In this document: positions 1-64,000 of the stretch, one piece after another | How positions within the stretch are numbered: position 1 is the stretch's first letter | Layout of the letters: each line of letters starts with the position of its first letter | Virus record (IMG/VR): IMGVR_UViG_3300043015_002666 | Coordinates: 1 to 64,000 of that record | DNA from: a virus | Strand: one strand, 5' to 3' | Length of the DNA: 64,000 bases | The notes under the pieces: model-generated | What the model was told of the DNA's origin: nothing | The model's input: the letters and a program-made list of their open reading frames with translations, nothing else | Database searches by the model: none | Program-made: the position numbers and the translations under genes

Positions 1-274
1 ATACCGCGCGCCAAAACACCTCATCAGTGAAAAAGAATTCACCGACTACCTTGTCATAAGCCCCATTAAGCTGGCAGATAAAACCACGACGTTGGACCGT
101 ATCAAACGCTATCTTGATTTGGTTCTCTGCATCAAAGTTTGTTAGGTAGTTTTCAACCACGACCGCGCTTATAGCTACCGGCCCGGAGAGATCCACCAGC
201 GTGGTAACGCCTTTTGGTTGGCCTACTTGAAATACGCGCAGTTCGACCGCGCTAAGTGAGAATTGATCATTCAT
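1..274 (-). CDS. hypothetical protein (N-terminal part, runs off left edge)
   Basis: Minus-strand frame open from ATG at 274-272 (MNDQFSLSAVEL...) to the window edge, 91 codons. Absent from the ORF track because it is truncated. Overlaps the upstream stop by 8 nt. Confidence 0.5.
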   Translation of the reverse strand, partial: MNDQFSLSAVELRVFQVGQPKGVTTLVDLSGPVAISAVVVENYLTNFDAENQIKIAFDTVQRRGFICQLNGAYDKVVGEFFFTDEVFWRAV

Positions 275-773
275 GTTCATACTGTCCTAATGCGTTGGCT
301 ACTTCTTGTTTAATCTTGTCGATATCGTCTAGCATGGCGATTGTTCGTAGGGTATTTATCAATGCCTCTTTCTCTGTAGTAAGACGGCCTATATCACTTC
401 GCATGCGTACCGTTCTGTATTCACAGTCGCAATCATCGTCATCATCATCGTCGTCGTCGCCCTCATCATCCATCAGGGCGATCAGTTCTTCATGCTGCAC
501 CACTTGTCGCTGTATATCCCGGAGCGTGCGGAGAATGTCATCCAGCTCCATATTTGGATACTCACGGATAAGGCCCACAAACCACGCCTTAATAAAGCCC
601 TCTTCGCTGCTGGTGGCGTCACGGTCGATAAAGATACTGTGATAGGGAGAGAGGCGACAAAAAGCACACCCAAAGGCGGCGCGCTCTTCATTGGTCATAA
701 GCTCAAGCTGACGCACGGCCAGCTCGATATCTTCTTTGAACTCTTCCCGGTCAGATATATAGGTAAAGATCAT
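267..773 (-). CDS. highly acidic hypothetical protein
   Basis: 168-aa ORF tightly packed with its neighbours. Contains the run DDEGDDDDDDDDDCDCE. No recognisable catalytic motif. Confidence 0.7.
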   Translation of the reverse strand: MIFTYISDREEFKEDIELAVRQLELMTNEERAAFGCAFCRLSPYHSIFIDRDATSSEEGFIKAWFVGLIREYPNMELDDILRTLRDIQRQVVQHEELIALMDDEGDDDDDDDDDCDCEYRTVRMRSDIGRLTTEKEALINTLRTIAMLDDIDKIKQEVANALGQYEHE

Positions 774-1351
774 TGGTTAGCCTCTTCTGGCTCAGTAAGG
801 GAGAGAATCCACTCGCGTAACTCAATCATTTGAGGACAAAACACCATGCTTTTCACGTAGGTATACAGCTTGGAATAATCGTGCTGCTTTCTCTTAATGA
901 AGGCATTGGCGTCCGCTTCAGTCAGGCAGCATGTCACCTCACGAACCACGCGTTGCACTTCTATGCGCTCGATATAACGATCATCTATCCCCAAATCACA
1001 TACATAGGCGTAAGCATCATCTATATGCTCAGCAATGCTGGCCGCGTCCCGGTCGGGCCATTCGACTTTATTGGCTTCGTACCATGCATTGAACTGCTCC
1101 GGGTAGTACTCTTGGATGTGTTCCACCAGCTCGGTAGCGTCGCAGTCTCTATCGGTATAAAGCACCGGGCATTCCAAGCGCCCGGTCGCGTCAATTAGCT
1201 CAACATGATCACCCCGGCCATCGGCGCAGGTAATGTAATCGTCATAGCACACCACCCACACAGGATGGCTGGTGGCGCGGTTGTCCTGCTGGTGCATTTG
1301 CTTGGACATTTCGAGTAGAAAATCTGGTATTACGGTCATTTGCTCTTTCAT
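770..1351 (-). CDS. hypothetical protein
   Basis: 193-aa ORF with a 4-nt overlap to the downstream gene, in a co-directional operon. Confidence 0.75.
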   Translation of the reverse strand: MKEQMTVIPDFLLEMSKQMHQQDNRATSHPVWVVCYDDYITCADGRGDHVELIDATGRLECPVLYTDRDCDATELVEHIQEYYPEQFNAWYEANKVEWPDRDAASIAEHIDDAYAYVCDLGIDDRYIERIEVQRVVREVTCCLTEADANAFIKRKQHDYSKLYTYVKSMVFCPQMIELREWILSLTEPEEANQ

Positions 1352-1365
1352 GGTATGTAGCCTTG

Positions 1366-1527
1366 TTAAATGTTCTTCAGTTGCTTATAGCTGGTGCCAT
1401 ACATCATATTGATGAAACGCTTTGATACGTTCTCGGCTAGGAGCTGGCGTATGCTTTTCTTTTGCTCATCGCTTAGGTGCGGATTACCGATTTCACGCTG
1501 GCGCAGTTTGTACTCTTCAGAGCGCAT
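1366..1527 (-). CDS. small hypothetical protein (53 aa, below ORF-track cutoff)
   Basis: Hand translation gives MRSEEYKLRQREIGNPHLSDEQKKSIRQLLAENVSKRF...KNI*. It fills the gap between the 1536 stop and the 1351 start almost exactly. Confidence 0.45.
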   Translation of the reverse strand: MRSEEYKLRQREIGNPHLSDEQKKSIRQLLAENVSKRFINMMYGTSYKQLKNI

Positions 1528-1535
1528 GTAGTCTT

Positions 1536-1751
1536 TCACTTGGTTTCCTGCTTGCTTGATTTATCCAGACGTTTACGAGCTCTTAAGCCGGTACCGACTA
1601 ACGCACCGTTTAGGTACCAACCGGCACGGCCAATGTTCACTGACACCCATTTAGAGCCGATAGTGACGCTCATAAAGCCTCGTTTGCCAAAGTTAAGGTA
1701 AAGGCCCGGAAAGAGCTTGATACGCTTGTGAAATCGAATTTGTGTAGTCAT
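1536..1751 (-). CDS. DUF4236-like protein
   Basis: 71 aa. The pattern RFHKRIKLFPGLYLNFGKRGFMSVTIG...VNIGRAG...GTGL matches my recollection of the DUF4236 repeat. Confidence 0.65.
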   Translation of the reverse strand: MTTQIRFHKRIKLFPGLYLNFGKRGFMSVTIGSKWVSVNIGRAGWYLNGALVGTGLRARKRLDKSSKQETK

Positions 1752-1761
1752 TTGGGGAGTC

Positions 1762-2079
1762 TTACTTTAGTAATTGATACAAGGCGTTACAGTTAACGCA
1801 GCGACCACGCTTAGAACCCTTTCGAGTCTGCTTAAGTTCGCCATCACATTGCTGACAACGGACCTCGGTCACTCTGGTAGCCATGCGTGCGTTAATGGCC
1901 TCGCTGTTATTCTTTCTCGGTTTAGTTACGTCGTAACCTAATGCCTTGGCTGTCCTGCGGTATTCCTGCTCAATCCATTTTCCATCCGGTTCATGATGCA
2001 AGCCGTCGCCCATCATATCGCCAAGCTTGATAAGATCTCGGTGTAGCCTTCTTTCAGTTTCCGGGGAGAGGTCCGCCAT
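1762..2079 (-). CDS. hypothetical protein with C-terminal zinc ribbon
   Basis: 105 aa with CQQC...CVNC near the C-terminus. Confidence 0.7.
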   Translation of the reverse strand: MADLSPETERRLHRDLIKLGDMMGDGLHHEPDGKWIEQEYRRTAKALGYDVTKPRKNNSEAINARMATRVTEVRCQQCDGELKQTRKGSKRGRCVNCNALYQLLK

Positions 2080-2081
2080 GG

Positions 2082-2342
2082 TTACACCTCTTCGCGCTGG
2101 TGGCGCACTTCCATGCTCTTAACACCGCATTGCTTCAGCCAAAGGCTTAGACGATCTAATCGCCATGTTCTCGGCTCAGGTTTGGCCGCGTGACGGACCG
2201 TAAAGCGCATGCCGGTATCGAGGTTATGAGCGATCACAATAAAACCCTCGTCGGTTTCTTGTGCGCCAATCTGCAAACCTACGCCAGTTGTGGCCTTAAT
2301 GGTTCGCTTAAATTCACCTAATGGCACTAAGCCAACTCTCAT
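2082..2342 (-). CDS. hypothetical protein
   Basis: 86-aa ORF with a GGAGG Shine-Dalgarno 7 nt upstream of the ATG. Confidence 0.7.
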   Translation of the reverse strand: MRVGLVPLGEFKRTIKATTGVGLQIGAQETDEGFIVIAHNLDTGMRFTVRHAAKPEPRTWRLDRLSLWLKQCGVKSMEVRHQREEV

Positions 2343-2409
2343 ACAACCTCCGTTACATTATTTAAAACGTCAATTTATGCCTAATAATATGGCTTTTTAT
2401 GGAGATTTC

Positions 2410-2426
2410 AAGTTTTTATTAGGAAT
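2410..2426 (-). promoter_or_regulatory. copy of the dispersed operator-like motif (ATTCCTAATAAAAACTT)
   Basis: Exact octamer TTAGGAAT at 2419-2426, in the intergenic region 2343-2536. Confidence 0.5.
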
Positions 2427-2536
2427 GAGGGGTGTATGAGGGAATAGCCAAACGAGAAAACCGCGCTTCCCGTGCGCGTGTTCCCTCTTGGCATTAAGTA
2501 AGGGCTTACTTAGAAGGGTAGTTACTAACTGTCTAA

Positions 2537-3391
2537 TTAATTTATAATATCGTCGCCTTTGGGGCGTATTTTCTCTTCGTTCTGACTGCGCTCTTGCTTT
2601 CTCATTTCCCTAATCTTTTCCGCTTCGGCCTCATCATAGAGTAAGCCGTTTAGACCTAATGAGTTAGGAATAGGTACCATGTCGCTGTACACGGAAGACT
2701 TTTCCTTTTTGACGGTCTTAACCGAGAAATCTTGCAATGAAGAGTCCCTGTCTTTTATCGCTATCAAACCGCCAACATTAACGCGCATCTTTTCCATGGC
2801 CTCTGGACCACCTTTAACAGAGAACAAGGCAATCACATCATCATGGCCTTTGGTGCGTATTCGATAAACCTTGTCTGGCTGCTTAGCAAACTGATCACGT
2901 TCCTGCATAAGAGTCTTGATAAGCTCTATTCGCTTTTCCCTACTCTCTTTACGGCGTAGCTTGTTTATCTCGCGTTCGTTACGACGAATGGCTCTTTCGT
3001 ATCGAGCAACAAGATCTAGACCTGTTTTCTTTTGACTGGCTACGGCGGTATTTATCGTAACTTTTAGCTTGGTAACATTCCTAAGAACAACCGGTTTTCT
3101 AAAGGACTGAGAAGACTCAGTAAAATACATTGGAGCCGCTTCTACCAGTTCCTCATTTGCTTTTATTTGCCTATCTATTTTGTCTAATAACTTATTTGCT
3201 GTATCACCTTCGTATACAACAGAAACGATCCTTGAGTCAGCGTAATCGGAATCCATGACACCGCTAACTTTTCCCTCAAATAAAGCGTACCGTTTCATTT
3301 CTTCATAAACATCACGGTCAGCAGCTTCCTTGTTTGCCAATAAATTGCTAACGCGCTCGGCATCAACTACTTTGTGATTGTTATCTTTCAT
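2537..3391 (-). CDS. hypothetical protein, 284 aa (speculative C1-type repressor candidate)
   Basis: Long ORF in an AT-rich stretch with operator-like motifs on both sides. No recognisable HTH. The functional idea rests on size and context only. Confidence 0.7.
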   Translation of the reverse strand: MKDNNHKVVDAERVSNLLANKEAADRDVYEEMKRYALFEGKVSGVMDSDYADSRIVSVVYEGDTANKLLDKIDRQIKANEELVEAAPMYFTESSQSFRKPVVLRNVTKLKVTINTAVASQKKTGLDLVARYERAIRRNEREINKLRRKESREKRIELIKTLMQERDQFAKQPDKVYRIRTKGHDDVIALFSVKGGPEAMEKMRVNVGGLIAIKDRDSSLQDFSVKTVKKEKSSVYSDMVPIPNSLGLNGLLYDEAEAEKIREMRKQERSQNEEKIRPKGDDIIN

Positions 3392-3581
3392 TTTTAACCC
3401 AATTCCTTAAAAGTCTCGACCGGGGTGCATAAGCCCTGCCTACAACAAACTTATAATTTATTAATATTTTATAGTTGTTACATGGAGTTAATGCGAGTAT
3501 AGCAAAGATAATTCCTAAATATATAGCGCCATAATGCCACAAATCAAAAATAATACTTTTTAAAACAAAAAAGCTCACCAA
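3381..3581 (-). CDS. possible small membrane protein
   Basis: 66-aa hydrophobic ORF in very AT-rich DNA, overlapping the next gene's start by 11 nt. Could be spurious. Confidence 0.3.
   Translation of the reverse strand: MVSFFVLKSIIFDLWHYGAIYLGIIFAILALTPCNNYKILINYKFVVGRAYAPRSRLLRNWVKNER
3511..3526 (+). promoter_or_regulatory. copy of the dispersed operator-like motif (ATTCCTAAATATATAG)
   Basis: Exact octamer ATTCCTAA at 3511-3518, upstream of the 284-aa gene. Confidence 0.4.
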
Positions 3582-3626
3582 ATGGCAAGCTTTTCTAAAA
3601 AATACTAATAATAAATAAATACTTTA

Positions 3627-3848
3627 CTAATTCAAAAAGTAATTAGTCAGAAGTTTGTTAATTTTAGTTTCGTCATAAACACAAGACTCAAACAACTCTG
3701 GCTTATGTGTCACCAGATAATTGATACATTCAAAAGTCATGGATTGGATCACTTCCGCGCCACGCTCAAACACATTAAATTTCTCTTCCAAGCCGTCCAA
3801 GAATTCCTCCGGGAATACTTTCAGCAGTTGCTCGTTCATGTCGTTCAT
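3627..3848 (-). CDS. hypothetical protein
   Basis: 73-aa acidic ORF, first gene of a leftward unit. Confidence 0.55.
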   Translation of the reverse strand: MNDMNEQLLKVFPEEFLDGLEEKFNVFERGAEVIQSMTFECINYLVTHKPELFESCVYDETKINKLLTNYFLN

Positions 3849-4114
3849 TTTTATCGTTCTGCCGTAAATTAACCGTTGTTAGCGGTATGCATGTTTATAT
3901 AGTTTCGCACTCTTGTAAATATGGTGTCTTATGATTGCATAGCTAAAGAGGTTTTACCGGGAGGAAGCAAAAGCCCTAAAAATAGTGATAATACTTGCCT
4001 GTATATACATACAGGGGTTTATTCGAACCACGTCACTTTGTGACAAGGTAACTCGTGAAATTATCCGCTTGTTTCTAGGTGTTATACCAGCTACACTTCG
4101 AATCTCATGGTTTA

Positions 4115-4140
4115 GTTTCAGTTCTATGGAGAACTGAAAC
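4115..4140. repeat. perfect 26-bp palindrome, candidate recombinase core site
   Basis: GTTTCAGTTCT-ATGG-AGAACTGAAAC. It can be read as 11-4-11 or 10-6-10. It lies about 480 bp upstream of the tyrosine recombinase gene inside a 770-bp noncoding region. Confidence 0.5.
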
Positions 4141-4618
4141 AAGACTCACCCCACATTTTTAGGGGGCAATCGAAACAAATAGGCTGTAACTCCAATAAAA
4201 ACAGCCACTTAACAGAATGACAGTCAGAACACCCCTACAAAGCCCAATAAAGGGACATTTGGACCTGCATAACTATGCGAGGGACAAAATAAGGACTTTT
4301 TGTGAAGTTTTGGCCCTGTTATTGACTTTATTATTATCACTGTCATCTATATGTAAGATTTGTGTCAGTTGAGATACCGGTGCAGAATAATTTTTACTGT
4401 ATTTGATTAAATGTGACTTTGATCACACGTTGAGCGGTTAAGTTAAAAGTTATACGCTTCAACACCTTATGTTCTCAAATATGAGCCATAACACTTAGCG
4501 GACTATGGCGACAGTTTTATATCATATCTCAGCAACTTATTGCATTGCATGCGTAAGACACGAAATTAACTCGAGCTAACACACTACACACCAAAAAGCA
4601 AAACACGGAGCAATCAAC

Positions 4619-5239
4619 ATGGCAGCATACCCGGCACGAACCAAAGAAGAGCTGGTGGAAATTCTGGAAAGAGTGAGCGACTACAGCCCACTGGTAAAAT
4701 TGTTCATTGAAATGGAAGCGCGCACCGGTTTGCGTTACAGCGACCTAAGCAAGCTAACGTTCAAAGAAATCATGATTAACGGCGTTCCTCGTGAAAGCTT
4801 CCCGGTTATCCAGTCGAAAGCCTTCCATGCTCGCATGAGCGGCAAAGCCAACATAGACGAAGCGACGGCCAAAGCAAAAAGCCGAATTGTGGTCCACGTT
4901 AACGACGAACTGGCCGAACTGATCCGCCAACTACACATCATTAACGGCCATAACAAACTGGTGTTCCAGTCAAACCACCACCACGCCAAAGAAGGGACCG
5001 CCATTAGTAGCCAATACATCAACCGGATACTAAAAAAGGTCGCCGGGGATATGAAATTACCCTTCCAACTCTCCACTCACTCAATGCGAAAATCTTACGC
5101 CAAACTGCTCATTGAGAACGGCGCAGGACTTAATACCATTCGTGACCTGCTAGGGCATTCTGACTCTAAAATCACTGATATGTACCTTAAAACCTTCGAA
5201 AGTGAGCTAAAAGAGCACGCAACCAGCATTAGCTTTTAA
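4619..5239 (+). CDS. tyrosine recombinase, catalytic-domain-only (FimB/FimE-sized)
   Basis: 206 aa with the R (ARTGLRYSDL), H-x-x-R (HSMRKSYA), H (LLGHSD) and Y (TDMYL) signature. No N-terminal core-binding domain. Confidence 0.85.
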   Translation: MAAYPARTKEELVEILERVSDYSPLVKLFIEMEARTGLRYSDLSKLTFKEIMINGVPRESFPVIQSKAFHARMSGKANIDEATAKAKSRIVVHVNDELAELIRQLHIINGHNKLVFQSNHHHAKEGTAISSQYINRILKKVAGDMKLPFQLSTHSMRKSYAKLLIENGAGLNTIRDLLGHSDSKITDMYLKTFESELKEHATSISF

Positions 5240-5294
5240 GCCACCAGCATTGAGGCGGACTATTCCGCCTCTCTCATTCGTTGGCACTCACGTC

Positions 5295-6884
5295 CTACAT
5301 GAGTTCTTCAAAATCCACATCATCAGCAATCCAGTCACCACGCCCTAAATCATCTTGATAGTCGTCGTATTCGTCATACTCAGAATCGGCCTCACGTATC
5401 CAGTCCTCAATCTGTGAACGTTCCTCTACCATATCATCAGTAAGCAATTCATCAGCCGGGACAAAGCCCACAAGCTGCGTAAAACAGTATGTATCCCATT
5501 GGTCGGGCGACTTAATGTTAAGCTTCTCGCGCATTACCTTCTTAGGCATGATCACCCAAGCGCCACGCTCATTAAGCCCACAAGGCACCTTACTGCCTTG
5601 CTCTGCGGTTTCACTTGAATTGTCGGTTGCCATACGGCCTTGGAGAATCGCATCACGCGCCATCACGTTGGCATACGCACGGCGGTTTAAGAATCGCTTC
5701 TTAAGCTGATCAGAGAACATCGGCAAGCCCCAATTAATGCGCTCTACACGACGCCTATGCTTCTCTATCAATAGCGTGGCGGTATCATGGCCCACACCGT
5801 CACTATCCACCGCTATGGTAATGTTTGGATAGAGATCTTCACTACACTCCGCGTTAATCACATCAGCAAAGCGCACCGGGGTAATGTTGGAGTCCATCAC
5901 TAACAGTTTATGATTCACCACCAGCCGGTTAGGCACCTCACCCCACACCTTATTGATATTGATGATCGACTTATCTCGCCCGTTACCCACGTCACACGTT
6001 GCCATCCAGCCCCATCCCTTGGGTAACTGAATGCTACGTTTAGCGGCACGGTCCATATCAGCACGGCCTAGCAGCATCCCGGCAATCGTTGAAGGGAATT
6101 CCCCACGAACCTTGATCAAATACTCTGGCGCTTCACGGCCACCGTATTCAATCAGCTTGGTGCGTATAAACTTGGTATCAACAATCGGACTCTCTTCAGA
6201 GTTTAAGCGGATAGATACCCATTCTTTTTTCTCGGCTAACTTATGGTGCGTATCGTAGAAGTAGCCACTTGGGCGCGTTGGCTGGCTCAATAGCAGCATG
6301 CGGTTATCATGCTGGGTAAAGGCACCGGTCATCACACCAAACGCCTTATCGCTCACACCGGACGCCTCATCTACCACAACGAGGAGGTGCGCTGCGTGCT
6401 CACCGGCTAGGGATTCCTCTTGCCCTAATCGACAGCTCTTAGCGCCGACAGACCATGCCTGTTTGCTCTCATTGGCATAAAACATGGTATCGGTCATCGT
6501 GAAGTACTGCTCTAACCATGGGTACGAGCGGCAAATCGCATTCCAGTGCTTTCTTAGGTACTTCCACACACCGATCTTAACCTGATTGGCGTTGTTGGCC
6601 GTCAGAACGACACGCGCGTCATAGTAGGTTGTGACAAAGGCAATGATCATCCCGGCGGTTGAGTCTGATTTGCCGGTACCGTGACCCGACGTTACCGATA
6701 CCCTAGCCCCTTCCTTGTTCGTCGCGGCAATCACTTCTCGCTGCTGGTTTGTTGGTGGAAAGTCCAACCCTTCAACAAAGAACCGTTGCCAGTCATGGCG
6801 ATATCGCCTCACATAATCCTGATATCGCGGATCGGAAAGTATCGACGTGCGACGACGTGCGCCACTGCCTTTACGCCTAGCCAT
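5295..6884 (-). CDS. terminase large subunit (PacB-like)
   Basis: 529 aa with Walker A SGHGTGKS, Walker B LLVVVDEASG and a C-terminal nuclease-like AVDSDGVGHD. TAATG overlap with the upstream gene. Confidence 0.85.
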   Translation of the reverse strand: MARRKGSGARRRTSILSDPRYQDYVRRYRHDWQRFFVEGLDFPPTNQQREVIAATNKEGARVSVTSGHGTGKSDSTAGMIIAFVTTYYDARVVLTANNANQVKIGVWKYLRKHWNAICRSYPWLEQYFTMTDTMFYANESKQAWSVGAKSCRLGQEESLAGEHAAHLLVVVDEASGVSDKAFGVMTGAFTQHDNRMLLLSQPTRPSGYFYDTHHKLAEKKEWVSIRLNSEESPIVDTKFIRTKLIEYGGREAPEYLIKVRGEFPSTIAGMLLGRADMDRAAKRSIQLPKGWGWMATCDVGNGRDKSIININKVWGEVPNRLVVNHKLLVMDSNITPVRFADVINAECSEDLYPNITIAVDSDGVGHDTATLLIEKHRRRVERINWGLPMFSDQLKKRFLNRRAYANVMARDAILQGRMATDNSSETAEQGSKVPCGLNERGAWVIMPKKVMREKLNIKSPDQWDTYCFTQLVGFVPADELLTDDMVEERSQIEDWIREADSEYDEYDDYQDDLGRGDWIADDVDFEELM

Positions 6885-8314
6885 TATTCGTCCTCTTCCG
6901 TTGCTGGTGGTAAGGCGTCATAAGCGGACGCGTTATCCGGGGAGAACTCTTCAAACAGAGCATCGAGCTCTTTCTGTTTCTCTTTGGCCTTTTGGGACTC
7001 TCGCTCTTCTAAGCCTTCAAAGTATTCAAGCTGGCGACGTTCAAACTCTTCCGGTGATACTTCCCCTTCCAAGATCTCAGGTTCGGCGTTTTCAATCTCA
7101 TCTTTCAGCTCAAGCAATAGGGCCGCTGGTACCTTGGCACCCAATCGCTCGATGTTCTTAGCCGTAGTTAATGCGTCCCAACCGTTGCGCTCGCGTAGCT
7201 CCAATAGCTGAACTATCAGGGCGGTTTCTTCCGCTGGCAGGTAATGCGGCATCTTCATTTCTTCAATGAGCTGCTTTCTATGGTCGAACTGGCGCTTATT
7301 CTCCAAACCAACAAGGCTAACAATGCTGCGCTCCAATTCTGCTAACCGGGGTTCGTAGGCAAAAGTGAGCTCTTTCATTACCCGGTTAAGGTCCACCTCT
7401 TCAGCATCTTCCCCGGTACCTATCATTAATGGCTCGCCCCGGTCGATATAGCCTTGTATCCGATCTACCTCATCGGATAGCCATTTATTCATGCGGTAGT
7501 ACCGGGCGCGCGCGGTTAACAGCTCATCAGCTACGGACAGGGGATCAACCTCGGTCAATATGTCGAGCATTTCCGACACCAGAGTGATCCCGGATGTGTA
7601 TCCGCCATGTCGCATTTGTGGCGGACCTATCGCCCGGTTGAATTCTTGTTTCTTGTTCTGCGTGGACTCAAACCGGGCCGCACTGAAGTGTGAGAACCGG
7701 GTAACTAAATCGTCCTTACCAAGACCAACATCATCGAGCGTGGGCGCGTCATCTTCCGGGTGCGCATGATCAAGATCTTCGACTTCCCCTTCATTTGATG
7801 TTTGTTCACGATTCGACGCTTTTGGCGACTTCCCCCGGCCAGCCTTGCCCGTTGACTTGTTACGACTTTTGCTTGGTTTTTCGTTTTTGATTGCGCGATA
7901 CGTCGATAATTTCTCATCAAAAAGATCAAATAACCGATCAAAGTCAGCCGCGCCTCTGAGTTTGGCTAACTCTCTGCGGAATGAATTGGTGCTTAGGCCG
8001 TTTTCCTGCGCAAAAGCGGTCATGCTCAGTGAAGGGTTTTTGATGGCTCGGCTAAGGAAGTTTCGGACGTGAGAGGCCCATTTTGCTTGAGCTGGCGTGC
8101 GCTTGGCTCGGTCACGCTTCTCTTTATGCTCGTCATTAACCTTTTTACTCTGTGCACTTTTGATCACTTCTTTATCTGGCTTGCGCAAATAGCGGCGAGC
8201 GGACGCGTATTTGAGCCCTGCGTTTTCACAGTACTGCTTAACAGTCAGTTTGGGATTTTCCCCTAACGCCTTGAGATATAAGGCTTGATGCTTTGTATAG
8301 TCAGGTTTAGCCAT
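6884..8314 (-). CDS. putative terminase small / pac-recognition subunit (PacA-like)
   Basis: N-terminal HTH-like KQYCENAGLKYASARRYL and a charged coiled C-terminal half. Translationally coupled to the large subunit. ATG at 8314 is preferred over the TTG at 8332 used by the ORF track. Confidence 0.5.
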   Translation of the reverse strand: MAKPDYTKHQALYLKALGENPKLTVKQYCENAGLKYASARRYLRKPDKEVIKSAQSKKVNDEHKEKRDRAKRTPAQAKWASHVRNFLSRAIKNPSLSMTAFAQENGLSTNSFRRELAKLRGAADFDRLFDLFDEKLSTYRAIKNEKPSKSRNKSTGKAGRGKSPKASNREQTSNEGEVEDLDHAHPEDDAPTLDDVGLGKDDLVTRFSHFSAARFESTQNKKQEFNRAIGPPQMRHGGYTSGITLVSEMLDILTEVDPLSVADELLTARARYYRMNKWLSDEVDRIQGYIDRGEPLMIGTGEDAEEVDLNRVMKELTFAYEPRLAELERSIVSLVGLENKRQFDHRKQLIEEMKMPHYLPAEETALIVQLLELRERNGWDALTTAKNIERLGAKVPAALLLELKDEIENAEPEILEGEVSPEEFERRQLEYFEGLEERESQKAKEKQKELDALFEEFSPDNASAYDALPPATEEDE

Positions 8315-8323
8315 AGTGATAAA

Positions 8324-8513
8324 TGCGCACAAATTTAAAAGTTATTAGGAATTATAAACACGCAAAAGTGCGCACCACAACTACATAAATTGCGCATTAA
8401 CCGCTTCGAACTGCGCAAAACAAAAATAAAATGTGCGCACAATGAGTATTTTGCGTAAAAAATTGCGCATTTCTGCATATGCACCAGAGAAAAACATGTA
8501 ACGCTTTTGCGCA
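8324..8513. repeat. cluster of seven TGCGCA hexamers (candidate pac or regulatory site)
   Basis: TGCGCA starts at 8324, 8369, 8391, 8412, 8434, 8464 and 8508. TGCGTA is at 8452 and TGCATATGCA at 8473. The central copies are about 21-22 bp apart. Confidence 0.6.
8337..8352 (-). promoter_or_regulatory. copy of the dispersed operator-like motif (ATTCCTAATAACTTTT)
   Basis: TTAGGAAT at 8345-8352 in the divergent intergenic region. Confidence 0.5.
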
Positions 8514-8522
8514 CAATTAATG

Positions 8523-8538
8523 TAAAGTTGTTAGGAAT
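8523..8538 (-). promoter_or_regulatory. copy of the dispersed operator-like motif (ATTCCTAACAACTTTA)
   Basis: TTAGGAAT at 8531-8538, lying between the 9-bp inverted repeat CATGTAACG (8495-8503) and CGTTACATG (8545-8553). Confidence 0.5.
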
Positions 8539-8582
8539 TATCCCCGTTACATGAAACGCTCAGCATTTGAGGATAACCCCCT

Positions 8583-8978
8583 GTGTTGATGCATGAAAAA
8601 AAGCGAAAGCAAGCCCTAATGAAAGGAAGTAAAAGACAGGAAAGCTTCAGACAGCGCCAGCGCGATAAGAACCTTTTCCCTCTCCAAGTGCGCATTACTC
8701 GATTTGCGCACCGACAAGCGTTGAAGCTGAAGAAAAAGCGCGGCGGAAAGATCAGTGATATCTACGAAGCGGCCATTCTATCGGCCAGCACGACCGACGC
8801 ACCGGCCATGCACGAACCGTCATTCAAAGAGGAAGACTTAGGTGTGAAGTCGATTTGTCCTTGGGTAAGAGAAGGGACCACGGAACACTTTGAAGAGCTG
8901 GCAACGAACTACCGTTCGACGGTTACGGCCATGAGCGCAGCCCTGTACCAATACTGCAAACGTGAGCTCGATGAATAG
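8583..8978 (+). CDS. hypothetical basic protein, possibly tandem ribbon-helix-helix
   Basis: 131 aa. Two segments fit a strand-helix-helix pattern (FPLQVRITRFAHRQALKL..., KSICPWVREGTTEHFEELATNY...). GTG start at 8583 or ATG at 8589. Confidence 0.55.
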   Translation: MLMHEKKRKQALMKGSKRQESFRQRQRDKNLFPLQVRITRFAHRQALKLKKKRGGKISDIYEAAILSASTTDAPAMHEPSFKEEDLGVKSICPWVREGTTEHFEELATNYRSTVTAMSAALYQYCKRELDE

Positions 8979-9453
8979 ACTTGGCCATGTTGCCGGGGCT
9001 ATCTCTTTCTCCCCGGTCGCCATTACCCCGTTATGGCCTGAATACCCAACTCTAACCGGTTTGTGCGCCGTGAGCCTGATTGTCGGCTCTAATGCGCCCG
9101 ACTGGTTAGAGTTTGGTGTTATCCCGCACCGGACCTTTACCCACGTTTTAACGATTTGGCTCTGTATCGCTCTGTACGGGCTCTTTTCTATTTTGAATGC
9201 AGCATTACTGCACCAGATAGGAATAAACGCAGCCAGCAAGGAAATAGCGGCCATTCTGTTGGGTTTTGGTGCTGGTGGCATGTCGCACTGGCTCGGTGAC
9301 GTCCTCAACATGCGCCCGGTCCCTATCGTTACGCCTTTCGACAAGATAGCCCTTGGCCTGTTTAACAGCGGGACTAATCAACCTTTTACGTGCCTTTTTA
9401 TCTTCTTGGTTTCGTTGGCACTAACAGACTTACAGGAAGCAATCACACTATGA
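8971..9453 (+). CDS. YdjM/DUF457-like membrane-bound metal-dependent hydrolase
   Basis: Motifs HRTFTHVL and GGMSHWLGDVLN in a multi-TM protein parallel E. coli YdjM (HRGFTHSL, GYLSHILADML). ATG at 8971 is preferred. Confidence 0.65.
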   Translation: MNRLGHVAGAISFSPVAITPLWPEYPTLTGLCAVSLIVGSNAPDWLEFGVIPHRTFTHVLTIWLCIALYGLFSILNAALLHQIGINAASKEIAAILLGFGAGGMSHWLGDVLNMRPVPIVTPFDKIALGLFNSGTNQPFTCLFIFLVSLALTDLQEAITL

Positions 9454-10439
9454 ATTACTACCCACTCAGAACGACGCTAAACGACCATTACAAGCCGTTG
9501 TTATGCAAACTTGAAGGCAGTGAAATTACAAAGAAAAGCTGTCTTGAAGACGTGTTAACCATGACAACATTGGCAACATACACCCATGACAGTGAGAACC
9601 AAACGCCAGAAAAGAAAGAAGAGCGAAACACCACGTTCAAGATCATTCTTAAGGAATACATGTTCCTTGCATCTGACCGGCTAACCATCTTCCCTGAATC
9701 AACCGAGCTGCTTGATACTATGCTGCGCTCTAAATTAAACGTGGCAGACTTTGAAAGCCTCATTCCACCGGATTCTGTTTTTGCCGTGGCTATCCCTAAA
9801 GGTTACACCACCCCTAGTGGCACACCTCTCTCATCCTTTATCGTTTCTTGGTGCGATATGGAGCAAGACGTTAAGTTGGCGACAATGGTTCAAGAGGCTG
9901 CGCTTGGCGGCCACCAAAACATTCACTCCGCGTGCGAAGGTAAGACGCTCCAAATACTCAGCTTAAGGGCTACTCACTCTCGCCAGAAGGTAATAGAAAG
10001 CATCCTTAGCACCAATCAGGCACAGCAAGTTCACGACGTTCTTAATGACGTAGACATTACCGAGGATTCACTAGCCAGTGAAATTGATATGAACGACGCC
10101 TACATGGCTAAGGCAATGGTTAAGATAGCCGTCGCCATTGCGGTTTTTAACTCTGCTTACGACAACTTCCTTTCTTCTGGCTTCCCTAAAGGCGTAAAAG
10201 CTGAACGCCTTATTTCAAACGGCACAGTCAAATCTATTCGCATGAGCGGGAAAGGTATTCGTACAGAATCCAACCCTAAAGCCGGTCATATCCGTTCCTT
10301 TCACTTCAGACAGCTACGCGACTCAAAATTCTACAAGGGCGAACATGCAAACAAGCCGGTTGGCTCTCGATGGGTACCAGTTAAAGAGGCTTGGATAGGT
10401 GAAGACATTAACGCCCACACAGCTAAGAACGTAATTTAA
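9450..10439 (+). CDS. hypothetical protein (329 aa)
   Basis: ATGA overlap with the upstream stop and an AGGAAG Shine-Dalgarno. The ORF-track start at 9390 is rejected. Confidence 0.7.
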   Translation: MNYYPLRTTLNDHYKPLLCKLEGSEITKKSCLEDVLTMTTLATYTHDSENQTPEKKEERNTTFKIILKEYMFLASDRLTIFPESTELLDTMLRSKLNVADFESLIPPDSVFAVAIPKGYTTPSGTPLSSFIVSWCDMEQDVKLATMVQEAALGGHQNIHSACEGKTLQILSLRATHSRQKVIESILSTNQAQQVHDVLNDVDITEDSLASEIDMNDAYMAKAMVKIAVAIAVFNSAYDNFLSSGFPKGVKAERLISNGTVKSIRMSGKGIRTESNPKAGHIRSFHFRQLRDSKFYKGEHANKPVGSRWVPVKEAWIGEDINAHTAKNVI

Positions 10440-10447
10440 GGACCAGC

Positions 10448-10636
10448 ATGCACCTAGCAAGAAACATCATCGCCGTAGTCGTTAGCAGTGCTCTGCATAG
10501 CAAACTACTTCACACGAAGTGCCAGGAGGGGGAAAAGCCACCAGCGCACGTTGAATTCCTTACAAAGAACGAACAAGAGCAATGGCTATCGCTCGGCACA
10601 ACCACCAGCATCATATTTAACGAGGAACACCAATGA
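10448..10636 (+). CDS. hypothetical protein
   Basis: 62-aa ORF with an ATGA overlap to the next gene. Confidence 0.5.
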   Translation: MHLARNIIAVVVSSALHSKLLHTKCQEGEKPPAHVEFLTKNEQEQWLSLGTTTSIIFNEEHQ

Positions 10637-11019
10637 ACATCAGCATTCCAACCCGCTTTGGCCTTGGTGAAGAGGTTTATCTAATCAATCCAGAAGCGGC
10701 ATTTGAGCACGGCCATAGTCCTATATTGCTGGCGACCGTGACGGATATCATCTTAGCGCGCGCCGTTATCAGTCAAAAAAGTGAGTTTGCCGTCAGCACT
10801 TACGCAGTGAACGTCGAAGAACACCCGGAGCTTTTGCGTAACGAGCTGAATAAGGAGCTGACTTTAGAGGAAAAGTATCTATTCAAATCGCCTGAAGCGG
10901 CACTTGATGCAATGGAAAGCCAATTGAAGCAGCAAAAAGAGCGATATGAGGGCTACATACAGAATATTGGTGTAAGGCTTAACGACATTGAAGTTACCAG
11001 AGACAACCTGAACGTTTAG
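10633..11019 (+). CDS. hypothetical protein
   Basis: 128-aa ORF followed by a terminator. Confidence 0.65.
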   Translation: MNISIPTRFGLGEEVYLINPEAAFEHGHSPILLATVTDIILARAVISQKSEFAVSTYAVNVEEHPELLRNELNKELTLEEKYLFKSPEAALDAMESQLKQQKERYEGYIQNIGVRLNDIEVTRDNLNV

Positions 11020-11026
11020 ATACAAG

Positions 11027-11068
11027 AAAGGGCCACCAGTTTGGGATTGATGGCCCTTTTGTTTCTTA
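11027..11068 (+). terminator. rho-independent terminator ending the plus-strand cassette
   Basis: AAAGGGCCA (11027-35) pairs with TGGCCCTTT (11051-59), followed by a T-rich tail. Confidence 0.6.
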
Positions 11069-11184
11069 TCTATGTAACCCTCGTCACTGCTTGGGTTTAT
11101 CAAGTCCAAGCTCACTCAGTTAATCACGCTGAATGCCTTATATGAGGTTGTTTCTAATCTACTTGAGGTATTGTGTGTTGTCCA

Positions 11185-11559
11185 TCATAAGTATGATTCC
11201 CTTTGGTCCCATTGTTCTTTCAGGCGCTTTAGATTTCTTAATGCATCTTCAAGGTTAATAATCTCTCTATGCCATTTAAGAGTTAGCTTAGAGCCATTAC
11301 CATCAAAGGCATTGCGAACCTTAGTCATTTTATCGCTCAGTGCCTTTAGTTTCTTCTCTGCTGCTTTCTTCTTAGCTCCGGTCTGCATGATAACTTCAGC
11401 CTCTAACCGGCCTGTTTCCACTGCCATCTTGGTACGCGCTTCTAAGTCCATTGCCATTCTCTCTAACTCTTCTTGAGCGGCTATCTTTGCTTTTCGGTCC
11501 TTAATGGCTTTCTCAGTGGCCGTGATAGGTATTAGGTAGGGATTAAAGGATTTAGTCAT
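11185..11559 (-). CDS. hypothetical coiled-coil protein
   Basis: 124-aa ORF, last gene of the leftward early region. Confidence 0.7.
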   Translation of the reverse strand: MTKSFNPYLIPITATEKAIKDRKAKIAAQEELERMAMDLEARTKMAVETGRLEAEVIMQTGAKKKAAEKKLKALSDKMTKVRNAFDGNGSKLTLKWHREIINLEDALRNLKRLKEQWDQRESYL

Positions 11560-11738
11560 TACTTACCTGCCTTCTTAAAGCCATCACAAACCGTATAGTG
11601 AATGTCTATCTCATCACCCCACGGACTACCATCAGGATCACGTTGGCAATACATACCGCTTTCATCTGCATTCCGGTAGGTACAGTTAGCGCAATTATTT
11701 GGGTTCGCCTTTCTGACGTTCTTTGGAGGATTTAGCAT
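11559..11738 (-). CDS. small Cys-rich protein (59 aa, below ORF-track cutoff)
   Basis: Hand translation gives MLNPPKNVRKANPNNCANCTYRNADESGMYCQRDPDGSPWGDEIDIHYTVCDGFKKAGK*. TAATG overlaps at both ends. Confidence 0.5.
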   Translation of the reverse strand: MLNPPKNVRKANPNNCANCTYRNADESGMYCQRDPDGSPWGDEIDIHYTVCDGFKKAGK

Positions 11739-11950
11739 TACCTCAACCCCATCTGAATTAGCTCAGGTAGCAATACATAGGCACAAAAGCCACCAGCAAG
11801 AAAGCCGCCAATGACGCAAACCATGTTTGATATCTTAGTGAAGCGAATTTGCTCGATAGTGTCTGGTTGGACCGGGCAGTTGTTGATATAGACTCTCTTG
11901 CCCCTTACTTCGACTGTCATGCCGTCTGTTTGAATGATTGAATGGCCCAT
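11738..11950 (-). CDS. small protein with C-terminal transmembrane helix
   Basis: The internal ATG at 11950 has a strong AAGGAG Shine-Dalgarno. The ORF-track start at 12004 would overlap the upstream gene. Confidence 0.6.
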   Translation of the reverse strand: MGHSIIQTDGMTVEVRGKRVYINNCPVQPDTIEQIRFTKISNMVCVIGGFLAGGFCAYVLLPELIQMGLR

Positions 11951-11984
11951 TAGGCTATCTCCTTGCTCGGTTTGGTGTGTAGTT

Positions 11985-12494
11985 TTACAGTTTTCCAGAT
12001 TCAATTAGAACGTTACGAACGGCGATATGGAGTGCGCTTGACGTTTCAGCTTGACCAGAAAGTAAAGACTCACCAATCATTCGGTCAAACATGCTAGATG
12101 CTAGGTTTAGAGCAATCCTCTCCTGTCGTAACATTGCGGCATCTTGTATATCTTTCTTGACGTCAGCATCACCAATAACGCAGCGAGAAATGAACTCTTC
12201 AGACTCAAACAGCTCTTTTAGTTGCTGTTCTAGATGCTTACTTAACTGGTTCCAGACCAGAAGGCGAAACGGACTTACTCTGGCTTTAATAGCTTCTCGC
12301 CTCGAACCGCCATAGGCACCGCCTGATTCCTCAATGGTCCAATAATTGGCGCTGGCCTCTTCGAAAAAGGCGTTAATCTCCCCTTCCACCATCTGAGTTA
12401 TTTTGTCTTCAGGTAGTAAGTTAAAGATTGATACCTTTATCTGCTCGGAAATCTTTTCTTTAAGGTCGCCCATGTTGGCTAGTTGGTTTTGCAT
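11985..12494 (-). CDS. hypothetical protein
   Basis: 169-aa ORF. Confidence 0.7.
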   Translation of the reverse strand: MQNQLANMGDLKEKISEQIKVSIFNLLPEDKITQMVEGEINAFFEEASANYWTIEESGGAYGGSRREAIKARVSPFRLLVWNQLSKHLEQQLKELFESEEFISRCVIGDADVKKDIQDAAMLRQERIALNLASSMFDRMIGESLLSGQAETSSALHIAVRNVLIESGKL

Positions 12495-12568
12495 GCTTAC
12501 CTCTGCTTGGTGTGTAGTTTGTGAGTGAAAGGCCAGCCTTAGCCAGCCTTGGTGTTTAATCTGATTGT

Positions 12569-12847
12569 TTACTTGTCGGAGTAGTCTAGAGTGAATGGGT
12601 TCGCCGTTACATGCTCACCTTTAGTTATCTTTGTTACGCTGCACGCACCCACTGATTCTTTATTGAATGAATCAATGTATTCTTGAGCTTTAGCTTCATC
12701 TTCAAACTCGCGCGTATAACTGGACTCGCAAAGATCACAGCCCTGCTCCCAAAACGAATAATAAACCGACTCACCACCCTCATTTTGGGTGATTTCCATT
12801 AGCTCTGATTGCTCTTGATGACTTTTAATAATTACTTGTTGTGTCAT
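12569..12847 (-). CDS. hypothetical acidic protein
   Basis: ORF 12569..12892. The internal ATG at 12847 (MTQQVIIK) is the likelier start. Confidence 0.6.
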   Translation of the reverse strand: MTQQVIIKSHQEQSELMEITQNEGGESVYYSFWEQGCDLCESSYTREFEDEAKAQEYIDSFNKESVGACSVTKITKGEHVTANPFTLDYSDK

Positions 12848-12901
12848 GTACTTGCCTTTTAACTGCGTTGTTTTTTTAAGTTGCCCTAGCACTCTATAAA
12901 A

Positions 12902-12922
12902 GAGGCTGGTATTTTACCAGCC
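12902..12922 (-). terminator. hairpin between operons
   Basis: AGGCTGGTA-TTT-TACCAGCCT, a perfect 9-bp stem, with CTTTTAT downstream on the minus strand. A near-copy of the operator-like motif (TTCCTAATAAATCTTT, 12924-12939) abuts it. Confidence 0.5.
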
Positions 12923-12958
12923 TTTTCCTAATAAATCTTTGTATTGTTAGTATTTCTA

Positions 12959-13192
12959 TTAGCTACTTTCTAGCTCGTTAAGCTGCTTCTCTATTTTCTC
13001 TGTCAGCTCAGGAAGACCACCAATCAGACCATTCCTATGAACCACCCAGAGAGTTTCCGATTGAGCTTTAAGCCTTACGGCCTCTCCCTCGTCATTGCAT
13101 AGCGAAGCCTCTATCGCTTGCGCTCGCTTAAGTTTTGCTAGTGCCTTGATGTAAGCGAGAATTTCTACAGCCTCTTTGTTGCTATTGCTCAT
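12959..13192 (-). CDS. hypothetical protein
   Basis: 77-aa helical ORF. Confidence 0.65.
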   Translation of the reverse strand: MSNSNKEAVEILAYIKALAKLKRAQAIEASLCNDEGEAVRLKAQSETLWVVHRNGLIGGLPELTEKIEKQLNELESS

Positions 13193-13595
13193 CGCTATTG
13201 TCCTTATTTGCCTCTTCCAGAACTTTAAGTATCAGAACGTTTTCTACATGGTTCGACACGTTATCAACGTCGTTGCTGTATTCATTATTGATGCTATCAA
13301 AGCTTTGCTGGTGCCAGCCTTCAATTACACCTTGTGACACCCACATTTCATCATCACCCCACACCCAATCACCCGGTTTAGCCCCATCGAGATAGCCATC
13401 GTAGTTGATTTCCTGTAGCTCAATCGTGTCTTGGTCCAGTACGCCAAAGTCATTGATACGTGAATGTAGCTTTTCCACCGAATCATTAACGGCCTCTTCA
13501 AAGCTGGCGAACTTTACCGGGTAAGCCAGCTCGCCACCTTCAGGAACGTAGCTCATGATTTCAGACCGGATCTCTTCCTTGGTTATATCGCGCAT
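13182..13595 (-). CDS. hypothetical acidic protein
   Basis: 137-aa ORF. Confidence 0.7.
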   Translation of the reverse strand: MRDITKEEIRSEIMSYVPEGGELAYPVKFASFEEAVNDSVEKLHSRINDFGVLDQDTIELQEINYDGYLDGAKPGDWVWGDDEMWVSQGVIEGWHQQSFDSINNEYSNDVDNVSNHVENVLILKVLEEANKDNSDEQ

Positions 13596-13597
13596 GG

Positions 13598-13753
13598 CTA
13601 TTCCTCTTCGTCTATTTTTGACGTGTGGTAGTTCGGACTGTAGTCAATGTACACCTCGAACTCTCTTTCGCACTCAAAACACTCTTGAGTGCCGCTATCA
13701 GTCTCATGACAGCCGGTTGGTTCGTTCTCATGGCCGCAGTAAGGGCAGTCCAT
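13598..13753 (-). CDS. small zinc-ribbon protein (51 aa, below ORF-track cutoff)
   Basis: Hand translation gives MDCPYCGHENEPTGCHETDSGTQECFECEREFEVYIDYSPNYHTSKIDEEE*. It fits the 13596-13765 gap. Confidence 0.5.
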   Translation of the reverse strand: MDCPYCGHENEPTGCHETDSGTQECFECEREFEVYIDYSPNYHTSKIDEEE

Positions 13754-13765
13754 CGTATCCACGGC

Positions 13766-14068
13766 TTATTCCTCATCTTCGCATACACAACACGTCGAAC
13801 CTAGCTCTTCACAAGCACAATCAATGGTGTCTTGCGTGATCACCTCCAATTGCTCAGGCTTGGCCGCTACCGTTGTGATTTCATCATTAAAACCGTGAAC
13901 CTCTTTGCAAAAGGACAGAAAGGAATTGCGGTCTAATGGTTCTAGAATGCTAACCAATGAGAATTCATTGCCCTCTGATAACTGAGTGAGGTTGGTTGCG
14001 CTCACGACACGAAACGCCCCGTCATAGTCACTATCTTTGATTTTTACGATATCGTTGTTTTCTACCAT
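13766..14068 (-). CDS. hypothetical protein
   Basis: 100-aa ORF. Confidence 0.7.
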   Translation of the reverse strand: MVENNDIVKIKDSDYDGAFRVVSATNLTQLSEGNEFSLVSILEPLDRNSFLSFCKEVHGFNDEITTVAAKPEQLEVITQDTIDCACEELGSTCCVCEDEE

Positions 14069-14071
14069 GCT

Positions 14072-14632
14072 CTAACCCTCCACCAGCGTTGTTTCTTTTG
14101 ACTTAAGGTATTCCTTTAAACCTTCTCTAACTGCCTGAATGATGCGGCACAAGTATTGATAATCCGGGTTTGGCTGCATTGGTATGTCGTACCAGAATTC
14201 ATCACCGAAAACCTCAAACAGTAGATCGCGATTCTCAGCTATCCAAAGCTGCTCTTCACCAATGGCAACATTGCAGTCTAGGTCGCTTACTTTGTCGTAC
14301 AGCTCGCGCGCCTCCAAGTCTTTAATGCTCCCCTCTCTTCGGTCGAGGATGATTTTTGCTTTAAATGCCGCTTCTAGCTTGTCAAAGTCGTAAACCCCCG
14401 GCTTGAGTTGCGGCGCTAGATTGCTCGCCAGATAGTCGTCGTTACAGTCAATAAAGAACTCTTCCAAACTACAACCCATTGACGGCCAAAAGCTAGACCA
14501 CGATTTGCCGAAACACTCTATTGTGATACGGCCACGCTTGGCCCCAAAGTGCTCAAGAAAGACAGTAACCGGATCTAATCTTTCCAGTTCAGTTAACCGC
14601 AAACGTACTACATTGCTTTGCTCTAATTTCAT
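14072..14632 (-). CDS. hypothetical protein
   Basis: 186-aa ORF. Confidence 0.75.
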   Translation of the reverse strand: MKLEQSNVVRLRLTELERLDPVTVFLEHFGAKRGRITIECFGKSWSSFWPSMGCSLEEFFIDCNDDYLASNLAPQLKPGVYDFDKLEAAFKAKIILDRREGSIKDLEARELYDKVSDLDCNVAIGEEQLWIAENRDLLFEVFGDEFWYDIPMQPNPDYQYLCRIIQAVREGLKEYLKSKETTLVEG

Positions 14633-14643
14633 GGTGTGTAATC

Positions 14644-14883
14644 CTACTTCTCTGTCACTCTGAATGTTTCTTTATGGCCGTCTTCAAACTCAACCACCAG
14701 CCTAGCTTTAACGCCTAACACCTCGAACGTGTCCGCCAGAGAATGAATTGTTAGGTTCTCATCGCAAACTCTCTCTTTCTTAGAAACTGCACTAGGAGTA
14801 ATCCCCAACGCTGCTCCCAAATCTGTCTGAGTTAAACCTGACAGCAAACGAACTCGGCGCAAAATGCCTTTAAGCGGCCTCAT
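14644..14883 (-). CDS. XRE-family HTH protein
   Basis: LSGLTQTDLGAALGITPSAVSKKE matches an XRE helix-turn-helix. The start at the internal ATG 14883 overlaps the upstream gene by 14 nt. Confidence 0.7.
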   Translation of the reverse strand: MRPLKGILRRVRLLSGLTQTDLGAALGITPSAVSKKERVCDENLTIHSLADTFEVLGVKARLVVEFEDGHKETFRVTEK

Positions 14884-15166
14884 TGCATTGCCCTTGCTCG
14901 TATTGCTTGAGGAATAACTTACCAAGCGAAGTAAGGCGACTGGCGTCCTTGTTTGCTCTTGGGCCTTCTTTGATAAAGCCACCGTCTACCATTAAGTGGT
15001 AAGCGGTATGCCCGGACCAATAGCCGTTAATTTGGTCAGAGAGGTTTTTGTATAGCTGCTTGCGCATGGCCTGAAGATTCTCAGTAACCGATGCACCAAC
15101 CCAACGGTTAGTAAATAGTTCAAAAATGATTTGGTCGATTGGGTTTGTGATTTGCTCGTTGTTCAT
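14870..15166 (-). CDS. hypothetical protein
   Basis: 98-aa ORF. Confidence 0.65.
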   Translation of the reverse strand: MNNEQITNPIDQIIFELFTNRWVGASVTENLQAMRKQLYKNLSDQINGYWSGHTAYHLMVDGGFIKEGPRANKDASRLTSLGKLFLKQYEQGQCNEAA

Positions 15167-15189
15167 TGTGTGTAGTTCCTAGCTTAGTT

Positions 15190-15336
15190 TCATTCTTCTT
15201 CGATATCGCAGCCGCAACAGCCAGCGCAATCATTGCAACTTTCTTGACCGCAACACTCGCAGTCATAGTAGTTATCATCGGTTACTACCGTATAGCCACA
15301 AAAGCGGCATTGAGTAGCTTCATCTTGGTTATTCAT
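15190..15336 (-). CDS. small Cys-rich protein (48 aa, below ORF-track cutoff)
   Basis: Hand translation gives MNNQDEATQCRFCGYTVVTDDNYYDCECCGQESCNDCAGCCGCDIEEE*. It replaces the antisense ORF 15166..15351. Confidence 0.45.
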   Translation of the reverse strand: MNNQDEATQCRFCGYTVVTDDNYYDCECCGQESCNDCAGCCGCDIEEE

Positions 15337-15343
15337 GGTGTTC

Positions 15344-15814
15344 CTATTTAATTTTATCTAGTTCAATCTGAATGCTGGCTATCTGCTCGGTGAGATCTTT
15401 CTCTTCTTGCTTGAATCGCTCTCTAGCCTCTTTGCGTAACGCTGGCAGACTCTTAAGGCGCTTTGCTTTGCCTTGTAATCGCTCTTCTAGTACTTCTCGC
15501 CTTGTTTTTGGGTATTCAAAACCACTTGTCCAGAAACAACCGGTTCGTACTCTCTCAGCGGTAAGGGCGTACTCGTATTCGCAGTATTCATCGCAGTATC
15601 CAACCTTTGTCGGGTTTACGCAGCGAACGGCGGTCCCGGTATCGTTTAGCCTCATTGGTTCGTCATGGCCGCAATTGGGACAAAACAAATCTTGAGTGAC
15701 GATATCTATATCGTCCGTGCGCCCCTCGTAAGGTTTGCCGCCAATACCCTTAAAAACAGACTCTACAAGCTCAGCCATGCGCTTAAGCTCTTTTTCGTGC
15801 TCAGTCATTACCAT
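15344..15814 (-). CDS. hypothetical protein with zinc ribbon
   Basis: 156 aa with CPNCGH...RCVNP and CDEYC. Confidence 0.7.
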   Translation of the reverse strand: MVMTEHEKELKRMAELVESVFKGIGGKPYEGRTDDIDIVTQDLFCPNCGHDEPMRLNDTGTAVRCVNPTKVGYCDEYCEYEYALTAERVRTGCFWTSGFEYPKTRREVLEERLQGKAKRLKSLPALRKEARERFKQEEKDLTEQIASIQIELDKIK

Positions 15815-16010
15815 TGTCCTTATCGCTCTCTACGGCGTAATCAGGACCATATTTAACGCAGTAGCTTAGAGCCATGATAACCAGCTTAGGCACCTCAAGA
15901 TCGCCGTTGCGGTAGCGTTTAACCGTGGCGTAGTCGATACCTAGAAACTCAGCCACCCCACGGCCAGTAAAACCAGCGGCCTTTTGCAGCCGCTTAAATT
16001 CTTCCATCAT
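15801..16010 (-). CDS. small HTH DNA-binding protein
   Basis: GRGVAEFLGIDYATVKRYRNG. Start at the internal ATG 16010, giving a TAATG overlap with the upstream gene. Confidence 0.6.
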   Translation of the reverse strand: MMEEFKRLQKAAGFTGRGVAEFLGIDYATVKRYRNGDLEVPKLVIMALSYCVKYGPDYAVESDKDNGND

Positions 16011-16249
16011 TAATTTGCCTTGATTGGTTGTTTCGCCCGACCCATTAGGCGAGCAATGGTGTGTTGCGTAAAGTGAACACGTCGGCCCGTTTCCACTTCC
16101 TCGCAAATGAACGAGCGAACCCCAATTAAATTACTGGTTTCCTCGGCCATCACACAAAATAGCTCGCTGCCATCTTCTGAGTAGAACGTATCTGTTACTG
16201 ATACTAAATTTTGCTCTTGTTTTGCTCTGAATTCGTTTACGAATGTCAT
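16010..16249 (-). CDS. hypothetical protein
   Basis: 79-aa ORF. Confidence 0.65.
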   Translation of the reverse strand: MTFVNEFRAKQEQNLVSVTDTFYSEDGSELFCVMAEETSNLIGVRSFICEEVETGRRVHFTQHTIARLMGRAKQPIKAN

Positions 16250-16285
16250 GGTGTGTCGTCCTTATTAATCAAATTTGCTTTGCTT

Positions 16286-16317
16286 GAGATACAATAATGG
16301 GCGCATAGCGCGCCCAT
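16286..16317 (-). terminator. possible terminator hairpin
   Basis: ATGGGCGC (16297-304) pairs with GCGCCCAT (16310-17). The T-rich tail on the minus strand is weak. Confidence 0.4.
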
Positions 16318-16347
16318 GTCAAGCAAACAGTTGAATTTAGACTTAAA

Positions 16348-16605
16348 TCAGTTCTCTTTCTGTTCGGGAACCTCCTTTCTCATTGATATTACAGGCAACT
16401 TGTTGCCCTGCTCTTCTACTCGTTTAGCGGTGCTAGTGATAGCAGCCACCACACAAAACGCCTGACTGATTGCGTCATGGATAATGCGATCAGCCTTGGC
16501 GAATTCCATGCTCACCACTTTAAGATCTTCTGGTAGCGACTCTTCTAACTGATTACGCGACACCATGTATTCGCCTAGCTGGTCCAGCAAGCCTTTAGTC
16601 GCCAT
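16348..16605 (-). CDS. hypothetical protein
   Basis: Start at the internal ATG 16605 (MATKGLLDQ). Confidence 0.55.
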   Translation of the reverse strand: MATKGLLDQLGEYMVSRNQLEESLPEDLKVVSMEFAKADRIIHDAISQAFCVVAAITSTAKRVEEQGNKLPVISMRKEVPEQKEN

Positions 16606-17344
16606 TCGTGACCTCTTCACCCCAAGTGTAAAGCTCGGTGTTTTCCGCCAAAGCAATCACACTCGGACCCAATCCGGGTAACTCTCCATTGCTCAAATCT
16701 CGCAGAACCGGAAAAGAACGGGTATAAGCGTTTAGCTCGTCCGTTGTTTCGGTGATATCGGCCAGTGCCGTATGTGCCAGTTGTTTTTCTGGTTGTGGCA
16801 AGTTTAACGATTGCCAGATAGGCGTGCGAGACAGAACGTTAACCGAGCTCACATCCATTTTGCGATAGCTGAAGTATTCATACAGCTTTGGCATTTGGGC
16901 GTTAATGAAATTCATATCGAAACTAACGTTGTTCCCGTACACCATGGCACCGGTAGACTCTTTGCGGTAGAACTTGCGCACGCCAATAGCTTTTAGCCAT
17001 TCGATAATGTATTCCTCGGCCTCTTCAGTCGTGTCCGCGACATAATCAAACCCTTCGCCGGTCTTGAGGCGTTCAAGCAAACCGCTTTCCTCATGCTGCT
17101 CTAAGGCCCACGGATGGCATCGAGCGCGAGACTCTTCAGTCAGATGAATACCTATCACCACCTGTTCACCTTGCTCTAGGTTAAGCGTGCCGTCCTCTTC
17201 CACCAGCGGGACCACAAAAGCCATTTCTATGATTGGGTAGTACAGCGCACCATGAACACGGCCCACGCCCTCAATCTCTTGGTAGCCATCAAGGCCACCG
17301 GTTTCTAAATCTATTCCAACAATATCCGCGTCGTAATTGCTCAT
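16595..17344 (-). CDS. DEDDh 3'-5' exonuclease (DnaQ/oligoribonuclease-like)
   Basis: Exo motifs GIDLETGGLD, GNNVSFDMNFI and HTALADITET. Start at ATG 17344, an ATGA overlap. The 51-codon upstream extension in the ORF track is rejected. Confidence 0.8.
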   Translation of the reverse strand: MSNYDADIVGIDLETGGLDGYQEIEGVGRVHGALYYPIIEMAFVVPLVEEDGTLNLEQGEQVVIGIHLTEESRARCHPWALEQHEESGLLERLKTGEGFDYVADTTEEAEEYIIEWLKAIGVRKFYRKESTGAMVYGNNVSFDMNFINAQMPKLYEYFSYRKMDVSSVNVLSRTPIWQSLNLPQPEKQLAHTALADITETTDELNAYTRSFPVLRDLSNGELPGLGPSVIALAENTELYTWGEEVTNGD

Positions 17345-17589
17345 GCTAACCCTTCTCTTATCGCTTGGCGGCGACCTAACCGCCAGTAACGTTGACCCAT
17401 TCGTCTTTGATTGGATGGCAAACCGGCCATCGCGTTTTTCACCATCTTTGTCGTTAGGGGATGATCTAACGACTCGTAGCCGTCCAGCCTGAAGCACTCA
17501 GACATGCTCGATACATACGCCCGGTGATTACACTGATTGCAGGGATAAACCTGCTCTTCGTCCTGATAGCCGTTAATGCAGCAACTCAA
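17341..17589 (-). CDS. Cys-rich hypothetical protein
   Basis: 82-aa ORF with CC...CNQCNH. Confidence 0.6.
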   Translation of the reverse strand: MSCCINGYQDEEQVYPCNQCNHRAYVSSMSECFRLDGYESLDHPLTTKMVKNAMAGLPSNQRRMGQRYWRLGRRQAIREGLA

Positions 17590-17873
17590 AACCAGCTCTC
17601 CACGATCACCTTTGCGTCCGCTGGCATGCGTGGCGCTCGATACAAACCGTCCGGGATGTTCTTACGTGCACCATCGAGACTGACAGCGACGGCATGCTCT
17701 TCGCTTGGCTTTACGCCTTCTTTGGTGACGCGGTGCAAGCGAACGACGTACTTATCGCCATAGTCTTCGGTGTTATGCGTGACCACAAAGCTAGGGAATT
17801 CTTGATTGCTGTACGCCTCTTGCAGTAGTTCAGAAAAACGGCCTTTCATTTCGCCTTGGTTCGCTTCGCTCAT
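17586..17873 (-). CDS. hypothetical protein
   Basis: ATG at 17873 forms an ATGA overlap with the upstream stop. Confidence 0.6.
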   Translation of the reverse strand: MSEANQGEMKGRFSELLQEAYSNQEFPSFVVTHNTEDYGDKYVVRLHRVTKEGVKPSEEHAVAVSLDGARKNIPDGLYRAPRMPADAKVIVESWF

Positions 17874-18094
17874 GCTGTTGCCTCGTGTAGTTGTTGTGTC
17901 GCCCATTCATGCGCTTGCTTTTGCGCTTCAGGCGTTGGAAGTTTGCCGGGTAGCTTGATTCGAGTACCAGTATCCCAACCCGGTTTGACTAAGATAACCA
18001 GCCACGCACCGGCCACTAGGCGCAGCGTGCACGCGAACTTATCAAAATCGTGGTAGTAGCTATTTGGCTCGGTGTTGTCCGCTATCCAATTCAT
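17870..18094 (-). CDS. hypothetical protein
   Basis: 74-aa ORF. Confidence 0.6.
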   Translation of the reverse strand: MNWIADNTEPNSYYHDFDKFACTLRLVAGAWLVILVKPGWDTGTRIKLPGKLPTPEAQKQAHEWATQQLHEATA

Positions 18095-18558
18095 TATCGT
18101 GACTCCGGTAGAACAATGATTTCTTGCTCGTGACGACGACTGAAGTAAGCAAGCACCTGCTTTTTCTTAAATTGACGTTTTATGACCTGCCTCTTGCCGT
18201 TATGTGAAAATATCCGTTGCGCTATCTCTGGTGATAACGTCCACGATATCGCGCTTGATATCTCGGATTCGTCATTGATGGCCCGGTAAGCCGTGATTGT
18301 TTCAGGCAATTGAGCAAAGGCTTTGCGCTCGGATGACTTCATTATTTTTTGTCGGGAACGGCGATTACTGCGAAAAAAAGGAAGCCATAACGATTGCTGG
18401 TGAACGGTCCCGGCATCTTTCCAGAGCGTACCTAGCACATTCCAATACGTAGCATCGTCTTGAATCTTGTCCGAAAAGGCACGAAAGGCGACAAAGGCAC
18501 GCGGACCCGGTAAAGCCACCAGCACAGAGACAATTTGCGCGTCGTTAGCATTAGCCAT
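18094..18558 (-). CDS. hypothetical protein
   Basis: 154-aa ORF. Confidence 0.7.
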   Translation of the reverse strand: MANANDAQIVSVLVALPGPRAFVAFRAFSDKIQDDATYWNVLGTLWKDAGTVHQQSLWLPFFRSNRRSRQKIMKSSERKAFAQLPETITAYRAINDESEISSAISWTLSPEIAQRIFSHNGKRQVIKRQFKKKQVLAYFSRRHEQEIIVLPESR

Positions 18559-18853
18559 GCATCACCCCACTTTTGAAAATGTCGATCTGCTCTTCCTCAG
18601 TGCCACACACAGCCGGTTTGGCTGGTTGAACGTCGAGAATGTGAAACCACAAAATTGGGTACTCTTTGCCAGTTCGATCCGCCCGAACAATGACGCGAGG
18701 ATGATCGCCCATACGGTCCTCGATGACCGTACCGATACAATTACGGCCTGAGCGTTGATACTTGATGATTGCGCCACGGCCATAGGTTTTTAACCGGCGC
18801 TTCAGTTCTTGATGAACCTCGTTAAAGAGAACGTGAATAGGCTTAGTGTCCAC
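18551..18853 (-). CDS. hypothetical protein (first gene downstream of the IS)
   Basis: 100-aa ORF with a GTG start at 18853. Confidence 0.6.
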   Translation of the reverse strand: MDTKPIHVLFNEVHQELKRRLKTYGRGAIIKYQRSGRNCIGTVIEDRMGDHPRVIVRADRTGKEYPILWFHILDVQPAKPAVCGTEEEQIDIFKSGVMHG

Positions 18854-18867
18854 CTGAGTTTTCCTTG

Positions 18868-19010
18868 TAAAGAGACTTGACTTCTCCCCTCCCTCACGGA
18901 AGAGGATTCTTAGTTCGACACGCTTTCACTAGGTTGAGTGGAAACACTCAACCCCCGATCCAGTCGCTCCCTGAGATAACCCTGCCAGCCCGACAGTTTT
19001 TATGTTCATT
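18868..19010 (-). ncRNA. putative TnpB guide-RNA (omega RNA) scaffold
   Basis: In TnpB elements this RNA overlaps the tnpB 3' end and the right end. Seen here: GGTTGAGTG-TTTC-CACTCAACC, then TCCTCTTCC-GTGA-GGGAGGGGA with a GNRA loop. Boundaries are not determined. Confidence 0.4.
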
Positions 19011-20065
19011 GCTGCGTTAATATCACGATCATGGTGCGTATTGCATTCTGGACAAGTCCAGTTTCGGATATTAAGCGGCATTGATTCGTGTACGAACCCA
19101 CAACAGCTACAACGCTTTGAGCTAGGGAAGAAGCGATCTATCTCAACGATAGTTCGTCTAGCCCATTCTGCTTTGTATTTGAGTTGGCGAACGAACTCTC
19201 CCCAACTCGCATCAGCGATGTGTTTTGCTAGTTTTGGATTGCGGAGCATGTTCTTCACTTGTAGCGATTCAACACAAACAACTTGGTTTTCGTTTATTAG
19301 TTTGCGAGACAACTTGTGTAAGTTGTCTAATCGACTATCAGCAATTTTCGCGTGTAGACGGGCTACTTTCTGGCGCACCTTAGCGCGATTATTACTGCCT
19401 TTCTTTTTCTTGGCGAGTTGGCGCTGTAGGTATGCCAGTTTGTTTTGGTAGCGTTTGAAGTGGCGAGGATTATCGACTTTCTCGCCGCTATCTGTGATGA
19501 ACAGGTTATTTAAACCTAAATCAATACCAACCGTTTTAGCGGTTACAGGCATTGGTTTAGACTCAAAACGACACAACATAGACACAAAGTAACGCCCTGC
19601 TTTGTCTTTGCTTACAGTTACTGTGGTTGGTGTGCTAGGTAATTCACGCGACCATCTTATGTTCAAAGGATCTTTTGATTTGGCTATGAACAACTGGCCG
19701 TCACGGTATTTGAATGCAGAACTGGTAAGCGTGATGCTTTGCTTTGCATGTTTCTTTTTGAATTGTGGGTATCGAGCGCGATTGCCCCAAAAGTTTTTAA
19801 ATGCAGTTTGTTGATGGCGTAACGCTTGTTGTAGGGGAACGCTAGATACTTCCTTTAACCATTCGGTTTCTGGGTTCTTTTTCAGTTCAGTTAGCTTTGC
19901 ACTGGCTTGGTTGTAGCTGATTGATTCACCATCTTTGTAGTAAGCATCAGTGCGCCAACGCAAGATTGCATTGTAAACAAAACGAGTACAGCCGAACGTC
20001 TTGGTTAGAAGTTCGGCTTGCTCATTGGTCGGGTAAAACCGTTGTTTAATTGCGATCTCTTTCAT
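18929..20065 (-). CDS. tnpB: TnpB (OrfB_IS605) RNA-guided endonuclease
   Basis: 378 aa with the N-terminal RFYPTNEQ...FGCTRFVYN, a zinc finger CSCCG...CPECN, and the RuvC motif HDRDINAAMNI. Confidence 0.9.
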   Translation of the reverse strand: MKEIAIKQRFYPTNEQAELLTKTFGCTRFVYNAILRWRTDAYYKDGESISYNQASAKLTELKKNPETEWLKEVSSVPLQQALRHQQTAFKNFWGNRARYPQFKKKHAKQSITLTSSAFKYRDGQLFIAKSKDPLNIRWSRELPSTPTTVTVSKDKAGRYFVSMLCRFESKPMPVTAKTVGIDLGLNNLFITDSGEKVDNPRHFKRYQNKLAYLQRQLAKKKKGSNNRAKVRQKVARLHAKIADSRLDNLHKLSRKLINENQVVCVESLQVKNMLRNPKLAKHIADASWGEFVRQLKYKAEWARRTIVEIDRFFPSSKRCSCCGFVHESMPLNIRNWTCPECNTHHDRDINAAMNIKTVGLAGLSQGATGSGVECFHST

Positions 20066-20165
20066 GACTTACAAAATACATACTGTTTATGAGGACGGGG
20101 GTTTCGGCCAATTTGACAAAAACGTTACATGCAACCAATCATACACGCTCTTCTAGCCCTGATCA

Positions 20166-20181
20166 ATTCCTAATAGATTTT
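20166..20181 (+). promoter_or_regulatory. copy of the dispersed operator-like motif (ATTCCTAATAGATTTT)
   Basis: ATTCCTAA at 20166-20173. CGTTACATG lies 35 bp upstream at 20123-20131. Confidence 0.5.
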
Positions 20182-20215
20182 TTATATTGCTATATTTTTT
20201 GATGCTTCAGGAGTT

Positions 20216-20244
20216 TATTAAGAAAGGGAAGGGCCAAACGGCCC
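20216..20244 (-). terminator. possible terminator
   Basis: AGGGCC-GTTT-GGCCCT on the minus strand (20229-20244), followed by TTCCCTTTCTT. Confidence 0.4.
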
Positions 20245-20418
20245 TATAAAGGGAAGCTTATCGCCAACGGTCTTTTCTGTTTCGCTTGCGGTCTGACTTG
20301 TTGCCCCGGCTAGTGCCAGTTAAAGCGCGACTCAATACCGCTTTGCCAACATTGACGTGACCAATTGCGCCAACATTGACAGAGCGACCCGGTGAACCGC
20401 CGACCACAATCACTTTTG

Positions 20419-20628
20419 TCACTCTTTAAGCCCTTTGAGGCTTTCCTGTAGCAACACTCCCGCCGTTGCCATGTGCGCGGTAAACTCTACCGGGAGCTCT
20501 TCTGGTAGCTCTTTGCCGTACTCATTCTTATAGGGCTCAATGCGACGCCAGAAAGCACGAATAAAGCCTTCAAAATTGGGATGTTCTTCAATTGGCGCGT
20601 GCGCCCCTTTTGGGTGTGGTTGTGGCAT
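20419..20628 (-). CDS. hypothetical protein
   Basis: 69-aa ORF. Confidence 0.6.
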   Translation of the reverse strand: MPQPHPKGAHAPIEEHPNFEGFIRAFWRRIEPYKNEYGKELPEELPVEFTAHMATAGVLLQESLKGLKE

Positions 20629-20636
20629 AACTCCCC

Positions 20637-20933
20637 CTATGGAATAAACGCGATAATGGCGCTAGTTAGGTTCAACACTGACGGCTCGGTCACATCGTCC
20701 AGCTCTACCGTTTTACCGCCGTTCCCGTCGGAAATACTGACCGTAGGAAGTACCGATTGCGTTAACGCCTCAACAAACGGATCGATATCCGACGCTTGAG
20801 CACACACAATGCTTTCCGGGCCATCCTCGCCAACTTCTAACGACCGGTCATAAGCCGATAACAAAATGTTGTTTTCCAATGCTTGCGTCATGGCGTAGGC
20901 CATCACGTCACGAACCTCTTGAGCAATACTCAT
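20637..20933 (-). CDS. hypothetical acidic protein
   Basis: 98-aa ORF with a TAATG-type junction to the upstream gene. Confidence 0.65.
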   Translation of the reverse strand: MSIAQEVRDVMAYAMTQALENNILLSAYDRSLEVGEDGPESIVCAQASDIDPFVEALTQSVLPTVSISDGNGGKTVELDDVTEPSVLNLTSAIIAFIP

Positions 20934-21529
20934 TATGCTGTCTCCATGTATTTAGTGAATTTCTGGCGTGGTGTGCTTAGTTTGCGGCGAGTAAACAAGA
21001 TCAGAACACTGCCAAAGTTCACCCCCGACTTGCGTGTATGGCCGTCAGCCTCATAAAAGGAATAACGCCCGTTTGGCTCGTAAATCATCGACGCGTAACC
21101 GTCAACAAAGTCTATCCACCAGCCTGATAACAGCTCATAAGGCAATAGCATCATGCCATCCCGGCCCTTAAACATCTCTTCCGTGGCTTTCTGGATAAAC
21201 TCCGGTTTACGGTCGAACGGTGGATTACACCACCAGCCATCTTCCCAATCAGCCTGAAGGCCATCAAAGCCAACGCACGTTGCAGGACCACCGCCGGGAA
21301 CGTTGTTGATTGTGAGCTGTTCTATCCAATTCTTTCGCCCGGCGATCCAGTCTGGCGGCATGAGGTACCGGGAAAACTTCGCGGTTTGTGGCTCGGCAGC
21401 GGCATCAAAGCAAAGCTCTTTACCGGTCGCCTCTCTAAACAGGATTTTTCCATCGTTCACCGCACGCGGATCGGTACCCCATTTATTCTTGATAGACGGA
21501 TCAGTTTTGCTCTTGACCAGAATCGCCAT
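20933..21529 (-). CDS. phage-type DNA N6-adenine methyltransferase (Dam family)
   Basis: 198 aa with KWGTDP, FDAAAEP, GLQADW and the catalytic WWCNPPF, as in small phage Dam enzymes. Confidence 0.85.
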   Translation of the reverse strand: MAILVKSKTDPSIKNKWGTDPRAVNDGKILFREATGKELCFDAAAEPQTAKFSRYLMPPDWIAGRKNWIEQLTINNVPGGGPATCVGFDGLQADWEDGWWCNPPFDRKPEFIQKATEEMFKGRDGMMLLPYELLSGWWIDFVDGYASMIYEPNGRYSFYEADGHTRKSGVNFGSVLILFTRRKLSTPRQKFTKYMETA

Positions 21530-21719
21530 GCTCCCCCCCTTTTAACGCCAGTTCTTTTGCAATAAACAGTTGATCTGATTTCGCTTGTATCGCCGGTTGA
21601 AGGTACAACCCATAGACGGCATAAGGAGCCATCGCTAGAAAGGAAGAGAGGCAAAAGCAAACACAGATACCCACCAACCGAATCGAGTAAGTAAGCAGGT
21701 TAAGTGTGGCGCTATTCAT
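21501..21719 (-). CDS. possible small membrane protein
   Basis: 72-aa hydrophobic ORF overlapping both neighbours. Confidence 0.4.
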   Translation of the reverse strand: MNSATLNLLTYSIRLVGICVCFCLSSFLAMAPYAVYGLYLQPAIQAKSDQLFIAKELALKGGEHGDSGQEQN

Positions 21720-21987
21720 GGATACTCACCCCATCACCCAACGGCTTAAAGTTCAGACTAATGTAGGTCCGCGTACCAGCACACACACCGGCTTTAGGAT
21801 TGAAAACGGTCTTGTTTACCAACGTACCGGTAAAGCGGCCAAAGCCCCGGAACTCTAAACCATCACCGGCAGCGCCCACCGCAATCTGATCCGCCATGGT
21901 TTCAAGCAGCTTCTTGGTTTCCTGCTCGGACAAATCGCACTTCTTGGCAATGCGGGACACCATTTCGCTATGCGTTACGTTCGCCAT
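21712..21987 (-). CDS. HU/IHF-family DNA-binding protein (divergent)
   Basis: 91 aa. MVSRIAKKCDLSEQETKKLLETM...FRGFGRF...NPKAG parallels HU. Confidence 0.8.
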   Translation of the reverse strand: MANVTHSEMVSRIAKKCDLSEQETKKLLETMADQIAVGAAGDGLEFRGFGRFTGTLVNKTVFNPKAGVCAGTRTYISLNFKPLGDGVSIHE

Positions 21988-22274
21988 TACACCATCCCCA
22001 TTACACGACTACGGAACGGCTTGACCGCGTTAAAGTTCAGGTTATGTCGAGACTTGATCACCGCTGGCTCTTTCGTCTTAACGTTTCGGCCCATACGTGA
22101 CGCTTTGAAGACACGCTCAAAACGACCTACGTTGGTAAACAGCACGGCATTGCCGTTTGTCATGGTTTCCACCAGCACTTCATTTAGGTACGTATCTAGC
22201 ACTTTGCGGCATAGGGTTTTAGATAGGCCCGACTGCTCAGCCATGGCTATAGTTACTTCCGCTTTTCCGATCAT
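21987..22274 (-). CDS. HU/IHF-family DNA-binding protein
   Basis: 95 aa and aligns along its length with E. coli HupA (GLSKTLCRKVLDTYLNEV...VGRFERVFKASRMGRNVKTKEP). Confidence 0.85.
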   Translation of the reverse strand: MIGKAEVTIAMAEQSGLSKTLCRKVLDTYLNEVLVETMTNGNAVLFTNVGRFERVFKASRMGRNVKTKEPAVIKSRHNLNFNAVKPFRSRVMGMV

Positions 22275-22531
22275 ACTCCTTTGAACTCCCCGGCTTGTAA
22301 TCGTTGGTTAATGTCTGGCATGGATATGCCTAAATGCTTGAGGTAAAAGTGAAAGGCTTCATGCAAAAATTCTTCGCGGTTCGTGGCACCAGTGAGATGT
22401 ACACCTTCAGATGCGGCGGCGCGCTCGGATTCACTCAGTTTTACACCGCACTTTCTTACGCCAAACCGGTCGAGCTTTTGCTTAAGTTTTGCTTGGCGCT
22501 GCGCTGGCGTCATGGCTTTGGATTTTGACAT
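22271..22531 (-). CDS. hypothetical protein
   Basis: 86-aa ORF, first gene of the operon, with an AGGAAAGG Shine-Dalgarno. Confidence 0.65.
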   Translation of the reverse strand: MSKSKAMTPAQRQAKLKQKLDRFGVRKCGVKLSESERAAASEGVHLTGATNREEFLHEAFHFYLKHLGISMPDINQRLQAGEFKGV

Positions 22532-22548
22532 TGCAGCCTTTCCTACTA

Positions 22549-22564
22549 ATTCCTAATAATTTTA
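22549..22564 (+). promoter_or_regulatory. copy of the dispersed operator-like motif (ATTCCTAATAATTTTA)
   Basis: ATTCCTAA at 22549-22556. A degenerate inverted copy (TTTAGGAAC) is at 22590-22598 and CGTTACATA at 22638-22646. Confidence 0.5.
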
Positions 22565-22644
22565 TGAGATTGTACTCAAAACAAGGTTGTTTAGGAACTA
22601 TGATCAAGGTTCATTCAGGGATTTATTTAAATTTAATCGTTACA

Positions 22645-22673
22645 TAAAAAAAGGCCGACCCAATGGCCGACCT
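22645..22673 (-). terminator. rho-independent terminator
   Basis: Minus strand AGGTCGGCC-ATTG-GGTCGGCCT, a 9-bp stem with two G-U pairs, followed by T7. Confidence 0.55.
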
Positions 22674-22685
22674 CTTTCGATTTGA

Positions 22686-23390
22686 TTATTTGGTTTTTAA
22701 CCGGGAGAAATACCCCGGCAAACCATCCGGTACCGGACCAAACCGGCCAAGCGTACCCAATCGCTTAGCGACGTGATAAAGCGCATCTTCCCATTCTAAG
22801 ATCGGCATGTCATTGAGCTTAGACACCGGCTCCCCGGCTGCATTGGCAAATATCCAAGTCCGCGTCGATTTTCCTTTGGGAATGTGCTCGCCATTCGCTT
22901 TGCAGATCTCAAACGCTTTACTATGCACCACTTTCAAACCGTACAGGTTCGCCAGCAAATCAAGCTTAACCGTTGTCACAATGCCGTCTTCGCCAATCAC
23001 CACCTCGCGCATGATTTCACGGCGGTTCGCTATCACTTCTTTAGTCCATGAGAAGAAAATAAATCGCTCATGCGGTCGCTTGAGATCAAACCGGGCCTCT
23101 AAAAAGCCCATTTCATAAAGCTCTCGAATGGTCCGATAGTTCACTTTGTTAAGTGGTTTTACCGGGCAATAACGCTCTATCTCCGGGTTAAACTCAACGA
23201 CCCAACCACCCAAATACAATTGAAAAATACTCCGCGTGGCAAACTCAGCAGACGGCGCGTAACTCAGCACCATGCCGTCGTGATAAAGCCAGTCACACAG
23301 GAAATTACGAATCCCCTTGGTGCACTTGCGCTTATTAAGCTTAAAGGGCTTGAGCGGTTTTTTCTCATACGTTTGAGATAGCATTGGCAT
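22686..23390 (-). CDS. hypothetical protein
   Basis: Start at the internal ATG 23390 (MPMLSQTYEK), 10 nt after the upstream stop. Confidence 0.7.
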   Translation of the reverse strand: MPMLSQTYEKKPLKPFKLNKRKCTKGIRNFLCDWLYHDGMVLSYAPSAEFATRSIFQLYLGGWVVEFNPEIERYCPVKPLNKVNYRTIRELYEMGFLEARFDLKRPHERFIFFSWTKEVIANRREIMREVVIGEDGIVTTVKLDLLANLYGLKVVHSKAFEICKANGEHIPKGKSTRTWIFANAAGEPVSKLNDMPILEWEDALYHVAKRLGTLGRFGPVPDGLPGYFSRLKTK

Positions 23391-23400
23391 TGACCTTTTT

Positions 23401-24156
23401 TTATGCAATTTCAGGTATGATAGATTCACCATCAAATGATGGCAAATTAATGTAGTCATTTAGTAATTGCCAGCACGCATCAAAGCCTTTCATCGTCACC
23501 ACCAGATAGCCTTGCTTTCTAAAACGTTCCTGCACTTCCTTTTGTTTTTTGCTGGTGGCCCCGGTATCCGTTTTCACTTCCAGCATTAAGCCGTGATACT
23601 TGCCACGCGGCATCATCACCATAATATCAGGCACACCTTCCATTTGGCCTTCGTACATCATGAGGCTTGCTGTTCTGGCGCTACGCAAACCACCATTAGG
23701 CACAGCAAAGATTAATTCGTATTCCTCCGGGAAATAACGCTCCAACATGTAGAACAACCGGACCTGAACCCAATGCTCTTTTAGCTGCGAACTGGTGCGC
23801 TCTTTCTCGTTGCGAATGCCTTGCCCGACGCGGCGCTTGTGCGGCGACGGCACCTGCTCTTTGGTCACTTTCTTGTTAGTGGCAGCAAAAGCAACCTCAC
23901 TATCCGTCTGCATGGCGTGAACCATCCAGTTAGGAATATCAGTTGTATCAATAAACGCGGTTGTCGTCGGAGGCTTCGGAACGATATCTTTTAAACCATG
24001 ACTTACGGAGTTCACCGAACGGTTCATTTCCTTCACCACGCCATCAATATCAAAGTCACCACCATGACCGGCCTTAACGCCCTTTTTCTTCCACTTCTTG
24101 CGCTTATCTACCTGCGCGACCAGAAACGAATTATCAAACCTTGCTGCTTTTGCCAT
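23401..24156 (-). CDS. VRR-NUC (PD-(D/E)xK) nuclease domain protein
   Basis: C-terminal GVPDIMVMMPRGKYHGLMLEVKTDTG...SKKQKEVQERFRKQGY fits the VRR-NUC D...E-x-K core. Confidence 0.75.
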   Translation of the reverse strand: MAKAARFDNSFLVAQVDKRKKWKKKGVKAGHGGDFDIDGVVKEMNRSVNSVSHGLKDIVPKPPTTTAFIDTTDIPNWMVHAMQTDSEVAFAATNKKVTKEQVPSPHKRRVGQGIRNEKERTSSQLKEHWVQVRLFYMLERYFPEEYELIFAVPNGGLRSARTASLMMYEGQMEGVPDIMVMMPRGKYHGLMLEVKTDTGATSKKQKEVQERFRKQGYLVVTMKGFDACWQLLNDYINLPSFDGESIIPEIA

Positions 24157-24209
24157 GCATCACCTACAAAAAGGGCCACTCGATAGCGGCCCTTGGTTAA
24201 TCAATATTG

Positions 24210-24890
24210 TTACGCTTCAGAAACTTCGGCCTCTTCTGGCTCAGCGATCTGCTTTGGTTTGCGCTTCGTTTTCGCACGCTTTGGTTCTTTCGCTTCAGGC
24301 GCTTGGATTTCTTCTTGCTCTGGCTGCTCCGATTGCTGGCTAAAGTTCAGTGGCACATTTTCAATTGCAGCCACCAGCCAGCCACGGTTTTTTACCACGA
24401 CGTCGCGCGCTTTGATCTCTTCAGCACCTTCAGCAAGCAACTTCTCTTCCGTGTCATTCAAAATCGCTTCCACTTGCTCTAACAGAGTGACGCGGAACGC
24501 TCGAACGATACGAGGCAGGCTTTCACCGATAAGCGCGTCCATTGGCTTCATAACGATGTTAAGCGCGATATCTTCATTGCACTGTTTAACTAACTGCTCC
24601 ATAAACTGGTTATCCGATAGGTAATCTAGGAACATATTGACGTGGTAAGTCAGGAAGCCCACCGGCAGGTAAGTCTCGTCGCCGTCATGCACATCTGCAA
24701 AGACAAGGCCAACCTCTGCTTCTGGCTTGCCTAGCTCCTGAAAGAACGACTCACGCGCTTGGTTAATGCAGTGGCGAGCCAACGTCACATAAAACTGAGG
24801 GGCAAAACGCAATTTGCCGTCCGCTGCGATGTGTGCACCTGTTTGTAGTTGGCCGTCTTGCTGTTGCTGTTGCTGTTGTTGCTCTGACAT
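24210..24890 (-). CDS. hypothetical protein with N-terminal poly-Gln
   Basis: 226 aa starting MSEQQQQQQQQDGQ, with an acidic/basic C-terminal tail. Confidence 0.7.
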   Translation of the reverse strand: MSEQQQQQQQQDGQLQTGAHIAADGKLRFAPQFYVTLARHCINQARESFFQELGKPEAEVGLVFADVHDGDETYLPVGFLTYHVNMFLDYLSDNQFMEQLVKQCNEDIALNIVMKPMDALIGESLPRIVRAFRVTLLEQVEAILNDTEEKLLAEGAEEIKARDVVVKNRGWLVAAIENVPLNFSQQSEQPEQEEIQAPEAKEPKRAKTKRKPKQIAEPEEAEVSEA

Positions 24891-25150
24891 TATTTGTTTT
24901 CCTTCGTTTGGATAATCGCCGTTTCGGCTGCTTGATGATATTGAGTGAGTAAGTCTGTAGTTGCTCTCACAACCGGGAATGCCTCACTGAGTAAATAAGT
25001 GGTGTTGCATTGATTGCAATCATGCTGATAACGCTCACCACCCTTATGCATTTGTACTTTCCCATTACGAACAAGGTTAGTGCCGCACGCCTCGCATACG
25101 GCATAAACTTGCTTTGTCATGACAGGAACACTTCGAATAATTACGCTCAT
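24890..25150 (-). CDS. zinc-ribbon protein
   Basis: CEACG...CNQCN. ATG at 25150; the ORF track used GTG at 25156. Confidence 0.6.
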   Translation of the reverse strand: MSVIIRSVPVMTKQVYAVCEACGTNLVRNGKVQMHKGGERYQHDCNQCNTTYLLSEAFPVVRATTDLLTQYHQAAETAIIQTKENK

Positions 25151-25152
25151 GA

Positions 25153-26559
25153 TCACTTACGCTTCTTAGTTTTCTTGCGTGCTGGCTTTTTGGAACCAGA
25201 CGTTTTTGGAGTATTCATTGCGTTGGAGGTGCTTTTTCTTTGCCAGTGCTGATCGCGCACCGGTGGAAACTCGGTACCAAAACGCTTGTTAATTCGGTTA
25301 ATCTGCGCATCTGACGTCGGCACTAAGCGATTGATAGCGTCAATAGACTTTTGAGCCGTGTTGATGATTTCACGCGGAACGTGGTCCATCAGTACGCGAG
25401 TGATATCCAAGGACTCAGGGAAATGGCTATTTTTGATTTCCATGTAAGGCGCAGCTTTCACCACATTTCGAATACGGTGCACGCTACGGTCTACCGCTGC
25501 GCTGTATCGCTCTAGATGCGCATCAATAAAGCCTTCGCGTAAGCCTTCGTGGTGATCTTCACTGATAATTAATGAGCTATCTAAATCTGGCGGAAATACC
25601 AGTTCCTTATTGCTATTCAGGTAAACAAAGTGACCACCGCCAAACTGTTCATTCATTGCAAAACAAACGGCGAAATCAGCATGAGGAATATCTTCAGTTC
25701 TTGCCAGCTCACCCAATGCGCTAGCACGACAAAATACAATCACGCGCCAATCGTCTTTCTCGTAAATGGTTCGTAACTCGTCATACTCGCGGATAAGCGT
25801 TAGATACATGTTGTCATTCGTTAGGCGATCGCATTCCAGCGTTAACAACGTGGTGTAAGCAATCGTGTCTTCAAGCTTGGTTTGAAGCTCATCAAACTTA
25901 CAATCAGAGACAGCCATAAGCTCATCGGCATGAACTTTGATTTCTACCAAGTTCTCAATAGCTTTAGTTTGCTCTTTGTCTTTGGCCTCTAGTATTTGGT
26001 TTCTCTCGTTGAGGCTGGCAATTTTGCCCGACTTCTCTTGCAGCTTTTGCTCAAGCTCTGCAACCTGCTCATGACTTGCGCCCGACTTTTCAGCCAGTGC
26101 GGCCTTAACGCTGTTCTCGATACGCTTAGGCACCCCGGCCAGCTCATCGAGCGCGTGACGGAGTTCGGTTTGTGTCTTAGCCAGTTTTTCTTCTAGCTCG
26201 GTCTTGGCATCAAAGAGCTCGTCATTTTCCGCATTAAGGCGGTCGTTCTCTTTCATGAATCGGTTACGGTCACGACGCATTACATCGGTTTCAGCCTTAG
26301 CGCGATCATGCTTGGCTAAGATATCGTCACGGTCGGCTTTCATTGCGTCGAAAAGCTCACCAAGCTTTTTGTTGCGTGGCGCGGCCTTGGCTTCAAGCTT
26401 GGATTCGAGATCTTCGATAATGAGCTGTTGGAGCTGAATAATTGGAAATTCCAGCTCGTTAATGACGAATGGTGAATCTTTAGGTAAGCCCCAAGGCAAC
26501 TCAACGGTAAAAACGTCGTTCTGCGCTTGGCCTTGTTCGGTTTGTGGTTGTACAGACAT
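25153..26559 (-). CDS. coiled-coil protein with basic C-terminal tail
   Basis: 468 aa with a long heptad-like central region. It sits beside ssb. Confidence 0.75.
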   Translation of the reverse strand: MSVQPQTEQGQAQNDVFTVELPWGLPKDSPFVINELEFPIIQLQQLIIEDLESKLEAKAAPRNKKLGELFDAMKADRDDILAKHDRAKAETDVMRRDRNRFMKENDRLNAENDELFDAKTELEEKLAKTQTELRHALDELAGVPKRIENSVKAALAEKSGASHEQVAELEQKLQEKSGKIASLNERNQILEAKDKEQTKAIENLVEIKVHADELMAVSDCKFDELQTKLEDTIAYTTLLTLECDRLTNDNMYLTLIREYDELRTIYEKDDWRVIVFCRASALGELARTEDIPHADFAVCFAMNEQFGGGHFVYLNSNKELVFPPDLDSSLIISEDHHEGLREGFIDAHLERYSAAVDRSVHRIRNVVKAAPYMEIKNSHFPESLDITRVLMDHVPREIINTAQKSIDAINRLVPTSDAQINRINKRFGTEFPPVRDQHWQRKSTSNAMNTPKTSGSKKPARKKTKKRK

Positions 26560-26605
26560 TTGAAACTACTCTATTTTTGTTAAGCGGGGAGGCTTGTTTT
26601 TTGTT

Positions 26606-27145
26606 TTAAATACAGTTCAGTAACGCGGGATACTGCAATCCGATTGGAGCGAACGGTATGTCATCGTCAAAATCCATCGGCGGCTCGTTATATTGCTGTT
26701 GAGGCTGCTGTTGTGGCTGTTGGTGCTGGCCCTGTTGGCGCTGTTGACCTTGGCCTTGGCCTTGTTGGCTCGGTTGCTGGCCATTGCCTTGAGCACGACC
26801 ACCCAACATCTGCATAACGCCATTAAAGCCCGACACTACCACTTCAGTGGAATAGCGATCCTGACCGTTTTGGTCTTTCCATTTGCGTGTCTTAAGTTGA
26901 CCTTCGATGTACACCTGCGAACCTTTATGCAGGTACTCACCGGCAATCTCTGCCAACTTGCCGTTAACTACGACTTGGTGCCATTCGGTTTTCTCGCGCT
27001 GTTCGCCGGTGGCTTTGTCGCGCCATGACTCGCTAGTTGCCACCGTGAACTTGGCCCACGCTTGATTTTTGTGGTAGCGAACTTCAGGCGCGGAACCTAA
27101 GTTCCCCACCAGAATCACTTTGTTCACCGAACCTCTGGATGCCAT
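26606..27145 (-). CDS. ssb: single-stranded DNA-binding protein
   Basis: OB-fold N-terminus ([11 protein letters not shown]...EWHQVVV), a Gln/Gly-rich linker, and the acidic tip DFDDDIPF. Confidence 0.95.
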
Positions 27146-27447
27146 TACTGGACCTCTTCAATTAATGTGTGCTTGCTTGGAACGTCGTCACCGAAAATCA
27201 GCCATAAAAATGGACGTCCCGTTACTTCAGCAATGGCAAGCAAAGTAAAAATACTCGGCGCGCTTGCGCCATCTTCAATCTTGCTTAACGTCCCACGACT
27301 GACACCGATCTGAGCCGACAATTCCATGATCCGCATTTCCGCCATGATCCGGGCCTTTTTCACTCTTTGGCCCAACTCAAAACGCTGTTCAGTCTTTGAT
27401 TTTTGCGTCACTGTAGAACTCCTGTACGGCTTCAGCGTGCCTTTCAT
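27145..27447 (-). CDS. XRE-family HTH regulator
   Basis: [25 protein letters not shown]. The start is uncertain because the ORF overlaps the upstream gene by 59 nt. Confidence 0.7.
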
Positions 27448-27811
27448 CGTCAGTTCGCGGATCTTCTAACCGGCGAATTTTCGCCAGTTGGTCGCCAATC
27501 CGTTTCTTTGACCAGTCCATACAAGCCGATTGCCACTTAATAACGGCCACTGGATTGCTCAAATCAAACCCGGTACCGAAACACGACGCGCATTCCCATT
27601 GAGAGAAAAGCGACTTCACGTATTTCTTGCCGTCACATGTCGTGCATTTATCTGGCGGATTCGAGATATCGACGCGATCCACGTCTTCCAACTCCATCGA
27701 AACCACTTCAGCTTCTAGGCCCATCGAATCCAGAATGGAGCTGTTATTCTCGTCCCGGTTTTTCTGGCGCTGCACTAAAGCGGCGGCTTTGATGGAGGTG
27801 TTCTCGTCCAT
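27389..27811 (-). CDS. protein with DnaJ-type CxxCxGxG zinc finger
   Basis: CTTCDGKK...CASCFGTG. First gene of the leftward early operon. Confidence 0.7.
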   Translation of the reverse strand: MDENTSIKAAALVQRQKNRDENNSSILDSMGLEAEVVSMELEDVDRVDISNPPDKCTTCDGKKYVKSLFSQWECASCFGTGFDLSNPVAVIKWQSACMDWSKKRIGDQLAKIRRLEDPRTDDERHAEAVQEFYSDAKIKD

Positions 27812-27819
27812 TATGCCAA

Positions 27820-27867
27820 ATTCCTAATAAAAAGTGATATGAGCATAATAAATTATTTGTTAGGAAT
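27820..27867. promoter_or_regulatory. inverted pair of operator-like motifs in a divergent control region
   Basis: ATTCCTAATAAAAAGT (27820-35) faces ATTCCTAACAAATAAT on the other strand (27852-67). The left copy also covers the AGGA Shine-Dalgarno of the 27811 gene. Confidence 0.5.
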
Positions 27868-27959
27868 AGAAAACCCTTGAAGTGTGATAAAAAATTAAAT
27901 ATTCTCATCACTCAAGCAAACGAGCTTCATACACACCAACGAGCATAAGAGAGAAAATT

Positions 27960-28199
27960 ATGACTACACAAGTTAATGAGAGCAAAGCGAAACATGACGC
28001 GATTCAACGTGAAATTGCAGCATTTGAGCAAGGAAAAGCCACAATGATTGATTTGATGGTCCACAACACGGTAGCACTAGGGACCACCAGCATTGAGCGA
28101 GTAGCGGCTAAATTACGCATTCCTAAAGATAAGTTAATTAACTCTTTAACGGCTGGACTATTTAGGATTTCTGGTGATAACATCGCTAACAAGGTATAA
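27960..28199 (+). CDS. small putative DNA-binding protein
   Basis: 79 aa with an HTH-like TSIERVAAKLRIPKDKLINSL. Divergent from the early operon. Confidence 0.6.
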   Translation: MTTQVNESKAKHDAIQREIAAFEQGKATMIDLMVHNTVALGTTSIERVAAKLRIPKDKLINSLTAGLFRISGDNIANKV

Positions 28200-28227
28200 G
28201 AGTGACGTGACTACTTACTCTCCAAAG

Positions 28228-28257
28228 GGCGCTAATTTCGGTTAGCGCCTTTTTTTT
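28228..28257 (+). terminator. rho-independent terminator
   Basis: GGCGCTAA-TTTCGG-TTAGCGCC followed by T8. Confidence 0.7.
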
Positions 28258-28259
28258 GC

Positions 28260-28448
28260 CTATAGATTTAACTCAGCGAGCTTTTTGATAAACTCGGCCT
28301 TCAATTCCTCTGGCATATCTCCGACACGCTTATCAAGAAGCTCCACCAGCAATTGCAATTTCAGCTCGGCCTCATCGCGTTGCGCTAAAACAGTCTTGTA
28401 GCAGTTCTCTAGCTGTTCGTATTTCAAATTAAGCCTCCCATAGCTCAT
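28260..28448 (-). CDS. small coiled-coil protein
   Basis: 62 aa from the internal ATG (MSYGRLNLKYEQ...). The longer 118-aa ORF-track version overlaps the upstream gene extensively. Confidence 0.5.
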   Translation of the reverse strand: MSYGRLNLKYEQLENCYKTVLAQRDEAELKLQLLVELLDKRVGDMPEELKAEFIKKLAELNL

Positions 28449-29481
28449 GATGAATCCAACGAATCTGCACGCGGTTCGCTGTATCGCGGTAATACTCTGC
28501 ACGGCCTTCAGTAACATTTTGGTCTGTAGGCATGGTTTCGTGATAGTGACGCAGGTGCAATCGGCCATTGTTATCGTAGATTGGGATCTCAATGCCCTTC
28601 TCGATGTTGTCTGCACTTAGCTCTAGGGCTTGCTGGTTGGCTTGCTGCATAGCCTCGTTAGCCGATCCACCAAATACACGCTGTTCTAGCTTAGCAATGC
28701 GCTTGGTTTCGCTATGGGCCTTAGCAATGACGCTGTTGAGGTATCGTTTGAATGATTTAGCCAGTTCAAAACCGTGCTTGGCATGAATGGCGATCAGCTT
28801 TTTAGCACCACTGGCGGTAATGAGTCCTTTGCGTGCTGATTGCTGAAGTGTTTTAGCGTCGTTTGCATCCTGTTTGAAATGTTTCACATAGAAAGAATCG
28901 GATGGCGTGCCATTATATTTATTTTCTTCTCTCTCTAGAGAGATCTTTGATCTTTCAAGTCGGCAATCTGGTTTAGATTCAGGTTGTTGTGAGCCCTTGT
29001 GAGCACTGGACTCAGGCGAGTCATCCAGATCAGACCGACCAATTGGCAATGTATGCCTTGTATGATGCTTCATGGCGTAACCAGCGGCGTAGTTAAACAC
29101 ACCGGGGAAGACAGATTGCACGCCATCGAGCACGATAGATACTAGGCGTCGTGTTTGGCCGGTTTCATGGTTGTGGTGATAGTTACGCGAGATAAGGCCC
29201 AACTGCTCAGCGGCTTTAAATCGGTTAGTTAGGGTTCGTTCGCTGATCGGTTTTGTGTTGTAGCTGGTGGATGCCTTGTTGTACATCGAAAGCAGACGAC
29301 CAGTGAAGGCAAAGCACGCGTTACCGTGTTGTAGGATGTGTTCTGAGATAACCTGCATTAAGCACGCGAGCTGGCGCATCTTTTCAGATTGATTGGCTGA
29401 AATGTTTCTAGCTTGGGTTTTAAACCCGGACTTTAGGTAGCGCGGATTCAGTTCCAGCGCATTTTTTAAGCAAATTTCCAT
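28429..29481 (-). CDS. putative replication-initiator-like DNA-binding protein
   Basis: 350-aa ORF with a winged-helix-like segment (ERTLTNRFKAAEQLGLISRNY). It is adjacent to the GATC cluster and DnaA box. The functional call is weak. Confidence 0.5.
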   Translation of the reverse strand: MEICLKNALELNPRYLKSGFKTQARNISANQSEKMRQLACLMQVISEHILQHGNACFAFTGRLLSMYNKASTSYNTKPISERTLTNRFKAAEQLGLISRNYHHNHETGQTRRLVSIVLDGVQSVFPGVFNYAAGYAMKHHTRHTLPIGRSDLDDSPESSAHKGSQQPESKPDCRLERSKISLEREENKYNGTPSDSFYVKHFKQDANDAKTLQQSARKGLITASGAKKLIAIHAKHGFELAKSFKRYLNSVIAKAHSETKRIAKLEQRVFGGSANEAMQQANQQALELSADNIEKGIEIPIYDNNGRLHLRHYHETMPTDQNVTEGRAEYYRDTANRVQIRWIHHELWEA

Positions 29482-29499
29482 GGATTAATCCATACAAAG

Positions 29500-29529
29500 T
29501 TTGCACCAGTGATCTAGCGTTGCTATAAT
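29500..29529 (+). promoter_or_regulatory. sigma70-type promoter with extended -10
   Basis: TTGCAC (29501-06), a 17-nt spacer, then TGCTATAAT (29521-29). Confidence 0.55.
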
Positions 29530-29535
29530 CACCAA

Positions 29536-29634
29536 TGCAAATATCCAAGGCACTACCAATGCCGACACGAACAAGGAGTTGGCGCTCACTTGTTCACTCT
29601 TTTTGAAAAGACCCGCTTGCAGGCGGGTTTTTTT
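29536..29634 (+). ncRNA. candidate ~100-nt small RNA or attenuated leader
   Basis: It runs from the promoter above to an intrinsic terminator: ACCCGC-TTGCAG-GCGGGT plus T7 at 29611-29634. There is an internal 7-bp hairpin GAACAAG...CTTGTTC and no plausible ORF. Confidence 0.45.
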
Positions 29635-29731
29635 CTATCTGCTACTTTAGATCCAATTCCCGATAAGATCCACAGCGGCGGCTATTATGGATCAGCAAAA
29701 TAGATACTTCAACCTGATCTTACAGACAGTT

Positions 29732-29747
29732 ATTCCTAACAAAAAAC
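29732..29747 (+). promoter_or_regulatory. copy of the dispersed operator-like motif (ATTCCTAACAAAAAAC)
   Basis: ATTCCTAA at 29732-29739. Confidence 0.5.
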
Positions 29748-29797
29748 TCTTTTTCCTTCCCTTTATTTCGTCTAAGCTTGTTTTTTTAGCCTCCTGA

Positions 29798-29813
29798 ATT
29801 CCTAATAACTTTT
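29798..29813 (+). promoter_or_regulatory. copy of the dispersed operator-like motif (ATTCCTAATAACTTTT)
   Basis: ATTCCTAA at 29798-29805, abutting the DnaA box. Confidence 0.5.
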
Positions 29814-29833
29814 GTGGATAAGTCTGTTAAAAC

Positions 29834-30181
29834 ATGAATACGACCGAGAACCTAATCAAACAAATCGAAGAGCAAACAAGCGCGCTACAGCGGGACATGA
29901 AGCGCAAACAGATGCCAAAAAAACATGCGCCAAAGCTCGAAAAATCGCTGTTAATAACTTTGTCTGGCTGCGCCTTTAACGTGCATAAACAGACAGATAA
30001 CCAGCTTGTTTTGATTGCCAATGAGAAAGTGAACTTTGAGAAGGGCGTAAACGCTGTTCGAGTGATTAGCTACATCGAAGGCACTTATGACGAAGTGACC
30101 ATTTCTGACTGGAACTGGCGTCCAGTTCGATGGAAGAAAGACAAGTTATTCCTAAAACCGATTGCGCCGACACTAATGTAA
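29834..30181 (+). CDS. hypothetical protein
   Basis: 115-aa ORF with a weak Shine-Dalgarno. Confidence 0.55.
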   Translation: MNTTENLIKQIEEQTSALQRDMKRKQMPKKHAPKLEKSLLITLSGCAFNVHKQTDNQLVLIANEKVNFEKGVNAVRVISYIEGTYDEVTISDWNWRPVRWKKDKLFLKPIAPTLM

Positions 30182-30207
30182 AAAAAATGGGAGCATTGCG
30201 CTCCCAT
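30180..30207 (-). terminator. rho-independent terminator of the portal operon
   Basis: Minus strand ATGGGAGC-GCAAT-GCTCCCAT followed by T7. Confidence 0.65.
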
Positions 30208-30266
30208 CCCAATAACTAAGTAAATCTAATCGCCTTAGTCACTATAAAAAGATCCTTTTTTGTGAC

Positions 30267-31226
30267 TTAGGAGAAGCGGCGTTGCTGCTCAAAGCTCACT
30301 TCACCTTCCATTTTCTTACCACCTAACGCACCCACCGTGACCGTCGCTGGCTGGTAATTTTTGGTTGGTAAATCACTTAATGGCTTAGCGCCCATGGACT
30401 CAAACATCGCGTTAACGACGTCAATGTCATGCTGGCTATTCATGCTTGAAAGGGCGTTTTTCTGCTCTTCACTCATGTAGAACGGCAATTTATTTAGTGA
30501 CTCAAGCAACATTTCTCGAAATTTTGTCTCGTCATTGAGCTTAGATTGCAATTCCATGTTCACGCCTTCCAGATACATCTTATCGCCTTCCAGCTCGGTA
30601 ATGATTTCTGGCGCGATACCAACCGGCTTGTTGAACGAATCCACGATATTGGCCGCGCTGTTTGTGTCGAATCCACCAATGCTTTGCAGTGACTCTAAGA
30701 GCATTTCATCACGCTGATCGGCACTTTCCAGCATCATAGCGGGATGGTCCAGAGACAGGTAGTTAGGGTTTAGCACGTAATCCACGCCGTGGAAGGACGT
30801 TGCAATGGCATTGCTGGCACTGTCACGGCCACCAGTCGCCCACGACCAACCACCAGCCTTACTGCCATGCAGTGACTTAGCTATACGGCCCGTTTCCGTA
30901 TCCAGAAACTCTTCAGTATGCGACACCACGCCATCATCGCTACAGGCAATAGATACCGTGCGGTTTGATGGCACGTTTTCTACTATGACCGGCTTACCAC
31001 CAATGTTAATCACTTCCGTTTCACCGAGCGTGAGCTTACCGGCACGCTGGCGCGGTTGATGGCCGTAATAACCGTAGGCTTCACCCAGACGTAGTGCCTC
31101 TTGCACCGCTTCAGAGGCGAAAAGTTGCTGTACTGCCTGAACGGCATAACGACGTTTGTTAGCACCAATGGCGCGACCGTGATTAAACAGACTAAAACGG
31201 TCGCTTACTTGTTCCAATGCTTTCAT
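30267..31226 (-). CDS. putative prohead protease/scaffold protein
   Basis: 319 aa directly downstream of the portal-like gene, with a helical acidic C-terminal half. The call rests on position, as in portal-protease pairs such as P1 prt-pro. Confidence 0.45.
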   Translation of the reverse strand: MKALEQVSDRFSLFNHGRAIGANKRRYAVQAVQQLFASEAVQEALRLGEAYGYYGHQPRQRAGKLTLGETEVINIGGKPVIVENVPSNRTVSIACSDDGVVSHTEEFLDTETGRIAKSLHGSKAGGWSWATGGRDSASNAIATSFHGVDYVLNPNYLSLDHPAMMLESADQRDEMLLESLQSIGGFDTNSAANIVDSFNKPVGIAPEIITELEGDKMYLEGVNMELQSKLNDETKFREMLLESLNKLPFYMSEEQKNALSSMNSQHDIDVVNAMFESMGAKPLSDLPTKNYQPATVTVGALGGKKMEGEVSFEQQRRFS

Positions 31227-31235
31227 AAAAACTCC

Positions 31236-32891
31236 TTACATATTGGAAATAAAATCAAGAACGACGTTTTTAATCATTCGTTCTATATCATCACTTGGTG
31301 TTAGGCCCGCAGACTCCAAAAGCTGATCGTCGGACTTAACCTTTTTCGCCAGTTCGCTAATGAACACTTTGGATTTTTCCGCGTCGAACTTGAGCACGGA
31401 CGTATAGAAATGACTCTTCAGTGACGGACTTTGAGTAATAGCGGATTGCTCAATCATATCGAGCACGGTTGCAAGCGTTGTCGCGTAGTTGGCCGCGCTT
31501 TCATTGGCTTGGGCTTCTTCCAGTGCAAGCGCCGTATTCACCGAATGGAATTTCAGACGGTACGGACGATTCGCATCGGTCCAGACCTTGCCGTCTTTGT
31601 AGATGGTGTGAATATCAATCGAACGATGGACCGCATCACTCATTGCAGAGCGGATTAAATTGGCGATTAGTGCCGCTTGAATTGACGTTCTGAAGTAACC
31701 GCCCTCACCCAAGCCACCAGCAAGCAAGTCACCAAAACCAAGCATTGACGGATCAACACCTAGTGTCCCGGCCATGCGCTTGAGTTGAAACATAATGTCT
31801 TCAATGTGCGCAATGTTCGGATCAATGCTGAACGTATCAATGTTCAAACCACCTTTGCCCGGTGAAAGTGACGGCAAGATACGGTTAATCACCGTAGGGA
31901 TAACGCCCGACTTATTCGCATGCTTAACAATGTTGTCCCGGTCCTTTTGGAACTGCTGCGCAATGCCGTTGATGTATTCCGCAGCACGGCCAGAGTCGAG
32001 CCCTTCCATTTCCGCTGTAATGATGCGATCAATCATGGCTGCATTCACACGGCTAGCAGAGAGCGAGCGGATAGACTGCCTTAGCAGCGTCCACGACTCA
32101 TAAGCCGACTCTAGAATGCTGGTACCGTAGTTTTGGGTTTCCATCGGTGTACGCGTGTACGCGTCGGAGTAAAGCGAGTATTTCTCACCGCCATAGTTCA
32201 CCGGTTCTTCGTACAAATCCGGTGTGTGCAATGGCATTTTCATTGATACCAGTGACCACGGCTCAGCAAGGCGAACCTGTGCGCCGTCTTGGTGTTCTTT
32301 CAGGTTTTCGGATGTGAACCCGGCGAGCTGGCCTGAACGTTCATATTCTCGGATCTGGCGAGGCATCGTGTAGTAGTTGCACTCAAAGTGCGTAATACCT
32401 TTACCCGGTTCAGCATACGGGCGGAAGTACCCCACACCGTAGATCGCCATGATTCGACCCCAGTTGAACGCGTTACGTGCGATTGGAGTCACAACTTCAC
32501 GTTCTAACTGCTTTACGTACTCTGTATCTTTTTCGTCAATGGGCTCTAGGTACATACACATATCGCCATCGGTTGGCGTAGATAGTGCGTAGGACAAATG
32601 CAGATTTAGCGCAGCACTGATCGTACTGTCTTGGGCCATTTCTTGGAGAATGTCGTATTTAGCAAAGCGGTCCTTTGGCATACGCATGATCGCAACGTTG
32701 TCACCATCCTTGCCGCCAGTCGTGGTCAGTGGGGATTGGTTAGGCGTTTTGTCATGTTCAGTAAAAGCCGTTGCGCTATACCCGGCACCGGACTCAAAAG
32801 AGATCCCGGCGTCCGCGTTATCTTCCTCATTGAAGAAAGGAAACGCTATTTTCATTAGGTTTTTTAGCGAACCATCGCCATTTTGTGCCAT
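31236..32891 (-). CDS. putative portal protein
   Basis: 551 aa. Size and position (head module beside the DarB-like gene) fit a portal. No diagnostic motif could be verified by eye. Confidence 0.5.
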   Translation of the reverse strand: MAQNGDGSLKNLMKIAFPFFNEEDNADAGISFESGAGYSATAFTEHDKTPNQSPLTTTGGKDGDNVAIMRMPKDRFAKYDILQEMAQDSTISAALNLHLSYALSTPTDGDMCMYLEPIDEKDTEYVKQLEREVVTPIARNAFNWGRIMAIYGVGYFRPYAEPGKGITHFECNYYTMPRQIREYERSGQLAGFTSENLKEHQDGAQVRLAEPWSLVSMKMPLHTPDLYEEPVNYGGEKYSLYSDAYTRTPMETQNYGTSILESAYESWTLLRQSIRSLSASRVNAAMIDRIITAEMEGLDSGRAAEYINGIAQQFQKDRDNIVKHANKSGVIPTVINRILPSLSPGKGGLNIDTFSIDPNIAHIEDIMFQLKRMAGTLGVDPSMLGFGDLLAGGLGEGGYFRTSIQAALIANLIRSAMSDAVHRSIDIHTIYKDGKVWTDANRPYRLKFHSVNTALALEEAQANESAANYATTLATVLDMIEQSAITQSPSLKSHFYTSVLKFDAEKSKVFISELAKKVKSDDQLLESAGLTPSDDIERMIKNVVLDFISNM

Positions 32892-33045
32892 CGTGCGACC
32901 TCAGTTAAAGGAACGCGCTTTTCATTGAGCGGGGAGCTTGAAAAGTGTGGTTATAAAATAACTTAGTATCAACTCAAATCCCACACGGCCATTTTTTAAT
33001 AAGCCGTTACATGCAGTTTTGCTCACAAATTAACGTTGCTCAGCA

Positions 33046-33079
33046 AAAAGTTGTTAGGAATAATGCTCGTGTCTATAAA
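33046..33079 (+). promoter_or_regulatory. sigma70-like promoter overlapped by an operator-like motif
   Basis: -35 TTGTTA (33051-56), a 17-nt spacer, -10 TATAAA (33074-79). The motif ATTCCTAACAACTTTT on the minus strand spans 33046-33061. Confidence 0.5.
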
Positions 33080-33154
33080 AGATTCCGAGTTGTAACGAGT
33101 ACCTACTCTTTAATTTAACTAGAGCGTTTTTTTTAGGCGGGGAGCAATAGAAAA

Positions 33155-33183
33155 AGTCGGGCCAAGTGCTCGGCTTTTTTTTT
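33155..33183 (+). terminator. terminator-like hairpin in the leader of the 2219-aa gene
   Basis: AGTCGGGC-CAAGT-GCTCGGCT, 8 bp with two G-U pairs, then T9. It ends 16 nt before the ATG at 33200. Confidence 0.45.
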
Positions 33184-33199
33184 AACTGAGGAAAATTCT

Positions 33200-36100
33200 A
33201 TGTTAGAAAAACTCAGATCGGCAGTGCTCGCAGTAAATAGTCATAGTGAGCTGCTATCGGTCTTTAACACCTACTCCATATCCATCACACCCACCAGCAC
33301 CAAATCAGCCAATGCTCGCGTGAGAGCCAACGAATTAGCGCAGTCTATTCTCAAGCGCGTTAATGGCGACTTCAGCCAAATCACCGACGAAGAACGCGAA
33401 CAACTCCGAGATTACACCGGTTGGGGCGGCATTGGGGGCTCAACCAATGAGTACTACACGCCTAAATGGGTAGCTAGTGCCGTATGGGATGCCATGTCCG
33501 CGTATGGCTTTACTGGCGGCTCAATCCTTGAACCGGCTTCAGGCGTGGGCGTATTCAGCGAAACCAAACCAAATAACGCGTTAATGACCTCGGTCGAGAT
33601 GGACCCGACCAGCTCAGCCATTAACCAGATTTTACACCCGGAAGACAACGTGATCTCTAGTGGCTTTGAGGCCATCGCCATGGACCCGAACGTCGGAGGT
33701 TTTGACGTTGTAACCGGCAACCCGCCATACGGCGATCGTTCAAGCACTATTGCTCAAGATGGCGAATACAAGGACATTAAGAAGAATGAGCAATACTTTG
33801 TACTCCGTTCTATCGACAAGGCTAAACCCGGTGGCCTGATCGCCCTAGTCCTTCCAACTCAAATTTGTGATAGCAGCAAACTGAAGAAATTCCGCACGCG
33901 TACAGCCATGAAAGCGGAGTTCTTAGGTGCGCACCGTCTGCCTTCTGGTGTATTTGATGGCTCAAGCGTAGTGACTGATCTTGTTATCTGGCGCAAACAC
34001 TCTGAAGAGGCCGCAGAGCAGATCGCTAACGCGGACCCGGCAACGCTAACCGAATCTAATGTGCTTTGGTCTGACTGGATCAACGGAAAGTGGTTTGAGC
34101 GTGACGGATTGCGCTTTATCAATGGCTCGCAAACTATCGGTTTCCAAGGCCGCAAGCTGGTGGACCGTGGCAACCGCTCTAATGAGCAAATTGCTAAGGC
34201 ACTCTCCCACAAGTTTGAATCTCGCATTGAATGGGACCAACTGGATACCGTGGAACCTATTAGCGAGCAATACAGCGACGGCGATACCATTTTCCATAAC
34301 GGCCAACAAATGGAATACGACGGCGGCCAATGGCACGCTGTACAAGCTACAGAGCAACAAAAGACCCTAGATGGCGCTACGTATGGCATCGAGCATTTAG
34401 ATAGCATAGGCGACGCCACCAGCACGACTAAGGCCATGAGCCAGCTCACCGCAGAGCAAGCTATCTCACTGAATGACGATTACGGCCATCTTTGCCATGG
34501 TGAATTCAAAACCATCGTAGCCAACATCAAAAAGCTTCCACCACGTTCCCGCGAAAAAGCGTACAAAGGGATCTTGCTTGGCAAACAGATTGAGCAGTAT
34601 CAAAACCTGTTAGACTTGAGCCGAACGGATAGCGATATTGCCCTGAATGACGAGGAAGTTGCCACACTACGCAACAAGCTAGCCGCGAAAGTAATGGAAA
34701 TGCACATGAAGCATGGTCGCAACTTACCGACCGGTATCAAGTCTATTGACGACAAACTTGCCGCGCATTGGATGCGTTATCAGGGCGCAGTCAGTAAAGA
34801 CGGTCAATTGTCCGATCTGTTAACCGGCAATCTCGCCGTAGCTCAGTCAGAGCAATACGATATGTCACGCATTGATGATGTATTGCATTACTTTGAGCAT
34901 GACCGAGGTATGGAAACCGTCAGATTGACGGACATTCGTTCTGTGTATCTCAATGAGGCCGCGCAACTGGATGATGATCAGCTGATCAATCACCTTGCCG
35001 GGATGGAAAACGTCGCCGCTAACCGTGACGGCTCTTTCTCACCTATGCGTATCGCCACCAGCGGAAACGTGGCCGGTAAGAAACGCAATCTCACCGAGGC
35101 GATTGCTCACACGGACAACGAGACATTGCGCGCCAACTTCATGAAACAGATCAACACGATTGAGGAAAAGCGCGACGCTATTCCAATCAACCAGATCAAG
35201 ATGAAGTTAACGGATAAATGGATTCCCAAACACATCATGTTGGAATTCCTACAGGACCAAGGTTACACCGAGTTCCAGTTAGGCCGCTTTGTGACGGATG
35301 AGGACGGTTTTGAAGACTTTGTAACGGATGAGCGAGGCACTACGTTTACCGGGTACCGCTGGCGCGATGGCAAAAAGGTCAGCTCGCAAGGTGAAGAGTT
35401 CGAGCGACAAATTGAGTCTTATCTCAATTCTGGCGCAGTTCGTGGCGGCAGTGACAACGAACAAAAAGCGATTGTTCGTGAGCGTATGCGTAATCTGGAC
35501 CGTGACTTTACCAACTGGTGCGCATCGAGCGTGCACGCGGACGAACTTGAAGGCCAGTACAACGATATGTTTAACGGCTGGATTGAGCCAAGTTACGAAG
35601 GCACCGACATTGACCTTGAAGGCGTATCCGGGGCGATTAAGTTCATGCCTTACCAGAATTCTACTATCCGCAAACACGCAGCGGACGGTAACGGCATTCT
35701 GGCGCTAGGTACCGGCTTAGGCAAAACACTGACTGCGCTTGGTTTGGGCCAATACCTTATCCAGACCAACAAAGCGAGCCGCATTGCTTATGTCATGCCT
35801 AAATCGGTCCTTGATAACTGGCTGTTTGAGTCGGATATCTTCTTTGGTGAATCGAATCTAGGCGACAAGGTATTTATTGGTATTGATATCGAGCGCGACG
35901 ACGGCAACATGGTCCGTGAGGTAGCCCTTGATGAAGATGGCAAGCCTCGCACTGACGCCAACGGCAACGCCATTAAACGACCAAAAGTGAAGGTGAACAC
36001 CAACGGCAAGAAGATTGCTGAACAACTTCACAACCTCGCGCAGAGCTCCGCAAAAATGGTCTTCATGACCAAGGACGTTTACAACTCTATCCCGCTCAAA

Positions 36101-39100
36101 CCGGCTACGATTGCAGATAACGTCGAAAGTATGGTGGATGCTGGCCTTGTTGCTGGCTCAAACAAGTACGCCAAAGAGGCGAATACGTACCGTGAAGCAC
36201 AGAAAAACGCCAAGTTTGAGCAAAAGCACGCAGATGAAGGTACCAAGAAGAAAGAAACCCTCCCTTTCTATGAAGATCTGTTATTTGACAGCGTGATTGT
36301 GGACGAAGGACACGATTTCCGTAACAGCTTCAAAATGGGCGGCTACGGCAACCGACTTGCTTACCTGCCAAACTCCGCACAAGCCAACCGCGCACTTGAT
36401 ATGCAGATGAAAAATAACCACATCAAGTCACGTAATGATGGCCGTGGTGTTTACATGCTGACAGCGACGCCAACGGTTAACAGCCCGGTTGATTTGTTCA
36501 ACATGCTGTCTCAGGTATTGCCACCAGAAACACTGGCAAAAATGGGCATTGTGGACGCGGACGACTTTATTCGTTTGTTTGGTCACACCGGCGAAACCGC
36601 AGTTACCAAGTTATCGGGCGAAGTGGATACGCGCGAGGCATTGCTAGGCTTCCAGAACCTAGACGCACTACGCAATATCTTTAAACGCTACACGACGGCC
36701 ATGTCGGCTGAAGACGTGCGATCTGACGTACACGTCCCTACTCTCAAAGCCATGACCAACGCGGTTGAAATGAGCGAAGAGCAAAAGGCCGTGTATGAAG
36801 AGCTCCGCCAGCGTGCCGACGCACTGAGTAACCCGGACGAACCTGAAAACCAAGATATCATCGAGCAGTACCCGAATGACTCTGTATTCAGCCTGATCCG
36901 CATGATGGACAAAGCGAACACGGATATGGACCTTTACCATGCCGTGATCACTTACCGATTCAAGAAAGGCGATAAAGACAAGCTTCAGGAAGCGATTGAT
37001 AAACTACCGAAAACTATCAAAGTTCGTCAGCCTAAGCTCGATGGCGAAGGCGAGCCGGTCCTTAATGCCGCCGGTCAAATGACCATGGAAGTGGTCGAGA
37101 TTGATGCTAATTACGATCTGGATACGGACGGCAAGTTCTTAACGCTCAAACTCGCGCAAGAACTGGACGGCCAATTCAGCAAGCTATGCAGTGACGCTGG
37201 TCTGAAATTCTCGCACCCGGTATCACCGAAATACGCCAAGTTCCTAGAAAACGCTAAGACGGCTTATCTCGCTGGTGGCAAGCAATTGGTATTCACGGAA
37301 GAGAAAACGCAGCACGTTAAATTGGCTCGTATCATAGCGGACTATATCGGCTGTGATATCTCAGAAATCGGGATCTTGAATAGTGACACGGTATCGGGCA
37401 AGAAAGGCTCTAAAGCGACGGAAGACGACGAAGAGGCGGGATTGGCTGCGCTTGAGAAAGCTTACAACTCAAGCCAATACAAATTCATGATCCTCAATAA
37501 AAAAGGTGAAGTGGGCGTGAACCTGCATCGTGGTACCACGGATATCCATCACCTTACTTTGCCTTGGACCCCATCTAGCTTGACTCAACGTAATGGCCGT
37601 GGCGCGCGTGTTGGCTCTAAAGCCTCTCAGGTGAACGTGCATTACTATGCCGGTAAGGGCTCGTTTGACCAATTCCGCATTGAAACCATCGAGCGCAAAG
37701 CGAAATGGATTCAAGACTTGTTCAATGGTGGCGAAAGCTATGTTGAGAACGGCAGTGCAGACGATGGCAGCGATACCGCTATCATGCTGGCCGCAGACCC
37801 GGAAGCAGCTAAGGCACGTATCGAGCAAGCACGCATCGAGCGCGAGCGTCGAATTAAACGTGAAGAGCAGCGACAGGCCGCTATCAACGTCAGCAAATAC
37901 GTTCAGGCTTCTATTGCTGCAAATACGGACCTAGAACCTATCCGCCAACGCTTAGCCGAGCTGGTGGATGAAATCGACAACCAGACCGAGAAGACCCGCG
38001 ACGCAGAAGAGCGCGCCAAAGGTGAAAAACGCAGTTCGTGGGAGTACAAGCGATTCAAAGATGAAAAAGATCGTCTGTTCACCCTGACGAAAGAGCGTGC
38101 GCAGCTTCAGAAGACCATCAAGCTTTCTGAAGAGGCCGGGAACACCATTAAACGCCTGAAATCCGTGGTTGAGTCTTCTATTCAAGATGGAACACTGGCC
38201 GGTTACGACGATATCACCACACACCCGGAGCTGTACGCGACTAAAAATGGCGTTGTTCTGCGTAAAGGCTACACGTATCACGTCAACGTACCAGCTTACT
38301 ACTGGAAAGAAGACAGCGAGCATGACGAATACATCCTAACGCTGGATGAATTCAACCGCGCTGAAGGGACCGCAACCGGGATCATCGTGAGCAAACCAAA
38401 CGAGGCTAACCCGACCGCCAGCGCAGGTACCCGCAAATCCAATATCGCGTTTGAGAAGTGGTTTAAGTTGGCTGAGGTGAATCATTCCGAGCAGGAACTT
38501 GCTTCACGCATTGCTAGCGGCATTCCGCTCAGTGCTATCCCAAGTACGATTGACCGTGAAACCTTCTTTGACTTCCACAAACGTGGTTTATTGGTGAAGT
38601 ACGGCCACTACACCAAGCCACTGGTTTACGTGGATAACGGTCGCGTAAAACAACTAGACAGTATGGAATTGCCTGACGGCGCATTCCTGATCTACCCGGA
38701 CTCAAGCGACCCATCGCTAATGAAAGCGTTAATCACGCAAGCCACCAGCGATCTAGAGCGCACCGGACGTGTAATGTTTGCTGACCATGGCACTATCCGT
38801 GCTCTAGTTGGCGAAGACTGGATGCAACAAGCGCAAGCCGGTGGTAACACTGCATCACAAAGTGACGTTGTAGCCGCTGTACAAAAAGCGGTTGAAGCGA
38901 CAGAGAGTGACGCGGAGAACCAGAGCGAGCTTAATGCCGGTCTGATTGAGGCCGCAGGGACTTACAGTGTTTCACGCATCAAGTTTGTGGAATGGGTACA
39001 AAATGAAGTAAACGCGATTAAGTGGGACGGCTATTCCAACCGTGACGAAATCAAGACACTCGTATCGGATGCCATGAAAGACTATCGCAGCTCGTTTAAG

Positions 39101-39859
39101 GCGCGTGGTGAAGTCAAACGACAGGAAACCATTGATAAACTGTTTGCAGACTATATCGCCCTACTCCAAAGCGATCCGAGCCGCAAAGAGCGTTTAATCA
39201 AACTGAATGAAGCTATGCAGCGTCGCAAACGTAGTCATGACTTTATGAATGACTTAGACGAACTCTACCCGGATGACAATTCCGCTATTGTGTCTGTTTA
39301 TGCTGACCTGACCATTACAGAGCGTCACTCTCAACTTGAGAACGGCGAGAAACTGCTAGCAACAAGCAGCTATTCACGTCGCAGTGCGCTAGATAAGTTT
39401 GATTCGGTTCGCTTGTCTTACCCGAACGTGTTCAGCCAGAAAATTGATGAACTGTACGGCGAGAAGGAAGTACCAGAGCCAGAGCCGGTGATTACCGAGC
39501 GCCAGCAAGAAAAGATTGAACAAATTCAATCGGTCGATTTTGACGGCATCGAGACACTTAAAACCGAACTGGCTAAGATTGGTATTACGGTCCAACCGGT
39601 GACACAAGACATTTCTTGGAAGTACAAGCGCAAGACTATCTCTATCAAAGCTTACGCGGGTATTGGCCTTCAAGATATCAATGAGAAGCAAGGCGCACTC
39701 GCTAAGCTACTTATGGGATATAAGAACAAGGACAACAAAGAGAAGTACGGCGCACGCTTCAATAGTGACCCTAGTGAAGACTTTGCCGGTGCGTGGTGGT
39801 TCATTGACTCGGAGAGTGATCTAGAATCATTCTACAACGACATTATGGCCGCTGCTTAA
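33200..39859 (+). CDS. giant N6-adenine methyltransferase + SNF2/DEAD-like helicase fusion (P1 DarB-like)
   Basis: 2219 aa. Methyltransferase motif I is EPASGVGVF and motif IV GNPPYG (33719-33730). Helicase motifs are GTGLGKT, DEGH (about 36304), LTATP and QRNGRGARVG. Confidence 0.9.
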   Translation: MLEKLRSAVLAVNSHSELLSVFNTYSISITPTSTKSANARVRANELAQSILKRVNGDFSQITDEEREQLRDYTGWGGIGGSTNEYYTPKWVASAVWDAMSAYGFTGGSILEPASGVGVFSETKPNNALMTSVEMDPTSSAINQILHPEDNVISSGFEAIAMDPNVGGFDVVTGNPPYGDRSSTIAQDGEYKDIKKNEQYFVLRSIDKAKPGGLIALVLPTQICDSSKLKKFRTRTAMKAEFLGAHRLPSGVFDGSSVVTDLVIWRKHSEEAAEQIANADPATLTESNVLWSDWINGKWFERDGLRFINGSQTIGFQGRKLVDRGNRSNEQIAKALSHKFESRIEWDQLDTVEPISEQYSDGDTIFHNGQQMEYDGGQWHAVQATEQQKTLDGATYGIEHLDSIGDATSTTKAMSQLTAEQAISLNDDYGHLCHGEFKTIVANIKKLPPRSREKAYKGILLGKQIEQYQNLLDLSRTDSDIALNDEEVATLRNKLAAKVMEMHMKHGRNLPTGIKSIDDKLAAHWMRYQGAVSKDGQLSDLLTGNLAVAQSEQYDMSRIDDVLHYFEHDRGMETVRLTDIRSVYLNEAAQLDDDQLINHLAGMENVAANRDGSFSPMRIATSGNVAGKKRNLTEAIAHTDNETLRANFMKQINTIEEKRDAIPINQIKMKLTDKWIPKHIMLEFLQDQGYTEFQLGRFVTDEDGFEDFVTDERGTTFTGYRWRDGKKVSSQGEEFERQIESYLNSGAVRGGSDNEQKAIVRERMRNLDRDFTNWCASSVHADELEGQYNDMFNGWIEPSYEGTDIDLEGVSGAIKFMPYQNSTIRKHAADGNGILALGTGLGKTLTALGLGQYLIQTNKASRIAYVMPKSVLDNWLFESDIFFGESNLGDKVFIGIDIERDDGNMVREVALDEDGKPRTDANGNAIKRPKVKVNTNGKKIAEQLHNLAQSSAKMVFMTKDVYNSIPLKPATIADNVESMVDAGLVAGSNKYAKEANTYREAQKNAKFEQKHADEGTKKKETLPFYEDLLFDSVIVDEGHDFRNSFKMGGYGNRLAYLPNSAQANRALDMQMKNNHIKSRNDGRGVYMLTATPTVNSPVDLFNMLSQVLPPETLAKMGIVDADDFIRLFGHTGETAVTKLSGEVDTREALLGFQNLDALRNIFKRYTTAMSAEDVRSDVHVPTLKAMTNAVEMSEEQKAVYEELRQRADALSNPDEPENQDIIEQYPNDSVFSLIRMMDKANTDMDLYHAVITYRFKKGDKDKLQEAIDKLPKTIKVRQPKLDGEGEPVLNAAGQMTMEVVEIDANYDLDTDGKFLTLKLAQELDGQFSKLCSDAGLKFSHPVSPKYAKFLENAKTAYLAGGKQLVFTEEKTQHVKLARIIADYIGCDISEIGILNSDTVSGKKGSKATEDDEEAGLAALEKAYNSSQYKFMILNKKGEVGVNLHRGTTDIHHLTLPWTPSSLTQRNGRGARVGSKASQVNVHYYAGKGSFDQFRIETIERKAKWIQDLFNGGESYVENGSADDGSDTAIMLAADPEAAKARIEQARIERERRIKREEQRQAAINVSKYVQASIAANTDLEPIRQRLAELVDEIDNQTEKTRDAEERAKGEKRSSWEYKRFKDEKDRLFTLTKERAQLQKTIKLSEEAGNTIKRLKSVVESSIQDGTLAGYDDITTHPELYATKNGVVLRKGYTYHVNVPAYYWKEDSEHDEYILTLDEFNRAEGTATGIIVSKPNEANPTASAGTRKSNIAFEKWFKLAEVNHSEQELASRIASGIPLSAIPSTIDRETFFDFHKRGLLVKYGHYTKPLVYVDNGRVKQLDSMELPDGAFLIYPDSSDPSLMKALITQATSDLERTGRVMFADHGTIRALVGEDWMQQAQAGGNTASQSDVVAAVQKAVEATESDAENQSELNAGLIEAAGTYSVSRIKFVEWVQNEVNAIKWDGYSNRDEIKTLVSDAMKDYRSSFKARGEVKRQETIDKLFADYIALLQSDPSRKERLIKLNEAMQRRKRSHDFMNDLDELYPDDNSAIVSVYADLTITERHSQLENGEKLLATSSYSRRSALDKFDSVRLSYPNVFSQKIDELYGEKEVPEPEPVITERQQEKIEQIQSVDFDGIETLKTELAKIGITVQPVTQDISWKYKRKTISIKAYAGIGLQDINEKQGALAKLLMGYKNKDNKEKYGARFNSDPSEDFAGAWWFIDSESDLESFYNDIMAAA

Positions 39860-39870
39860 GCGAACTAAGG

Positions 39871-39894
39871 GAAAGTTTGGCATGCCAAACTTTC
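39871..39894. repeat. perfect 24-bp palindrome; core repeated at 51108-51125
   Basis: GAAAGTTTGGCATGCCAAACTTTC, 12 nt after the stop of the giant gene. It could act as a terminator hairpin or as an operator. Confidence 0.6.
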
Positions 39895-39912
39895 TCTATT
39901 TGAGGAATTTAT

Positions 39913-40320
39913 ATGATTACTAAAGTTGAGTTACCGACGCCTGAAGCACTTAAGCCACTGCGTGACGAAGCGTTAGAAGGCACCACAGCGGACGAATGGA
40001 CGACTAAGCACTTATTGTCGATTACGTCATTACTGAGTGAGCATCCCCTCTCCTATCGCACGTATGGCCCTTACTGGTGGTCGATTAAGGCGCTATTGAA
40101 AGAGCGCGGTTTTGATTACGGCGAAGACGACGAACCGGTCACGCGTGAACACTTCAGCTACGCGGACCCGGTTGATTTGATTTGCGCGGCGTGGGCTTAT
40201 CAACAACACATCGTGGACATGCAGATCATTGGTTTTAACATTCATCCATTCACAATTGATGATGAACCGTTTGATTATTCCATCGAAGACACCGACCTAG
40301 AAGCAGCCCCATACCTTTAA
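39913..40320 (+). CDS. hypothetical acidic protein
   Basis: 135-aa ORF with a GAGGA Shine-Dalgarno. Confidence 0.7.
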   Translation: MITKVELPTPEALKPLRDEALEGTTADEWTTKHLLSITSLLSEHPLSYRTYGPYWWSIKALLKERGFDYGEDDEPVTREHFSYADPVDLICAAWAYQQHIVDMQIIGFNIHPFTIDDEPFDYSIEDTDLEAAPYL

Positions 40321-40406
40321 CCCAAACCGGGACCACCATTGGTCCCGGCTCATTTGCTCACACCCTTACCCACCGTTTTTGTGGATAACCCTTCTTACTT
40401 ATTTTT

Positions 40407-40666
40407 GATATCCGTAATGATATCTAAATTGATATCACAATAAATATCTAAAGTGATACCTTTCTAGGTATCCTTGTATATATCAATCAAGATATCTTTC
40501 TTGATACAAGTAACGGTATCCACTATGATACAACGATTGGTATCATTTTGAGTTTAAGTAACGATATCCATCTAGATATCACTAGGGATATCGAAGCTCA
40601 CACCAATGCAAACAACTACACACTAATATTGATATCAATCAAGATATCCCATTCGATATCTTTGAT
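40407..40666. repeat. upstream centromere-like array: GATATC-type hexamers on an exact 12-bp register
   Basis: Hexamers start at 40407+12n for n=0-11, as GATATC, GATACC, GGTATC, GATACA or TATATC. Further copies are at 40563, 40575 and 40587, and at 40631, 40643 and 40655. A DnaA box is at 40380-40388. Confidence 0.8.
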
Positions 40667-40687
40667 TGAGGTAAAAGGCTGATAAAA

Positions 40688-41473
40688 ATGAGAAAAATCA
40701 TGATTACCGCTAGAAAGGGCGGCGTTTGTAAAACAACTATCACTGTAAACTTGGCTTACACTCTGGCAAGGCTAGGGAAGAAAGTTTTAATTATCGACCT
40801 TGACGCACAGGCCGACTCAACCAAGTTTTATCGCGCTGGTCGTTCGGACTTTTACATTGGCGACGTACTACTTGAGCGCAAATTTGACATAAGAAAAGCA
40901 ATCTACAAGGCGCAGGTAAAAGGCGAAGAGTTGGAGAATTTACACATCATTCCGGGCCGACCTAATGACGAAATGACCGTGCTTGACAGACAAGTTTTCT
41001 CACTAAGTCGAAGCGAAGAGAGGCTAACTTACCAGCTTAACAAGCTCGATACTGACGAATACGACTTCCTACTTATCGACACATCACCAACGGCCACTAC
41101 GCTATCCATGAACGCAACCATGGCGTGTGACGAATTCCTTTTCCCTACCGATTTTACCGGCCTGTCTCTGGATGGCATCGACTCTATTATTGAGCACATT
41201 CAAGATCTCAAGCTGATTGAGGAAGATGAAATCAACTTCCTTGTGGTGCCGTCATCTGTAGATAAGAAGTCGGTTAAAACGGTTCGCTATGGTGAGGAAT
41301 ACATCGCGGCCAAATATCCAGACAACCGAACTAAAACCGTGATCTGGCAAAAGCCAGCCATTTTTAACGAGGCGGTATTGCGATTCCTGCCAATCGCAGC
41401 GATCAGCAATTCCGACATTTCATCTATTCACTACAAAGAACTAGCTCAAGAGGTACTTGATAATGTCCTTTAA
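40688..41473 (+). CDS. parA: ParA-family partition ATPase
   Basis: 261 aa with the deviant Walker A KGGVCKTT, then DLDAQ and IDTSP. Confidence 0.9.
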   Translation: MRKIMITARKGGVCKTTITVNLAYTLARLGKKVLIIDLDAQADSTKFYRAGRSDFYIGDVLLERKFDIRKAIYKAQVKGEELENLHIIPGRPNDEMTVLDRQVFSLSRSEERLTYQLNKLDTDEYDFLLIDTSPTATTLSMNATMACDEFLFPTDFTGLSLDGIDSIIEHIQDLKLIEEDEINFLVVPSSVDKKSVKTVRYGEEYIAAKYPDNRTKTVIWQKPAIFNEAVLRFLPIAAISNSDISSIHYKELAQEVLDNVL

Positions 41474-41873
41474 TCAAAAATTGTACGACGAACTATGCGA
41501 AAAGCGAGCTAGCGGAGTAGGGCTTAGGCCAGCGGAAAAAGCGGAACTCAGCAAGCTAGAAAAAGAGCTACGTCGCAGCAATAAGCCAGCTCAGGAAGAT
41601 AAACAGCCAGAAACAAACATTCTAGGCGCAAAAAATAACAGCGATAATGAGAAATCACCTAAGCTAATTCGCTTTGTTCAAGTGGAAAGACGCGCACTAA
41701 AAACGCGTCGTGAATCATTGTTAGCAGACTCGCCAGACGACGTTAAAGAGGCGTTAGGTTCAGTAAAAGCAGCCAGTGAAGATTTGCTGGTTAGAGCTGC
41801 CGTGCTAAGCCTATCAAGGCTTTCCGACAAAAAGCTCATTGCACTAATGAAAGAAGCTCAAATGAATTCGTGA
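41463..41873 (+). CDS. putative centromere-binding partition protein (small ParB/ParG-like)
   Basis: 136 aa, overlapping the parA stop by 11 nt, with an AGAGG Shine-Dalgarno. Called from position in a type-Ib-like par cassette. Confidence 0.55.
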   Translation: MSFNQKLYDELCEKRASGVGLRPAEKAELSKLEKELRRSNKPAQEDKQPETNILGAKNNSDNEKSPKLIRFVQVERRALKTRRESLLADSPDDVKEALGSVKAASEDLLVRAAVLSLSRLSDKKLIALMKEAQMNS

Positions 41874-42009
41874 TATCTGTGTTGATATCATTTCAGATAA
41901 CAAAAGAGATACCCAAAGCGGTATCTCTTTTTATATCTTATGTGATATTTAATTGGGTATCATTGATGATATATATACAGATATCAATTTAGATATCATT
42001 CAAGATATC
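41872..42009. repeat. downstream centromere-like array: 12 hexamers on a 12-bp register
   Basis: Hexamers start at 41872+12n for n=0-11 (GATATC and variants). The last copy overlaps the stop of the convergent 612-aa gene. Confidence 0.8.
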
Positions 42010-43838
42010 TTTCCTCGCTTGGCTGGCAACGCTGCCGCCGGGGAATAAATCCACTCCATGAAGTCGGCCATTAGCATAGGTACCACGGCACCCAACCCGG
42101 ACCAATCATCACTGTAGTTAGATAGGTAGGCTTGTTTCGCTTCAGACGGACTATGAAAACCGAGCATTACCTTGTGTTCATCAAACGCCCCGGAGTCGGG
42201 ATCGACCTGATTTATCACGTAAGCATACTTAGGCTTTTCATTCTCACCTAAGAACACATCCACTTCGTCACCGTCCGCACCTTGCGAGCCATAGATATAA
42301 CCGTAATGATGATTCATGCGGGTACGCCATTCCACGCCGTTCGCGTCGGTTCCTTTGCGGTCACTGCCTTTTGGATTCTCAATTTCAACCGGCAAACCAG
42401 CAAAGCGCAATGACCCGGTTTGGTAGTCATTGTTTTCTAGCTGTTCCTGCGTGGGTTCTGGCAAGTCGTTTTGTGGGGATGTGGCCGCTTTGTTAGCGAG
42501 CTCATCAATACGTGCTGACTCAAACATAAAGCCACCTTGCCCGGTTTGCTGCTCTTCCAAGCGTTGGCCGACTTGCGAGAGCACTTCAATTAACGTCACC
42601 TCACCACCACCAAACATATCACCAATGGCGCTACCATCTTTGCGGAGCTGTTCATTGATAACGTTCGCCAGTTCTTTAAAGGCTTCAGCCATGCGCTTGG
42701 CACTGCGATTGTTCGCAGAGATAAACCGGGCGAGGGCTTCCACTTCAGGATCGTTGTCACCAAACAACCCCGATTGCGCGATCAGTTCGTTAATGTCCTG
42801 TCCGCTGTCTTTTGCCTGTCTGACAAGCTCAGTCGCACTCACAAGCGAGTTAAGCGCCTTATCGGCTAATGACTCATCTTGCGACTCAACACCGCTTACA
42901 ATGCCATCTGACACCGATTTATGGACCACACCGTCTAGGTACTGCATTTCTACAAACTGACTGGCTGAACTGTTGAGCGCATTCAGAATGTTTCGAATTT
43001 CTGGATCAGGCTCTTCCGCCACCAGCTTAACCAGTCTGTCATTCTTGTACGCCTTGGCAAAGATGGCGTTTTGCATGCGATCTAGTAACTGGCGGGTAGG
43101 GCGACCGTCAGACGTCACCAGACCGGCGGCGGACGTATCACCAAGCGCACGCATGAACGATTGTACAAATCCATCATTACTGCGCGCTAGCAAGCTGCCA
43201 GACTCGGACGGCGAGAGTAGGGCCATCATTTTATCGTCCATGACTTCAGCATCGACCCAAGCCGTTTCTGACGCGCTCATTTGCTGCAAGTCAGAAAGGT
43301 TAGAATCACGCGCAAACGTGGCCCGGTCCATTTCGGTTAATCGTTCACGCACTAACACCGGCTTATCCATTCCTTTCACGACGTCAGAATCAAAGCCAAA
43401 GCGTTGAGCGTTATCAATTAAATACTGGCGATAATCATCACCCTTACTGGTGCTGTAGGCTTTCAAAATAGCCATGGTTCGACCGTTGCCAGACTCCACC
43501 ACCAGATCGGGACCAACAATAGGCGCACCATGCGAACTAAGGCCGCTATCAGTGAGCTGTGCCGGTCGCAGGTTCCCGGCCATCTTGTCAATCTGCATTA
43601 TCGAAGCTTTACGCGTGCGGTCGCGTGGCTGTAATTCTTCCGGGAACGCGGGGTTAATTTTGCCATCTGGCGTATTAGATGGAATAAGTTGATCCGCCTC
43701 GACCAACTTAAACGCGGTTTGGACCTCATCACCTTTGGCCGTGACAACAAAACTATCCCGGCCTTTCTGACTGGCACCGTCAAACAGTGCCAGTAGTTCA
43801 GAGAATGATTTAGCCCGTTGAATTGAGGCTAGAATCAT
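42000..43838 (-). CDS. ParB/Srx-like N-terminal domain fused to an inorganic-pyrophosphatase-like C-terminal domain
   Basis: N-terminus: QPRDRTR...VVESGNGRTMAILKAY. C-terminus: VEIENPKGS..RK, HHYGYIYGSQGADGDEVDVFLG and DPDSGAFDEHKVMLGF, which parallel the E. coli Ppa active-site blocks. Confidence 0.7.
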   Translation of the reverse strand: MILASIQRAKSFSELLALFDGASQKGRDSFVVTAKGDEVQTAFKLVEADQLIPSNTPDGKINPAFPEELQPRDRTRKASIMQIDKMAGNLRPAQLTDSGLSSHGAPIVGPDLVVESGNGRTMAILKAYSTSKGDDYRQYLIDNAQRFGFDSDVVKGMDKPVLVRERLTEMDRATFARDSNLSDLQQMSASETAWVDAEVMDDKMMALLSPSESGSLLARSNDGFVQSFMRALGDTSAAGLVTSDGRPTRQLLDRMQNAIFAKAYKNDRLVKLVAEEPDPEIRNILNALNSSASQFVEMQYLDGVVHKSVSDGIVSGVESQDESLADKALNSLVSATELVRQAKDSGQDINELIAQSGLFGDNDPEVEALARFISANNRSAKRMAEAFKELANVINEQLRKDGSAIGDMFGGGEVTLIEVLSQVGQRLEEQQTGQGGFMFESARIDELANKAATSPQNDLPEPTQEQLENNDYQTGSLRFAGLPVEIENPKGSDRKGTDANGVEWRTRMNHHYGYIYGSQGADGDEVDVFLGENEKPKYAYVINQVDPDSGAFDEHKVMLGFHSPSEAKQAYLSNYSDDWSGLGAVVPMLMADFMEWIYSPAAALPAKRGKIS

Positions 43839-44512
43839 GCGGCTACCTCTTCAGCAATGGCAAGCTCGCTTTGGTGATACTCAAACCATTTAATGGTACC
43901 GGTCTTTAACTCATCAAGGCTCAACTTATCCTTAAGCAATTCAAGTACGCGACGGAATGCGCTTTTATCAACCCCGGTAAACTCACCTAACTTAAATTTC
44001 TCTTCAATCGTCAGCTCTTTATCAGTTTCAGGCTCGTACTTCTTGATAAGCTTCATTGCCTTGGAGCGTTGCGCTCTATTCCACGTCCACGAATCATTCC
44101 CCTGATTTTCGCTTTCTTTACCGGCTTTTTCTTCCCAATAACTATACCCGCGTGATAAACGGCCTTTATAACCGAACTGGATGCCATGCTTAGAACGGAA
44201 AACCACATAGCCATCTTTTTGTTCTAGGACTGAATAATCCGGGTAAAAAGCCATCTCATATTCGTACCAGTTTGGGTAACTCAGAACGACGTCAAACGCC
44301 TTGATCTTGTCGGAACGACCCATTGCCTTAAAGTCGTCGAGAGAAATCACGTCCGCTTTGGGAGTGTTGGACGCTTTGAGTTTTTTCAGGATGGCAATGC
44401 GCTCTTTACCCTTGGCGATACGGTCCTTTAATGACAGTGAGCCATCGCGCAATTCTTTGATTAGGGAATTTAACTGACTGCTCAACCCTAGCTTTGTTTT
44501 TAAATCCATCAT
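43835..44512 (-). CDS. hypothetical protein
   Basis: 225-aa ORF with an ATGA overlap. Confidence 0.7.
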   Translation of the reverse strand: MMDLKTKLGLSSQLNSLIKELRDGSLSLKDRIAKGKERIAILKKLKASNTPKADVISLDDFKAMGRSDKIKAFDVVLSYPNWYEYEMAFYPDYSVLEQKDGYVVFRSKHGIQFGYKGRLSRGYSYWEEKAGKESENQGNDSWTWNRAQRSKAMKLIKKYEPETDKELTIEEKFKLGEFTGVDKSAFRRVLELLKDKLSLDELKTGTIKWFEYHQSELAIAEEVAA

Positions 44513-44742
44513 GACACCTCTACCACGAACCCAAACATGGTCGCCTTAAACATAAAATCTGCCGGGGAAACTTCCGGGCCTTCTGGCATGTGGCCGTATT
44601 CGTTCGGGATATCATCCCAAGGAAAACGCATACCCAAATCATCAAACTCTGGCTCTGCCGGTTCGTTCATATCGTAGCTATCGTAAAACGACACAAAACA
44701 AGTCCGCTCATCGCTACTGGTTAGCTTTAGTCGAATCATCAC
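44509..44742 (-). CDS. hypothetical acidic protein
   Basis: 77-aa ORF in the same operon. Confidence 0.6.
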   Translation of the reverse strand: MMIRLKLTSSDERTCFVSFYDSYDMNEPAEPEFDDLGMRFPWDDIPNEYGHMPEGPEVSPADFMFKATMFGFVVEVS

Positions 44743-45934
44743 TACCTCTTGCCTTGTCGTGTAAGTGAGCTATTACGCCCACAATAAATTCAAAGTGTTC
44801 TGGATCGTTCACGGCCAATCGCCCTCTTGATTCGTTATCAATCAGAGATTCAACCCCCATCGTGATCACTTCTGTAGCCGTGGCACCGTCGATATCAAAC
44901 GGATCGGCATGGTTGTAAAACTTGGTGGCGTAGGGCGTGAATGCGCCGTCATCAATCGTGTATTCACGTTCTGAGTAGTTAATCCCACGCTTAGATCCCC
45001 ACTTATCCTGATAGATATCACGCAGGGAACGGATACCATTAGATTTAGCTAGGCGGTCCTTTAGAAAGCGTTTCGACATTTCGAGCACTTCCGGGTGATC
45101 GTACTCAAGCGAATGGGCCAGCTCATGCCATAGCACACGCTTGGTAAAACTCTCGCCCACACTGATTGAACGCTCACTATTGCGGTAATCTTGGCGCGCT
45201 TTGCGCACCGTAAAGTTGATAGGTTCAGCAGTGAACGCCACCAGCGAATACAGCTCACCGGCTGCGGTAATGAGCTTTTGTTTAGCTCTGCCACCGCCCC
45301 CGGTAAAGTCGCCTTTGCGCTGGCGAGACAAGCGATTGTTTGCCAGCTTATCAAAGCCTGATTGCATCGCTTTCCTTTGGCCGTCCTTAAGACTGACCGG
45401 AGAGTTAAACATTAACTCATTCACTACACCGGATAGCTGGTGGCCCACTTCCTTGTATTTCTCCCGGTGAATATCCCGGACCTCTTCATAAATGCCAAAA
45501 GTGTGGTTATCGTTTGGTTGCGCCTTGTCAGCCCCCACCAGTCGATACACATCGTAAGCTTGCGCATGCTGAGCTATAGCATCGAGCGTGCGTGCTTTCT
45601 TTGGCTTACTCCATCTTTGGGCCTCAATGAGATCCGTGATTCTAGCATTGCCTTTAATGGTTTCGCTTACTTCACTCTTAAGGTTTCGGTCTATCTCAAC
45701 ACCAAAAGAGGCCAGCACATCCCGGCCCTTTTGAGTGACAGCTTTCAGCTCGGTTACTTCGCTATCGGATGGATTCACGCCTTTTCGCCCTGTCAGCTCT
45801 GACAAAATATCAAGACGTTCCTTGGTTAAAGCCATGCGATCAAGAAGAGGCACGTTGGCCCCTTCTCGTTTCAGGTAAACCAATATCTCCACGGCGCGAC
45901 CGGCTTTTTTAACGCGTTCGCTAAGTGGGACCAT
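44714..45934 (-). CDS. zincin-like metallopeptidase domain protein
   Basis: 406 aa with HExxH in LWHELAHSLEY. Confidence 0.65.
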   Translation of the reverse strand: MVPLSERVKKAGRAVEILVYLKREGANVPLLDRMALTKERLDILSELTGRKGVNPSDSEVTELKAVTQKGRDVLASFGVEIDRNLKSEVSETIKGNARITDLIEAQRWSKPKKARTLDAIAQHAQAYDVYRLVGADKAQPNDNHTFGIYEEVRDIHREKYKEVGHQLSGVVNELMFNSPVSLKDGQRKAMQSGFDKLANNRLSRQRKGDFTGGGGRAKQKLITAAGELYSLVAFTAEPINFTVRKARQDYRNSERSISVGESFTKRVLWHELAHSLEYDHPEVLEMSKRFLKDRLAKSNGIRSLRDIYQDKWGSKRGINYSEREYTIDDGAFTPYATKFYNHADPFDIDGATATEVITMGVESLIDNESRGRLAVNDPEHFEFIVGVIAHLHDKARGSDDSTKANQ

Positions 45935-48900
45935 TACACTGTCACCTCCGATTGAAGTTCAACCAAGCGAGCAAACGCGGCTTCTAGTAAGTCGTTATGC
46001 TCGTCTAAGGTACCGGCTGATTCAAAGCTGGCATAAGCAGCCTCAATGTCGGCTTGGTACTGCTCAAGAATCTCAATCGTTGCGTCACCGGAGTAATCAC
46101 GGATAGTGCGTAGCGCATCAGTGTGCACCTGCTCTTCTGAGTTAGTTTCCACTGGTTCAGGCTCCTGTACCGGCTCTGGTTGCGGCTCTGGCTGTTGTTT
46201 TGGTTTATCGTCCGTGTAAGTCTCAATAAACGGTTTCTGACCGCCATTGTGCTCTATACGGATACGCTGAGCGATCTTCATCGCATCATTAATGCTGTAG
46301 CCGTTAACTAGCAACGTGTCGTAGATATCATCTTGACCTTGGTAGTTCATTGAGCCGTCATCATTGAACCACTTAACCGTTGATAAGCCTTTTAGCATGG
46401 CTTTGAACTTCTCGGTTTCAGCGTCCAGCACGTTTTCTACCGGCGGCTCGTTAATACCTTCAATGTAAACACCCGCGTTTACAATCTCTTCCTTACCAAC
46501 CGAGAAAACTTCGTCAGTGGTACCCGCCTCTCTTAACGTGACTCTGGATGCGCCAATATTCACAATCTTGTATTGACCATCGCCCAACGCGATAATGTCA
46601 CCAACCTTGTTGACCTTGTTCGTATTTGTTTCTTCCTCTGGATCGTACCACTGTGCTTCGTGAAGCAATTTAACAAAGTCAGCTTTGCTAATTTCGTTCT
46701 TAAGCATCGCTTCAAAGTTAACGCCTACATGCTTATTCTCGCCTTGGGCCATACCAGCGTTAGAAATCGTTCTGATATCGTAGTCAGACAAATCCAAGTA
46801 GTGAGCAAACAGTTTTTCGCCCTTAGATTTACTGATTGGGTAGCCTTGCTCTACCGCGCTATCAATCATTTCTTTGTACAGGTTGTAAACGCCGTACACG
46901 TAGCCGTTGTACTTAATCTTGTCTTTTGTCTTAGGAACGATATCTTTGAAATCTTTAGTTCCATAAACAAAATTCTCGTCAATGTACTCATCCAGTTTTT
47001 TACTCGTTGCGCCCTTCATGGCTTCGAACTTATCAGGCTCATCGTTAACGCTCATGTAGGCTTTACGGGCCGCATCACTCAATTTCTCTTTTGCATCGTC
47101 GTCCATAAGGTCAAACGCTCGGAGGAGTTCTTGAGGATTTTTCTGACCAACATAGGACCACGACTTACCAAAAAGACCCGGAGTGATAATGTCATATTCG
47201 CGCTGGTTAAAGTCGTACACTTCACCGTTCACTTCAACCACCGGCGCGTTAACGTCGTAACCTTCATTGGCATCTAACCAATACCCAATATCGCTCGCCC
47301 ATTTCTTTTTATGTCTTGCACTGGTGGACGCATTCAGAAGGTCGGCTCTGATTGTATCTGGCACATTGTGAATAAGCGTTTCTGACAGCATTAATTTGCC
47401 ATCTTTAAGTGCTAACGCACCAACCTCAACCGATTTAACTAGCGCACGGATTGCATCAGCAAAACTTGTGCTGTTGTCTTTATGTTGTTTGGTTTCTTCG
47501 CCGCTGTCGTCTAGGCCGGTAATGGCCGGTAAACCTGCCGCCACACGTAGATCGTTAAAACCTTCTTCTTCATCCGTGCCAGCAAAGTGATTAATGGCAC
47601 CCGGATCTTGCAACTCTCCAACGTAAGCCTCTAAAAGAGCGGCCTTAACCTGATCCCAGCCTGATAAACTTTCAGCTCCGGTAATAGGTGAACCTTCGTC
47701 ATAAGTAAGATTAAAAGAGCCATCTTCTTTGTAATGAATATCGTAAGAGCCATAATTACTGCTTGAATCAATCTTGAATAAAGGCGATTCAACGTTAACG
47801 GATAAATACATTTCTTTATCTAGGTTTAGATCTGCTTGATCTAAGCCATGCTTATCAATATTCCAACCTTCAGGCATACGCTTGCCTTTCACTAACGCTC
47901 TTAGCTCTGCAAGGGCTTTCTCGTTCTTAACGCGGACGTCAGAGACAAGAACGTCAATATAACCGGCCTCCTCTTCAATCATGGTTGGTGTCACCAGTGA
48001 TAGGGACGCATTCCAAACCTTAAACGTATCCGGGATGCTTTTACGACGTTCAAACTCATCTTGCTTGCGCAATAGCTTGCTAAACGCTTGCTTAAAGCTA
48101 GATGCAGCTACTTGGAATTTAATGTCTTCCATCTGCTTGGTTGTGATACGATCCGTATTGTTCTCGTCCATCCAGTCATACAGGAATTGACGCACGATAG
48201 TTTCCGCCGAATCTTCGTCGGCCAGTGAAAAATCTTCACCTGACTCTGATAGCGGTCTAAGCTCAAAGTCGCTCACTTGTTTAGGCGTTAACGCTTCTGC
48301 ATACGCGATTGCACCATGGCGAATTGCACGGCCAGCGTTAGGGAACTTAACTTCCGCCTCTTCCGCGTTGAGCACCTTAACAACTTCCGCATCACTTGGC
48401 GTATTCCCCATACCAGCCGGGCGCAATTGCAGGCCGTACCAATGCAGACCGCTTGTGGTTTCTTCTTCCTGTTCGACTACGCCACCAGCTTCGGGTACGT
48501 CGTTGACTTCACCAAGTTTCCAGATTGAATGGCGCTTAGTGAATGCTGGCTTAGTGGCAACTTTGTTGTACTCCGCAATCATGGTTAGCACGTTGTTAAC
48601 TTGCGGCTGGTGGCCTTGACGTTGCAAGGTCTTCAGCTTACCGGCAAGATTGCTCACAAACAGGGAACGGTCAAAACCGGCAAGGTTTGGATCATTGCTA
48701 TCAATGCCAGAGATATTCATAAGAGAAGAAAGCAAGCGAACGTTACCATCTTTGACAACGATATCTGCCGCTGCTTTAAACGCTGGCGAACCGAGCAATT
48801 TACTGTCGGTCGTTTCTGGCTTGTTGTTATCCGGGTTTTCACCGGTACCCGGCACAAACTTATTGGCTAACTGCTTGCGTAGCTCTTCCTGAATGTCGTT

Positions 48901-49641
48901 CTGGTTGGCGATCTGCTTATTGAGCGTATCAATGCGCTTTTGCTTCTTAGCGTTAGCCTCTTCGATGCTATCAAGCTGATCCGACTGAGTATTAATGTTC
49001 GCTTCAATCTCTTCTAGCTGCGCTTGTGTCGCTTCAAGCTCTTGCTTTTGTTGTGCGTTTTGCTCTTGTCTGGCTGCGAATTTCTCCGAGTTCTTTTCAA
49101 CTAAGTTACTCAGCGCAAGGGCCATTTGGGAACGTGAAATATCACGGCCACCTGAAGGCGCGACCGCGTGCGTTACGTCACGACTGTTCACCAAGAATCG
49201 GAACGCGATCAGCGTATCGTCAGCATTGATTTTTAATGGATCATTATCCGGGGCATGAAATACCAGTGACACGCTCTGACCGTCAGAAAGATTCAGCTTT
49301 GCCACTTGAACCGCAACCGAACCGCTTTTACGTGGCTTGCTGATCTCACGCCCTGTTACTTCAATGCCAACCGGCTTAAGGTGTTTGTTTAGCGTATTCG
49401 AAAAACCGATAACGCGAGTCTCTAAACGGGCCGCTTTGGCTTTGATGGCTTCAAGCATCATTACCGGCATAGCGTCAAACTGAGACAAGTACGCTTGCTC
49501 AATGTCGGCCACTTCGACCGACTCAAGCATTAGTTGGTGTTCGTCCGCTTGAAAGATGGCACTTACGGCCTCTTCACTTAACGACTTGGCAAAGTGGTCT
49601 ACGCGGTCCACCACTCGAATTTGATTGGTCTGCAAAAACAT
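45934..49641 (-). CDS. large (1235 aa) putative virion/injected protein
   Basis: Long ORF with a coiled-coil segment. Its N-terminal roughly 200 aa is paralogous to the upstream 205-aa protein. Confidence 0.8.
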   Translation of the reverse strand: MFLQTNQIRVVDRVDHFAKSLSEEAVSAIFQADEHQLMLESVEVADIEQAYLSQFDAMPVMMLEAIKAKAARLETRVIGFSNTLNKHLKPVGIEVTGREISKPRKSGSVAVQVAKLNLSDGQSVSLVFHAPDNDPLKINADDTLIAFRFLVNSRDVTHAVAPSGGRDISRSQMALALSNLVEKNSEKFAARQEQNAQQKQELEATQAQLEEIEANINTQSDQLDSIEEANAKKQKRIDTLNKQIANQNDIQEELRKQLANKFVPGTGENPDNNKPETTDSKLLGSPAFKAAADIVVKDGNVRLLSSLMNISGIDSNDPNLAGFDRSLFVSNLAGKLKTLQRQGHQPQVNNVLTMIAEYNKVATKPAFTKRHSIWKLGEVNDVPEAGGVVEQEEETTSGLHWYGLQLRPAGMGNTPSDAEVVKVLNAEEAEVKFPNAGRAIRHGAIAYAEALTPKQVSDFELRPLSESGEDFSLADEDSAETIVRQFLYDWMDENNTDRITTKQMEDIKFQVAASSFKQAFSKLLRKQDEFERRKSIPDTFKVWNASLSLVTPTMIEEEAGYIDVLVSDVRVKNEKALAELRALVKGKRMPEGWNIDKHGLDQADLNLDKEMYLSVNVESPLFKIDSSSNYGSYDIHYKEDGSFNLTYDEGSPITGAESLSGWDQVKAALLEAYVGELQDPGAINHFAGTDEEEGFNDLRVAAGLPAITGLDDSGEETKQHKDNSTSFADAIRALVKSVEVGALALKDGKLMLSETLIHNVPDTIRADLLNASTSARHKKKWASDIGYWLDANEGYDVNAPVVEVNGEVYDFNQREYDIITPGLFGKSWSYVGQKNPQELLRAFDLMDDDAKEKLSDAARKAYMSVNDEPDKFEAMKGATSKKLDEYIDENFVYGTKDFKDIVPKTKDKIKYNGYVYGVYNLYKEMIDSAVEQGYPISKSKGEKLFAHYLDLSDYDIRTISNAGMAQGENKHVGVNFEAMLKNEISKADFVKLLHEAQWYDPEEETNTNKVNKVGDIIALGDGQYKIVNIGASRVTLREAGTTDEVFSVGKEEIVNAGVYIEGINEPPVENVLDAETEKFKAMLKGLSTVKWFNDDGSMNYQGQDDIYDTLLVNGYSINDAMKIAQRIRIEHNGGQKPFIETYTDDKPKQQPEPQPEPVQEPEPVETNSEEQVHTDALRTIRDYSGDATIEILEQYQADIEAAYASFESAGTLDEHNDLLEAAFARLVELQSEVTV

Positions 49642-50258
49642 TACTGCGCTTCCTCAATTTGTTTTTCTAGATCTTTGGTTTCGGCTTTCTCCGCTGCGAG
49701 CTCTGCCGTTAATCGCTCAATCTCAGAGTCCATAGAGGCGCTTTGAGTGTTTGCAGCTTCCAGTGAGGACGTGATAGCACTCTGATTCTCTTGCAATGCG
49801 GACAGACTTGCTTTGGCTTCGTCTAATCGCTTGCTTACACTGCGCGTTAAGGGCTTGCTGGTTGAAGTGTCTTTTACGGCCTTGTTAGCTTTGCGCGCTT
49901 GCTGCTTATCAAATTTGGCTTGGTTGCGGTTAAGCATGTTTGTCATGTCTTTAGCCAGTTCACGTTCGCTGGTGGCGTCTGGCAATGGCTGCTTAGTCGA
50001 ATTAAGCTGTAGCTGGTAAATGTCGCCTTCAGAGCCGATAAATAGCGTCATGGTCTGGCCGTTCTCAAAAAAGAACTTGGCTTGCTTCACGCGTTGCGAA
50101 TCTTTGCGCTTAGGCTTGTTGTCGGCCTGAATGTCGGTCACTGGCTCACCGGCACGTTTTAACGCGTCCACCAGCGACTTTAAGCCACGTTCGGTCACGT
50201 TATCGTAATCAACGACAACGTAACCGTGATTTTGTCTCGATGCGAATAGTCTACTCAA
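49641..50258 (-). CDS. hypothetical protein, paralogous to the N-terminus of the 1235-aa protein
   Basis: Compare KPKRKDSQRVKQAKFFFENGQTMTLF...KFDKQQ with KPRKSGSVAVQVAKLNLSDGQSVSLVF...KFAARQ. Confidence 0.75.
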   Translation of the reverse strand: MSRLFASRQNHGYVVVDYDNVTERGLKSLVDALKRAGEPVTDIQADNKPKRKDSQRVKQAKFFFENGQTMTLFIGSEGDIYQLQLNSTKQPLPDATSERELAKDMTNMLNRNQAKFDKQQARKANKAVKDTSTSKPLTRSVSKRLDEAKASLSALQENQSAITSSLEAANTQSASMDSEIERLTAELAAEKAETKDLEKQIEEAQ

Positions 50259-50670
50259 TGTAAAAATCCTCTTGGTATTTCGTGACGGTCGGGAATATCT
50301 TGTAAAGCGGATTCAGGCGAGAGCATGAGCGTTCGATCTTGATGTGTAGCTGCCACGCTTGGCCGTGAACCGGCTCCCCGGCCTCTTGCTGTAGCTGCTC
50401 AATATCGAAGGTAAGAAATTCGGAGTTCAGACCATTGACGGAAAAGTCCAAAGAACGGTGATGCGTGATCACGGACGTAGGCCGCTTTTTATTTCTCAAG
50501 GAGTACGTGATTTGGCTACTTGAAAACGCGCGCTTGGCCCGGAAATCAAGTGCAAATCGCAAAGTTTGCTGGTCGTGCATTTCGCTGACGCGCTCGATTT
50601 TCACCGTGTTGCGTTTAAGTAAAAATCGATCAGCGAAGGCTACCCCAATCACTGCCAATTCATAAATCAT
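50251..50670 (-). CDS. hypothetical protein (LydB position)
   Basis: 139-aa ORF with an ATGA overlap to the upstream membrane protein. Confidence 0.6.
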   Translation of the reverse strand: MIYELAVIGVAFADRFLLKRNTVKIERVSEMHDQQTLRFALDFRAKRAFSSSQITYSLRNKKRPTSVITHHRSLDFSVNGLNSEFLTFDIEQLQQEAGEPVHGQAWQLHIKIERSCSRLNPLYKIFPTVTKYQEDFYIE

Positions 50671-50981
50671 TTAGTCTTTCCTCCGAAGTTGAGCGCGCCC
50701 GAAAACCGCTCAATGAAATGTTTTTTCAGTGCAAGTAGTGTGTCTGAACCGTTATTGGACAGGATTAACACCGCCGCACATGTATAGCCTCGATCTATCT
50801 CTTGAGTTTCTCCGATATAGGCCACAATCAACCCCACGATAGCGGCCAAAACCAGCTCCGCTAAGAGGTCAAAGTAACCGTTATATCGTCCTGCGCGTTT
50901 GCCTTGCAGAAAGGAGCCGAAGCCGCTGAAAAACGAGAGAGCTAACACCAACGCTGTAAACCCGATATCAATAACTAACAC
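50667..50981 (-). CDS. small membrane protein, possible holin
   Basis: 104 aa with about 3 hydrophobic helices, first gene of the operon. The position is analogous to P1 lydA at the head of the darA operon. Confidence 0.5.
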   Translation of the reverse strand: MLVIDIGFTALVLALSFFSGFGSFLQGKRAGRYNGYFDLLAELVLAAIVGLIVAYIGETQEIDRGYTCAAVLILSNNGSDTLLALKKHFIERFSGALNFGGKTK

Positions 50982-51013
50982 AGGTCAAACGCTCCCTTTT
51001 AATGGTTATGTAA

Positions 51014-51029
51014 GAATATTATTAGGAAT
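51014..51029 (-). promoter_or_regulatory. copy of the dispersed operator-like motif (ATTCCTAATAATATTC)
   Basis: TTAGGAAT at 51022-51029, upstream of the holin-like operon. Confidence 0.5.
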
Positions 51030-51074
51030 TGACAGGGGATAACAAACTTTAGCGTTACTTATTTTTTAACCAAC

Positions 51075-51125
51075 AAAAAAGGGACTCCGAAGAGCCCCTT
51101 TTGTCACAGTTTGGCATGCCAAACT
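51075..51125 (-). terminator. tandem hairpins ending the tail-fibre operon
   Basis: AGTTTGGCATGCCAAACT (51108-25) is followed by GGGGCTC-TTCG-GAGTCCC plus T6 on the minus strand. Confidence 0.55.
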
Positions 51126-51130
51126 TTTTG

Positions 51131-51574
51131 TTATGGTGTTTGCAACAACGCCGGTTCATCAGGCCAAACAACCGAGTCCGGGAACGTCGATTGCTGCGGC
51201 ACATCGAGCAAGTCTTGGCGGTAGGTTGCTAACTCCTGTTGCTCTTCACTGGTGAACGAGGCCCAGCGAAGCGGATTGGATACGATTACATCTATCTCGA
51301 CAAGCAAGCCGTCACGCTTTGAACGAATTACCATCTCCATTTGCTCTTTAGTCGGACCTGAGTAGTCGGCAATCTCGCCGTAGTCACCTCTTTTCAAACC
51401 TTCCCAAATCACCTTGCCGTGGGTCGTATCGTAGTTTGCGTCCACTGAAAACGGAAGGAGTTCACCCTCCCAAATACTAAGCTCTAGATCACATAGAACG
51501 TGCGTATGCTCTTTATTGATAAATTTAGGGTTCTCTACGCGCAATACATTTGCGCCAATATCTTGCAGTTCCAT
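51131..51574 (-). CDS. tail fibre assembly protein
   Basis: 147 aa. C-terminal YRQDLLDVPQQSTFPDSVVWPDEP is typical of the gpG/U/Tfa chaperone family. It lies directly downstream of the fibre gene. Confidence 0.75.
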   Translation of the reverse strand: MELQDIGANVLRVENPKFINKEHTHVLCDLELSIWEGELLPFSVDANYDTTHGKVIWEGLKRGDYGEIADYSGPTKEQMEMVIRSKRDGLLVEIDVIVSNPLRWASFTSEEQQELATYRQDLLDVPQQSTFPDSVVWPDEPALLQTP

Positions 51575-51583
51575 TTCTTTTCC

Positions 51584-54500
51584 TTACGCTACACGCTGCC
51601 ATAAGGTCATATTGCCATTTGCAATATGACCACGCTGTCTCCACGTCCCCGTCAGCGCAACACCGCCATTTTGGGAATAAACCCCAAAGCTATATGCTGT
51701 GTCCGTTCTGTATGAAATAGTCTCACTAGCTGCCCTTGATCCAGAATACCGAGAGTTAACAGCAACCGTTGTACCTATTGGGAATGATGTATTTGTCGAG
51801 CTGCTTCCGCTATAAACACTATTCCCGGTCGCCGCGACCGCTTTGTCATACGCTGTTTTAACGGCTTTTGCGGTTGCGAAATGAGAAGTTGACGTGCTAC
51901 TTACTGAGCTGGTCACACCGTAGTTCGCAACGTTACTCAGACCGACGTCGGCTTTGCTCGGCTTATTCCCCGGACTGTAAACCCGACCTGAAGAGTCGTT
52001 AACGCTCCCCGACGCTGATACGCTTCCTGTTACAGAAACACCGCCGCTGGTGGTTTCAAATTTCGAACTGCCGTTGTAATACAGTACAGCACCAGCGTTA
52101 TGAGTAGCCAGAAATAGCCATTCATTATCGACATCATTGTAAATACCGGTCTTTGTGCTGCCGTCATGCATAAGCACGGCGCGCCCCTCAATCGAGTAAC
52201 CGCCCCATCCAGATTTACGACCATACGTAGCTACCGTACCATAGTTACCCGTCGCTTCACGCAGGTAGTATGCTGTACCCGCAAAGTAGTGGCGATTTGA
52301 CTTAATCGAGTTAGTGCTACCTTGAATTTCAACGCCTGTACTTGAATAAACCGTGTCGCCCGAATGCCACACAATGTCATACCATGATTCTGAAGTATTT
52401 CCTGAGTTAACGTCTACTGTATCAGCCCATGTCGCAGTTGAAGCGTTGCCGCTTAACGCACCATAGAAAGTAGCCGCCCGAACTACACCATACGAACTGC
52501 CGCCCTGCGCGTAGAATCTAAAATCACCACCTGCACGCATTTGCAGACTTCCTGCATACAGACCTGATTGATGGAACCCAACCGTCGGATATACCGTGTT
52601 TGTTCTGCCATTACCTTTGACCTCAATACCACCGCCGTTGTAGTCGTTGCCTGTACCGTTAGTGATAATTCGTCTTGTGTTAAAGTCTTGGCTGCCACTG
52701 CCAGCTTTATAAGCAAATCGCGAGTTAGACTCTGACTCGGTGAAGTAACGACCATCTAGATGCGTTGAATAGTTGCTCGTATTCAGAACTGTACTGCCAT
52801 TGAATTTCAATGCACTTGCGGTGTTCTGAGAGCCACCCTGAACAGTCAGCGAGTTCAACCCTGCCGCTAGTGTTAGATATTCAGTTGGAGATGCGTTGTC
52901 ATTGTCAGCTTTGATTTTAATGTTACCAATGCTTTCAAATGAAGCATGAGCACCCGCAGCAGTCAGCCAGCTTCTGGCGTCCCCCACATATAATTTCTTA
53001 CCGTCAGATAGCGCCAAGTCGCCATTAATCGCACCGCCAGTTAATTTCAGGTATCTCGTATCGTGAGTATGACTATCATTATTCACGGTTACTGATAAAG
53101 TAGCATTCGCACTACCATCCCAAGATACTGAACCACTTGCATCGCCAGAAAGCGTTAGCGTTCGTGCTGTTGTCCATTTGTCTGCATTCGGGTGATAGTT
53201 GTCTGCAAACAGACGTATTGCTGTTTTATCAGCACCCGCACTCTGACCGCCGAAGAACGCGGCCGTACAATCAAAATCTATACCGATATAACCCCAGTAA
53301 CCATTAGAATTTGGGTGAGCTTGTGTCCACAAATACTTCCACGTATGACCGTATGTCGGTAGACCTGTAATGCTAGAACCTTGCCAGAAGCCAGATTCAC
53401 GACGAAGTGCAGTATTACCCAAAATCGAACTTGGTAAAGAGCGACCGTATGTGCCTAGACCATAACCACTAGGTGCAGCACCAATTTCAGCAAGTGACCA
53501 ACTTACATTCGAAGAGCCATTCACAGGACGAGCAGTATTGCCAATTGTCAGCGTTCGAGCAGTACCCCAGCTAGAGGTTGTAATATTAGCCGTGCCATCG
53601 AACGAGGTTCCGTTGATCGTTCTGGCCGTAGTTAACTTATCCGCATTTGGGTGATATGCATCATGGAACAAGTTTTTCCACGACTGCCACGAACCGCCAG
53701 TATTGCTCCAGCCACGAAACGCCAACATATTGTTGCCGTGACCACCTGCGATCTGCAAACCAGTATCTGAGTTTCTAGCGACAATTAACGAGCCGTAGAA
53801 GTTATTAGAGGGAGCATTTGAACCAGTACCACTTACACCATAGAATCCTGAATCTCTAAAGTTATTGTAATCAGTAACAACACGGCCTTGAACCGGAGCT
53901 GCACCTATCTCAGACAATGACCACGATAAATCGCCGCTACCATCAACTGTCTTGCTAGTATTTCCGATTTTTATAGCTCGACCAGTAGCCCATTTAGAAG
54001 CAGTCGAAGCGTTGCCACTCAATGCACCAGTGAACGTTGATGCTGAAACGTTACCTGTAAACTGAGCTTGACCACGATACATTTTCAGCCATTGTGTAAA
54101 CGCGCCACCTTGCGAAGTAGTATCATAATCACCGAACTGCATGTATTCAGTGCCGTTGTCGTCAGCAGTTGAAAATCTCAAGTAACCTGCATTTGATGCA
54201 CCCAACCATTCGATTGCTGCATCATCATTTGCAGAAACACCGGGGCCAAAACGAAGTTTTGTAATGCCGCCCAAGCTAGTGTGGTTGTGAGAGTTATCCG
54301 CAACGACCGTACTTAGCGTCACGTTCGAGCTACCGTCAATCGACACAGACCCCGTAACATCACCTGATAGACTTAAGATTCTTGCAGTTGTCCATTTATC
54401 TGCATTTGGGTGATATGCATCATGGTACAAGTTTTTCCACGATTGCCACGTACCACCAGTATTGCTCCAGCCACGAAACGCCAACATATTGTTGTTGTGA

Positions 54501-56638
54501 CCACCTGCGATCTGCAAACCAGTATCTTTGTTTTGGGCGACAATCAACGAACCGAAGCTGTTTTTAGATGGAGCATTTGAACCTACATAATTAACACCGT
54601 AGAACCCAGACTCTCTATAGCTGTTGTAGTCATTGACAACACGACCTTGAACCGGAGCGGCACCTATTTCAGCAAGAGTCCACGATAGATCGCCGCTACC
54701 ATCAAATAACTTGCTAGCCTCACCAACGCGGATTGTTCGAGCGGTTGTTAAAGCATCTGCGACTGGATGATAGTTGTCTGCATAAACGCGCTGACTTGAA
54801 TTGACATACATGTTACCAGCGGCATACGTATGCCCCTGACCTTTCACCCAAAACGCGCGACGCGTAAAGTCGTGATTATCTGTAGCAGCGCCCACGAACG
54901 AGATGACGTTAAACGCATCTTCTGCATCATTTGCTGCAATCGCAATCGTCACATGCCCGTTACTTGGCCCTCGAATGTTCAGCGCCGTATCAGATCCACC
55001 GACCACGCCGTCACCCAAGTTAGCTGATTTTACGATAAAAGCCCCGGAGCCAAACTGTGCTTGGTTAAGGCCGAAATCAAGATCTCCCGCCATTGCGTCA
55101 CCAGCACGGTTTACCGCGCCAATTTCTGCCAGCGACCACGACACACCTTTAGATCCATCAACCGACTTGGTTGCATTGCCGATAGTCAGAGCACGCGCCG
55201 TATACCACTTACTGGCAGATACCGCATTCGCCCCCGCATCAAGCTTGCTATTTGCCAAATCGTAGGCTTGCTTAACAGCGTAGGGTGTTGCTGCGTAGGC
55301 TGACGACGTACTGGCTACCGAGTTAGACAACTGAATCACACCCGTCTGCGACGTCGTGGCCGTTCGAACGCCAATAGAGAAGTTCGCGCCAAGCGTACCG
55401 CCTCCGGTGATCGCACCAGACACACTAACGGATGTCGCCTTGTCTGCTTTTGTCGCCAGAGTGTTATTAATCGCATTAATGGCGTTAGCATCATCATTTA
55501 ACTGCGCCGCCAATTCTGTCAGCGTATCTAGCGCCTCTTGCGGGGCATCACCAAGCAATTGGTTATACAAGTTATCTGCGTGCGTCTTAGAGTTAGACTC
55601 TGCCAGCACTGCGCGATCATGCGCTCTCTTGGCTGCGTTAGAACTGGCGTAAACGGTTGAACTGGTGGAAGTGACAGAATCCGAAATATTGCGGTTATTC
55701 GGACTAAATACGCGCTGGTTGTTTTCGTAGATTTCACCAGTAGTTTGAATCTCACCACTCACCAACACACCGGCCTGAGTCGTAGTGAGGCGCACATTAC
55801 TGCCGTTAAACAACTTAACTGACGGCTCGGCACCACCTTGCAGCTTCATAATAGACGCGAGGCCACCCGAACCATTATCAACCTGAAAATCCACCAAGCC
55901 ATTTACTGCTTGTTGTCTGACAATAAGATTGCCGGTTTCATTTTCAACGAACGAGTTTGTACCGTCGTGATAAAGCGTTAGATCGCGAGCGTCACCCACT
56001 GACCACTCAAAGTTATCACCAAGCGTTACATCCCCTTCAACAAAAGAGTCCGCGTCATTACGCACATACTGCTTGTGTGGGTGCACATCGGTAAGGTGAG
56101 ATTCAAGATCGTAACCGCCAAGCTCTCGCTCATCAAAGTTTAAGTGTGCATTGGTTAGCTCAGTCGCACCCGCTGGTACGTCGGCCACACATAAAATCAC
56201 ATGATGCTCTTGCACTTGCGCTTCAGTCAGCACCTTAATGCTGGCCGCTTCAATGTCTGAATCCGAATCCACCTGACTGGTTGTAACGCCATGCTCAAAG
56301 AAAGCCTCAAGAACCACGTAGGAAACTTGACCCGCCGGGATTGATAATGAAATCGGCTTTTGCTGGCGAACGGTTAACAGGTAGTCGTCACGCTCCACCA
56401 GCGCCACACCAAAACTAACCGACTCGCCGGTTTGGTTTTGGGTGTTACTAATGTCAAGCGTAAGACCATCGCCCGGAAAGCACGCAAAACCTCGGAAGAC
56501 CCCGGCGCGTACAATACCGCAAAACTTGCGGTTTAAGCTGGTAGACGTGAACGGCTCTAGATACTGAATATCAGTAACTAAAGGCATGGATGCAGCGTCA
56601 GAGGTTTGAGCTGCAAGTGTGATCATTTCAACTGTCAT
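51584..56638 (-). CDS. tail fibre protein
   Basis: 1684 aa, Gly/Ser/Thr/Asn-rich. It has fibre-type motifs (SSTVYASSNAAKRAHD, AATPYAVKQAYDLAN, ATAKAVKTAYDKA) and internal duplications. Confidence 0.9.
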   Translation of the reverse strand: MTVEMITLAAQTSDAASMPLVTDIQYLEPFTSTSLNRKFCGIVRAGVFRGFACFPGDGLTLDISNTQNQTGESVSFGVALVERDDYLLTVRQQKPISLSIPAGQVSYVVLEAFFEHGVTTSQVDSDSDIEAASIKVLTEAQVQEHHVILCVADVPAGATELTNAHLNFDERELGGYDLESHLTDVHPHKQYVRNDADSFVEGDVTLGDNFEWSVGDARDLTLYHDGTNSFVENETGNLIVRQQAVNGLVDFQVDNGSGGLASIMKLQGGAEPSVKLFNGSNVRLTTTQAGVLVSGEIQTTGEIYENNQRVFSPNNRNISDSVTSTSSTVYASSNAAKRAHDRAVLAESNSKTHADNLYNQLLGDAPQEALDTLTELAAQLNDDANAINAINNTLATKADKATSVSVSGAITGGGTLGANFSIGVRTATTSQTGVIQLSNSVASTSSAYAATPYAVKQAYDLANSKLDAGANAVSASKWYTARALTIGNATKSVDGSKGVSWSLAEIGAVNRAGDAMAGDLDFGLNQAQFGSGAFIVKSANLGDGVVGGSDTALNIRGPSNGHVTIAIAANDAEDAFNVISFVGAATDNHDFTRRAFWVKGQGHTYAAGNMYVNSSQRVYADNYHPVADALTTARTIRVGEASKLFDGSGDLSWTLAEIGAAPVQGRVVNDYNSYRESGFYGVNYVGSNAPSKNSFGSLIVAQNKDTGLQIAGGHNNNMLAFRGWSNTGGTWQSWKNLYHDAYHPNADKWTTARILSLSGDVTGSVSIDGSSNVTLSTVVADNSHNHTSLGGITKLRFGPGVSANDDAAIEWLGASNAGYLRFSTADDNGTEYMQFGDYDTTSQGGAFTQWLKMYRGQAQFTGNVSASTFTGALSGNASTASKWATGRAIKIGNTSKTVDGSGDLSWSLSEIGAAPVQGRVVTDYNNFRDSGFYGVSGTGSNAPSNNFYGSLIVARNSDTGLQIAGGHGNNMLAFRGWSNTGGSWQSWKNLFHDAYHPNADKLTTARTINGTSFDGTANITTSSWGTARTLTIGNTARPVNGSSNVSWSLAEIGAAPSGYGLGTYGRSLPSSILGNTALRRESGFWQGSSITGLPTYGHTWKYLWTQAHPNSNGYWGYIGIDFDCTAAFFGGQSAGADKTAIRLFADNYHPNADKWTTARTLTLSGDASGSVSWDGSANATLSVTVNNDSHTHDTRYLKLTGGAINGDLALSDGKKLYVGDARSWLTAAGAHASFESIGNIKIKADNDNASPTEYLTLAAGLNSLTVQGGSQNTASALKFNGSTVLNTSNYSTHLDGRYFTESESNSRFAYKAGSGSQDFNTRRIITNGTGNDYNGGGIEVKGNGRTNTVYPTVGFHQSGLYAGSLQMRAGGDFRFYAQGGSSYGVVRAATFYGALSGNASTATWADTVDVNSGNTSESWYDIVWHSGDTVYSSTGVEIQGSTNSIKSNRHYFAGTAYYLREATGNYGTVATYGRKSGWGGYSIEGRAVLMHDGSTKTGIYNDVDNEWLFLATHNAGAVLYYNGSSKFETTSGGVSVTGSVSASGSVNDSSGRVYSPGNKPSKADVGLSNVANYGVTSSVSSTSTSHFATAKAVKTAYDKAVAATGNSVYSGSSSTNTSFPIGTTVAVNSRYSGSRAASETISYRTDTAYSFGVYSQNGGVALTGTWRQRGHIANGNMTLWQRVA
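53629..54720. repeat. direct duplication inside the tail fibre gene, offset exactly 759 bp
   Basis: For example, 53643-53767 versus 54402-54526 and 53886-53946 versus 54645-54705 are near-identical at the DNA level. Confidence 0.8.
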
Positions 56639-56649
56639 TGCCGCGCCCC

Positions 56650-57078
56650 TTACACTGTCACAACTACGTCAGAGCGAGCCGTTTCAATGGTAATTTCTAG
56701 CGCGATACCACGATCTGAATACAGCCATACCGGCTGTGTGACAGCGACCGCGATCAAATTGCCGTTCGTATCCTTTACGCCAACGCAGGAGAATTGCTTT
56801 TGCTCTTCCAAAGCGCCTGAAGGAATCGACGTCGTGATAACGATATAGCCATTTACATAGCTATATGCCGCGTCGGATGTGTAAAACACATTATCAACGT
56901 AGGATTTATCAAGGTCGATATCCATAGCACTAGGCACGCCATCGACGGTTTCAATGAGATCGTATCCCCAATCAATCTGGCCGAACTGAAAGTATGGCTC
57001 CTGATTGGGTAGGCTCGACAAAGCCCTTTGATCGTAATATTTATTCAGCAATGTGCTGTTTTTTAAAACAACGGCCAT
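56650..57078 (-). CDS. tail-fibre N-terminal (collar/DUF3751-like) domain protein
   Basis: FSCVGVKDTNGNLIAVAVTQP...ALEITIE resembles the P2 gpH N-terminal segment LGLYDDAGTLIAVANM. Confidence 0.5.
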   Translation of the reverse strand: MAVVLKNSTLLNKYYDQRALSSLPNQEPYFQFGQIDWGYDLIETVDGVPSAMDIDLDKSYVDNVFYTSDAAYSYVNGYIVITTSIPSGALEEQKQFSCVGVKDTNGNLIAVAVTQPVWLYSDRGIALEITIETARSDVVVTV

Positions 57079-57128
57079 AACACCTCACGCGGGTTTGTTA
57101 ATGGCGTTCTTTTAAGCGGGGAAGCGAG

Positions 57129-57983
57129 TTAATAGTAACGTCTATCGAGCGAGATTGCATCACATGGAACACTATCCATTCGTGGTGTGCCATAAATTGG
57201 CGTAGCTTTTACCTCATCGCTCATTGCTGAGTTCTCTGTTACATCGTCTTGCGTATTGCGCGCAACCTCAGTTTCATCATGAACCTGAAAAGGAACATCT
57301 GCGACGTGAGTCGTCACCGAGTGAAGCAAATCAAAGACATCAACAATGCTAATGGAGATATAGTAACTCTGACCATCACAGACAATCCGTAGTGGTACCA
57401 GCGGATAAATAACCCGGCGCACCTTTTCCTCAAACAGTGCGATATCATCCTCTGACACCCCATTTTCACCGCCAGACACGTCGTTAATAGGCACGCGGAT
57501 CACGCCTCGACTGGTCATAAAGAAGTCGTCACGGAGTAAGCCTTGTGGAGCGTAGCTGTCTATCTCATGCTGCGTCACAAACAGCGAGCCATACGGATAC
57601 TTTTCCTGATCAACAGGTGCGTATTGTGGCTCCCATGATACGCGCATTCCGAAAAACTCCCGCGTTAGCGTTGCCACCAGCGGATAAATAGTCTTCTTAA
57701 AGTGGACTTCATCTTGTCGGCGCATGATAACGTGTGGCAAATCCTCTTCCACCACACCATCGGAGATCGGAAAGACTTTGCGCAGTTCTTCGGTATCACG
57801 GAGTAAGTCTTTCACTTCCATGTCGTAAAGCGAGTTGCGCGCCTTAAGCCGGTCTAGGTACCCCTCAACATGATCGTTAATGCCTTGCGCGAGTGCGGAC
57901 GCCAAATCAAGCCAGCTTTGCTCACTGGCTTTAGTGGAAGTTAACTGGCCCTGTAACCACTCTTTCAGTTCAGATAACACCAT
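57129..57983 (-). CDS. putative baseplate protein (gpI position)
   Basis: 284 aa between the J-like gene and the fibre genes. Called from synteny only. Confidence 0.5.
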   Translation of the reverse strand: MVLSELKEWLQGQLTSTKASEQSWLDLASALAQGINDHVEGYLDRLKARNSLYDMEVKDLLRDTEELRKVFPISDGVVEEDLPHVIMRRQDEVHFKKTIYPLVATLTREFFGMRVSWEPQYAPVDQEKYPYGSLFVTQHEIDSYAPQGLLRDDFFMTSRGVIRVPINDVSGGENGVSEDDIALFEEKVRRVIYPLVPLRIVCDGQSYYISISIVDVFDLLHSVTTHVADVPFQVHDETEVARNTQDDVTENSAMSDEVKATPIYGTPRMDSVPCDAISLDRRYY

Positions 57984-57985
57984 AG

Positions 57986-59383
57986 TTACACCTTCGGATA
58001 AGTCAGATTAATAACGGTCGCTGGCGCATCGACGTACTGATAAGTATCAATGGGAACATTTTCTAAAATGCCCGTTGCATCCACATGAAACTTATAAATA
58101 CCGTTGGCCGCCGCCACGGTGTTTACGGCATGCCAAATGTCTTTGAGGTAGACGCTTGACGCTTTCTTAACGTCCTTGCCGTACAGCTTGTTGAGCTCAT
58201 CAATGATCGCTTGCTTACCATCATCAATGTTATAACCGTCGTACACCTCACCTTCCACAACAACGCTTACAGGCGCGTCCTTACGCGTTACAAAGGAATA
58301 GGTTTCGTTATACGCCTCTTTACCAACAAACAAGTTAAGAATGGCCTCACCTAAAGCCTCATCGGTCGCCGTGGAAGAGTACGCACAGATAAAAATATGA
58401 TTGATATTGGTTAAGTCTTTGACACCGGTTAAGACTTCCTGAGCTTTCTCTCCCCACACCTCAATCCAGATAAGGTTAGGGATGTTTGCCTTGATATACG
58501 CTTTGTAATCGCCGTCCCACACCACCTGATTATCGTAAATAGACGAATACAGCGCACCATTACGGATAGATTCAATATCTTCAGGCTCTTCGCCGCCGGT
58601 GATCTGCGTTGCCGTCACAATGGACAAACCATCAGGATCAAAGTTTAAGCCTTGGTTTTCATTGACGGTTAGCTTTTGGCCGTCAAGCAACGTAGTTTCA
58701 CCATCCGTCAGCCACAAATCGATCTCAATTCGGGAACCAATCTCCGGGATCTTGCCGTTGGTATCATTACCAAAGCGGATCGCGTATTCATCCGTGGATT
58801 TGTAAGTTTCCATGTATACCTTAGAATCGCCGTCCGCATTACGGAACTTAAACGAATCTTGCCACTCTTCCCCATCGACACGCACTACCATTTTATGCAG
58901 TCGGTCTGTGTACTCCGACGGGATCACCACGGTTAACCAACTTTCGGCGGTTTCAACCGTGTACGATAGCGTTTCAATACTCACCTGAGACAAGGACAGA
59001 ACGGCGCTTTTCCCGGCACCAATATCAATATGGTCCGTAATGGTGTAAGCCACTTGGTTAGTGGCCGAACACTGCAAAAGTGACGCGGTAGTAATACGCA
59101 CCCCTGTTGTGTTAATGACAATCACGCTACCCGTAGAAGGGCTTGCCTTTCGGCCAATATGACCCCGACTCTCTGCGCCAGCCAAAATGGCCGTGCGCGT
59201 GGTAGCGGTAACGAGAAACGAGTTTTGCAGTGCCTTAGCTGCGGCTTGCTCACAACGTTTAACTACCTGAGCCATAAATACCACTAGGTAAGAAACAAAT
59301 TGCGAACCAATAAAACGCTGCCACCATGTCGATTTACTTAGTGCGGCATCGAGCGTGCTTTTGATTTCGGTTAATGTGCTCAT
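57986..59383 (-). CDS. putative baseplate J-like protein
   Basis: 465 aa following the gpW/gp25-like gene with an ATGA overlap. Called from synteny. Confidence 0.55.
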   Translation of the reverse strand: MSTLTEIKSTLDAALSKSTWWQRFIGSQFVSYLVVFMAQVVKRCEQAAAKALQNSFLVTATTRTAILAGAESRGHIGRKASPSTGSVIVINTTGVRITTASLLQCSATNQVAYTITDHIDIGAGKSAVLSLSQVSIETLSYTVETAESWLTVVIPSEYTDRLHKMVVRVDGEEWQDSFKFRNADGDSKVYMETYKSTDEYAIRFGNDTNGKIPEIGSRIEIDLWLTDGETTLLDGQKLTVNENQGLNFDPDGLSIVTATQITGGEEPEDIESIRNGALYSSIYDNQVVWDGDYKAYIKANIPNLIWIEVWGEKAQEVLTGVKDLTNINHIFICAYSSTATDEALGEAILNLFVGKEAYNETYSFVTRKDAPVSVVVEGEVYDGYNIDDGKQAIIDELNKLYGKDVKKASSVYLKDIWHAVNTVAAANGIYKFHVDATGILENVPIDTYQYVDAPATVINLTYPKV

Positions 59384-59727
59384 AGGGTTACATCCTGATT
59401 AATTGTTGTGGCTACACCACTGATTGATAACTTGATATTCCAACGGTCTACAGACACCGGCTCAACGCGTATCGAGGTAATGGCAACATCAGCAATGTCT
59501 TGCGTCATATCAATGGCGATATGGTTTTCAATCGCCGCTGACGTATCGCCATTCATTGGACTGTGCCGGTACTGTGCAAGGCGATTCCCCCAATGGGGCG
59601 CACCCCATATCTGCCCCTCTGGTGTACTGAGCCATTCAGCCACGCGAGCAAGTTTGGCCTCTCCGCCACTGTAGGTTTGCACCCCATCAATGTTTGCGGT
59701 CAGTTTGTAAAAGACTTCATCAGCCAT
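59380..59727 (-). CDS. baseplate wedge protein gpW/gp25-like
   Basis: 115 aa. VAEWLSTPEGQIWGAPHWGNRLAQYRHSP parallels P2 gpW IGDILRTPVGSRVMRRDYGSLLASMIDQP. Confidence 0.6.
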   Translation of the reverse strand: MADEVFYKLTANIDGVQTYSGGEAKLARVAEWLSTPEGQIWGAPHWGNRLAQYRHSPMNGDTSAAIENHIAIDMTQDIADVAITSIRVEPVSVDRWNIKLSISGVATTINQDVTL

Positions 59728-59732
59728 ATTGC

Positions 59733-62700
59733 TTACTCCAAGTCTGCGCTTTGGCGCTGTAGTGAACGGTCAGTAAAGTTATTTGGAATGCTACCCACCC
59801 CAGGATTGTTTGATTTCGGCTTGGCTGCACTGCCGGTTGACTGGCTAGCGCCCACCTCAACGACGGTTGTGTCTGCATTGGCTTTCTTGATGCCTTTCGC
59901 CAAATCGTCCACGCTTTTCTTATCCAGTTGGATAACGTTAGGCTCTTTGCTCTTCTGTAGCTCCGCTTGCGCTTTTTCGGCCTGAAGTGAACTGACAGAA
60001 CGGTTAGTCTGAACCTTGCTTACACTGCTGGTAGGTTGCAACTTAGTGATCCCGCCCGTAGAGCTCAAGTCAGTCACGCCACCAGAGGAACTCAGGCTAG
60101 TAATGCCACCTGTTGAGCTCAAATCTGTGACACCACCAGTTGAACTAAGGCTAGTCACCCCGCCCGTTGAGCTTAGGTCCGTAACGCCACCCGCAGAACT
60201 TAAGTCAGTAACACCACCTGCGGAACTCAGATCAGTAACTCCGCCCGTATAACCTAAGTCAGTGACACCGCCAGCAGAACCCAAGTCAATCACACCGCCT
60301 TCAGGACTTAAGTTGGTAATCCCACCAGCGGAATTTAACTCAGTCACACCCCCGGACTTATCCAACTTAGTTACACCACCCACAGCGGCCACTTTAGCGA
60401 CTGGCATGCCATCCACTTGTTGCTGTTGTGCGTTTTGGTATCGTTCTTTGGTTTCTTTAATCTTCTCTAGTCGGTCCTCAACACGCTTGGAGCGAGCATT
60501 AGAAGGTTGACTCTCACCTTGCTGAACTTCACTGCTTTCCGCTGAAGAACTCGCTACACTCGATTGCTCGGTCTGCTTCAGTGATTCAGAACGCGCCTTC
60601 ATTTCGAGGTTTTTCTCTTTCTGCTTGGCGACCTTCTTAGCCACGGATAATGGCATTCCACGACCGACCAAACGATCGACTTCATCTTGATAAGAGCTCG
60701 ATGACTGCGACTGACTCACGGTAGCGGCCTTGCTGTCTTCCTGCTTTGATTCACTCGATGACTTGCTGGTAAAGAGATCGTAAATACCTTTCGCAATATC
60801 ACTTGCTTCAAAGGTCATTTTCTCTTTGGCACCTTCGAACCCTAGCGCGCCTAGTGCGTCACCCACCAGACCCGCAGCACCCGACACCAGACCACCCATA
60901 TCAAGCACGGACCCTGCCGCCATGGCGGCTTTCTGTCCGGTTGTCGCCTCTTCCCCTTCTTTGAGGTTAAAGGTTTTCTGTTGGGCCTCTTTGTCGTTAA
61001 ATCCACTGTACGCGTCATAGGCTGCAAGCATAGGCGCAAGGAACGGCACGGCTTTACCTGCCCCTCTGGCGAGTGTCGATACTCCTTTAAAGGCTTTCCC
61101 TGCCATGGACATGCCACCAGCGGCAATACCTGCTCCTTTTTTACCGGTAGCACTTAGGACCGACTTTAATCGGCTAGGGCTTTCTGGCTTGCCAACACTT
61201 ACGCTTCGGCTAGGACGTCCGCGACCGCGCTCGCCACCACCAAACAAGCCACCACGACCACGGCCCCGACGCCCACGACCGGCACGACCACCGCCGCCAC
61301 CGAATAGCGAACCCAAACCGGCCAATTCTGATAAGAGCCCATTATCTTTTCCTTTCGTGTGTGAGCTGATTTCATCCAGAAGAGCAATGATTTCCGCGTT
61401 CGATTGCTTTTGCTCTTCGCTTTGCTCTTGCAAGATCTCTTTGTTGTTCGCTTGCAAGGACTGTTGCTTGGTGATCGACAATAGCGACTCGCCACCGGCT
61501 GGCTGATTAGGTTCAGACTTTGCTTGTGTCGCACCGGTCGCCATACCTGCCATGGCATTACCAAATGACTGCGTAAACCCGGTAGATTGAGCAATGCTTT
61601 GCGAGTCACTGCGATCTGTCAGCTTCGAGTCAGACTGAACCCGGTTCGACTGCTGCGTTTTACTCTCTGCCAGCTCTTTAATGCTGGTGGCTGTGTCACT
61701 TTTCTTTTCTGATTCAGACTGAGCAACGACGCGATCACTCTGCCCGACTGTCTCAAACGCGGAGCTGGCGCGGTCGCTTTGTGTGACCGTATCCGATTGT
61801 GAACGGGTGCTTTCCTGCTTGGAGATTTCAGCTCGTTCACTTCCTTGCGGGACCACTTCGGCGCTCGTAAATGCTTCTTGAGTCTCTTTGTCTTTGCCAA
61901 AGAACCGGCCAAACGAAAAGGCATCACTCGACGTCCACTGCTTTTTGATCTCACTGGTTTTGTCTACAGCGGTATCAATGCCCTGAATGACGTTTTCACC
62001 GACGTTATACAGTTCTTTTGCTGCATAGAACCACGAACCACCAGCAGCGGCCCCGGCTGCGTCGGTCGCGTCATTGTTTGCGGCCTCATGCCCCACATCT
62101 ACAGCGGCCCTGAAGGTGCCCACCACCTTAGTTAGAATCGTGGATTGCTTCTCAGACTCACGCTCTTTGGCAATATCGGCTGCGGTCTTTTGGTACCGGG
62201 CGCTTTCTTCCTTGCTGGCGTAGGTACCATTGCCACGACGTAACCGGCCCTTTTCATCTTTCCAGAAATCATCAAACGCGCTAAAACCGTCTGTAATGGC
62301 TTTTTTAAGTGAATCCGTATCAACATCAGGCGAATCAACGTTAACGCTCACAGGCTGCGATTCTGACGCATCCTTGCGGTCATTTTGGCTAGCTGGTGGC
62401 GTAACTACGACCGTAGGCGCTTTCGGATCGGATTTTGGTCCTTCCTGCTGCGCTGGCTGCAAGCTGTCTGCGACCGACGACGGATTCGTTAATTGCGGTT
62501 CAACGGTCCCGGCCTCGCCTTCCTCTGCTTGAGTAAAACTATCTTGCTGCTTGCGCTTTACCAGTTGCGCGGTCACTTCACCACGACGGGCTTTAGCGTT
62601 GTTTTTTTTGCGTCTTTTGGGTTTGTTATTAGGAATTGAAGGGGCTTTTTTGCCACCTTCCATCACCTGATTCTCACCACTGGAAACCACACCTACCCCG

Positions 62701-62816
62701 ACCGGCTGATCGAGCTTGGCGCTAATCTCAGACAACACCTTTAATTCTCGGTCGCTGGCGTGCTTTATCGAATCAACCACCAGCGACAAATCAATCTCTT
62801 CGTGTTCAATTGCCAT
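59733..62816 (-). CDS. putative tape measure protein
   Basis: 1027 aa located between the chaperone-position ORFs and the baseplate genes. It has Gly/Ala-rich hydrophobic segments (AGIAAGGMSMAGKAF..., GLVSGAAGLVGDALGALG), a Gly/Arg tract and a C-terminal repeat array. Confidence 0.6.
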   Translation of the reverse strand: MAIEHEEIDLSLVVDSIKHASDRELKVLSEISAKLDQPVGVGVVSSGENQVMEGGKKAPSIPNNKPKRRKKNNAKARRGEVTAQLVKRKQQDSFTQAEEGEAGTVEPQLTNPSSVADSLQPAQQEGPKSDPKAPTVVVTPPASQNDRKDASESQPVSVNVDSPDVDTDSLKKAITDGFSAFDDFWKDEKGRLRRGNGTYASKEESARYQKTAADIAKERESEKQSTILTKVVGTFRAAVDVGHEAANNDATDAAGAAAGGSWFYAAKELYNVGENVIQGIDTAVDKTSEIKKQWTSSDAFSFGRFFGKDKETQEAFTSAEVVPQGSERAEISKQESTRSQSDTVTQSDRASSAFETVGQSDRVVAQSESEKKSDTATSIKELAESKTQQSNRVQSDSKLTDRSDSQSIAQSTGFTQSFGNAMAGMATGATQAKSEPNQPAGGESLLSITKQQSLQANNKEILQEQSEEQKQSNAEIIALLDEISSHTKGKDNGLLSELAGLGSLFGGGGGRAGRGRRGRGRGGLFGGGERGRGRPSRSVSVGKPESPSRLKSVLSATGKKGAGIAAGGMSMAGKAFKGVSTLARGAGKAVPFLAPMLAAYDAYSGFNDKEAQQKTFNLKEGEEATTGQKAAMAAGSVLDMGGLVSGAAGLVGDALGALGFEGAKEKMTFEASDIAKGIYDLFTSKSSSESKQEDSKAATVSQSQSSSSYQDEVDRLVGRGMPLSVAKKVAKQKEKNLEMKARSESLKQTEQSSVASSSAESSEVQQGESQPSNARSKRVEDRLEKIKETKERYQNAQQQQVDGMPVAKVAAVGGVTKLDKSGGVTELNSAGGITNLSPEGGVIDLGSAGGVTDLGYTGGVTDLSSAGGVTDLSSAGGVTDLSSTGGVTSLSSTGGVTDLSSTGGITSLSSSGGVTDLSSTGGITKLQPTSSVSKVQTNRSVSSLQAEKAQAELQKSKEPNVIQLDKKSVDDLAKGIKKANADTTVVEVGASQSTGSAAKPKSNNPGVGSIPNNFTDRSLQRQSADLE
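60030..60380. repeat. 13 tandem 27-bp repeats encoding the nonapeptide GGVTDLSS(A/T)
   Basis: Unit 13 (GGITKLQPT) spans 60030-60056 and unit 1 (GGVTKLDKS) spans 60354-60380. All units are in frame. Confidence 0.9.
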
Positions 62817-63039
62817 TTTTAATTTTGTCCTTCAGTGATTCATCCAGTTTTATAGCGAGCCCTTCCGGTGTACCCATAATGGCATCCACCGGCTGACCGC
62901 CATAAATCGTCATGTTCTCAATGAGAATTTGCCAACCGGCCTCGTTATAGCGTTGCAATGAAGTCGTTAGCCCGAAAGGGAACAAGCAATAGCTTGCCTT
63001 GGTCCTCCCCTTTCTCGACCGCGACCTTACAGTTTTCAT
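62806..63039 (-). CDS. possible overlapping ORF upstream of the tape measure gene (frameshift product?)
   Basis: 77-codon ORF overlapping the 273-aa gene by 95 nt in the +1 frame and the tape measure gene by 11 nt. Its status is uncertain. Confidence 0.3.
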   Translation of the reverse strand: MKTVRSRSRKGRTKASYCLFPFGLTTSLQRYNEAGWQILIENMTIYGGQPVDAIMGTPEGLAIKLDESLKDKIKNGN

Positions 63040-63766
63040 GCTCGGCCACCAGCATGTATTTGCCGTCGGCGTAGCGCGTTAGCAAACCGTGTTGCTGCTT
63101 ACGAATGCCGATCTCAACATTGGCAAAGAACGAACGAAATTCCGTATCGACGGCCATCTTGCGGATCTGCTCTATCTTGTACTGGTAGGCGGATTGCTCA
63201 TCTTCCGGTTGGTTCGGGAACGTCACTTGATGCGCGATCTGACTGAGCTTGAAACTAAAGTCGGCTTGCTTGCGCTCTTTGGACCCTTCCGGGTATGCCT
63301 TAACACCTTCCGCCGCCATTTCCAGCGCTTCGCACGCCTTACCATTCAATGGCGATACGACAATGCCCTTAATCAATCGACCGGCTACGCGAGCATCAAA
63401 CTTGTGTTCTGGCAGTTGGTCAAACGCGGTTGAGGTGTTAGCGAGCGTATGCGCGTTGATATCAATGTAATGGTCCTCTTTGCAGTGATCACACTGGTAG
63501 CTCACCGTAATTTCCGGGTATTCACGCGTAGACACAAAGATCCACCATAGTGCCGTGCGTCGGTCTTCGCCGGTCCAGTTGGCCGAATCAAAGATCTCAC
63601 CGCTTTGCTTGCTGGTGTCTTGGATCTGGTTAAGGTACTGCGTGGTGTGCATTTCTTCTTGCTCTGGACTGAGCTCGGCAAACGTCAATGCATCATCAAC
63701 GGTCGGGACGCGGAAATACACCACGCGCTTGATATTGGATGGTAAAGGGAATGGAGGGACTTGCAT
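62945..63766 (-). CDS. hypothetical tail-module protein (chaperone position)
   Basis: 273-aa ORF with a TAATG overlap to the upstream partial gene. Confidence 0.7.
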   Translation of the reverse strand: MQVPPFPLPSNIKRVVYFRVPTVDDALTFAELSPEQEEMHTTQYLNQIQDTSKQSGEIFDSANWTGEDRRTALWWIFVSTREYPEITVSYQCDHCKEDHYIDINAHTLANTSTAFDQLPEHKFDARVAGRLIKGIVVSPLNGKACEALEMAAEGVKAYPEGSKERKQADFSFKLSQIAHQVTFPNQPEDEQSAYQYKIEQIRKMAVDTEFRSFFANVEIGIRKQQHGLLTRYADGKYMLVAEHENCKVAVEKGEDQGKLLLVPFRANDFIATL

Positions 63767-64000
63767 TAGAATACCTTCTTACCTACTGAACTGAATTTTT
63801 GGAAAACGAGCGGGAACGAGGCGACCGTGTTGATATCTTCACGCGACCACGTTACATCCCCTTTTTTGGTTGGATAGACCTGATAGGACTTGTACAGGGT
63901 TTTATTACCCTCTTCGTCTATCGTGTACAAATGGATTTCAAACACGTACTCGGACGGGATATTGATAGTGCCATCTTGGTTTTTAACTCGCGCTAGTCGT
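63766..64000 (-). CDS. hypothetical tail-module protein (C-terminal part, runs off right edge)
   Basis: Hand translation of the minus frame is open for 78 codons (...NQDGTINIPSEYVFEIHLYTIDEEGNKTLYKSYQVYPTKKGDVTWSREDINTVASFPLVFQKFSSVGKKVF*). Not in the ORF track because it contains no Met. Confidence 0.5.
   Translation of the reverse strand, partial: RLARVKNQDGTINIPSEYVFEIHLYTIDEEGNKTLYKSYQVYPTKKGDVTWSREDINTVASFPLVFQKFSSVGKKVF

Follow-up and report, generated by a model that had tools for sequence, protein, structure and literature searches.

A dispersed asymmetric motif as the likely operator of a C1-family repressor in a Vibrio P1-like phage-plasmid

An asymmetric motif with the functional core (A)ATTCCTAAYAA(n)TTT, found in both orientations, is dispersed through the 64-kb window (the whole stretch of DNA that has been analysed, 64,000 nucleotides), ahead of almost every operon, and from sequence comparisons it is likely to be the operator of the element's own C1-family repressor, the 284-aa product of the gene at 2537-3391(-). 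The window represents a P1-like phage-plasmid of Vibrio, with PacB (49% identity) as well as Prt, Pro, DarB and Ulx. A network of the P1 C1-operator kind had been proposed in a preliminary description of this DNA, and it is now supported by enrichment, placement, conservation, covariation and C1 homology.

The octamer ATTCCTAA/TTAGGAAT has been found 18 times in the window, where dinucleotide-preserving shuffles give 1.79 +/- 1.28 copies and at most 5, close to the chance level of about 2 that had been estimated beforehand. According to a curated gene map, 12 of the 18 copies of ATTCCTAA are intergenic and six coding, and the intergenic DNA, which is AT-rich, amounts to 5,269 bp or 8.3% of the window (binomial p = 1.2e-9). 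The proposed intergenic enrichment is thus borne out, with 12 copies against a zero-order expectation of 0.3 for this fraction. The extended word ATTCCTAAYA has 12 copies, of which 11 are intergenic (p = 1.4e-11), and a hypothesis-free k-mer scan has returned ATTCCTAA as the top over-represented 8-mer after Chi-derived words. All 16 octamer positions given in the preliminary description are correct, as are its 16-mers at 8337-8352, 29798-29813 and 33046-33061 and its near-copy at 12924 (TTTCCTAATAA); its intergenic count of 12 stands, and its coding count of four has been raised to six, as the copies at 2664(-) and 3077(+), both within the 284-aa ORF, had been overlooked. The six octamer copies without YAA (2664, 3077, 3511, 23930, 28119 and 30148) are coding except for 3511. 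Additional intergenic copies with one or two mismatches are located at 2377-2387(+) and 22588-22598(-), and the intergenic sites total 13-15, at nine separate regulatory regions of the window. A reading of the 62629 copy as intergenic, owing to an over-long ORF call, was rejected because the N-terminus is conserved in a relative. The information is confined to (A)ATTCCTAAYAA and a weak TTT and is non-palindromic, and the flanks of the copies are not homologous to one another. A partner at fixed -10/-35 spacing has been sought around the motif and none was found, the outside columns holding no fixed-distance information.

At the early operons and at the one that follows c1, convergent pairs of sites 47-49 bp apart bracket the promoter, and the packaging, lysis, structural and accessory operons have a single site that points in the direction of the gene and lies 32-49 nt ahead of its start codon (Table 1). 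The single sites often lie 0-4 nt after a -10-like hexamer. Operator-promoter overlap is clear at 2411-2384 and plausible at c1, pacA and darB, and the good -35/-10 pair noted earlier at 33054 can be specified as TTGTTA-17-TATAAA, facing darB. Most sites are without a consensus sigma-70 promoter nearby in a simple consensus scan, which has given partners at a few sites only.

Table 1. Motif copies and associated genes of the window, in order of position.
Feature	Coordinates	Strand	Context
Weak site ATGCCTAATAA	2377..2387	+	Downstream arm of convergent pair; overlaps -10 and start of leftward promoter; conserved in CP082309
Site ATTCCTAATAA	2416..2426	-	Abuts -35 of promoter TTGAAA-16-TATTAT (2411 to 2384; 10/12 sigma-70 match), which serves the operon of the 86-aa gene downstream of c1 and is bracketed by the site pair
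284-aa C1-family protein gene, candidate repressor	2537..3391	-	phrog_1678; hhalign; PF27008 on homologues
Octamer inside c1-like CDS	2664..2671	-	Codons I-P-N of PIPNSLGL; kept in all T-type elements; uncertain as operator
ATTCCTAAGAA inside c1-like CDS, antisense	3077..3087	+	Covers R-N codons, with Arg codon AGG (rare in gamma-proteobacteria); kept in 5/5 T-type genes; may be an intragenic operator
Site ATTCCTAAATA	3511..3521	+	120 nt upstream of c1-like start codon; overlaps -10-like hexamers of leftward promoter; putative autoregulatory operator
73-aa ORF	3627..3848	-	Directly upstream of c1-like gene; position and size of P1 coi (69 aa)
Site	8342..8352	-	38 nt upstream of pacA-like ATG (8314); upstream TATA plus AT of the motif gives TATAAT
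Site	8528..8538	-	Divergent region between pacA-like gene and gene 8583(+); inverted boxes CATGTAACG and CGTTACATG on its flanks
Site TTTCCTAATAA	12924..12934	+	Intergenic, one mismatch
Site ATTCCTAATAG	20166..20176	+	Orthologous to CP082309 position 23746; parted from its operon by TnpB insertion (18929-20065)
Site	22549..22559	+	18 nt upstream of ATG 22531; proximal arm of convergent pair before HU/Dam-methylase early operon
Site GTTCCTAAACA	22588..22598	-	Distal arm of HU/Dam-methylase operon pair; 49 bp first base to first base
Site	27820..27830	+	Adjoins ATG 27811; proximal arm of convergent pair before XRE regulator and SSB early operon
Site	27857..27867	-	Distal arm of XRE/SSB operon pair (47 bp)
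Site	29732..29742	+	Between Rep-like gene and 115-aa gene
Site	29798..29808	+	36 nt upstream of ATG 29834; followed by DnaA box (TGTGGATAA)
Site	33051..33061	-	Between prt and darB; complement supplies -35 of the promoter facing darB
Site	51019..51029	-	48 nt upstream of holin operon start as called here (GTG 50981), in three relatives at the same position, 43 nt upstream of their holin ATG; 23 nt downstream of AAGTAACG box, arrangement kept in 4/4 compared elements
Perfect 11-mer inside CDS	62626..62636	-	Encodes SIPNNK in variable stretch of 1027-aa protein; not conserved in relative; probably fortuitous, or a lineage-specific internal site

Profile comparison identifies the 284-aa protein as a distant homologue of the P1/P7 C1 repressor. 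The protein falls into phrog_1678 (E = 6.8e-9), to which P1 C1 also belongs (E = 2.6e-140), a profile of the Vibrio proteins is collinear with P1 C1 over 194 columns (hhalign E = 1.4e-4, at a probability of only 53%), and homologues 65-79% identical to it carry the Pfam family PF27008, Phage_P7_repressor_C1. The protein itself has no match in searches of Pfam-A (including PF27008) or NCBIfam, PF27008 being recorded on the close homologues only. Identity to P1 C1 is 18-23% (BLASTP E = 0.035), and tblastn has given no match among 50,697 phage records; the homology to C1 is consequently visible only with profiles. An AlphaFold2 model calculated from seven sequences is too poor (pLDDT 59) to bear on the fold, and Foldseek against BFVD has yielded no match with E < 0.3. 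The neighbourhood of the c1-like gene is P1-like, as it adjoins a Coi-sized ORF, a Cre-like recombinase and pacA/pacB, and this setting, together with the phrog common to P1 C1, the hhalign result and the PF27008 homologues, upholds the ORF that had been put forward as candidate repressor. The Coi-sized 73-aa ORF has a 48% identical counterpart in CP082309 and is without PHROG, Pfam or NCBIfam match, and tblastn with P1 Coi has not matched it. At its own gene, the candidate repressor has motif copies at 3511 (120 nt upstream), at 2416-2426 (downstream) and at two intragenic positions; the upstream position is kept in G-type relatives, in which a site lies 118-124 nt upstream of their own c1-like gene.

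In a relative, all eight orthologous intergenic regions (50-81% identity) retain the motif as a conserved island, its non-coding bias recurs in three relatives, and each full relative contains 21-27 octamers. Covariation has been followed in 11 elements of three types. Where the C1-like protein is 58-100% identical, ATTCCTAA is present in 18, 21, 5 and 8 copies; ATTCCGAA has been counted 25 and 27 times in two complete plasmids (C1-like 30-34% identical) and 8-12 times in four shorter loci that belong to this type (32-34%; 13-21 kb each), and ATACGAAC 20 times where the identity is 29%. Each of these words is found at orthologous places and is at background level in the other elements. In elements with 29-34% identity of the C1-like protein, the corresponding positions are occupied by ATTCCGAACA or AATACGAACC, the three words excluding one another. 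A survey of C1-like loci has returned one locus from genome contigs and six from viral contigs, all G-type. The conservation that the preliminary description had proposed as a check is therefore found, the motif being kept in relatives and changing together with the C1-like protein. Since all proteins diverge between the motif types, this covariation does not single out C1. Relatives with ATTCCGAACA or AATACGAACC probably represent separate immunity specificities.

The C1 repressor of P1 binds 22 dispersed asymmetric 17-bp operators (PMC8546580). The arrangement described here is similar in the length of the repressor (284 aa, 283 aa in P1) and its families phrog_1678 and PF27008, in its asymmetric dispersed putative operators (13-15 intergenic ones in the 64-kb window and 21-27 octamers per full relative vs 22 in P1), in sites at the repressor's own gene, in the inclusion of the SSB operon, and in a gene neighbourhood with Coi-sized ORF, recombinase and pacA/pacB. 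As in P1 Ossb, the operator can start right after the -10. The likeness to the P1 core that had been pointed out earlier is confirmed against the operators annotated in the P1 record, with which CTAATAA-n-TTT is common. In contrast, the 5' half reads ATTC here and ATTGCT in P1 (10/15 ungapped match), protein identity is ~20%, and the P1 consensus ATTGCTCTAATAAATTT has 0 matches in the window at up to three mismatches. With this consensus absent and only the core common, a different specificity within the C1 family is indicated and not a P1-immunity operator. Further differences from P1 are the convergent pairs 47-49 bp apart in place of overlapping 'bivalent' operators, and the three operator dialects among Vibrio relatives. 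No Coi or Lpa homologue has been found by tblastn with the P1 proteins, and no RNA family, C4 included, by an Rfam scan. Unlike in P1, sites are also located before terminase, holin, capsid and baseplate operons. The late, lysis and packaging operons of P1 are driven by Lpa-dependent late promoters and not by C1 operators. These promoters consist of a -22 box (for instance AAGTTACTT or ATGTGACTT) and a -10, and a second conserved intergenic word of the element, A(A/T)GTAACG, which precedes ATTCCTAA by 14-31 nt at the holin promoter and the promoter on the pacA side, resembles this -22 box; ATTCCTAAYAA itself shows no likeness to the box and no fixed spacing to it. By description, not by sequence, the element may also be likened to pVv01 and p0908, marine P1-like plasmid prophages (Hammerl et al., 2014, PMC4132613), which are Vibrio plasmids of ~80-95 kb with P1-like PacB, Cre, DarA/DarB, head, tail and lysis genes, and for which neither a C1 homologue nor operators are listed (PMC4132613). 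Of the two, pVv01 is inducible and forms myovirus particles (PMC4132613).

The motif might instead be a promoter-proximal or initial-transcribed element, which marks a class of promoters served by a phage activator or constitutes a 5' leader (AUUCCUAAYAA...) bound by an RNA-binding factor. Many sites indeed point the same way as the downstream gene and precede its start codon by a narrow 32-49 nt, in CP045358 about 11 of 24 sites come 1-7 nt after a TAnnnT hexamer, so that the motif would start the transcript, and the late, lysis and packaging operons preceded by sites are activator-controlled in P1. However, a position directly after the -10 is likewise taken by the P1 C1 operator Ossb, no fixed-distance information is present outside the motif, and at least a third of the intergenic sites are oppositely oriented, at a distance of 9-28 nt to start codons, or part of convergent pairs. 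One site abuts a -35 from upstream and another supplies the -35 of the opposite strand, and no homologue of a phage sigma factor or of Lpa has been found. We consider this explanation unlikely. An operator of another regulator is judged to be quite improbable. The XRE-type HTH protein (27145-27447) would be such a candidate, as its gene lies directly behind a site pair, it matches phage repressor families (in NCBIfam DicA and RstR-like), and with 33-38% identity between motif types it is as diverged as the C1-like protein; the small proteins flanking the 27820/27867 switch and a PadR-family protein of relatives have been regarded likewise. Yet XRE and PadR dimers normally bind dyad-symmetric sites, whereas the unit here is a single asymmetric 11-16-mer, and pairs 47-49 bp apart are not half-sites. 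C1 is moreover the only family known with many dispersed asymmetric sites of CTAATAA-TTT core, and its homologue is present here with sites around and inside its gene.

It is hardly conceivable that the motif is a by-product of ribosome-binding sites or AT-rich composition, or a non-regulatory short dispersed repeat. Its complement does contain AGGA, at 27820 positioned 10 nt before the ATG, and the AT-richness of the intergenic DNA has to be taken into account, but 12 intergenic copies are seen where 0.3 are expected, most sites are sense-oriented and read UCCU instead of AGGA, and the motif is conserved amid diverged surroundings with non-homologous flanks. A Shine-Dalgarno identity was rejected, as the majority of sites either read antisense to AGGA or lie at a distance of 32-170 nt to a start codon, and the corresponding caveat of the preliminary description is dismissed because the relatives' mutually exclusive variants TTCGGAAT and GTTCGTAT, which are without AGGA, hold the same positions. 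Observations that count against an operator of a C1-type repressor are the remoteness of the homology to P1 C1, the placement at late, lysis and packaging operons, the small number of consensus promoters and the absence of the P1 consensus.

For the preferred C1-family repressor, we infer physical binding, repression and monomeric recognition. By analogy to P1 C1, the 284-aa protein would probably recognise a single asymmetric site, and, placed over or beside the -35, the -10 or the start point, it would prevent expression of the operons while the element persists as a plasmid-prophage. Judged from its position, the site 120 nt upstream of the c1-like gene would provide autoregulation, and the late, lysis and packaging operons would be directly covered by C1-type operators. 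One may more tentatively postulate, as a serious possibility of which we are less than half convinced, that at least three mutually exclusive dialects (ATTCCTAAYAA, ATTCCGAACA and AATACGAACC), each with its own C1-family repressor, constitute orthogonal pairs and heteroimmunity groups and that, unlike in P1, the repressor acts directly on the start regions of late, lysis and packaging genes, the lytic programme being clamped at 20 points at least and not via one activator gene. A more remote possibility is that the copies in sense orientation double as a shared 5' leader of the RNA.

The network adds a further case to an already known class of control networks and reveals no new mechanism. A literature search on the motif words and on Vibrio P1-like immunity has found no prior description, and the regulatory network described here appears to be previously unreported. 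For the marine P1-like phage-plasmids, a common and uncharacterised group in Vibrio, a testable regulatory map is obtained that comprises the repressor gene, 13-15 putative operators and the target operons. Regarding the evolution of dispersed-operator immunity, all of at least 20 sites change in step with the repressor, a switch that modular exchange could hardly bring about, and the three dialects offer material for work on the recognition of an asymmetric site by the C1 fold, which is poorly understood. The dialects could also serve to predict superinfection immunity between Vibrio plasmids and might be of use as orthogonal repressor parts.

The octamer ATTCCTAA and its complement TTAGGAAT occur 18 times in the 64-kb window, as against 1.79 ± 1.28 copies (maximum 5) in dinucleotide-preserving shuffles, close to the chance expectation of about two given in the preliminary description. 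All 16 positions listed there have been recovered (16/16), and two further copies, overlooked at that stage, lie within the 284-aa ORF of the c1-like gene; the 12 intergenic copies stand, and those in coding DNA number six rather than four. On a gene map curated with the ORF list and the shared gene order of an annotated relative, intergenic DNA amounts to 5,269 bp (8.3% of the window), in which 0.3 copies are expected (binomial p = 1.2e-9). The extended form ATTCCTAAYA is intergenic in 11 of its 12 copies (p = 1.4e-11), and its one coding copy, in the variable part of a 1027-aa protein with a conserved N-terminus, is absent from the relative. A hypothesis-free k-mer scan ranks ATTCCTAA at the top after Chi-derived words, and a position-weight scan together with a one-mismatch search has added three weaker intergenic sites, one of them the near-copy reported previously.

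Intergenic enrichment and conservation in relatives had both been named beforehand as points to be checked, and the second has likewise been borne out. In alignments with NZ_CP082309, whose C1-like protein is 69% identical, the motif forms a conserved island in 8/8 orthologous intergenic regions of only 50-81% overall identity, and fragments with C1-like proteins 58% and 65% identical carry the octamer too, including both intragenic copies. That the motif is a real and functional cis element can be regarded as virtually certain.

The dispersed word differs between related Vibrio elements, and it does so along with the type of C1-like protein. Where this protein is 58-100% identical to that of the window (the window, CP082309 and the relatives' loci L009 and L010), ATTCCTAA is found in 18, 21, 5 and 8 copies; CP082321 and CP045358 (34% and 30%) carry ATTCCGAA(CA) in 25 and 27 copies (about 2 expected), and the first 50 kb of CP050480 (29%) carry (A)ATACGAACC in 20 (1.8 expected). 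Across 11 elements or fragments, no word rises above background outside its own type, and the variant words are found at matching sites, namely between prt and darB, ahead of pacA and of holin, at the early divergent switch, beside the 115-aa gene and its DnaA box, and ~120 nt before the c1-like gene. The two G-type repressors (those of ATTCCGAA elements) are 51% identical to each other. Since all backbone proteins differ between the types, with structural proteins 45-60% identical, this covariation supports, at the level of sequence, a cognate protein without singling out which.

The site itself is non-palindromic, its information being limited to (A)ATTCCTAAYAA with a weak A/T and TTT after it, and the flanking columns contain no -10 or -35 at a fixed distance. 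Single sites have the orientation of the downstream gene and lie 32-49 nt 5' of its start codon (pacA-like 38 nt, 115-aa gene 36 nt, holin 43-48 nt, and in relatives the operons for capsid and lysis 34-40 nt), often 0-4 nt after a -10-like hexamer. Three convergent pairs have their first bases 47-49 bp apart, and the proximal arm of each runs opposite to the downstream gene, at 9-28 nt from its start codon. An overlap of the 33054 copy with a good -35/-10 pair had been described; the site's complement does provide the -35 at darB, and the pair itself is to be read as TTGTTA-17-TATAAA.

Coordinates of the motif copies and of other features in the window and its relatives
Feature	Position	Remarks
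c1-like gene	2537-3391(-)	284 aa
Octamers within c1-like gene	2664(-), 3077(+)	
TTAGGAAT at R-N pair of c1-like gene	3077-3084	antisense in CDS
Weaker intergenic copies	2377(+), 12924(+), 22598(-)	
Convergent pair	2377/2426	brackets TTGAAA-16-TATTAT, sigma-70 promoter scoring 10/12
Convergent pair	22549/22598	precedes early operon for HU and Dam methylase
Convergent pair	27820/27867	precedes XRE and SSB early operon
Coding copy of ATTCCTAAYA	62626-62636	encodes SIPNNK
Octamer-only copies	28119-28126, 30148-30155	ATT CCT AAA (Ile-Pro-Lys), inside 79-aa and 115-aa genes
Large terminase gene	5295-6884	
TGCGCA repeats	8324-8513	
TnpB gene	18929-20065(-)	IS605 OrfB / Cas12f-like
XRE protein gene	27145-27447	
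DnaA box	~29813-29821	just downstream of site 29798
GATATC and AAGTAACG repeats	40418-40458, 40480-40600, 41979-42009	
261-aa and 138-aa genes	40688-41873	
27/54-nt tandem repeats	60044-60354	
A(A/T)GTAACG	2351-2358, 8496-8503, 8545-8552, 20123-20130, 22638-22645, 33005-33012, 40508, 40556, 51053-51060, 63850-63857	
Chi octamer (examples)	193, 609, 1123 ... 63046	
RNA polymerase alpha C-terminal-domain protein, relatives	L002 27051-27467, L005 19514-19945, L007 12743-13171	

A ribosome-binding site or a compositional artefact is excluded as the origin of the motif: most of the copies have AGGA on the antisense strand or are remote from start codons, and the G-type and third-type (ATACGAACC) words stand at the same positions without AGGA or UCCU, which disposes of the earlier Shine-Dalgarno caveat. 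A promoter or 5'-leader element would fit the sense-oriented sites close to starts and those ahead of late operons, but not the opposite-orientation sites, the convergent pairs and the variable spacing; moreover, the first base of the P1 operator Ossb directly follows the -10 of P2ssb, and the single Vibrio sites are similarly placed, an arrangement compatible with C1 operators. The motif might also be bound by a different protein, such as the XRE protein of the window or the PadR protein of relatives, against which speaks the asymmetric unit, as dimers of these types normally bind dyad sites. Most probably, the motif copies serve a C1-family repressor as its operators.

The 284-aa ORF, already put forward as a candidate repressor, has no match in local Pfam-A and NCBIfam libraries and none by tblastn among phage records, and its structure model is too poor to be informative (pLDDT 59), with no meaningful Foldseek match. 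Its protein matches phrog_1678 (E = 6.8e-9), to which P1 C1 (283 aa) belongs (E = 2.6e-140), and is collinear with P1 C1 at 23% identity over 180 residues (BLASTP, E = 0.035); with hhalign, P1 C1 can be aligned along 194 columns to a profile built from nine Vibrio homologues (E = 1.4e-4, probability 53%). An independent line of evidence, PF27008 "Phage_P7_repressor_C1" precomputed on proteins 65-79% identical to it, also favors homology to C1. The neighborhood is P1-like: a 73-aa ORF immediately precedes the gene, and a tyrosine recombinase and genes resembling pacB and pacA are present as well; the 73-aa ORF shows no homology to the P1 coi product (69 aa). Neither Coi nor Lpa (tblastn with the P1 proteins) nor C4 (Rfam scan) is recognizable in the window. 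An invariant R-N pair of the C1-like protein has its Arg encoded by AGG in 5/5 T-type (ATTCCTAA) genes, keeping TTAGGAAT. AGG is generally rare in gamma-proteobacteria, and if it is rare here, DNA-level selection for an intragenic operator is suggested rather than protein constraint alone. The octamer-only copies in the 79-aa and 115-aa genes are kept in CP082309 and could reflect coding constraint or weak internal sites.

Megablast against phage records gives no match for the window, and the V. alginolyticus plasmid NZ_CP082309 (90.9 kb) shares a 77%-identical stretch covering prt, pro and darB. Because of this match, a large terminase 49% identical to P1 PacB (E = 8.5e-160), and genes for Prt, Pro, a 2219-aa DarB-like protein, a Ulx-like protein and a holin, the element is assigned by gene content to the marine P1-like plasmid prophages, of which pVv01 and p0908 are known members (PMC4132613). 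P1 Ref is also encoded in relatives.

Several further features have been observed. The TnpB gene separates the operator at 20166 from the operon that follows this operator in CP082309, where no such insertion is present at that place. Between the two ATTCCTAA sites ahead of the pacA-like gene lie seven repeats (A/T)TGCGCA(C)AA, four of them spaced 21-22 bp; partly kept in CP082309, this array may be a pac or a binding array for terminase, or else one for a regulator. Beside the Rep-like 350-aa gene, a perfect DnaA box TGTGGATAA (complement of TTATCCACA) is kept in all relatives including CP050480, and this stretch could be an origin of replication controlled by the repressor. The 261-aa and 138-aa genes, which lack a counterpart in CP082309, are flanked by 12-bp repeats containing GATATC and by two copies of AAGTAACG; the region could represent iterons, or a centromere belonging to another plasmid replicon module. 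The 1027-aa gene, probably a tape measure or fibre gene, holds up to 8 tandem repeat copies (65-75% matches) with Chi-like CCACCAGC words. The Chi octamer GCTGGTGG occurs 51 times (~4 expected, ~13-fold; 34 minus, 17 plus strand) and 67-89 times in all the relatives; P1 is likewise known to be Chi-rich. A(A/T)GTAACG (16 copies, 10/16 intergenic) is similar to the -22 box found in late promoters of P1 (AAGTTACTT, ATGTGACTT) and stands 23-24 nt upstream of the holin-operon operator in 4/4 compared elements. A small protein annotated with an RNA polymerase alpha C-terminal domain, in the head/late operon of all relatives, could be a late transcription factor. Other over-represented words in the k-mer scan are CATCGAGC(G) (17x), ACGCGGAC (11x) and AACTACACAC (4x); the palindromic TCGCATGCGA(AAAC), with 26 copies against 0.24 expected in G-type NZ_CP082321 (L004+L005, its loci), is not prominent in the window.

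In P1, 22 asymmetric 17-bp operators are known (PMC8546580). The P1 record lists operators of the form ATTGCTCTAATAAATYT, which have CTAATAA-n-TTT in common with the T-type site (10/15 ungapped match), as had been noted from the window alone, whereas the 5' half differs. As the core is common and the P1 consensus finds zero matches in the window even at 3 mismatches, the Vibrio site belongs, judged by sequence comparison, to the same type of system but has a specificity of its own. This type of system is already known from P1; the Vibrio element differs from it in its operator word, with three dialects among its relatives, in its convergent site pairs and in sites that directly cover late, lysis and packaging operons.

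Follow-up and report, generated by a model that had tools for sequence, protein, structure and literature searches.

A probable orthologue of the phage P1 Dar system, with split, fused and extended components, in a Vibrionaceae-type P1-like phage-plasmid

The window analyzed here, 64,000 nucleotides of a viral record (IMGVR_UViG_3300043015_002666, positions 1 to 64,000), carries two converging gene units on either side of a partition cassette. In the rightward unit, darB (33200 to 39859, plus strand) encodes a 2,219-aa protein in which an N6-adenine methyltransferase is joined to an SF2/SNF2 helicase; the protein matches phrog_1685 end to end (E = 0) and Pfam Eco57I and SNF2-rel_dom and aligns with P1 DarB at 32% identity over 2,336 columns, i.e., over the full length (BLASTP). 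All five methylase and helicase motifs quoted in an earlier note on this DNA are present (EPASGVG at residue 111, NPPY at 174, GTGLGKT at 837, DEGH at 1035, and QRNGRGARVG at 1463). As in P1, ulx lies directly downstream (39913 to 40320, plus strand); it had been overlooked, and its acidic 135-aa product (26 D+E versus 9 K+R) matches phrog_1629, "Ulx-like anti-restriction" (1e-30), and P1 Ulx (34% identity, E = 3e-17, BLASTP). Likewise as in P1, darB diverges from prt-pro (30267 to 32891, minus strand), encoding a 551-aa portal protein (phrog_1497, 6e-164; 40% identical to P1 Prt by BLASTP) and a 319-aa head-processing protein (phrog_1801, to which P1 Pro belongs, 6e-103). The prt-darB intergenic region (32892 to 33199, plus strand) contains blocks that an alignment shows to be conserved in L001, the closest sequenced relative, among them an A-run/hairpin/T-run that ends about 16 nt upstream of the ATG of darB (fold z = -2.55).

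The leftward unit, entirely on the minus strand, is an operon of eight genes in the order lydA-lydB-hdf-darA-zincin-orf77-ddrA-ddrB', whose neighbors abut or overlap by 1 to 29 nt; all ten dar/lyd ORFs are intact. The previous observation that it opens with a holin-like protein, as in P1, is borne out by lydA (50667 to 50981), encoding a 104-aa holin with two strongly hydrophobic segments (1 to 25 and 34 to 59) that matches the holin family phrog_1527 (1.6e-19) and, at 26.8 bits and thus slightly below the 28.4-bit cutoff, PF16083. It is followed by lydB (50251 to 50670), also overlooked before, whose 139-aa product, an antagonist of the LydA holin, matches PF16084 above the gathering score (1.2e-12) and phrog_1898 (6e-21). 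The 205-aa product of hdf (49641 to 50258), which by homology to P1 would pair with DarA on the inside of the capsid, matches phrog_1620, "Hdf-like antirestriction" (2e-44), Pfam DarA_N (7.5e-9), P1 Hdf (31% identity, E = 2e-25, BLASTP), and the Hdf chain 9ukm_H of the P1 virion cryo-EM structure (6.6e-21).

The 1,235-aa DarA (45934 to 49641) combines a P1-like N-terminal part with DarA_N, a coiled coil, and DarA_C (1 to 464), a middle part (465 to 1150), and a conserved C-terminal tail of 76 aa. It matches Pfam DarA_N (3e-29) and DarA_C (7e-9), the P1 DarA chain 9ukm_I of the virion cryo-EM structure (1.9e-28), and NCBIfam anti_RE_DarA (2e-59), the last with 201.8 bits, a score under the 350-bit equivalog cutoff that is expected from the 25% identity to P1 and the 690-aa insertion. 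In the BLASTP alignment, residues 14 to 464 fall on 16 to 472 of P1 DarA (25% identity) and 1152 to 1229 on 551 to 628, so that about 690 residues are extra compared with P1. Only 24 relatives of the middle part were found among 1.84 billion representatives. Seven of the nine that were scanned have DarA_N at the N terminus, one has DarA_C only, and one (147 aa) is without a domain match; DarA_C lies anywhere from residue 271 to 881. The middle part consists of shuffled modules that are nearly confined to DarA proteins, and none of these modules has a recognizable enzymatic fold.

Next comes a gene for a standalone metallopeptidase of 406 aa (44714 to 45934) that is homologous to the MPTase domain at the C terminus of P1 DdrB. 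The HExxH zincin previously recognized in the sequence is confirmed by HELAH at residue 270, and W269, H270, E271, H274, S275, E277, and H280 are invariant in eight homologues. The protein matches positions 641 to 994 of the 995 of phrog_2299 (1.5e-12) and residues 643 to 894 of P1 DdrB (BLASTP, E = 5e-11, with WHELxHxLEY aligned), and the family profile aligns with DdrB 779 to 992 (hhalign, probability 97.2%, E = 3.7e-11). An AF2 model (pLDDT 84.8) had no fold match in the PDB and no tie to a solved peptidase. The gene that follows, orf77 (44509 to 44742), encodes an acidic protein of 77 aa (16 D+E versus 5 K+R) without a Pfam, PHROG, or NCBIfam match, the sole ORF of the Dar operon that has no counterpart in P1. 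It is conserved and is kept directly after the zincin gene in L001, in the Logan contigs L007 to L009, and in plasmid THAF191d (39% identity, E = 4e-16).

The 225-aa product of the next gene (43835 to 44512; family alignment A1) is indirectly assigned as DdrA-like. The window protein itself matches neither phrog_1855, "DdrA-like anti-restriction protein," nor, by BLASTP, P1 DdrA. The assignment relies on relatives that are 25 to 42% identical, three of the five family members matching phrog_1855 (best E = 1e-7), and on an hhalign match to P1 DdrA over 50 C-terminal columns (E = 9e-4, probability 23%). In L003, L004/L010, and L005, the ddrA-like gene directly follows darA, as does ddrA in P1. 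The last gene, ddrB-N::InPase (ddrB'; 42000 to 43838), encodes 612 aa, with a ParB-like and helical part (1 to 441) and a type I inorganic pyrophosphatase (InPase; 465 to 597). Both halves of the fusion proposed earlier, ParB-like and pyrophosphatase-like, were matched (Pfam ddrB-ParB, 2e-39; InPase, 9e-52), with GNGR at residue 117 and DGDEVD at 522. The first half aligns with residues 10 to 442 of P1 DdrB at 60% identity (BLASTP, E = 2e-175) and is thereby closer to P1 than is the portal (40%). The second matches residues 636 to 755 of PDB 9b41_L, "gp19 Portal" (E = 3e-30); the occurrence of this domain type at the C terminus of a phage portal would fit a location inside the capsid.

The partition cassette (40400 to 42010, plus strand) does not belong to Dar. 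It consists of a small ParA (40688 to 41473; Pfam AAA_31, CbiA, and ParA) and a 138-aa ORF (41457 to 41873) between two GATATC-box arrays with 12-bp phasing (40400 to 40660 and 41865 to 42010; repeat families D1 to D3). A 12-pair stem followed by a T-run (41902 to 41931, plus strand; a consensus match only) separates it from the 3' end of the dar operon. The description of a Dar module split around this cassette is correct as to position, and in L003, L005, and L010 the par genes likewise lie between the converging dar units. It is not one module that was split, however, because the two Dar loci are apart in P1 too; what has been rearranged is the genome map. At its other end (51018 to 51102, minus strand), the operon is preceded by a strong terminator-like hairpin (51102 to 51077), located after a tail-fiber-assembly gene, and by a sigma-70-like TTGTTA-16-AATAAT (51045 to 51018) upstream of lydA, both consensus matches only; the count of promoter-like sites in the region is not above chance.

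P1 Dar is a known set of head-packaged proteins that are injected along with the DNA and shield it from host restriction enzymes. Direct and profile comparisons identified counterparts of all six members (DarB, Ulx, Hdf, DarA, DdrA-like, and DdrB) in the window, with domain matches that exceed chance by far, and the ORFs of the earlier note were each recovered at their coordinates. P1 gene order is preserved on both sides, with pro-prt diverging from darB-ulx on one and, on the other, ddrB to lydA and then homologues of U, S, R, gp16, BplA, PmgA, Sit, and PmgB. Judged by homology and domain content, intact motifs, the order of the genes, and conservation in relatives, the Dar region is very probably an orthologue of the P1 system in a P1-like phage-plasmid of a Vibrionaceae lineage. 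The reading as a Dar-like, capsid-delivered anti-restriction module, with a DarB-type methylase-helicase and a lydA-led operon, is strongly supported by homology and synteny with P1. Two accompanying statements do not hold. Most partners were said to be unrecognizable, but the proteins of 205, 1,235, and 225 aa are Hdf, DarA, and DdrA-like, respectively, the 406-aa zincin is the C-terminal peptidase domain of DdrB, and the 612-aa protein contains its N-terminal 441 residues. Since every partner except the 77-aa ORF maps to a P1 component, the component set does not differ from that of P1 as had been claimed. In contrast, the remark that such domain types occur concatenated in polyvalent proteins is apt: the 612-aa protein matches residues 248 to 844 of a 2,204-position PHROG family, and DdrB-ParB, InPase, DarA-N, and MPTase domains have been described in polyvalent proteins (Iyer et al. 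2017, PMC5512222).

The Dar region is the Vibrio lineage's variant of a system already known. All six parts are kept, some of them split, extended, or fused otherwise, and the real differences from P1 are architectural: the InPase fusion, orf77, the enlarged DarA, and the division of DdrB, one gene in P1, into a ParB half joined to InPase and a separate upstream peptidase gene. Homologues of DarA and DarB in Vibrio have been known since 2014 from pVv01, a Vibrio prophage in which both were reported; this related element is inducible and produces myovirus particles (PMC4132613). The Dar operon layout recurs in sequenced Vibrionaceae plasmids, among which only THAF191d combines zincin, orf77, and ParB-InPase. 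L001 has zincin and orf77 without the ParB-InPase gene, which is therefore dispensable at least there, and L003 has ParB-InPase but lacks the zincin in the operon.

In P1, virions contain six Dar proteins (PMC9024508, Table 1), 55 DarA-Hdf pairs line the inner capsid and incorporation is ordered (PMC12810830), residues 1 to 30 of DarB suffice for capsid targeting (PMC9024508), and the DNA is protected in cis from both type I systems and BREX (PMC12707154). By homology, the eight-gene operon would be expressed late, alongside lysis and tail genes; since the -22 box of P1 late promoters is no more frequent in the window than expected (22 matches versus 29.7), it is gene order alone that suggests late co-expression. 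Hdf and the N-terminal part of DarA would attach to the inside of the procapsid, with trimming of the DarA N terminus by the head protease Pro, after which the DdrA-like protein, DdrB', and lastly Ulx and DarB would be recruited onto the Hdf/DarA platform, DarB entering by an N-terminal targeting signal. Upon infection, the Vibrio Dar proteins would exit the head together with the DNA and shield that DNA in cis until it is established, presumably from host type I restriction (and, in P1, also from BREX). The free metallopeptidase half of DdrB would have to act in trans. In this lineage, the flexible C-terminal half of DarA has expanded into a chain of shuffled modules, and the small acidic orf77 always comes after the peptidase gene.

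Possibly, although we consider it unlikely, the Hdf/DarA anchor is a platform that injects lineage-specific effectors (the pyrophosphatase, the DarA middle modules, orf77, and the free peptidase) mainly against defenses other than type I restriction, such as nucleotide-based signaling or other Vibrio defenses, anti-restriction being one of several activities. The effector end of DdrB is swapped between lineages: P1 has MPTase there, the window, L003, and L010 have InPase, and Photobacterium L006 has nothing. Iyer et al. (PMC5512222) offer the speculation that nucleotide derivatives or PPi are what InPase acts on early in infection. The restriction of the shuffled modules to DarA proteins and the countering of BREX by P1 Dar point in the same direction. 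However, the modules lack a recognizable enzymatic fold, and the best-conserved parts are DarB, Ulx, and the ParB half of DdrB, those tied to EcoB/EcoK protection in P1.

It is improbable that the module acts chiefly in head morphogenesis, with Hdf and the enlarged DarA as an internal scaffold or as determinants of head size, the remaining proteins as passengers or assembly factors, and anti-restriction playing little or no part in Vibrio. Loss of DarA or Hdf in P1 lowers normal-size heads from ~80% to ~15%, and both bind at penton-hexon junctions (PMC12810830). The operon is also set among structural genes, and darB adjoins portal and protease. Yet neither a 2,219-aa methylase-helicase whose catalytic motifs are intact nor a ParB-type domain or a pyrophosphatase is a scaffold protein, and as both roles coexist in P1, a part in head morphogenesis supplements the anti-restriction reading and does not replace it. 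Finally, that the split DdrB and extra ORFs reflect decay of a nonfunctional module in a defective plasmid-prophage, as an IS transposase in the window (18929 to 20065), the defective state ascribed to the related Vibrio plasmid p0908, and the loss of ParB-InPase in L001 might suggest, is very improbable given the ten intact ORFs with coupled starts, the retained catalytic motifs, and the separate zincin, orf77, and ParB-InPase genes, which are intact at 39 to 74% identity across several Vibrio plasmids and so argue for selection. Besides the transposase gene, the window carries genes for a terminase, an SSB, and a Dam-type methylase outside the Dar region.

All six Dar components of phage P1 have homologues in the window, DdrA at moderate confidence. 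The earlier note, which proposed a divergent Dar-like module from the sequence alone, regarded most of the partner proteins as unrecognizable and the component set as different from that of P1. This view is refuted, since a P1 counterpart could be matched to each protein except one of 77 aa, which is extra relative to P1. The ORF coordinates on which the proposal was built were all confirmed in the ORF table, and every motif quoted is present in the proteins. Identities between the P1 and window proteins amount to 23 to 40%, with 60% for the N-terminal half of DdrB.

The P1 Dar genes form two loci, darB-ulx and the lydA-lydB-hdf-darA-ddrA-ddrB operon (Iida 1987, Piya 2017, Gonzales 2022, Zheng 2026). 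In the window, darB (33200-39859; 2219 aa) and ulx (39913-40320; 135 aa), which starts 54 nt past the darB stop codon, lie on the plus strand and are followed by a partition cassette consisting of a small ParA gene and a 138-aa ORF. Eight ORFs run without interruption on the minus strand from 50981 down to 42000. They encode proteins of 104 (LydA), 139 (LydB), 205 (Hdf), 1235 (DarA), 406 (DdrB C terminus), 77 (no counterpart), 225 (DdrA-like), and 612 aa (DdrB residues 10-442), and the overlaps of 1 to 29 nt between neighbors suggest a single operon. Just upstream of it are a strong hairpin followed by a T-run (51102-51077, minus strand) and a sigma-70-like site (51045-51018, minus strand), and a further hairpin with a T-run (41902-41931) lies between the operon and the par genes. 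Relative to the darA block, the darB block has the opposite orientation to that in P1, and the two units face each other across the par cassette.

The surrounding genes are those of a P1-like (Punavirus-related) phage-plasmid, with structural, lysis, and packaging genes in P1 order and a ParA cassette with centromere-like repeats. P1-type families in the window include the portal, head-processing, tail fiber and tail fiber assembly proteins, gp16, BplA, PmgA, Sit, and PmgB, as well as a PacA/PacB-like terminase, SSB, a Dam-type methylase, and homologues of U, S, and R. Gene order matches the annotated P1 genome on both sides of the Dar region. As in P1, pro-prt diverges from darB-ulx, and the homologues of U, S, R, 16, bplA, pmgA, and sit come after ddrB...hdf-lydB-lydA, in keeping with the P1 darA operon, which adjoins tail fiber and baseplate genes. 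Conversely, cin and lydC, which in P1 lie between lydA and the tail fiber genes, are absent from the window. At the DNA level no match to a sequenced phage was found for the window, the best matches being non-mobilizable Vibrio plasmids of 90 to 140 kb. Scans with Rfam and for tRNAs found nothing in the window.

The assignment of the darB-ulx unit is straightforward. The 2219-aa protein covers phrog_1685 end to end, is 32% identical to P1 DarB over its whole length, and has the same architecture at a similar length, i.e., a fusion of an N6-adenine methyltransferase and a superfamily 2 helicase with the motifs in place. Ulx, which adjoins it, was recognized through phrog_1629 (1e-30) and is 34% identical to P1 Ulx (E=3e-17). 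At the start of the converging operon, the LydA holin and LydB were identified by family matches, and hdf and darA follow in tandem, the same gene order as in P1. Hdf matches phrog_1620 (2e-44) and PDB entry 9ukm_H (7e-21) and is 31% identical to its P1 counterpart.

DarA, at 1235 aa versus 639 aa in P1, contains both DarA_N and DarA_C and matches PDB entry 9ukm_I (2e-28); its below-threshold NCBIfam match was the sole addition from that library. Residues 14-464 align with P1 residues 16-472 and the last 78 residues with P1 551-628, with about 690 extra residues, compared with P1, between DarA_C and the conserved tail. The capsid-binding residues 70-382 of P1 DarA (PMC12810830) fall within the aligned region, and P1 residues 383-639 are flexible and absent from the resolved virion structure (PMC12810830). 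An exhaustive search of 1.84 billion representatives returned only 24 relatives of the extra region; each matches a sub-segment of it, and the position differs from one relative to the next. Seven of nine relatives scanned carry DarA_N at the N terminus, one has only DarA_C, and one, of 147 aa, gave no match; across the scanned relatives, the position of DarA_C shifts from residue 271 to residue 881. The length of DarA varies from 842 to 1805 aa among relatives, and one relative at 97% identity lacks residues 871-1004. Because relatives vary in segment, position, and length in this way, DarA appears to consist of a constant capsid anchor and a string of exchangeable modules. AlphaFold2 modeling of residues 384-1235 from a four-sequence alignment (pLDDT, 49.6; pTM, 0.26) gave no usable structure, nor did a Foldseek search of the PDB with the variable part give a usable match (best E=0.15; TM below 0.1).

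The assignment of the 225-aa protein (43835-44512) is less direct. Since BLASTP of P1 DdrA against the 77-, 225-, and 406-aa proteins found nothing, the family is tied to DdrA by profile methods only. Three of five family members match the DdrA PHROG, phrog_1855 (1e-7), the window protein itself having no PHROG match, and the family profile aligns with P1 DdrA over the C-terminal 50 columns with E=9e-4 and a low probability of 23%. The likeness is confined to these C-terminal 50 or so residues of a protein that is 225 aa long here versus 121 aa in P1. The family occurs in the dar operons of plasmids from Vibrio alginolyticus (L001), Vibrio campbellii (L003), and Vibrio sp. THAF (L004/L010) and of one further Vibrio plasmid (L005), and its gene directly follows darA in the examined Vibrio plasmids, L001 excepted. 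We regard the protein, from sequence comparison, as DdrA-like with moderate confidence. The 77-aa protein (orf77; 44509-44742) is small and very acidic, with 16 D+E versus 5 K+R, and gave no family match in any library searched. Its gene directly follows the standalone peptidase gene in L001, in Logan contigs, and in the Vibrio plasmid THAF191d (39% identity), and it is a candidate extra component of the system.

The most conspicuous departure from P1 concerns DdrB. Instead of a single polypeptide with a ParB-like N-terminal half and a C-terminal metallopeptidase, the window has two genes in the order opposite to that of the P1 domains, the peptidase gene (44714-45934) being upstream of the ParB-half gene, and on the ParB half an inorganic pyrophosphatase (InPase) domain takes the place of the peptidase. 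The ParB-like half comprises residues 9-441 of the 612-aa protein (42516-43814) and is 60% identical to P1 DdrB residues 10-442 and about 58% identical to its counterpart in phage D6. It is the most conserved protein segment that we compared, exceeding the portal (40%) and the other Dar proteins (23 to 34%), which points to a strongly constrained activity. Its conservation may reflect either unusually strong constraint or horizontal transfer. The InPase domain that follows is of type I, and its signature, DGDEVD, is intact. The same domain type forms the C terminus of a phage portal in PDB entry 9b41, which makes it a domain type that occurs inside heads.

The homology of the 406-aa HExxH protein (a putative zincin, called the zincin below) to the DdrB C terminus is solid. 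BLASTP gave 5e-11, the family profile matched with a probability of 97% (E=4e-11) and reached residue 992 of 995, and the HExxH block is invariant in the family. The corresponding region of DdrB was described by Iyer et al. as the MPTase peptidase, and self-processing of DdrB was proposed (PMC5512222). The AlphaFold2 model of the zincin is confident, yet no solved peptidase in the PDB matched it; there was no Pfam match, and a BFVD search with the model retrieved uncharacterized phage proteins only. Fusion of the zincin to DarA in relatives with a longer DarA was considered and rejected, as BLASTP of the 406-aa protein against the L003, L004, and L005 DarA sequences was empty; in the THAF plasmids, the zincin is again encoded by its own gene.

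These proteins share their domain vocabulary (DarA-N, DdrB-ParB, InPase, MPTase, and SNF2 helicase plus methylase) with the polyvalent proteins (Iyer, Burroughs, Anand, de Souza, and Aravind 2017), which are defined by 2 to 15 conflict-related domains of this set per polypeptide. Whereas such domains are joined in one giant polypeptide in polyvalent proteins, they are spread over several presumably co-transcribed genes in the window, and the peptidase, presumed to cut polyvalent proteins, is a separate protein. With methylase and helicase in one polypeptide, DarB itself counts as polyvalent under this definition. So does the 612-aa ParB-InPase protein, which matches part of the interior of a large polyvalent PHROG family, and the zincin, Hdf, and the DdrA-like protein are single-domain versions of the same set. 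The delivery logic is also that of the T4 internal proteins IPI* and IPIII, which carry an N-terminal prohead-loading signal, are trimmed by the prohead protease, are ejected with the DNA, and block restriction (PMC9024508), but there is no sequence relationship. Furthermore, IPI* inhibits one type IV enzyme, whereas Dar relies on several proteins and works in cis against type I systems.

The window belongs to the same element type as the P1-like plasmid prophages of Vibrionaceae, which include pVv01, p0908, and plasmids of V. alginolyticus, V. campbellii, Vibrio sp. THAF, and Photobacterium damselae. Of these, pVv01 of Vibrio vulnificus is inducible, forms myovirus particles, and is reported to encode DarA and DarB (PMC4132613). 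The closest sequenced relative is L001 (NZ_CP082309), with about 78% DNA identity over darB and 60% DarA protein identity. Sequenced Vibrionaceae plasmids show the order holin-lydB-hdf-darA...par...ulx-darB found in the window, as well as a long DarA, a standalone zincin with orf77, and a ParB-InPase protein. They differ from the window in DarA length (842 to 1805 aa), in par type, and in local order, which is zincin-orf77-ddrA in the window and ddrA-zincin-orf76 in THAF. The ParB-InPase fusion is also encoded by the V. campbellii and THAF plasmids; the Photobacterium relative has the ParB half alone, and the gene is missing from L001. Between ulx and the dar operon, L001 carries genes for RepB, a large ParA/ParB, a CsgG/HfaB-family protein, and an Hpt-domain protein (22700-31400); on account of these genes and the missing ParB-InPase, we consider this junction a cargo hotspot. 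In the THAF plasmids, a gene for a radical SAM protein lies between the tail fiber genes and the dar operon, immediately upstream of the holin gene; the window lacks it. An independently assembled Logan contig (L007; SRR13207416) has the same genes in the same order as window positions 42000-51574, with product lengths within 1 to 4 aa, the 406-aa product being identical and the 225-aa product identical but for the start codon. An identical zincin is recorded on an 86-kb contig (JGI and Logan sources). Taken together, the shared L007 genes and the 86-kb contig make it probable that sequencing has already captured the element almost in full, as a replicon of about 86 kb. In public Vibrio plasmid records, the variant genes carry only hypothetical-protein annotations, and our literature search found no published description of the variant Dar architecture. 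Neither the Dar system nor its domain families are new, nor are P1-like elements in Vibrio; the architecture is what differs.

Dar is the textbook case of a phage that injects proteins to protect its own DNA. To our knowledge, however, nearly all work on it has been done in P1. The Vibrio variant provides a natural experiment on the division of labor between the two halves of DdrB and on the need for a peptidase in cis, the peptidase being separate here as opposed to the autoproteolysis predicted by Iyer et al. It also bears on why the ParB half of DdrB outdoes the portal in conservation and on the role of the flexible C-terminal half of DarA, here expanded into exchangeable modules.

In P1, virions contain all six Dar proteins, and capsid targeting requires no more of DarB than its first 30 residues (PMC9024508). 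Fifty-five DarA-Hdf pairs line the inner capsid at the penton-hexon junctions, the DarA N terminus is removed by Pro, and the other Dar proteins are added in order, dependent on DarA and Hdf (PMC12810830). The packaged DNA is protected in cis, and the defenses countered are type I systems and BREX (PMC12707154). Judging from homology to P1, the window Dar proteins would be packaged in the head, ejected, and protective in the same cycle, with the peptidase acting in trans and the pyrophosphatase and DarA modules being co-delivered as predicted lineage-specific steps. Conceivably, although we think it rather improbable, the Vibrionaceae Dar system is a modular injection platform in which a constant capsid anchor (Hdf and the N-terminal part of DarA) and the constrained ParB half carry interchangeable cargo. 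On this doubtful reading, the shuffled DarA modules and the pyrophosphatase would be cargo, along with the free peptidase and the small acidic protein that accompanies it, and they would be combined into lineage-specific cocktails. If so, host defenses well beyond type I restriction would be targeted, possibly including nucleotide-signaling systems. Cargo riding on Dar, such as the pyrophosphatase, also bears on proposals to deliver proteins with P1 heads. More generally, a predicted anti-defense function is added to a marine Vibrio plasmid family now annotated as hypothetical.

Two pairs of proteins in the window have similar N termini. DarB (...SHSELLSVF...) and the ParB-InPase protein (...SFSELLALF...) share S-x-SELL-x-x-F, and the DdrA-like protein and the zincin share a helical motif, L..R.A..KER..IL..L. 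These motif pairs may represent capsid-targeting or processing signals. S-x-SELL-x-x-F as a common capsid-targeting motif was given up, as the annotated ParB-half protein of L003 lacks that N terminus.

On both sides of the partition cassette, GATATC (or GATACC/GGTATC) boxes recur in arrays with a 12-bp phase, about 20 boxes upstream (40400-40660) and about 12 downstream (41865-42010), the latter array running into the stop codon of the 612-aa gene. These arrays resemble the paired centromeres found in type Ib partition systems. In the prt-darB intergenic region (32892-33199), blocks are identical in the V. alginolyticus relative, despite an identity of only about 78% in the coding DNA on either side. 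One of these blocks, AAGTTGTTA-N4-TAATGC, has the geometry of a P1 late promoter. A second, an A-run/hairpin/T-run that ends about 16 nt upstream of the darB ATG (fold z=-2.55), may be a darB leader or attenuator. The -22 box of P1 late promoters (AAGTnACTT) is not enriched in the window (22 matches with at most one mismatch versus 29.7 expected), and the similar sites upstream of prt, darB, and lydA are anecdotal and suggestive only. The early/replication part of the element contains an IS transposase (18929-20065; phrog_506, 1.5e-146). Finally, a 206-aa tyrosine-recombinase-like ORF (4619-5239) adjoins the terminase genes. Its match to integrase families is confined to their C-terminal portion, and it may represent a Cre-like recombinase that is either short or truncated.

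Follow-up and report, generated by a model that had tools for sequence, protein, structure and literature searches.

In this P1-like phage, the junction at which the darB-ulx and ddrB operons converge probably holds an active partition cassette of type Ib character with a split centromere. In it, a parA gene and a gene for a 136-aa putative centromere-binding protein are flanked on both sides by arrays of GATATC-like hexamers. The analysis covered the first 64 kb of an 86-kb source contig; the window, as used below, is this whole stretch of DNA. The cassette comprises the following features:

40407..40592, no strand: distal upstream array, 16 slots on a 12-bp register with 15 GATATC-like palindromic hexamers; parC1-like putative centromere/operator
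40631..40660, no strand: proximal triplet, three perfect GATATC hexamers 12 bp apart, 28 bp 5' of the parA start
40688..41473, plus strand: parA, 261-aa Walker-type ATPase with a deviant Walker A motif, KGGVCKT (residues 10-16), and without an N-terminal HTH domain
41463..41873, plus strand: gene for the 136-aa putative centromere-binding protein, directly 3' of parA, its start overlapping the parA stop by 11 nt
41872..42009, no strand: downstream array, 12/12 slots filled on a 12-bp register, between convergent stop codons; parC2-like

Hexamer arrays on both sides of the parA operon

An earlier note on this DNA had described GATATC-like hexamers to either side of the parA/136-aa pair, spaced on an exact register of 12 bp, and this pattern is real. 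Upstream, the note had listed twelve consecutive units at 40407+12n followed by triplets at 40563 and 40631. The twelve units were found as described (n=0-5: GATATC three times, AATATC, GATACC, GGTATC; n=6-11: TATATC, GATATC, GATACA, GGTATC, GATACA, GGTATC), and the three perfect GATATC of the first triplet (n=13-15; 40563, 40575 and 40587) continue the register unchanged. The slot between them (n=12, 40551) reads AGTTTA and does not count as a site, so that 15 of 16 consecutive upstream slots are filled. The second triplet (40631, 40643 and 40655) begins 44 bp past 40587, however, which places it 8 bp off the register of the distal array. The upstream side in total carries 18 hexamers (40407-40660) in two registers, and the 12+12 symmetry that had been proposed does not hold; hexamer counts in related loci are also unequal, and one relative (L001) has no downstream array at all.

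Every downstream slot (41872+12n, n=0-11) holds a hexamer with at most one mismatch to GATATC. The first overlaps the TGA stop codon (41871-41873) of the 136-aa gene, and the last (42004-42009) falls in the closing codons (K-I-S) of the 612-aa gene that converges on it; the earlier note had the array running into the stop codon of that gene. The downstream array thus occupies the entire gap between the two stop codons. The earlier description of the units as GATATC or one-off variants is true of most of them, and AATATC, GATATT and GATATA can be added to the variants, but GATACA carries two mismatches. The central TA of the hexamer is invariant in 30 of 30 units, and the spacers between hexamers are 78-79% A+T with a mutual identity of only ~32%.

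Among periods of 6 to 21, only a period of 12 gave runs of three or more hexamers (at most one mismatch), at five places in the 64 kb, and no such run appeared in any of 2000 shuffles of the upstream region. GATATC occurs 53 times in the window versus ~17 expected from base composition. Outside the arrays, the 36 sites observed match the 37.4 expected under a maximal-order Markov model. In 596 Gb of genomes, and in viral contigs, most hits to the pattern GATATC-N6-GATATC-N6-GATATC were coding sequence or tandem repeats of whole units with no relation to ParA; L053 was the one informative exception. The phased GATATC runs found elsewhere repeat as whole units, with a spacer identity of 0.63-1.0 in 12 of the 13 checked (0.37 in the other, L083) versus 0.32 here. 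Searched by blastn, positions 40300-42100 had no match in the phage collection, and the sole hit in the plasmid collection, 140 bp of ParA sequence from Spiroplasma, was spurious.

The ParA and 136-aa proteins

The ParA with a deviant Walker box named in the earlier note was confirmed by profile matches to Pfam (AAA_31, 2.4e-34; CbiA, 1.3e-14; and ParA) and PHROG (phrog_164, ParA-like, 3.4e-42). With the Walker A motif already at residues 10-16 of 261, too little sequence precedes it for an N-terminal domain. Its closest relatives of solved structure are Soj (6iub, 4.6e-14), delta (2oze) and ParF (4dzz), and identity to the ParAs of Vibrio and Shewanella plasmids is 44-54%.

The 136-aa gene is translationally coupled to parA, and parA lies directly 5' of it in every examined locus where upstream sequence is present. 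Its product had no match in Pfam, PHROG, NCBIfam or PDB sequences, nor did the C-terminal domains alone in Pfam at E<=10, and by these comparisons it is not a classical ParB. The family has only 30 representatives among 1.84 billion proteins; alignment against genome, viral and metagenome contigs recovered no further relatives, the peptide-pattern method being too strict or the family too rare.

A first AlphaFold2 (AF2) run on a 4-sequence alignment gave a pLDDT of 61, and a second with 23 sequences gave a mean of 83, with 10-residue blocks over residues 71-130 averaging above 90. The latter model consists of an N-terminal helical hairpin, a disordered linker and a compact, conserved C-terminal domain; in the monomer, an extended segment (67-72) is followed by helices at 73-89, 91-98, 106-119 and 122-135 (pLDDT >90). 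The earlier note had asked whether the fold is ribbon-helix-helix. An extended segment followed by helices is compatible with that fold, but the extra helix that the model places between putative helices 1 and 2 is atypical for it, and Foldseek searches with the model against PDB and BFVD returned nothing at E<=0.001. PDB profile searches with the family matched no solved ribbon-helix-helix protein, and hhalign comparison with hand-entered sequences of ParG, omega and CopG gave no match. Judging from the model, a ribbon-helix-helix domain with an insertion is plausible.

Promoter-like and terminator-like elements built on array units

Two regulatory elements were called within the arrays, both of them consensus matches of a kind found at about background frequency:

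40501..40529, plus strand: promoter-like element, TTGATA-17-TATGAT, 10/12 matches, on two GATACA units two periods apart
41902..41931, plus strand: terminator-like hairpin, 12-bp stem and T-rich tail, formed by the inverted units GATACC/GGTATC of the downstream array

In two relatives, TTGATA-17-TACGAT likewise falls on two units (L002, 4434-4462; L005, 2610-2638), and two-hexamer hairpins lie 3' of the operon (5750-5775 and 3927-3952, respectively). A promoter and terminator built on array units thus appear to be conserved across three diverged loci. The element at 40501..40529 is a putative par promoter that would be occluded if the array were occupied.

Such elements would also be expected if the arrays served transcriptional control only, the upstream array as an autorepression operator and the downstream array as a terminator or insulator against convergent ddrB, with the centromere confined to a few sites or located elsewhere. 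Type Ib centromere-binding proteins are known as repressors (PMC5016525), and the lack of a downstream array in L001 makes the second array dispensable in at least one relative. Nevertheless, 12 to 18 sites far exceed what an operator needs, most family loci examined carry sites to either side of the operon, and the operator repeats of characterised type Ib systems are themselves centromeric (omega parS, TP228 parH/OF; PMC5016525). We therefore consider a purely regulatory role improbable and retain the arrays as a candidate split centromere.

Homologous cassettes and the origin hypothesis

The close relatives of the cassette belong to a second P1-like phage and to metagenomic Rep3-type plasmids, and they share its design: the hexamers are conserved and the AT-rich spacers are not, and the promoter-like element and terminator hairpin each sit on two units. 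Equivalent in-register arrays precede the parA homologues of L001 (17 slots), L002 (10) and L005 (3+8), and downstream hexamer groups are present in L002, L005, L012, L013, L014, L015 and L016. Loci with an identity of 45% or more in the 136-aa protein (L001, L002-4 and L005-7) retain GATATC at 12 bp, while their spacers are not conserved. At 27-44% identity, GATATC gives way to hexamers of the form GTATAC or GTATWA, or to palindromes of 22-24 bp (ATGTATAGCATTAATGCTATACAT, for example), and sites occur both upstream and downstream in all loci except L010. The family members of Vibrio and Shewanella plasmids, more distant than the close relatives above, likewise have hexamers other than GATATC flanking the operon on each side. 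The second residue of the conserved protein segment varies with repeat class (K-L-I-R-F, K-A-I/V-R-F or x-P-I-R-F), and across these loci the hexamer sequence evidently changes as the 136-aa protein diverges. Hosts of the cassette include two P1-like phages and Rep3-like, RctB-like Vibrio, MOBF, MOBC and MOBP plasmids; its presence on unrelated replicons ties the repeats to the par genes and not to a replication system.

This distribution bears on whether the hexamers could instead be Rep-bound iterons of a replication origin with an adjacent DnaA box, the parA pair being merely a neighbour. The earlier note had drawn attention to a DnaA box abutting the first array, and a perfect 9-mer, TGTGGATAA, is present at 40380-40388, overlapping a GATAAC hexamer variant at 40384. 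The window contains two copies versus 0.47 expected, but 6 of 100 shuffles reach that number, and a DnaA box is absent beside the arrays of all related loci; the proposed origin was rejected on these grounds. The region is AT-rich (GC 0.42 vs 0.48 in the window) and a Rep3-like gene lies within ~1 kb in L002-L007, both of which would suit an origin. Against this, the same repeats accompany par genes on replicons whose initiators differ or are not encoded close by, the window itself has no Rep gene in the vicinity of the arrays, and the repeat sequence follows the divergence of the 136-aa protein. Iterons are also typically 17-22 bp, unlike the 6-bp units with unconserved spacers seen here. An origin at this position is thus extremely unlikely.

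Phage context and possible plasmid state

The phage is P1-like and marine. It shares 40% identity with P1 Prt in its portal, and the window also encodes a DarB-like protein and homologues of Ulx, ddrB and the large terminase. P1-like phage-plasmids combine structural and Dar genes of P1 type with plasmid maintenance genes on a replicon of ~90 kb, and the source contig measures 86 kb. In the related P1-like phage L188, darB-ulx and ddrB are directly convergent and ~40 bp apart, with a hairpin alone between them; as L188 lacks the cassette at the same junction, the module here is an insertion. The earlier note had argued that the element is maintained as a plasmid prophage. The P1-like backbone (Prt, DarB, Ulx and ddrB) makes such a lifestyle plausible, but the ORFs scanned in the 64-kb window yielded no replication initiator, and the plasmid state is one that we infer.

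The possibility that ParA and the 136-aa protein serve a role other than segregation, such as positioning or silencing of phage DNA or global regulation, in a prophage that is perhaps not a plasmid, draws on the failure to find a Rep gene in the window, on a tyrosine recombinase encoded at 4619-5239, and on a third array with signs of codon-level selection in a phage gene 22 kb off. The recombinase is small, Xer/Cre-like and adjoins the terminase genes, however, a position that we take to resemble that of cre in P1, and it suits dimer resolution. Since the closest relatives of the cassette reside on genuine circular plasmids of Vibrio and Shewanella and the phage itself has a P1-like backbone, a role outside segregation appears very unlikely.

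A third array within a phage gene

One further array was found at a distance from the cassette:

18209..18262, no strand: third array, five in-register units (AATATC, GCTATC, GATAAC, GATATC, GATATC); candidate binding site

It falls within a conserved gene of 154 aa on the minus strand (18094-18558). The four Ile residues of the stretch are all encoded by ATA, a rare codon that accounts for 6.3% of Ile codons in 14 large window ORFs, and four homologues of the gene (55-64% identity) are without the hexamers. The third array may be an extra binding or pairing site. It also enters a broader proposal, in which the 136-aa family would form a structurally new class of centromere-binding protein, distinct from the canonical ribbon-helix-helix, that polymerises on palindromic hexamers at a 12-bp pitch and also acts as a genome-wide organiser or regulator of the phage, with the third array functional. 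We regard this proposal as rather unlikely. If it were true, the third array could pair with the par-flanking arrays, or could couple occupancy by the partition protein to expression of the downstream phage genes in an omega-like manner, omega being a global regulator in pSM19035.

A model for the partition cassette

Under the preferred reading of a type Ib-like cassette with a split centromere, dimers of the 136-aa protein would each bind one palindromic hexamer through the conserved C-terminal domain, where the extended K-L-I-R-F-V segment and the helices after it could form a ribbon-helix-helix in the dimer. Dimers would coat each array cooperatively, and the coated arrays would constitute the centromere, or partition complex. 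At 12 bp per site on B-DNA of 10.5 bp per turn, each dimer would be turned by about +51 degrees from the previous one. The protein would then wind around the DNA in a spiral that completes one turn every 7 sites and ~1.7 turns over a 12-unit array. A conserved basic residue lies in the P-x-E-K-A motif of the N-terminal helical part and linker, and this region would stimulate the ATPase of nucleoid-bound ParA-ATP, allowing the familiar ParA gradient mechanism to space out and segregate copies of the prophage plasmid. Because the probable par promoter is made of two array units, occupancy would repress the operon, giving autoregulation, and two inverted units of the downstream array would double as the operon terminator.

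Comparison with known partition systems

The cassette joins the known type Ib partition systems and is not a new kind of system. A short ParA that lacks an N-terminal HTH is followed directly 3' by a small gene for the putative centromere-binding protein, unrelated to HTH ParB or ParB-N (Srx-like) proteins. Iterated short repeats 5' of the operon overlap the promoter-like element, an arrangement recognised at the sequence level and kept in relatives, and the arrays at 40407-40660, 5' of parA, and at 41872-42009, 3' of the 136-aa gene, have the layout of a split centromere.

The earlier note had likened the locus to par2 of pB171, a type Ib system whose constructs are described as parC1+ parA+ parB parC2+ (PMC4270457, PMC9662831). 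The likeness stands at the level of layout (short ParA, coupled small non-ParB gene, repeats on both sides), without the symmetry or the DnaA box. Both loci combine a short Walker-type ParA and a small non-HTH centromere-binding protein with arrays of 6-bp repeats on either side of the operon, the upstream array overlapping the promoter region. They differ in the palindromic GATATC units, invariant TA, strict 12-bp register and random spacers found here, in a 261-aa ParA that is Soj-like in its best matches, in the predicted structured N-terminal hairpin of the 136-aa protein, and in the host element, which is a phage here and a virulence plasmid in pB171. Ringgaard et al. reportedly counted, in 2007, 17 and 18 hexamer repeats in parC1 and parC2, respectively.

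The type Ib ParB of Leifsonia pCXC100 has 139 aa and a C-terminal ribbon-helix-helix, with a strand at about residue 70 and helices at 77-94 and 99-118, and its successive dimers bind cooperatively to a centromere of short contiguous sites (PMC3074162). The 136-aa protein is alike in size, in having an N-terminal region, and in a predicted C-terminal DNA-binding domain that opens with a strand at about residue 70, although no sequence similarity to pCXC100 ParB was detected, and the ribbon-helix-helix that is solved in pCXC100 is hypothesised here. The pCXC100 centromere consists of nine non-palindromic 9-bp direct repeats, upstream only, in contrast to palindromic hexamers on both sides, and from B-DNA geometry the rotation per site would be of opposite sense (-51 degrees in pCXC100 versus +51 here).

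In the type Ib systems pSM19035 delta/omega and TP228 ParF/ParG/parH, small dimeric proteins act as both repressors and centromere-binding proteins, and the arrays, of 7-bp heptads for omega and of 4-bp boxes with AT-rich spacers for TP228, double as operators (PMC5016525). These repeats differ from the present ones in length, symmetry and spacing. Omega has three parS sites of 9, 7 and 10 iterons on one replicon (PMC5016525), a parallel to the three arrays in the window. Omega and ParG are ~70-76 aa with unstructured N-terminal tails, whereas the 136-aa family is larger and showed no similarity to hand-entered query sequences of the two.

P1, the nearest named relative of the phage, has a homologous backbone (portal at 40%, Dar genes), and the same role in segregating a low-copy plasmid prophage is expected for both partition systems. 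P1 partition is of type Ia: its ParA is large and contains an HTH, its ParB is an HTH protein, and its one parS, a complex site that includes an IHF site, lies beside repA. Here, by contrast, a type Ib cassette of Vibrio-plasmid ancestry occupies another location, between ulx and ddrB. In phage-plasmids, phage genes are conserved and plasmid genes variable (PMC7969092), and the cassette fits this pattern.

While the cassette leaves the current understanding of the partition mechanism unchanged, it suggests a likely function for the "hypothetical proteins" encoded beside ParA on many plasmids of Vibrio and Shewanella and in marine P1-like phages, and it predicts the cognate centromere of several family members, each with its own repeat type. 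Its compact design would make it a handy model for how site spacing relates to partition-complex architecture, and it would be a clean example of a phage-plasmid that has swapped P1-type partition for a plasmid-derived type Ib cassette.

The par genes and their flanking hexamer arrays

The earlier note had described the par genes as bracketed by GATATC hexamers on an exact 12-bp register, and this was confirmed on both sides by slot reading. The elements of the cassette are arranged as follows.

40407+12n: distal upstream array, slots n=0-11 occupied, slot 12 a non-site, slots 13-15 perfect GATATC in register
40631/643/655: proximal upstream triplet of perfect GATATC, register off by 8 bp
40688-41473, plus strand: parA, 261 aa, co-directional with the 136-aa gene
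41463 (ATG) to 41873, plus strand: 136-aa ORF, with an 11-nt overlap at the parA stop
41872-42009: downstream array, 12 of 12 slots occupied

As had been claimed, the 12 consecutive downstream units reach the convergent 612-aa gene: the first begins within the stop codon (TGA) of the 136-aa gene, and the last falls among the final codons of the 612-aa gene. Both extra upstream triplets are also present, but only the first (slots 13-15) keeps the register. The proposed "12+12" symmetry proved to be a counting accident, as there are 18 hexamers upstream, the numbers are unequal in relatives, and a second P1-like phage (L001) has none downstream. The description of the variants as one-off does not hold for GATACA, which lies two mismatches from the consensus, and AATATC, GATATT, and GATATA additionally occur. 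The central TA is invariant in all 30 units while changes are tolerated at the outer positions, and the spacers are 78-79% A+T and unrelated to one another (mutual identity ~32%).

The hexamer arrays exceed chance. Near-consensus runs of at least three hexamers were found at period 12 alone among the periods of 6-21 bp examined, at just five places in 64 kb, four of which flank the par genes; when the upstream region was shuffled 2000 times, a run of three never arose. Whole-unit tandem repeats, typically coding repeats, made up most of what emerged when 596 Gb of genomes and IMG/VR contigs were scanned for three phased GATATC sites; of 13 runs inspected, 12 had a spacer identity of 0.63-1.0 and the other (L083) one of 0.37. 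The window design of a conserved 6-mer with random spacer is unlike phased GATATC in these genomes and contigs.

The same scan returned a Legionella MAG locus (L053, JAUXYG010000049.1, 3397-3900) with >42 tandem 12-bp units (TGATATCYATGA / GGTATC) directly upstream of a ParA gene. This ParA is unrelated, of 339 aa with an N-terminal extension ahead of Walker A (type Ia-like), and is followed by a 462-aa protein; 12-bp-phased GRTATC repeats may have been adopted here independently as a centromere. Several palindromic hexamers of GATATC composition are nearly absent from the window (ACTAGT 0, CATATG 1, ATCGAT 3, GTATAC 4, CTATAG 4), the commonest being GATATC itself with 36 copies outside the arrays, and this scarcity may reflect restriction-site avoidance or codon effects.

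The DnaA 9-mer reported beside the first array exists (40380-40388), where it overlaps a GATAAC hexamer variant. It occurs twice in the window where 0.47 copies are expected, an excess without significance given that two copies also arise in 6 of 100 shuffles, and no DnaA box lies beside an array in any relative examined; it was rejected as a meaningful element.

ParA and its 136-aa partner

ParA matches the AAA_31, CbiA, and ParA models and the phage ParA PHROG, and the closest solved proteins are Soj, pSM19035 delta, and TP228 ParF. Because the Walker A motif KGGVCKT is already reached at residues 10-16, the protein has no N-terminal DNA-binding domain. For the 136-aa ORF, the ATG at 41463 fits the N-termini of all homologues, in contrast to the mechanically listed TTG at 41457.

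The 136-aa protein had no matches in Pfam, PHROGs, NCBIfam, or PDB sequences, and its family is very small, with 4 clusters in a set of 5.8 billion proteins and 30 representatives among 1.84 billion. AlphaFold modeling from a 23-sequence alignment predicted a helical hairpin at residues 5-40 that a disordered linker (41-66) joins to a confidently modeled C-terminal domain, in which a conserved extended K-L-I-R-F-V segment (67-72) precedes helices 73-89, 91-98, 106-119, and 122-135. R70, R111, and A112 are invariant throughout the family. Element order, size, and domain position resemble those of the 139-aa pCXC100 ParB, a type Ib protein whose ribbon-helix-helix structure has been solved (PMC3074162), while Foldseek and every profile search for the fold were negative.

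Relatives of the cassette

The 136-aa gene lies directly 3' of a ~260-aa parA in every examined locus with upstream sequence, and the replicons carrying such pairs are unrelated to one another.

Family loci and their repeats
L001, second P1-like phage: shared synteny DarB-Ulx-[ParA-127aa]-ddrB-DarA; 17 GATATC slots upstream, none downstream
L002-L007, Rep3-like metagenomic plasmids: parA and a 136-aa-family gene
L002: 10 GATATC sites upstream, two groups of three downstream
L005: 3+8 GATATC sites upstream, two groups of four downstream
L010/L011, RctB-like Vibrio plasmids: parA and a 136-aa-family gene
L010, L014, L015: GTATWA or GTATAC hexamers
L012, L013, L016: 22-24-bp palindromes, e.g. ATGTATAGCATTAATGCTATACAT
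Complete plasmids of V. parahaemolyticus, V. tasmaniensis, V. harveyi, and Shewanella baltica: 136-aa-family gene annotated "hypothetical protein"

Loci whose protein is at least 45% identical to that of the window likewise have GATATC hexamers on a 12-bp register with unconserved spacers. At 27-44% identity other repeat sequences are found, on both sides of the operon except in L010, where repeats were seen upstream only. The second residue of the conserved segment shifts with repeat class (K-L-I-R-F, K-A-[IV]-R-F, x-P-I-R-F), a suggestive correlation that is confounded by phylogeny. The repeats could alternatively be read as replication iterons. Against this, they accompany both par genes from one replicon type to another and diverge together with one of the two, as expected of a cognate centromere. 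This comparative evidence is the strongest argument for a partition locus, and the type Ib layout suggested in the earlier note is well supported by it.

The cassette in a P1-like backbone

Sequence comparison identifies the phage as a distant P1 relative. The portal is 40% identical to P1 Prt, and the phage also carries DarB-like, Ulx, and ddrB-ParB/InPase genes and terminase subunits. The putative DarB-like protein, of 2219 aa with a helicase domain, is 60% identical to a truncated ORF upstream of Ulx in L001 and has the placement of DarB in P1. The 612-aa protein beside the cassette is ddrB-ParB+InPase, and a 1235-aa ORF matches the DarA-domain gene of L001 by position. A large P1 Dar-type antirestriction complement flanks the cassette (33200-39859 and 42000-49641). 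A short Xer/Cre-like tyrosine recombinase of 206 aa (4619-5239, plus strand) adjoins the terminase genes (5295-8332), a position that resembles that of cre in P1; it may function in dimer resolution or be a truncated integrase. ORF 59733-62816 (minus strand, 1027 aa) contains 27/54-bp tandem repeats at 60044-60354 (about 8-11 copies, 65-75% matches) that probably encode a repetitive structural, fibre-like segment.

In L188, a P1-like contig, darB-ulx converges directly on the ddrB-like gene across a gap of ~40 bp, and this junction holds just a hairpin and no par genes. In the window and L001 the par genes and arrays fill exactly this junction, and the par module is thus a cassette. A P1-related backbone with a plasmid-type cassette argues that the type Ia ParAB-parS of P1 has been functionally replaced here. 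Such a replacement fits the picture of phage-plasmids in which phage genes are conserved and plasmid genes variable (PMC7969092). The scanned ORFs of the 64-kb window yielded no replication initiator, so that the plasmid state is an inferred one; the contig from which the window comes measures 86 kb.

Candidate promoter and terminator signals within the arrays

Two candidate expression signals are built from the hexamers themselves.

40501-40529, plus strand: best promoter-like match, TTGATA-17-TATGAT, 10 of 12 consensus matches
41902-41931, plus strand: terminator-like hairpin, GATACC and GGTATC units forming a 12-bp stem, then a T-rich tail

The promoter-like match is composed of two deviant GATACA units two periods apart, an interval of 24 bp that accommodates a -35/-10 pair. 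The L002 and L005 arrays contain TTGATA-17-TACGAT of the same construction, and equivalent two-hexamer hairpins lie downstream in both. These calls are at consensus level and recur in diverged loci, and the embedded signals would be in keeping with autoregulation, which is common among type Ib systems (PMC5016525).

A third array inside a phage gene

The fifth hexamer run lies within a coding sequence.

18209-18262, inside ORF 18094-18558, minus strand: third array, AATATC GCTATC GATAAC GATATC GATATC

Its five units have the 12-bp pitch of the par-flanking arrays, and the gene is conserved (154 aa, phrog_25265, E=8e-49). The encoded peptide, EISSAISWTLSPEIAQRIF, is partly conserved with a hydrophobic residue at every fourth position. 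The stretch has four Ile codons and every one is ATA, which the large genes of the window use for only 6.3% of their Ile residues. Four homologues (55-64% identity) encode ESEIETALCWTLSEDIAKR[IV]F via ATC, ATT, and CTT codons and lack the hexamers. The rare ATA codons and the hexamer-free homologues point to nucleotide-level selection for candidate binding sites within the coding sequence, which may serve as an extra centromere, pairing site, or regulator. A TnpB/Cas12f-like gene of the IS605 family (18929-20065, minus strand; OrfB_IS605, Cas12f1-like TNB, and HTH_OrfB domains) lies ~400 bp from this gene.

Proposed partition mechanism

Taken together, comparative genomics gives good support to a type Ib partition cassette whose repeat centromere is split and which is carried by a probable plasmid prophage. 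Each palindromic hexamer would take one symmetric dimer, its dyad over the invariant TA, and dimers would occupy the 12-bp lattice cooperatively. With 10.5 bp to a turn, successive sites would be rotated by ~+51 degrees and the protein would spiral once per 7 sites. Omega binds 7-bp heptads (PMC5016525) and pCXC100 ParB 9-bp sites (PMC3074162), and the same calculation for B-DNA would give the latter a rotation of ~-51 degrees per site. Contacts between neighbors, needed at the wider 12-bp spacing, may come from the larger C-terminal domain with its two extra helices. ParA would be activated by the N-terminal hairpin and linker, in which a basic residue of P-x-E-K-A is conserved, and would then carry the complex across the nucleoid. 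Array occupancy would repress the promoter, and both flanking arrays may cooperate like parC1 and parC2 of pB171 par2 (PMC4270457).

The partition logic is that of known type Ib systems. The putative binding protein belongs to an uncharacterised family, and its predicted centromere grammar is distinctive, consisting of a palindromic hexamer, a 12-bp pitch, and a promoter and terminator made from the sites. Most unusual of all is the third array, the intragenic one.
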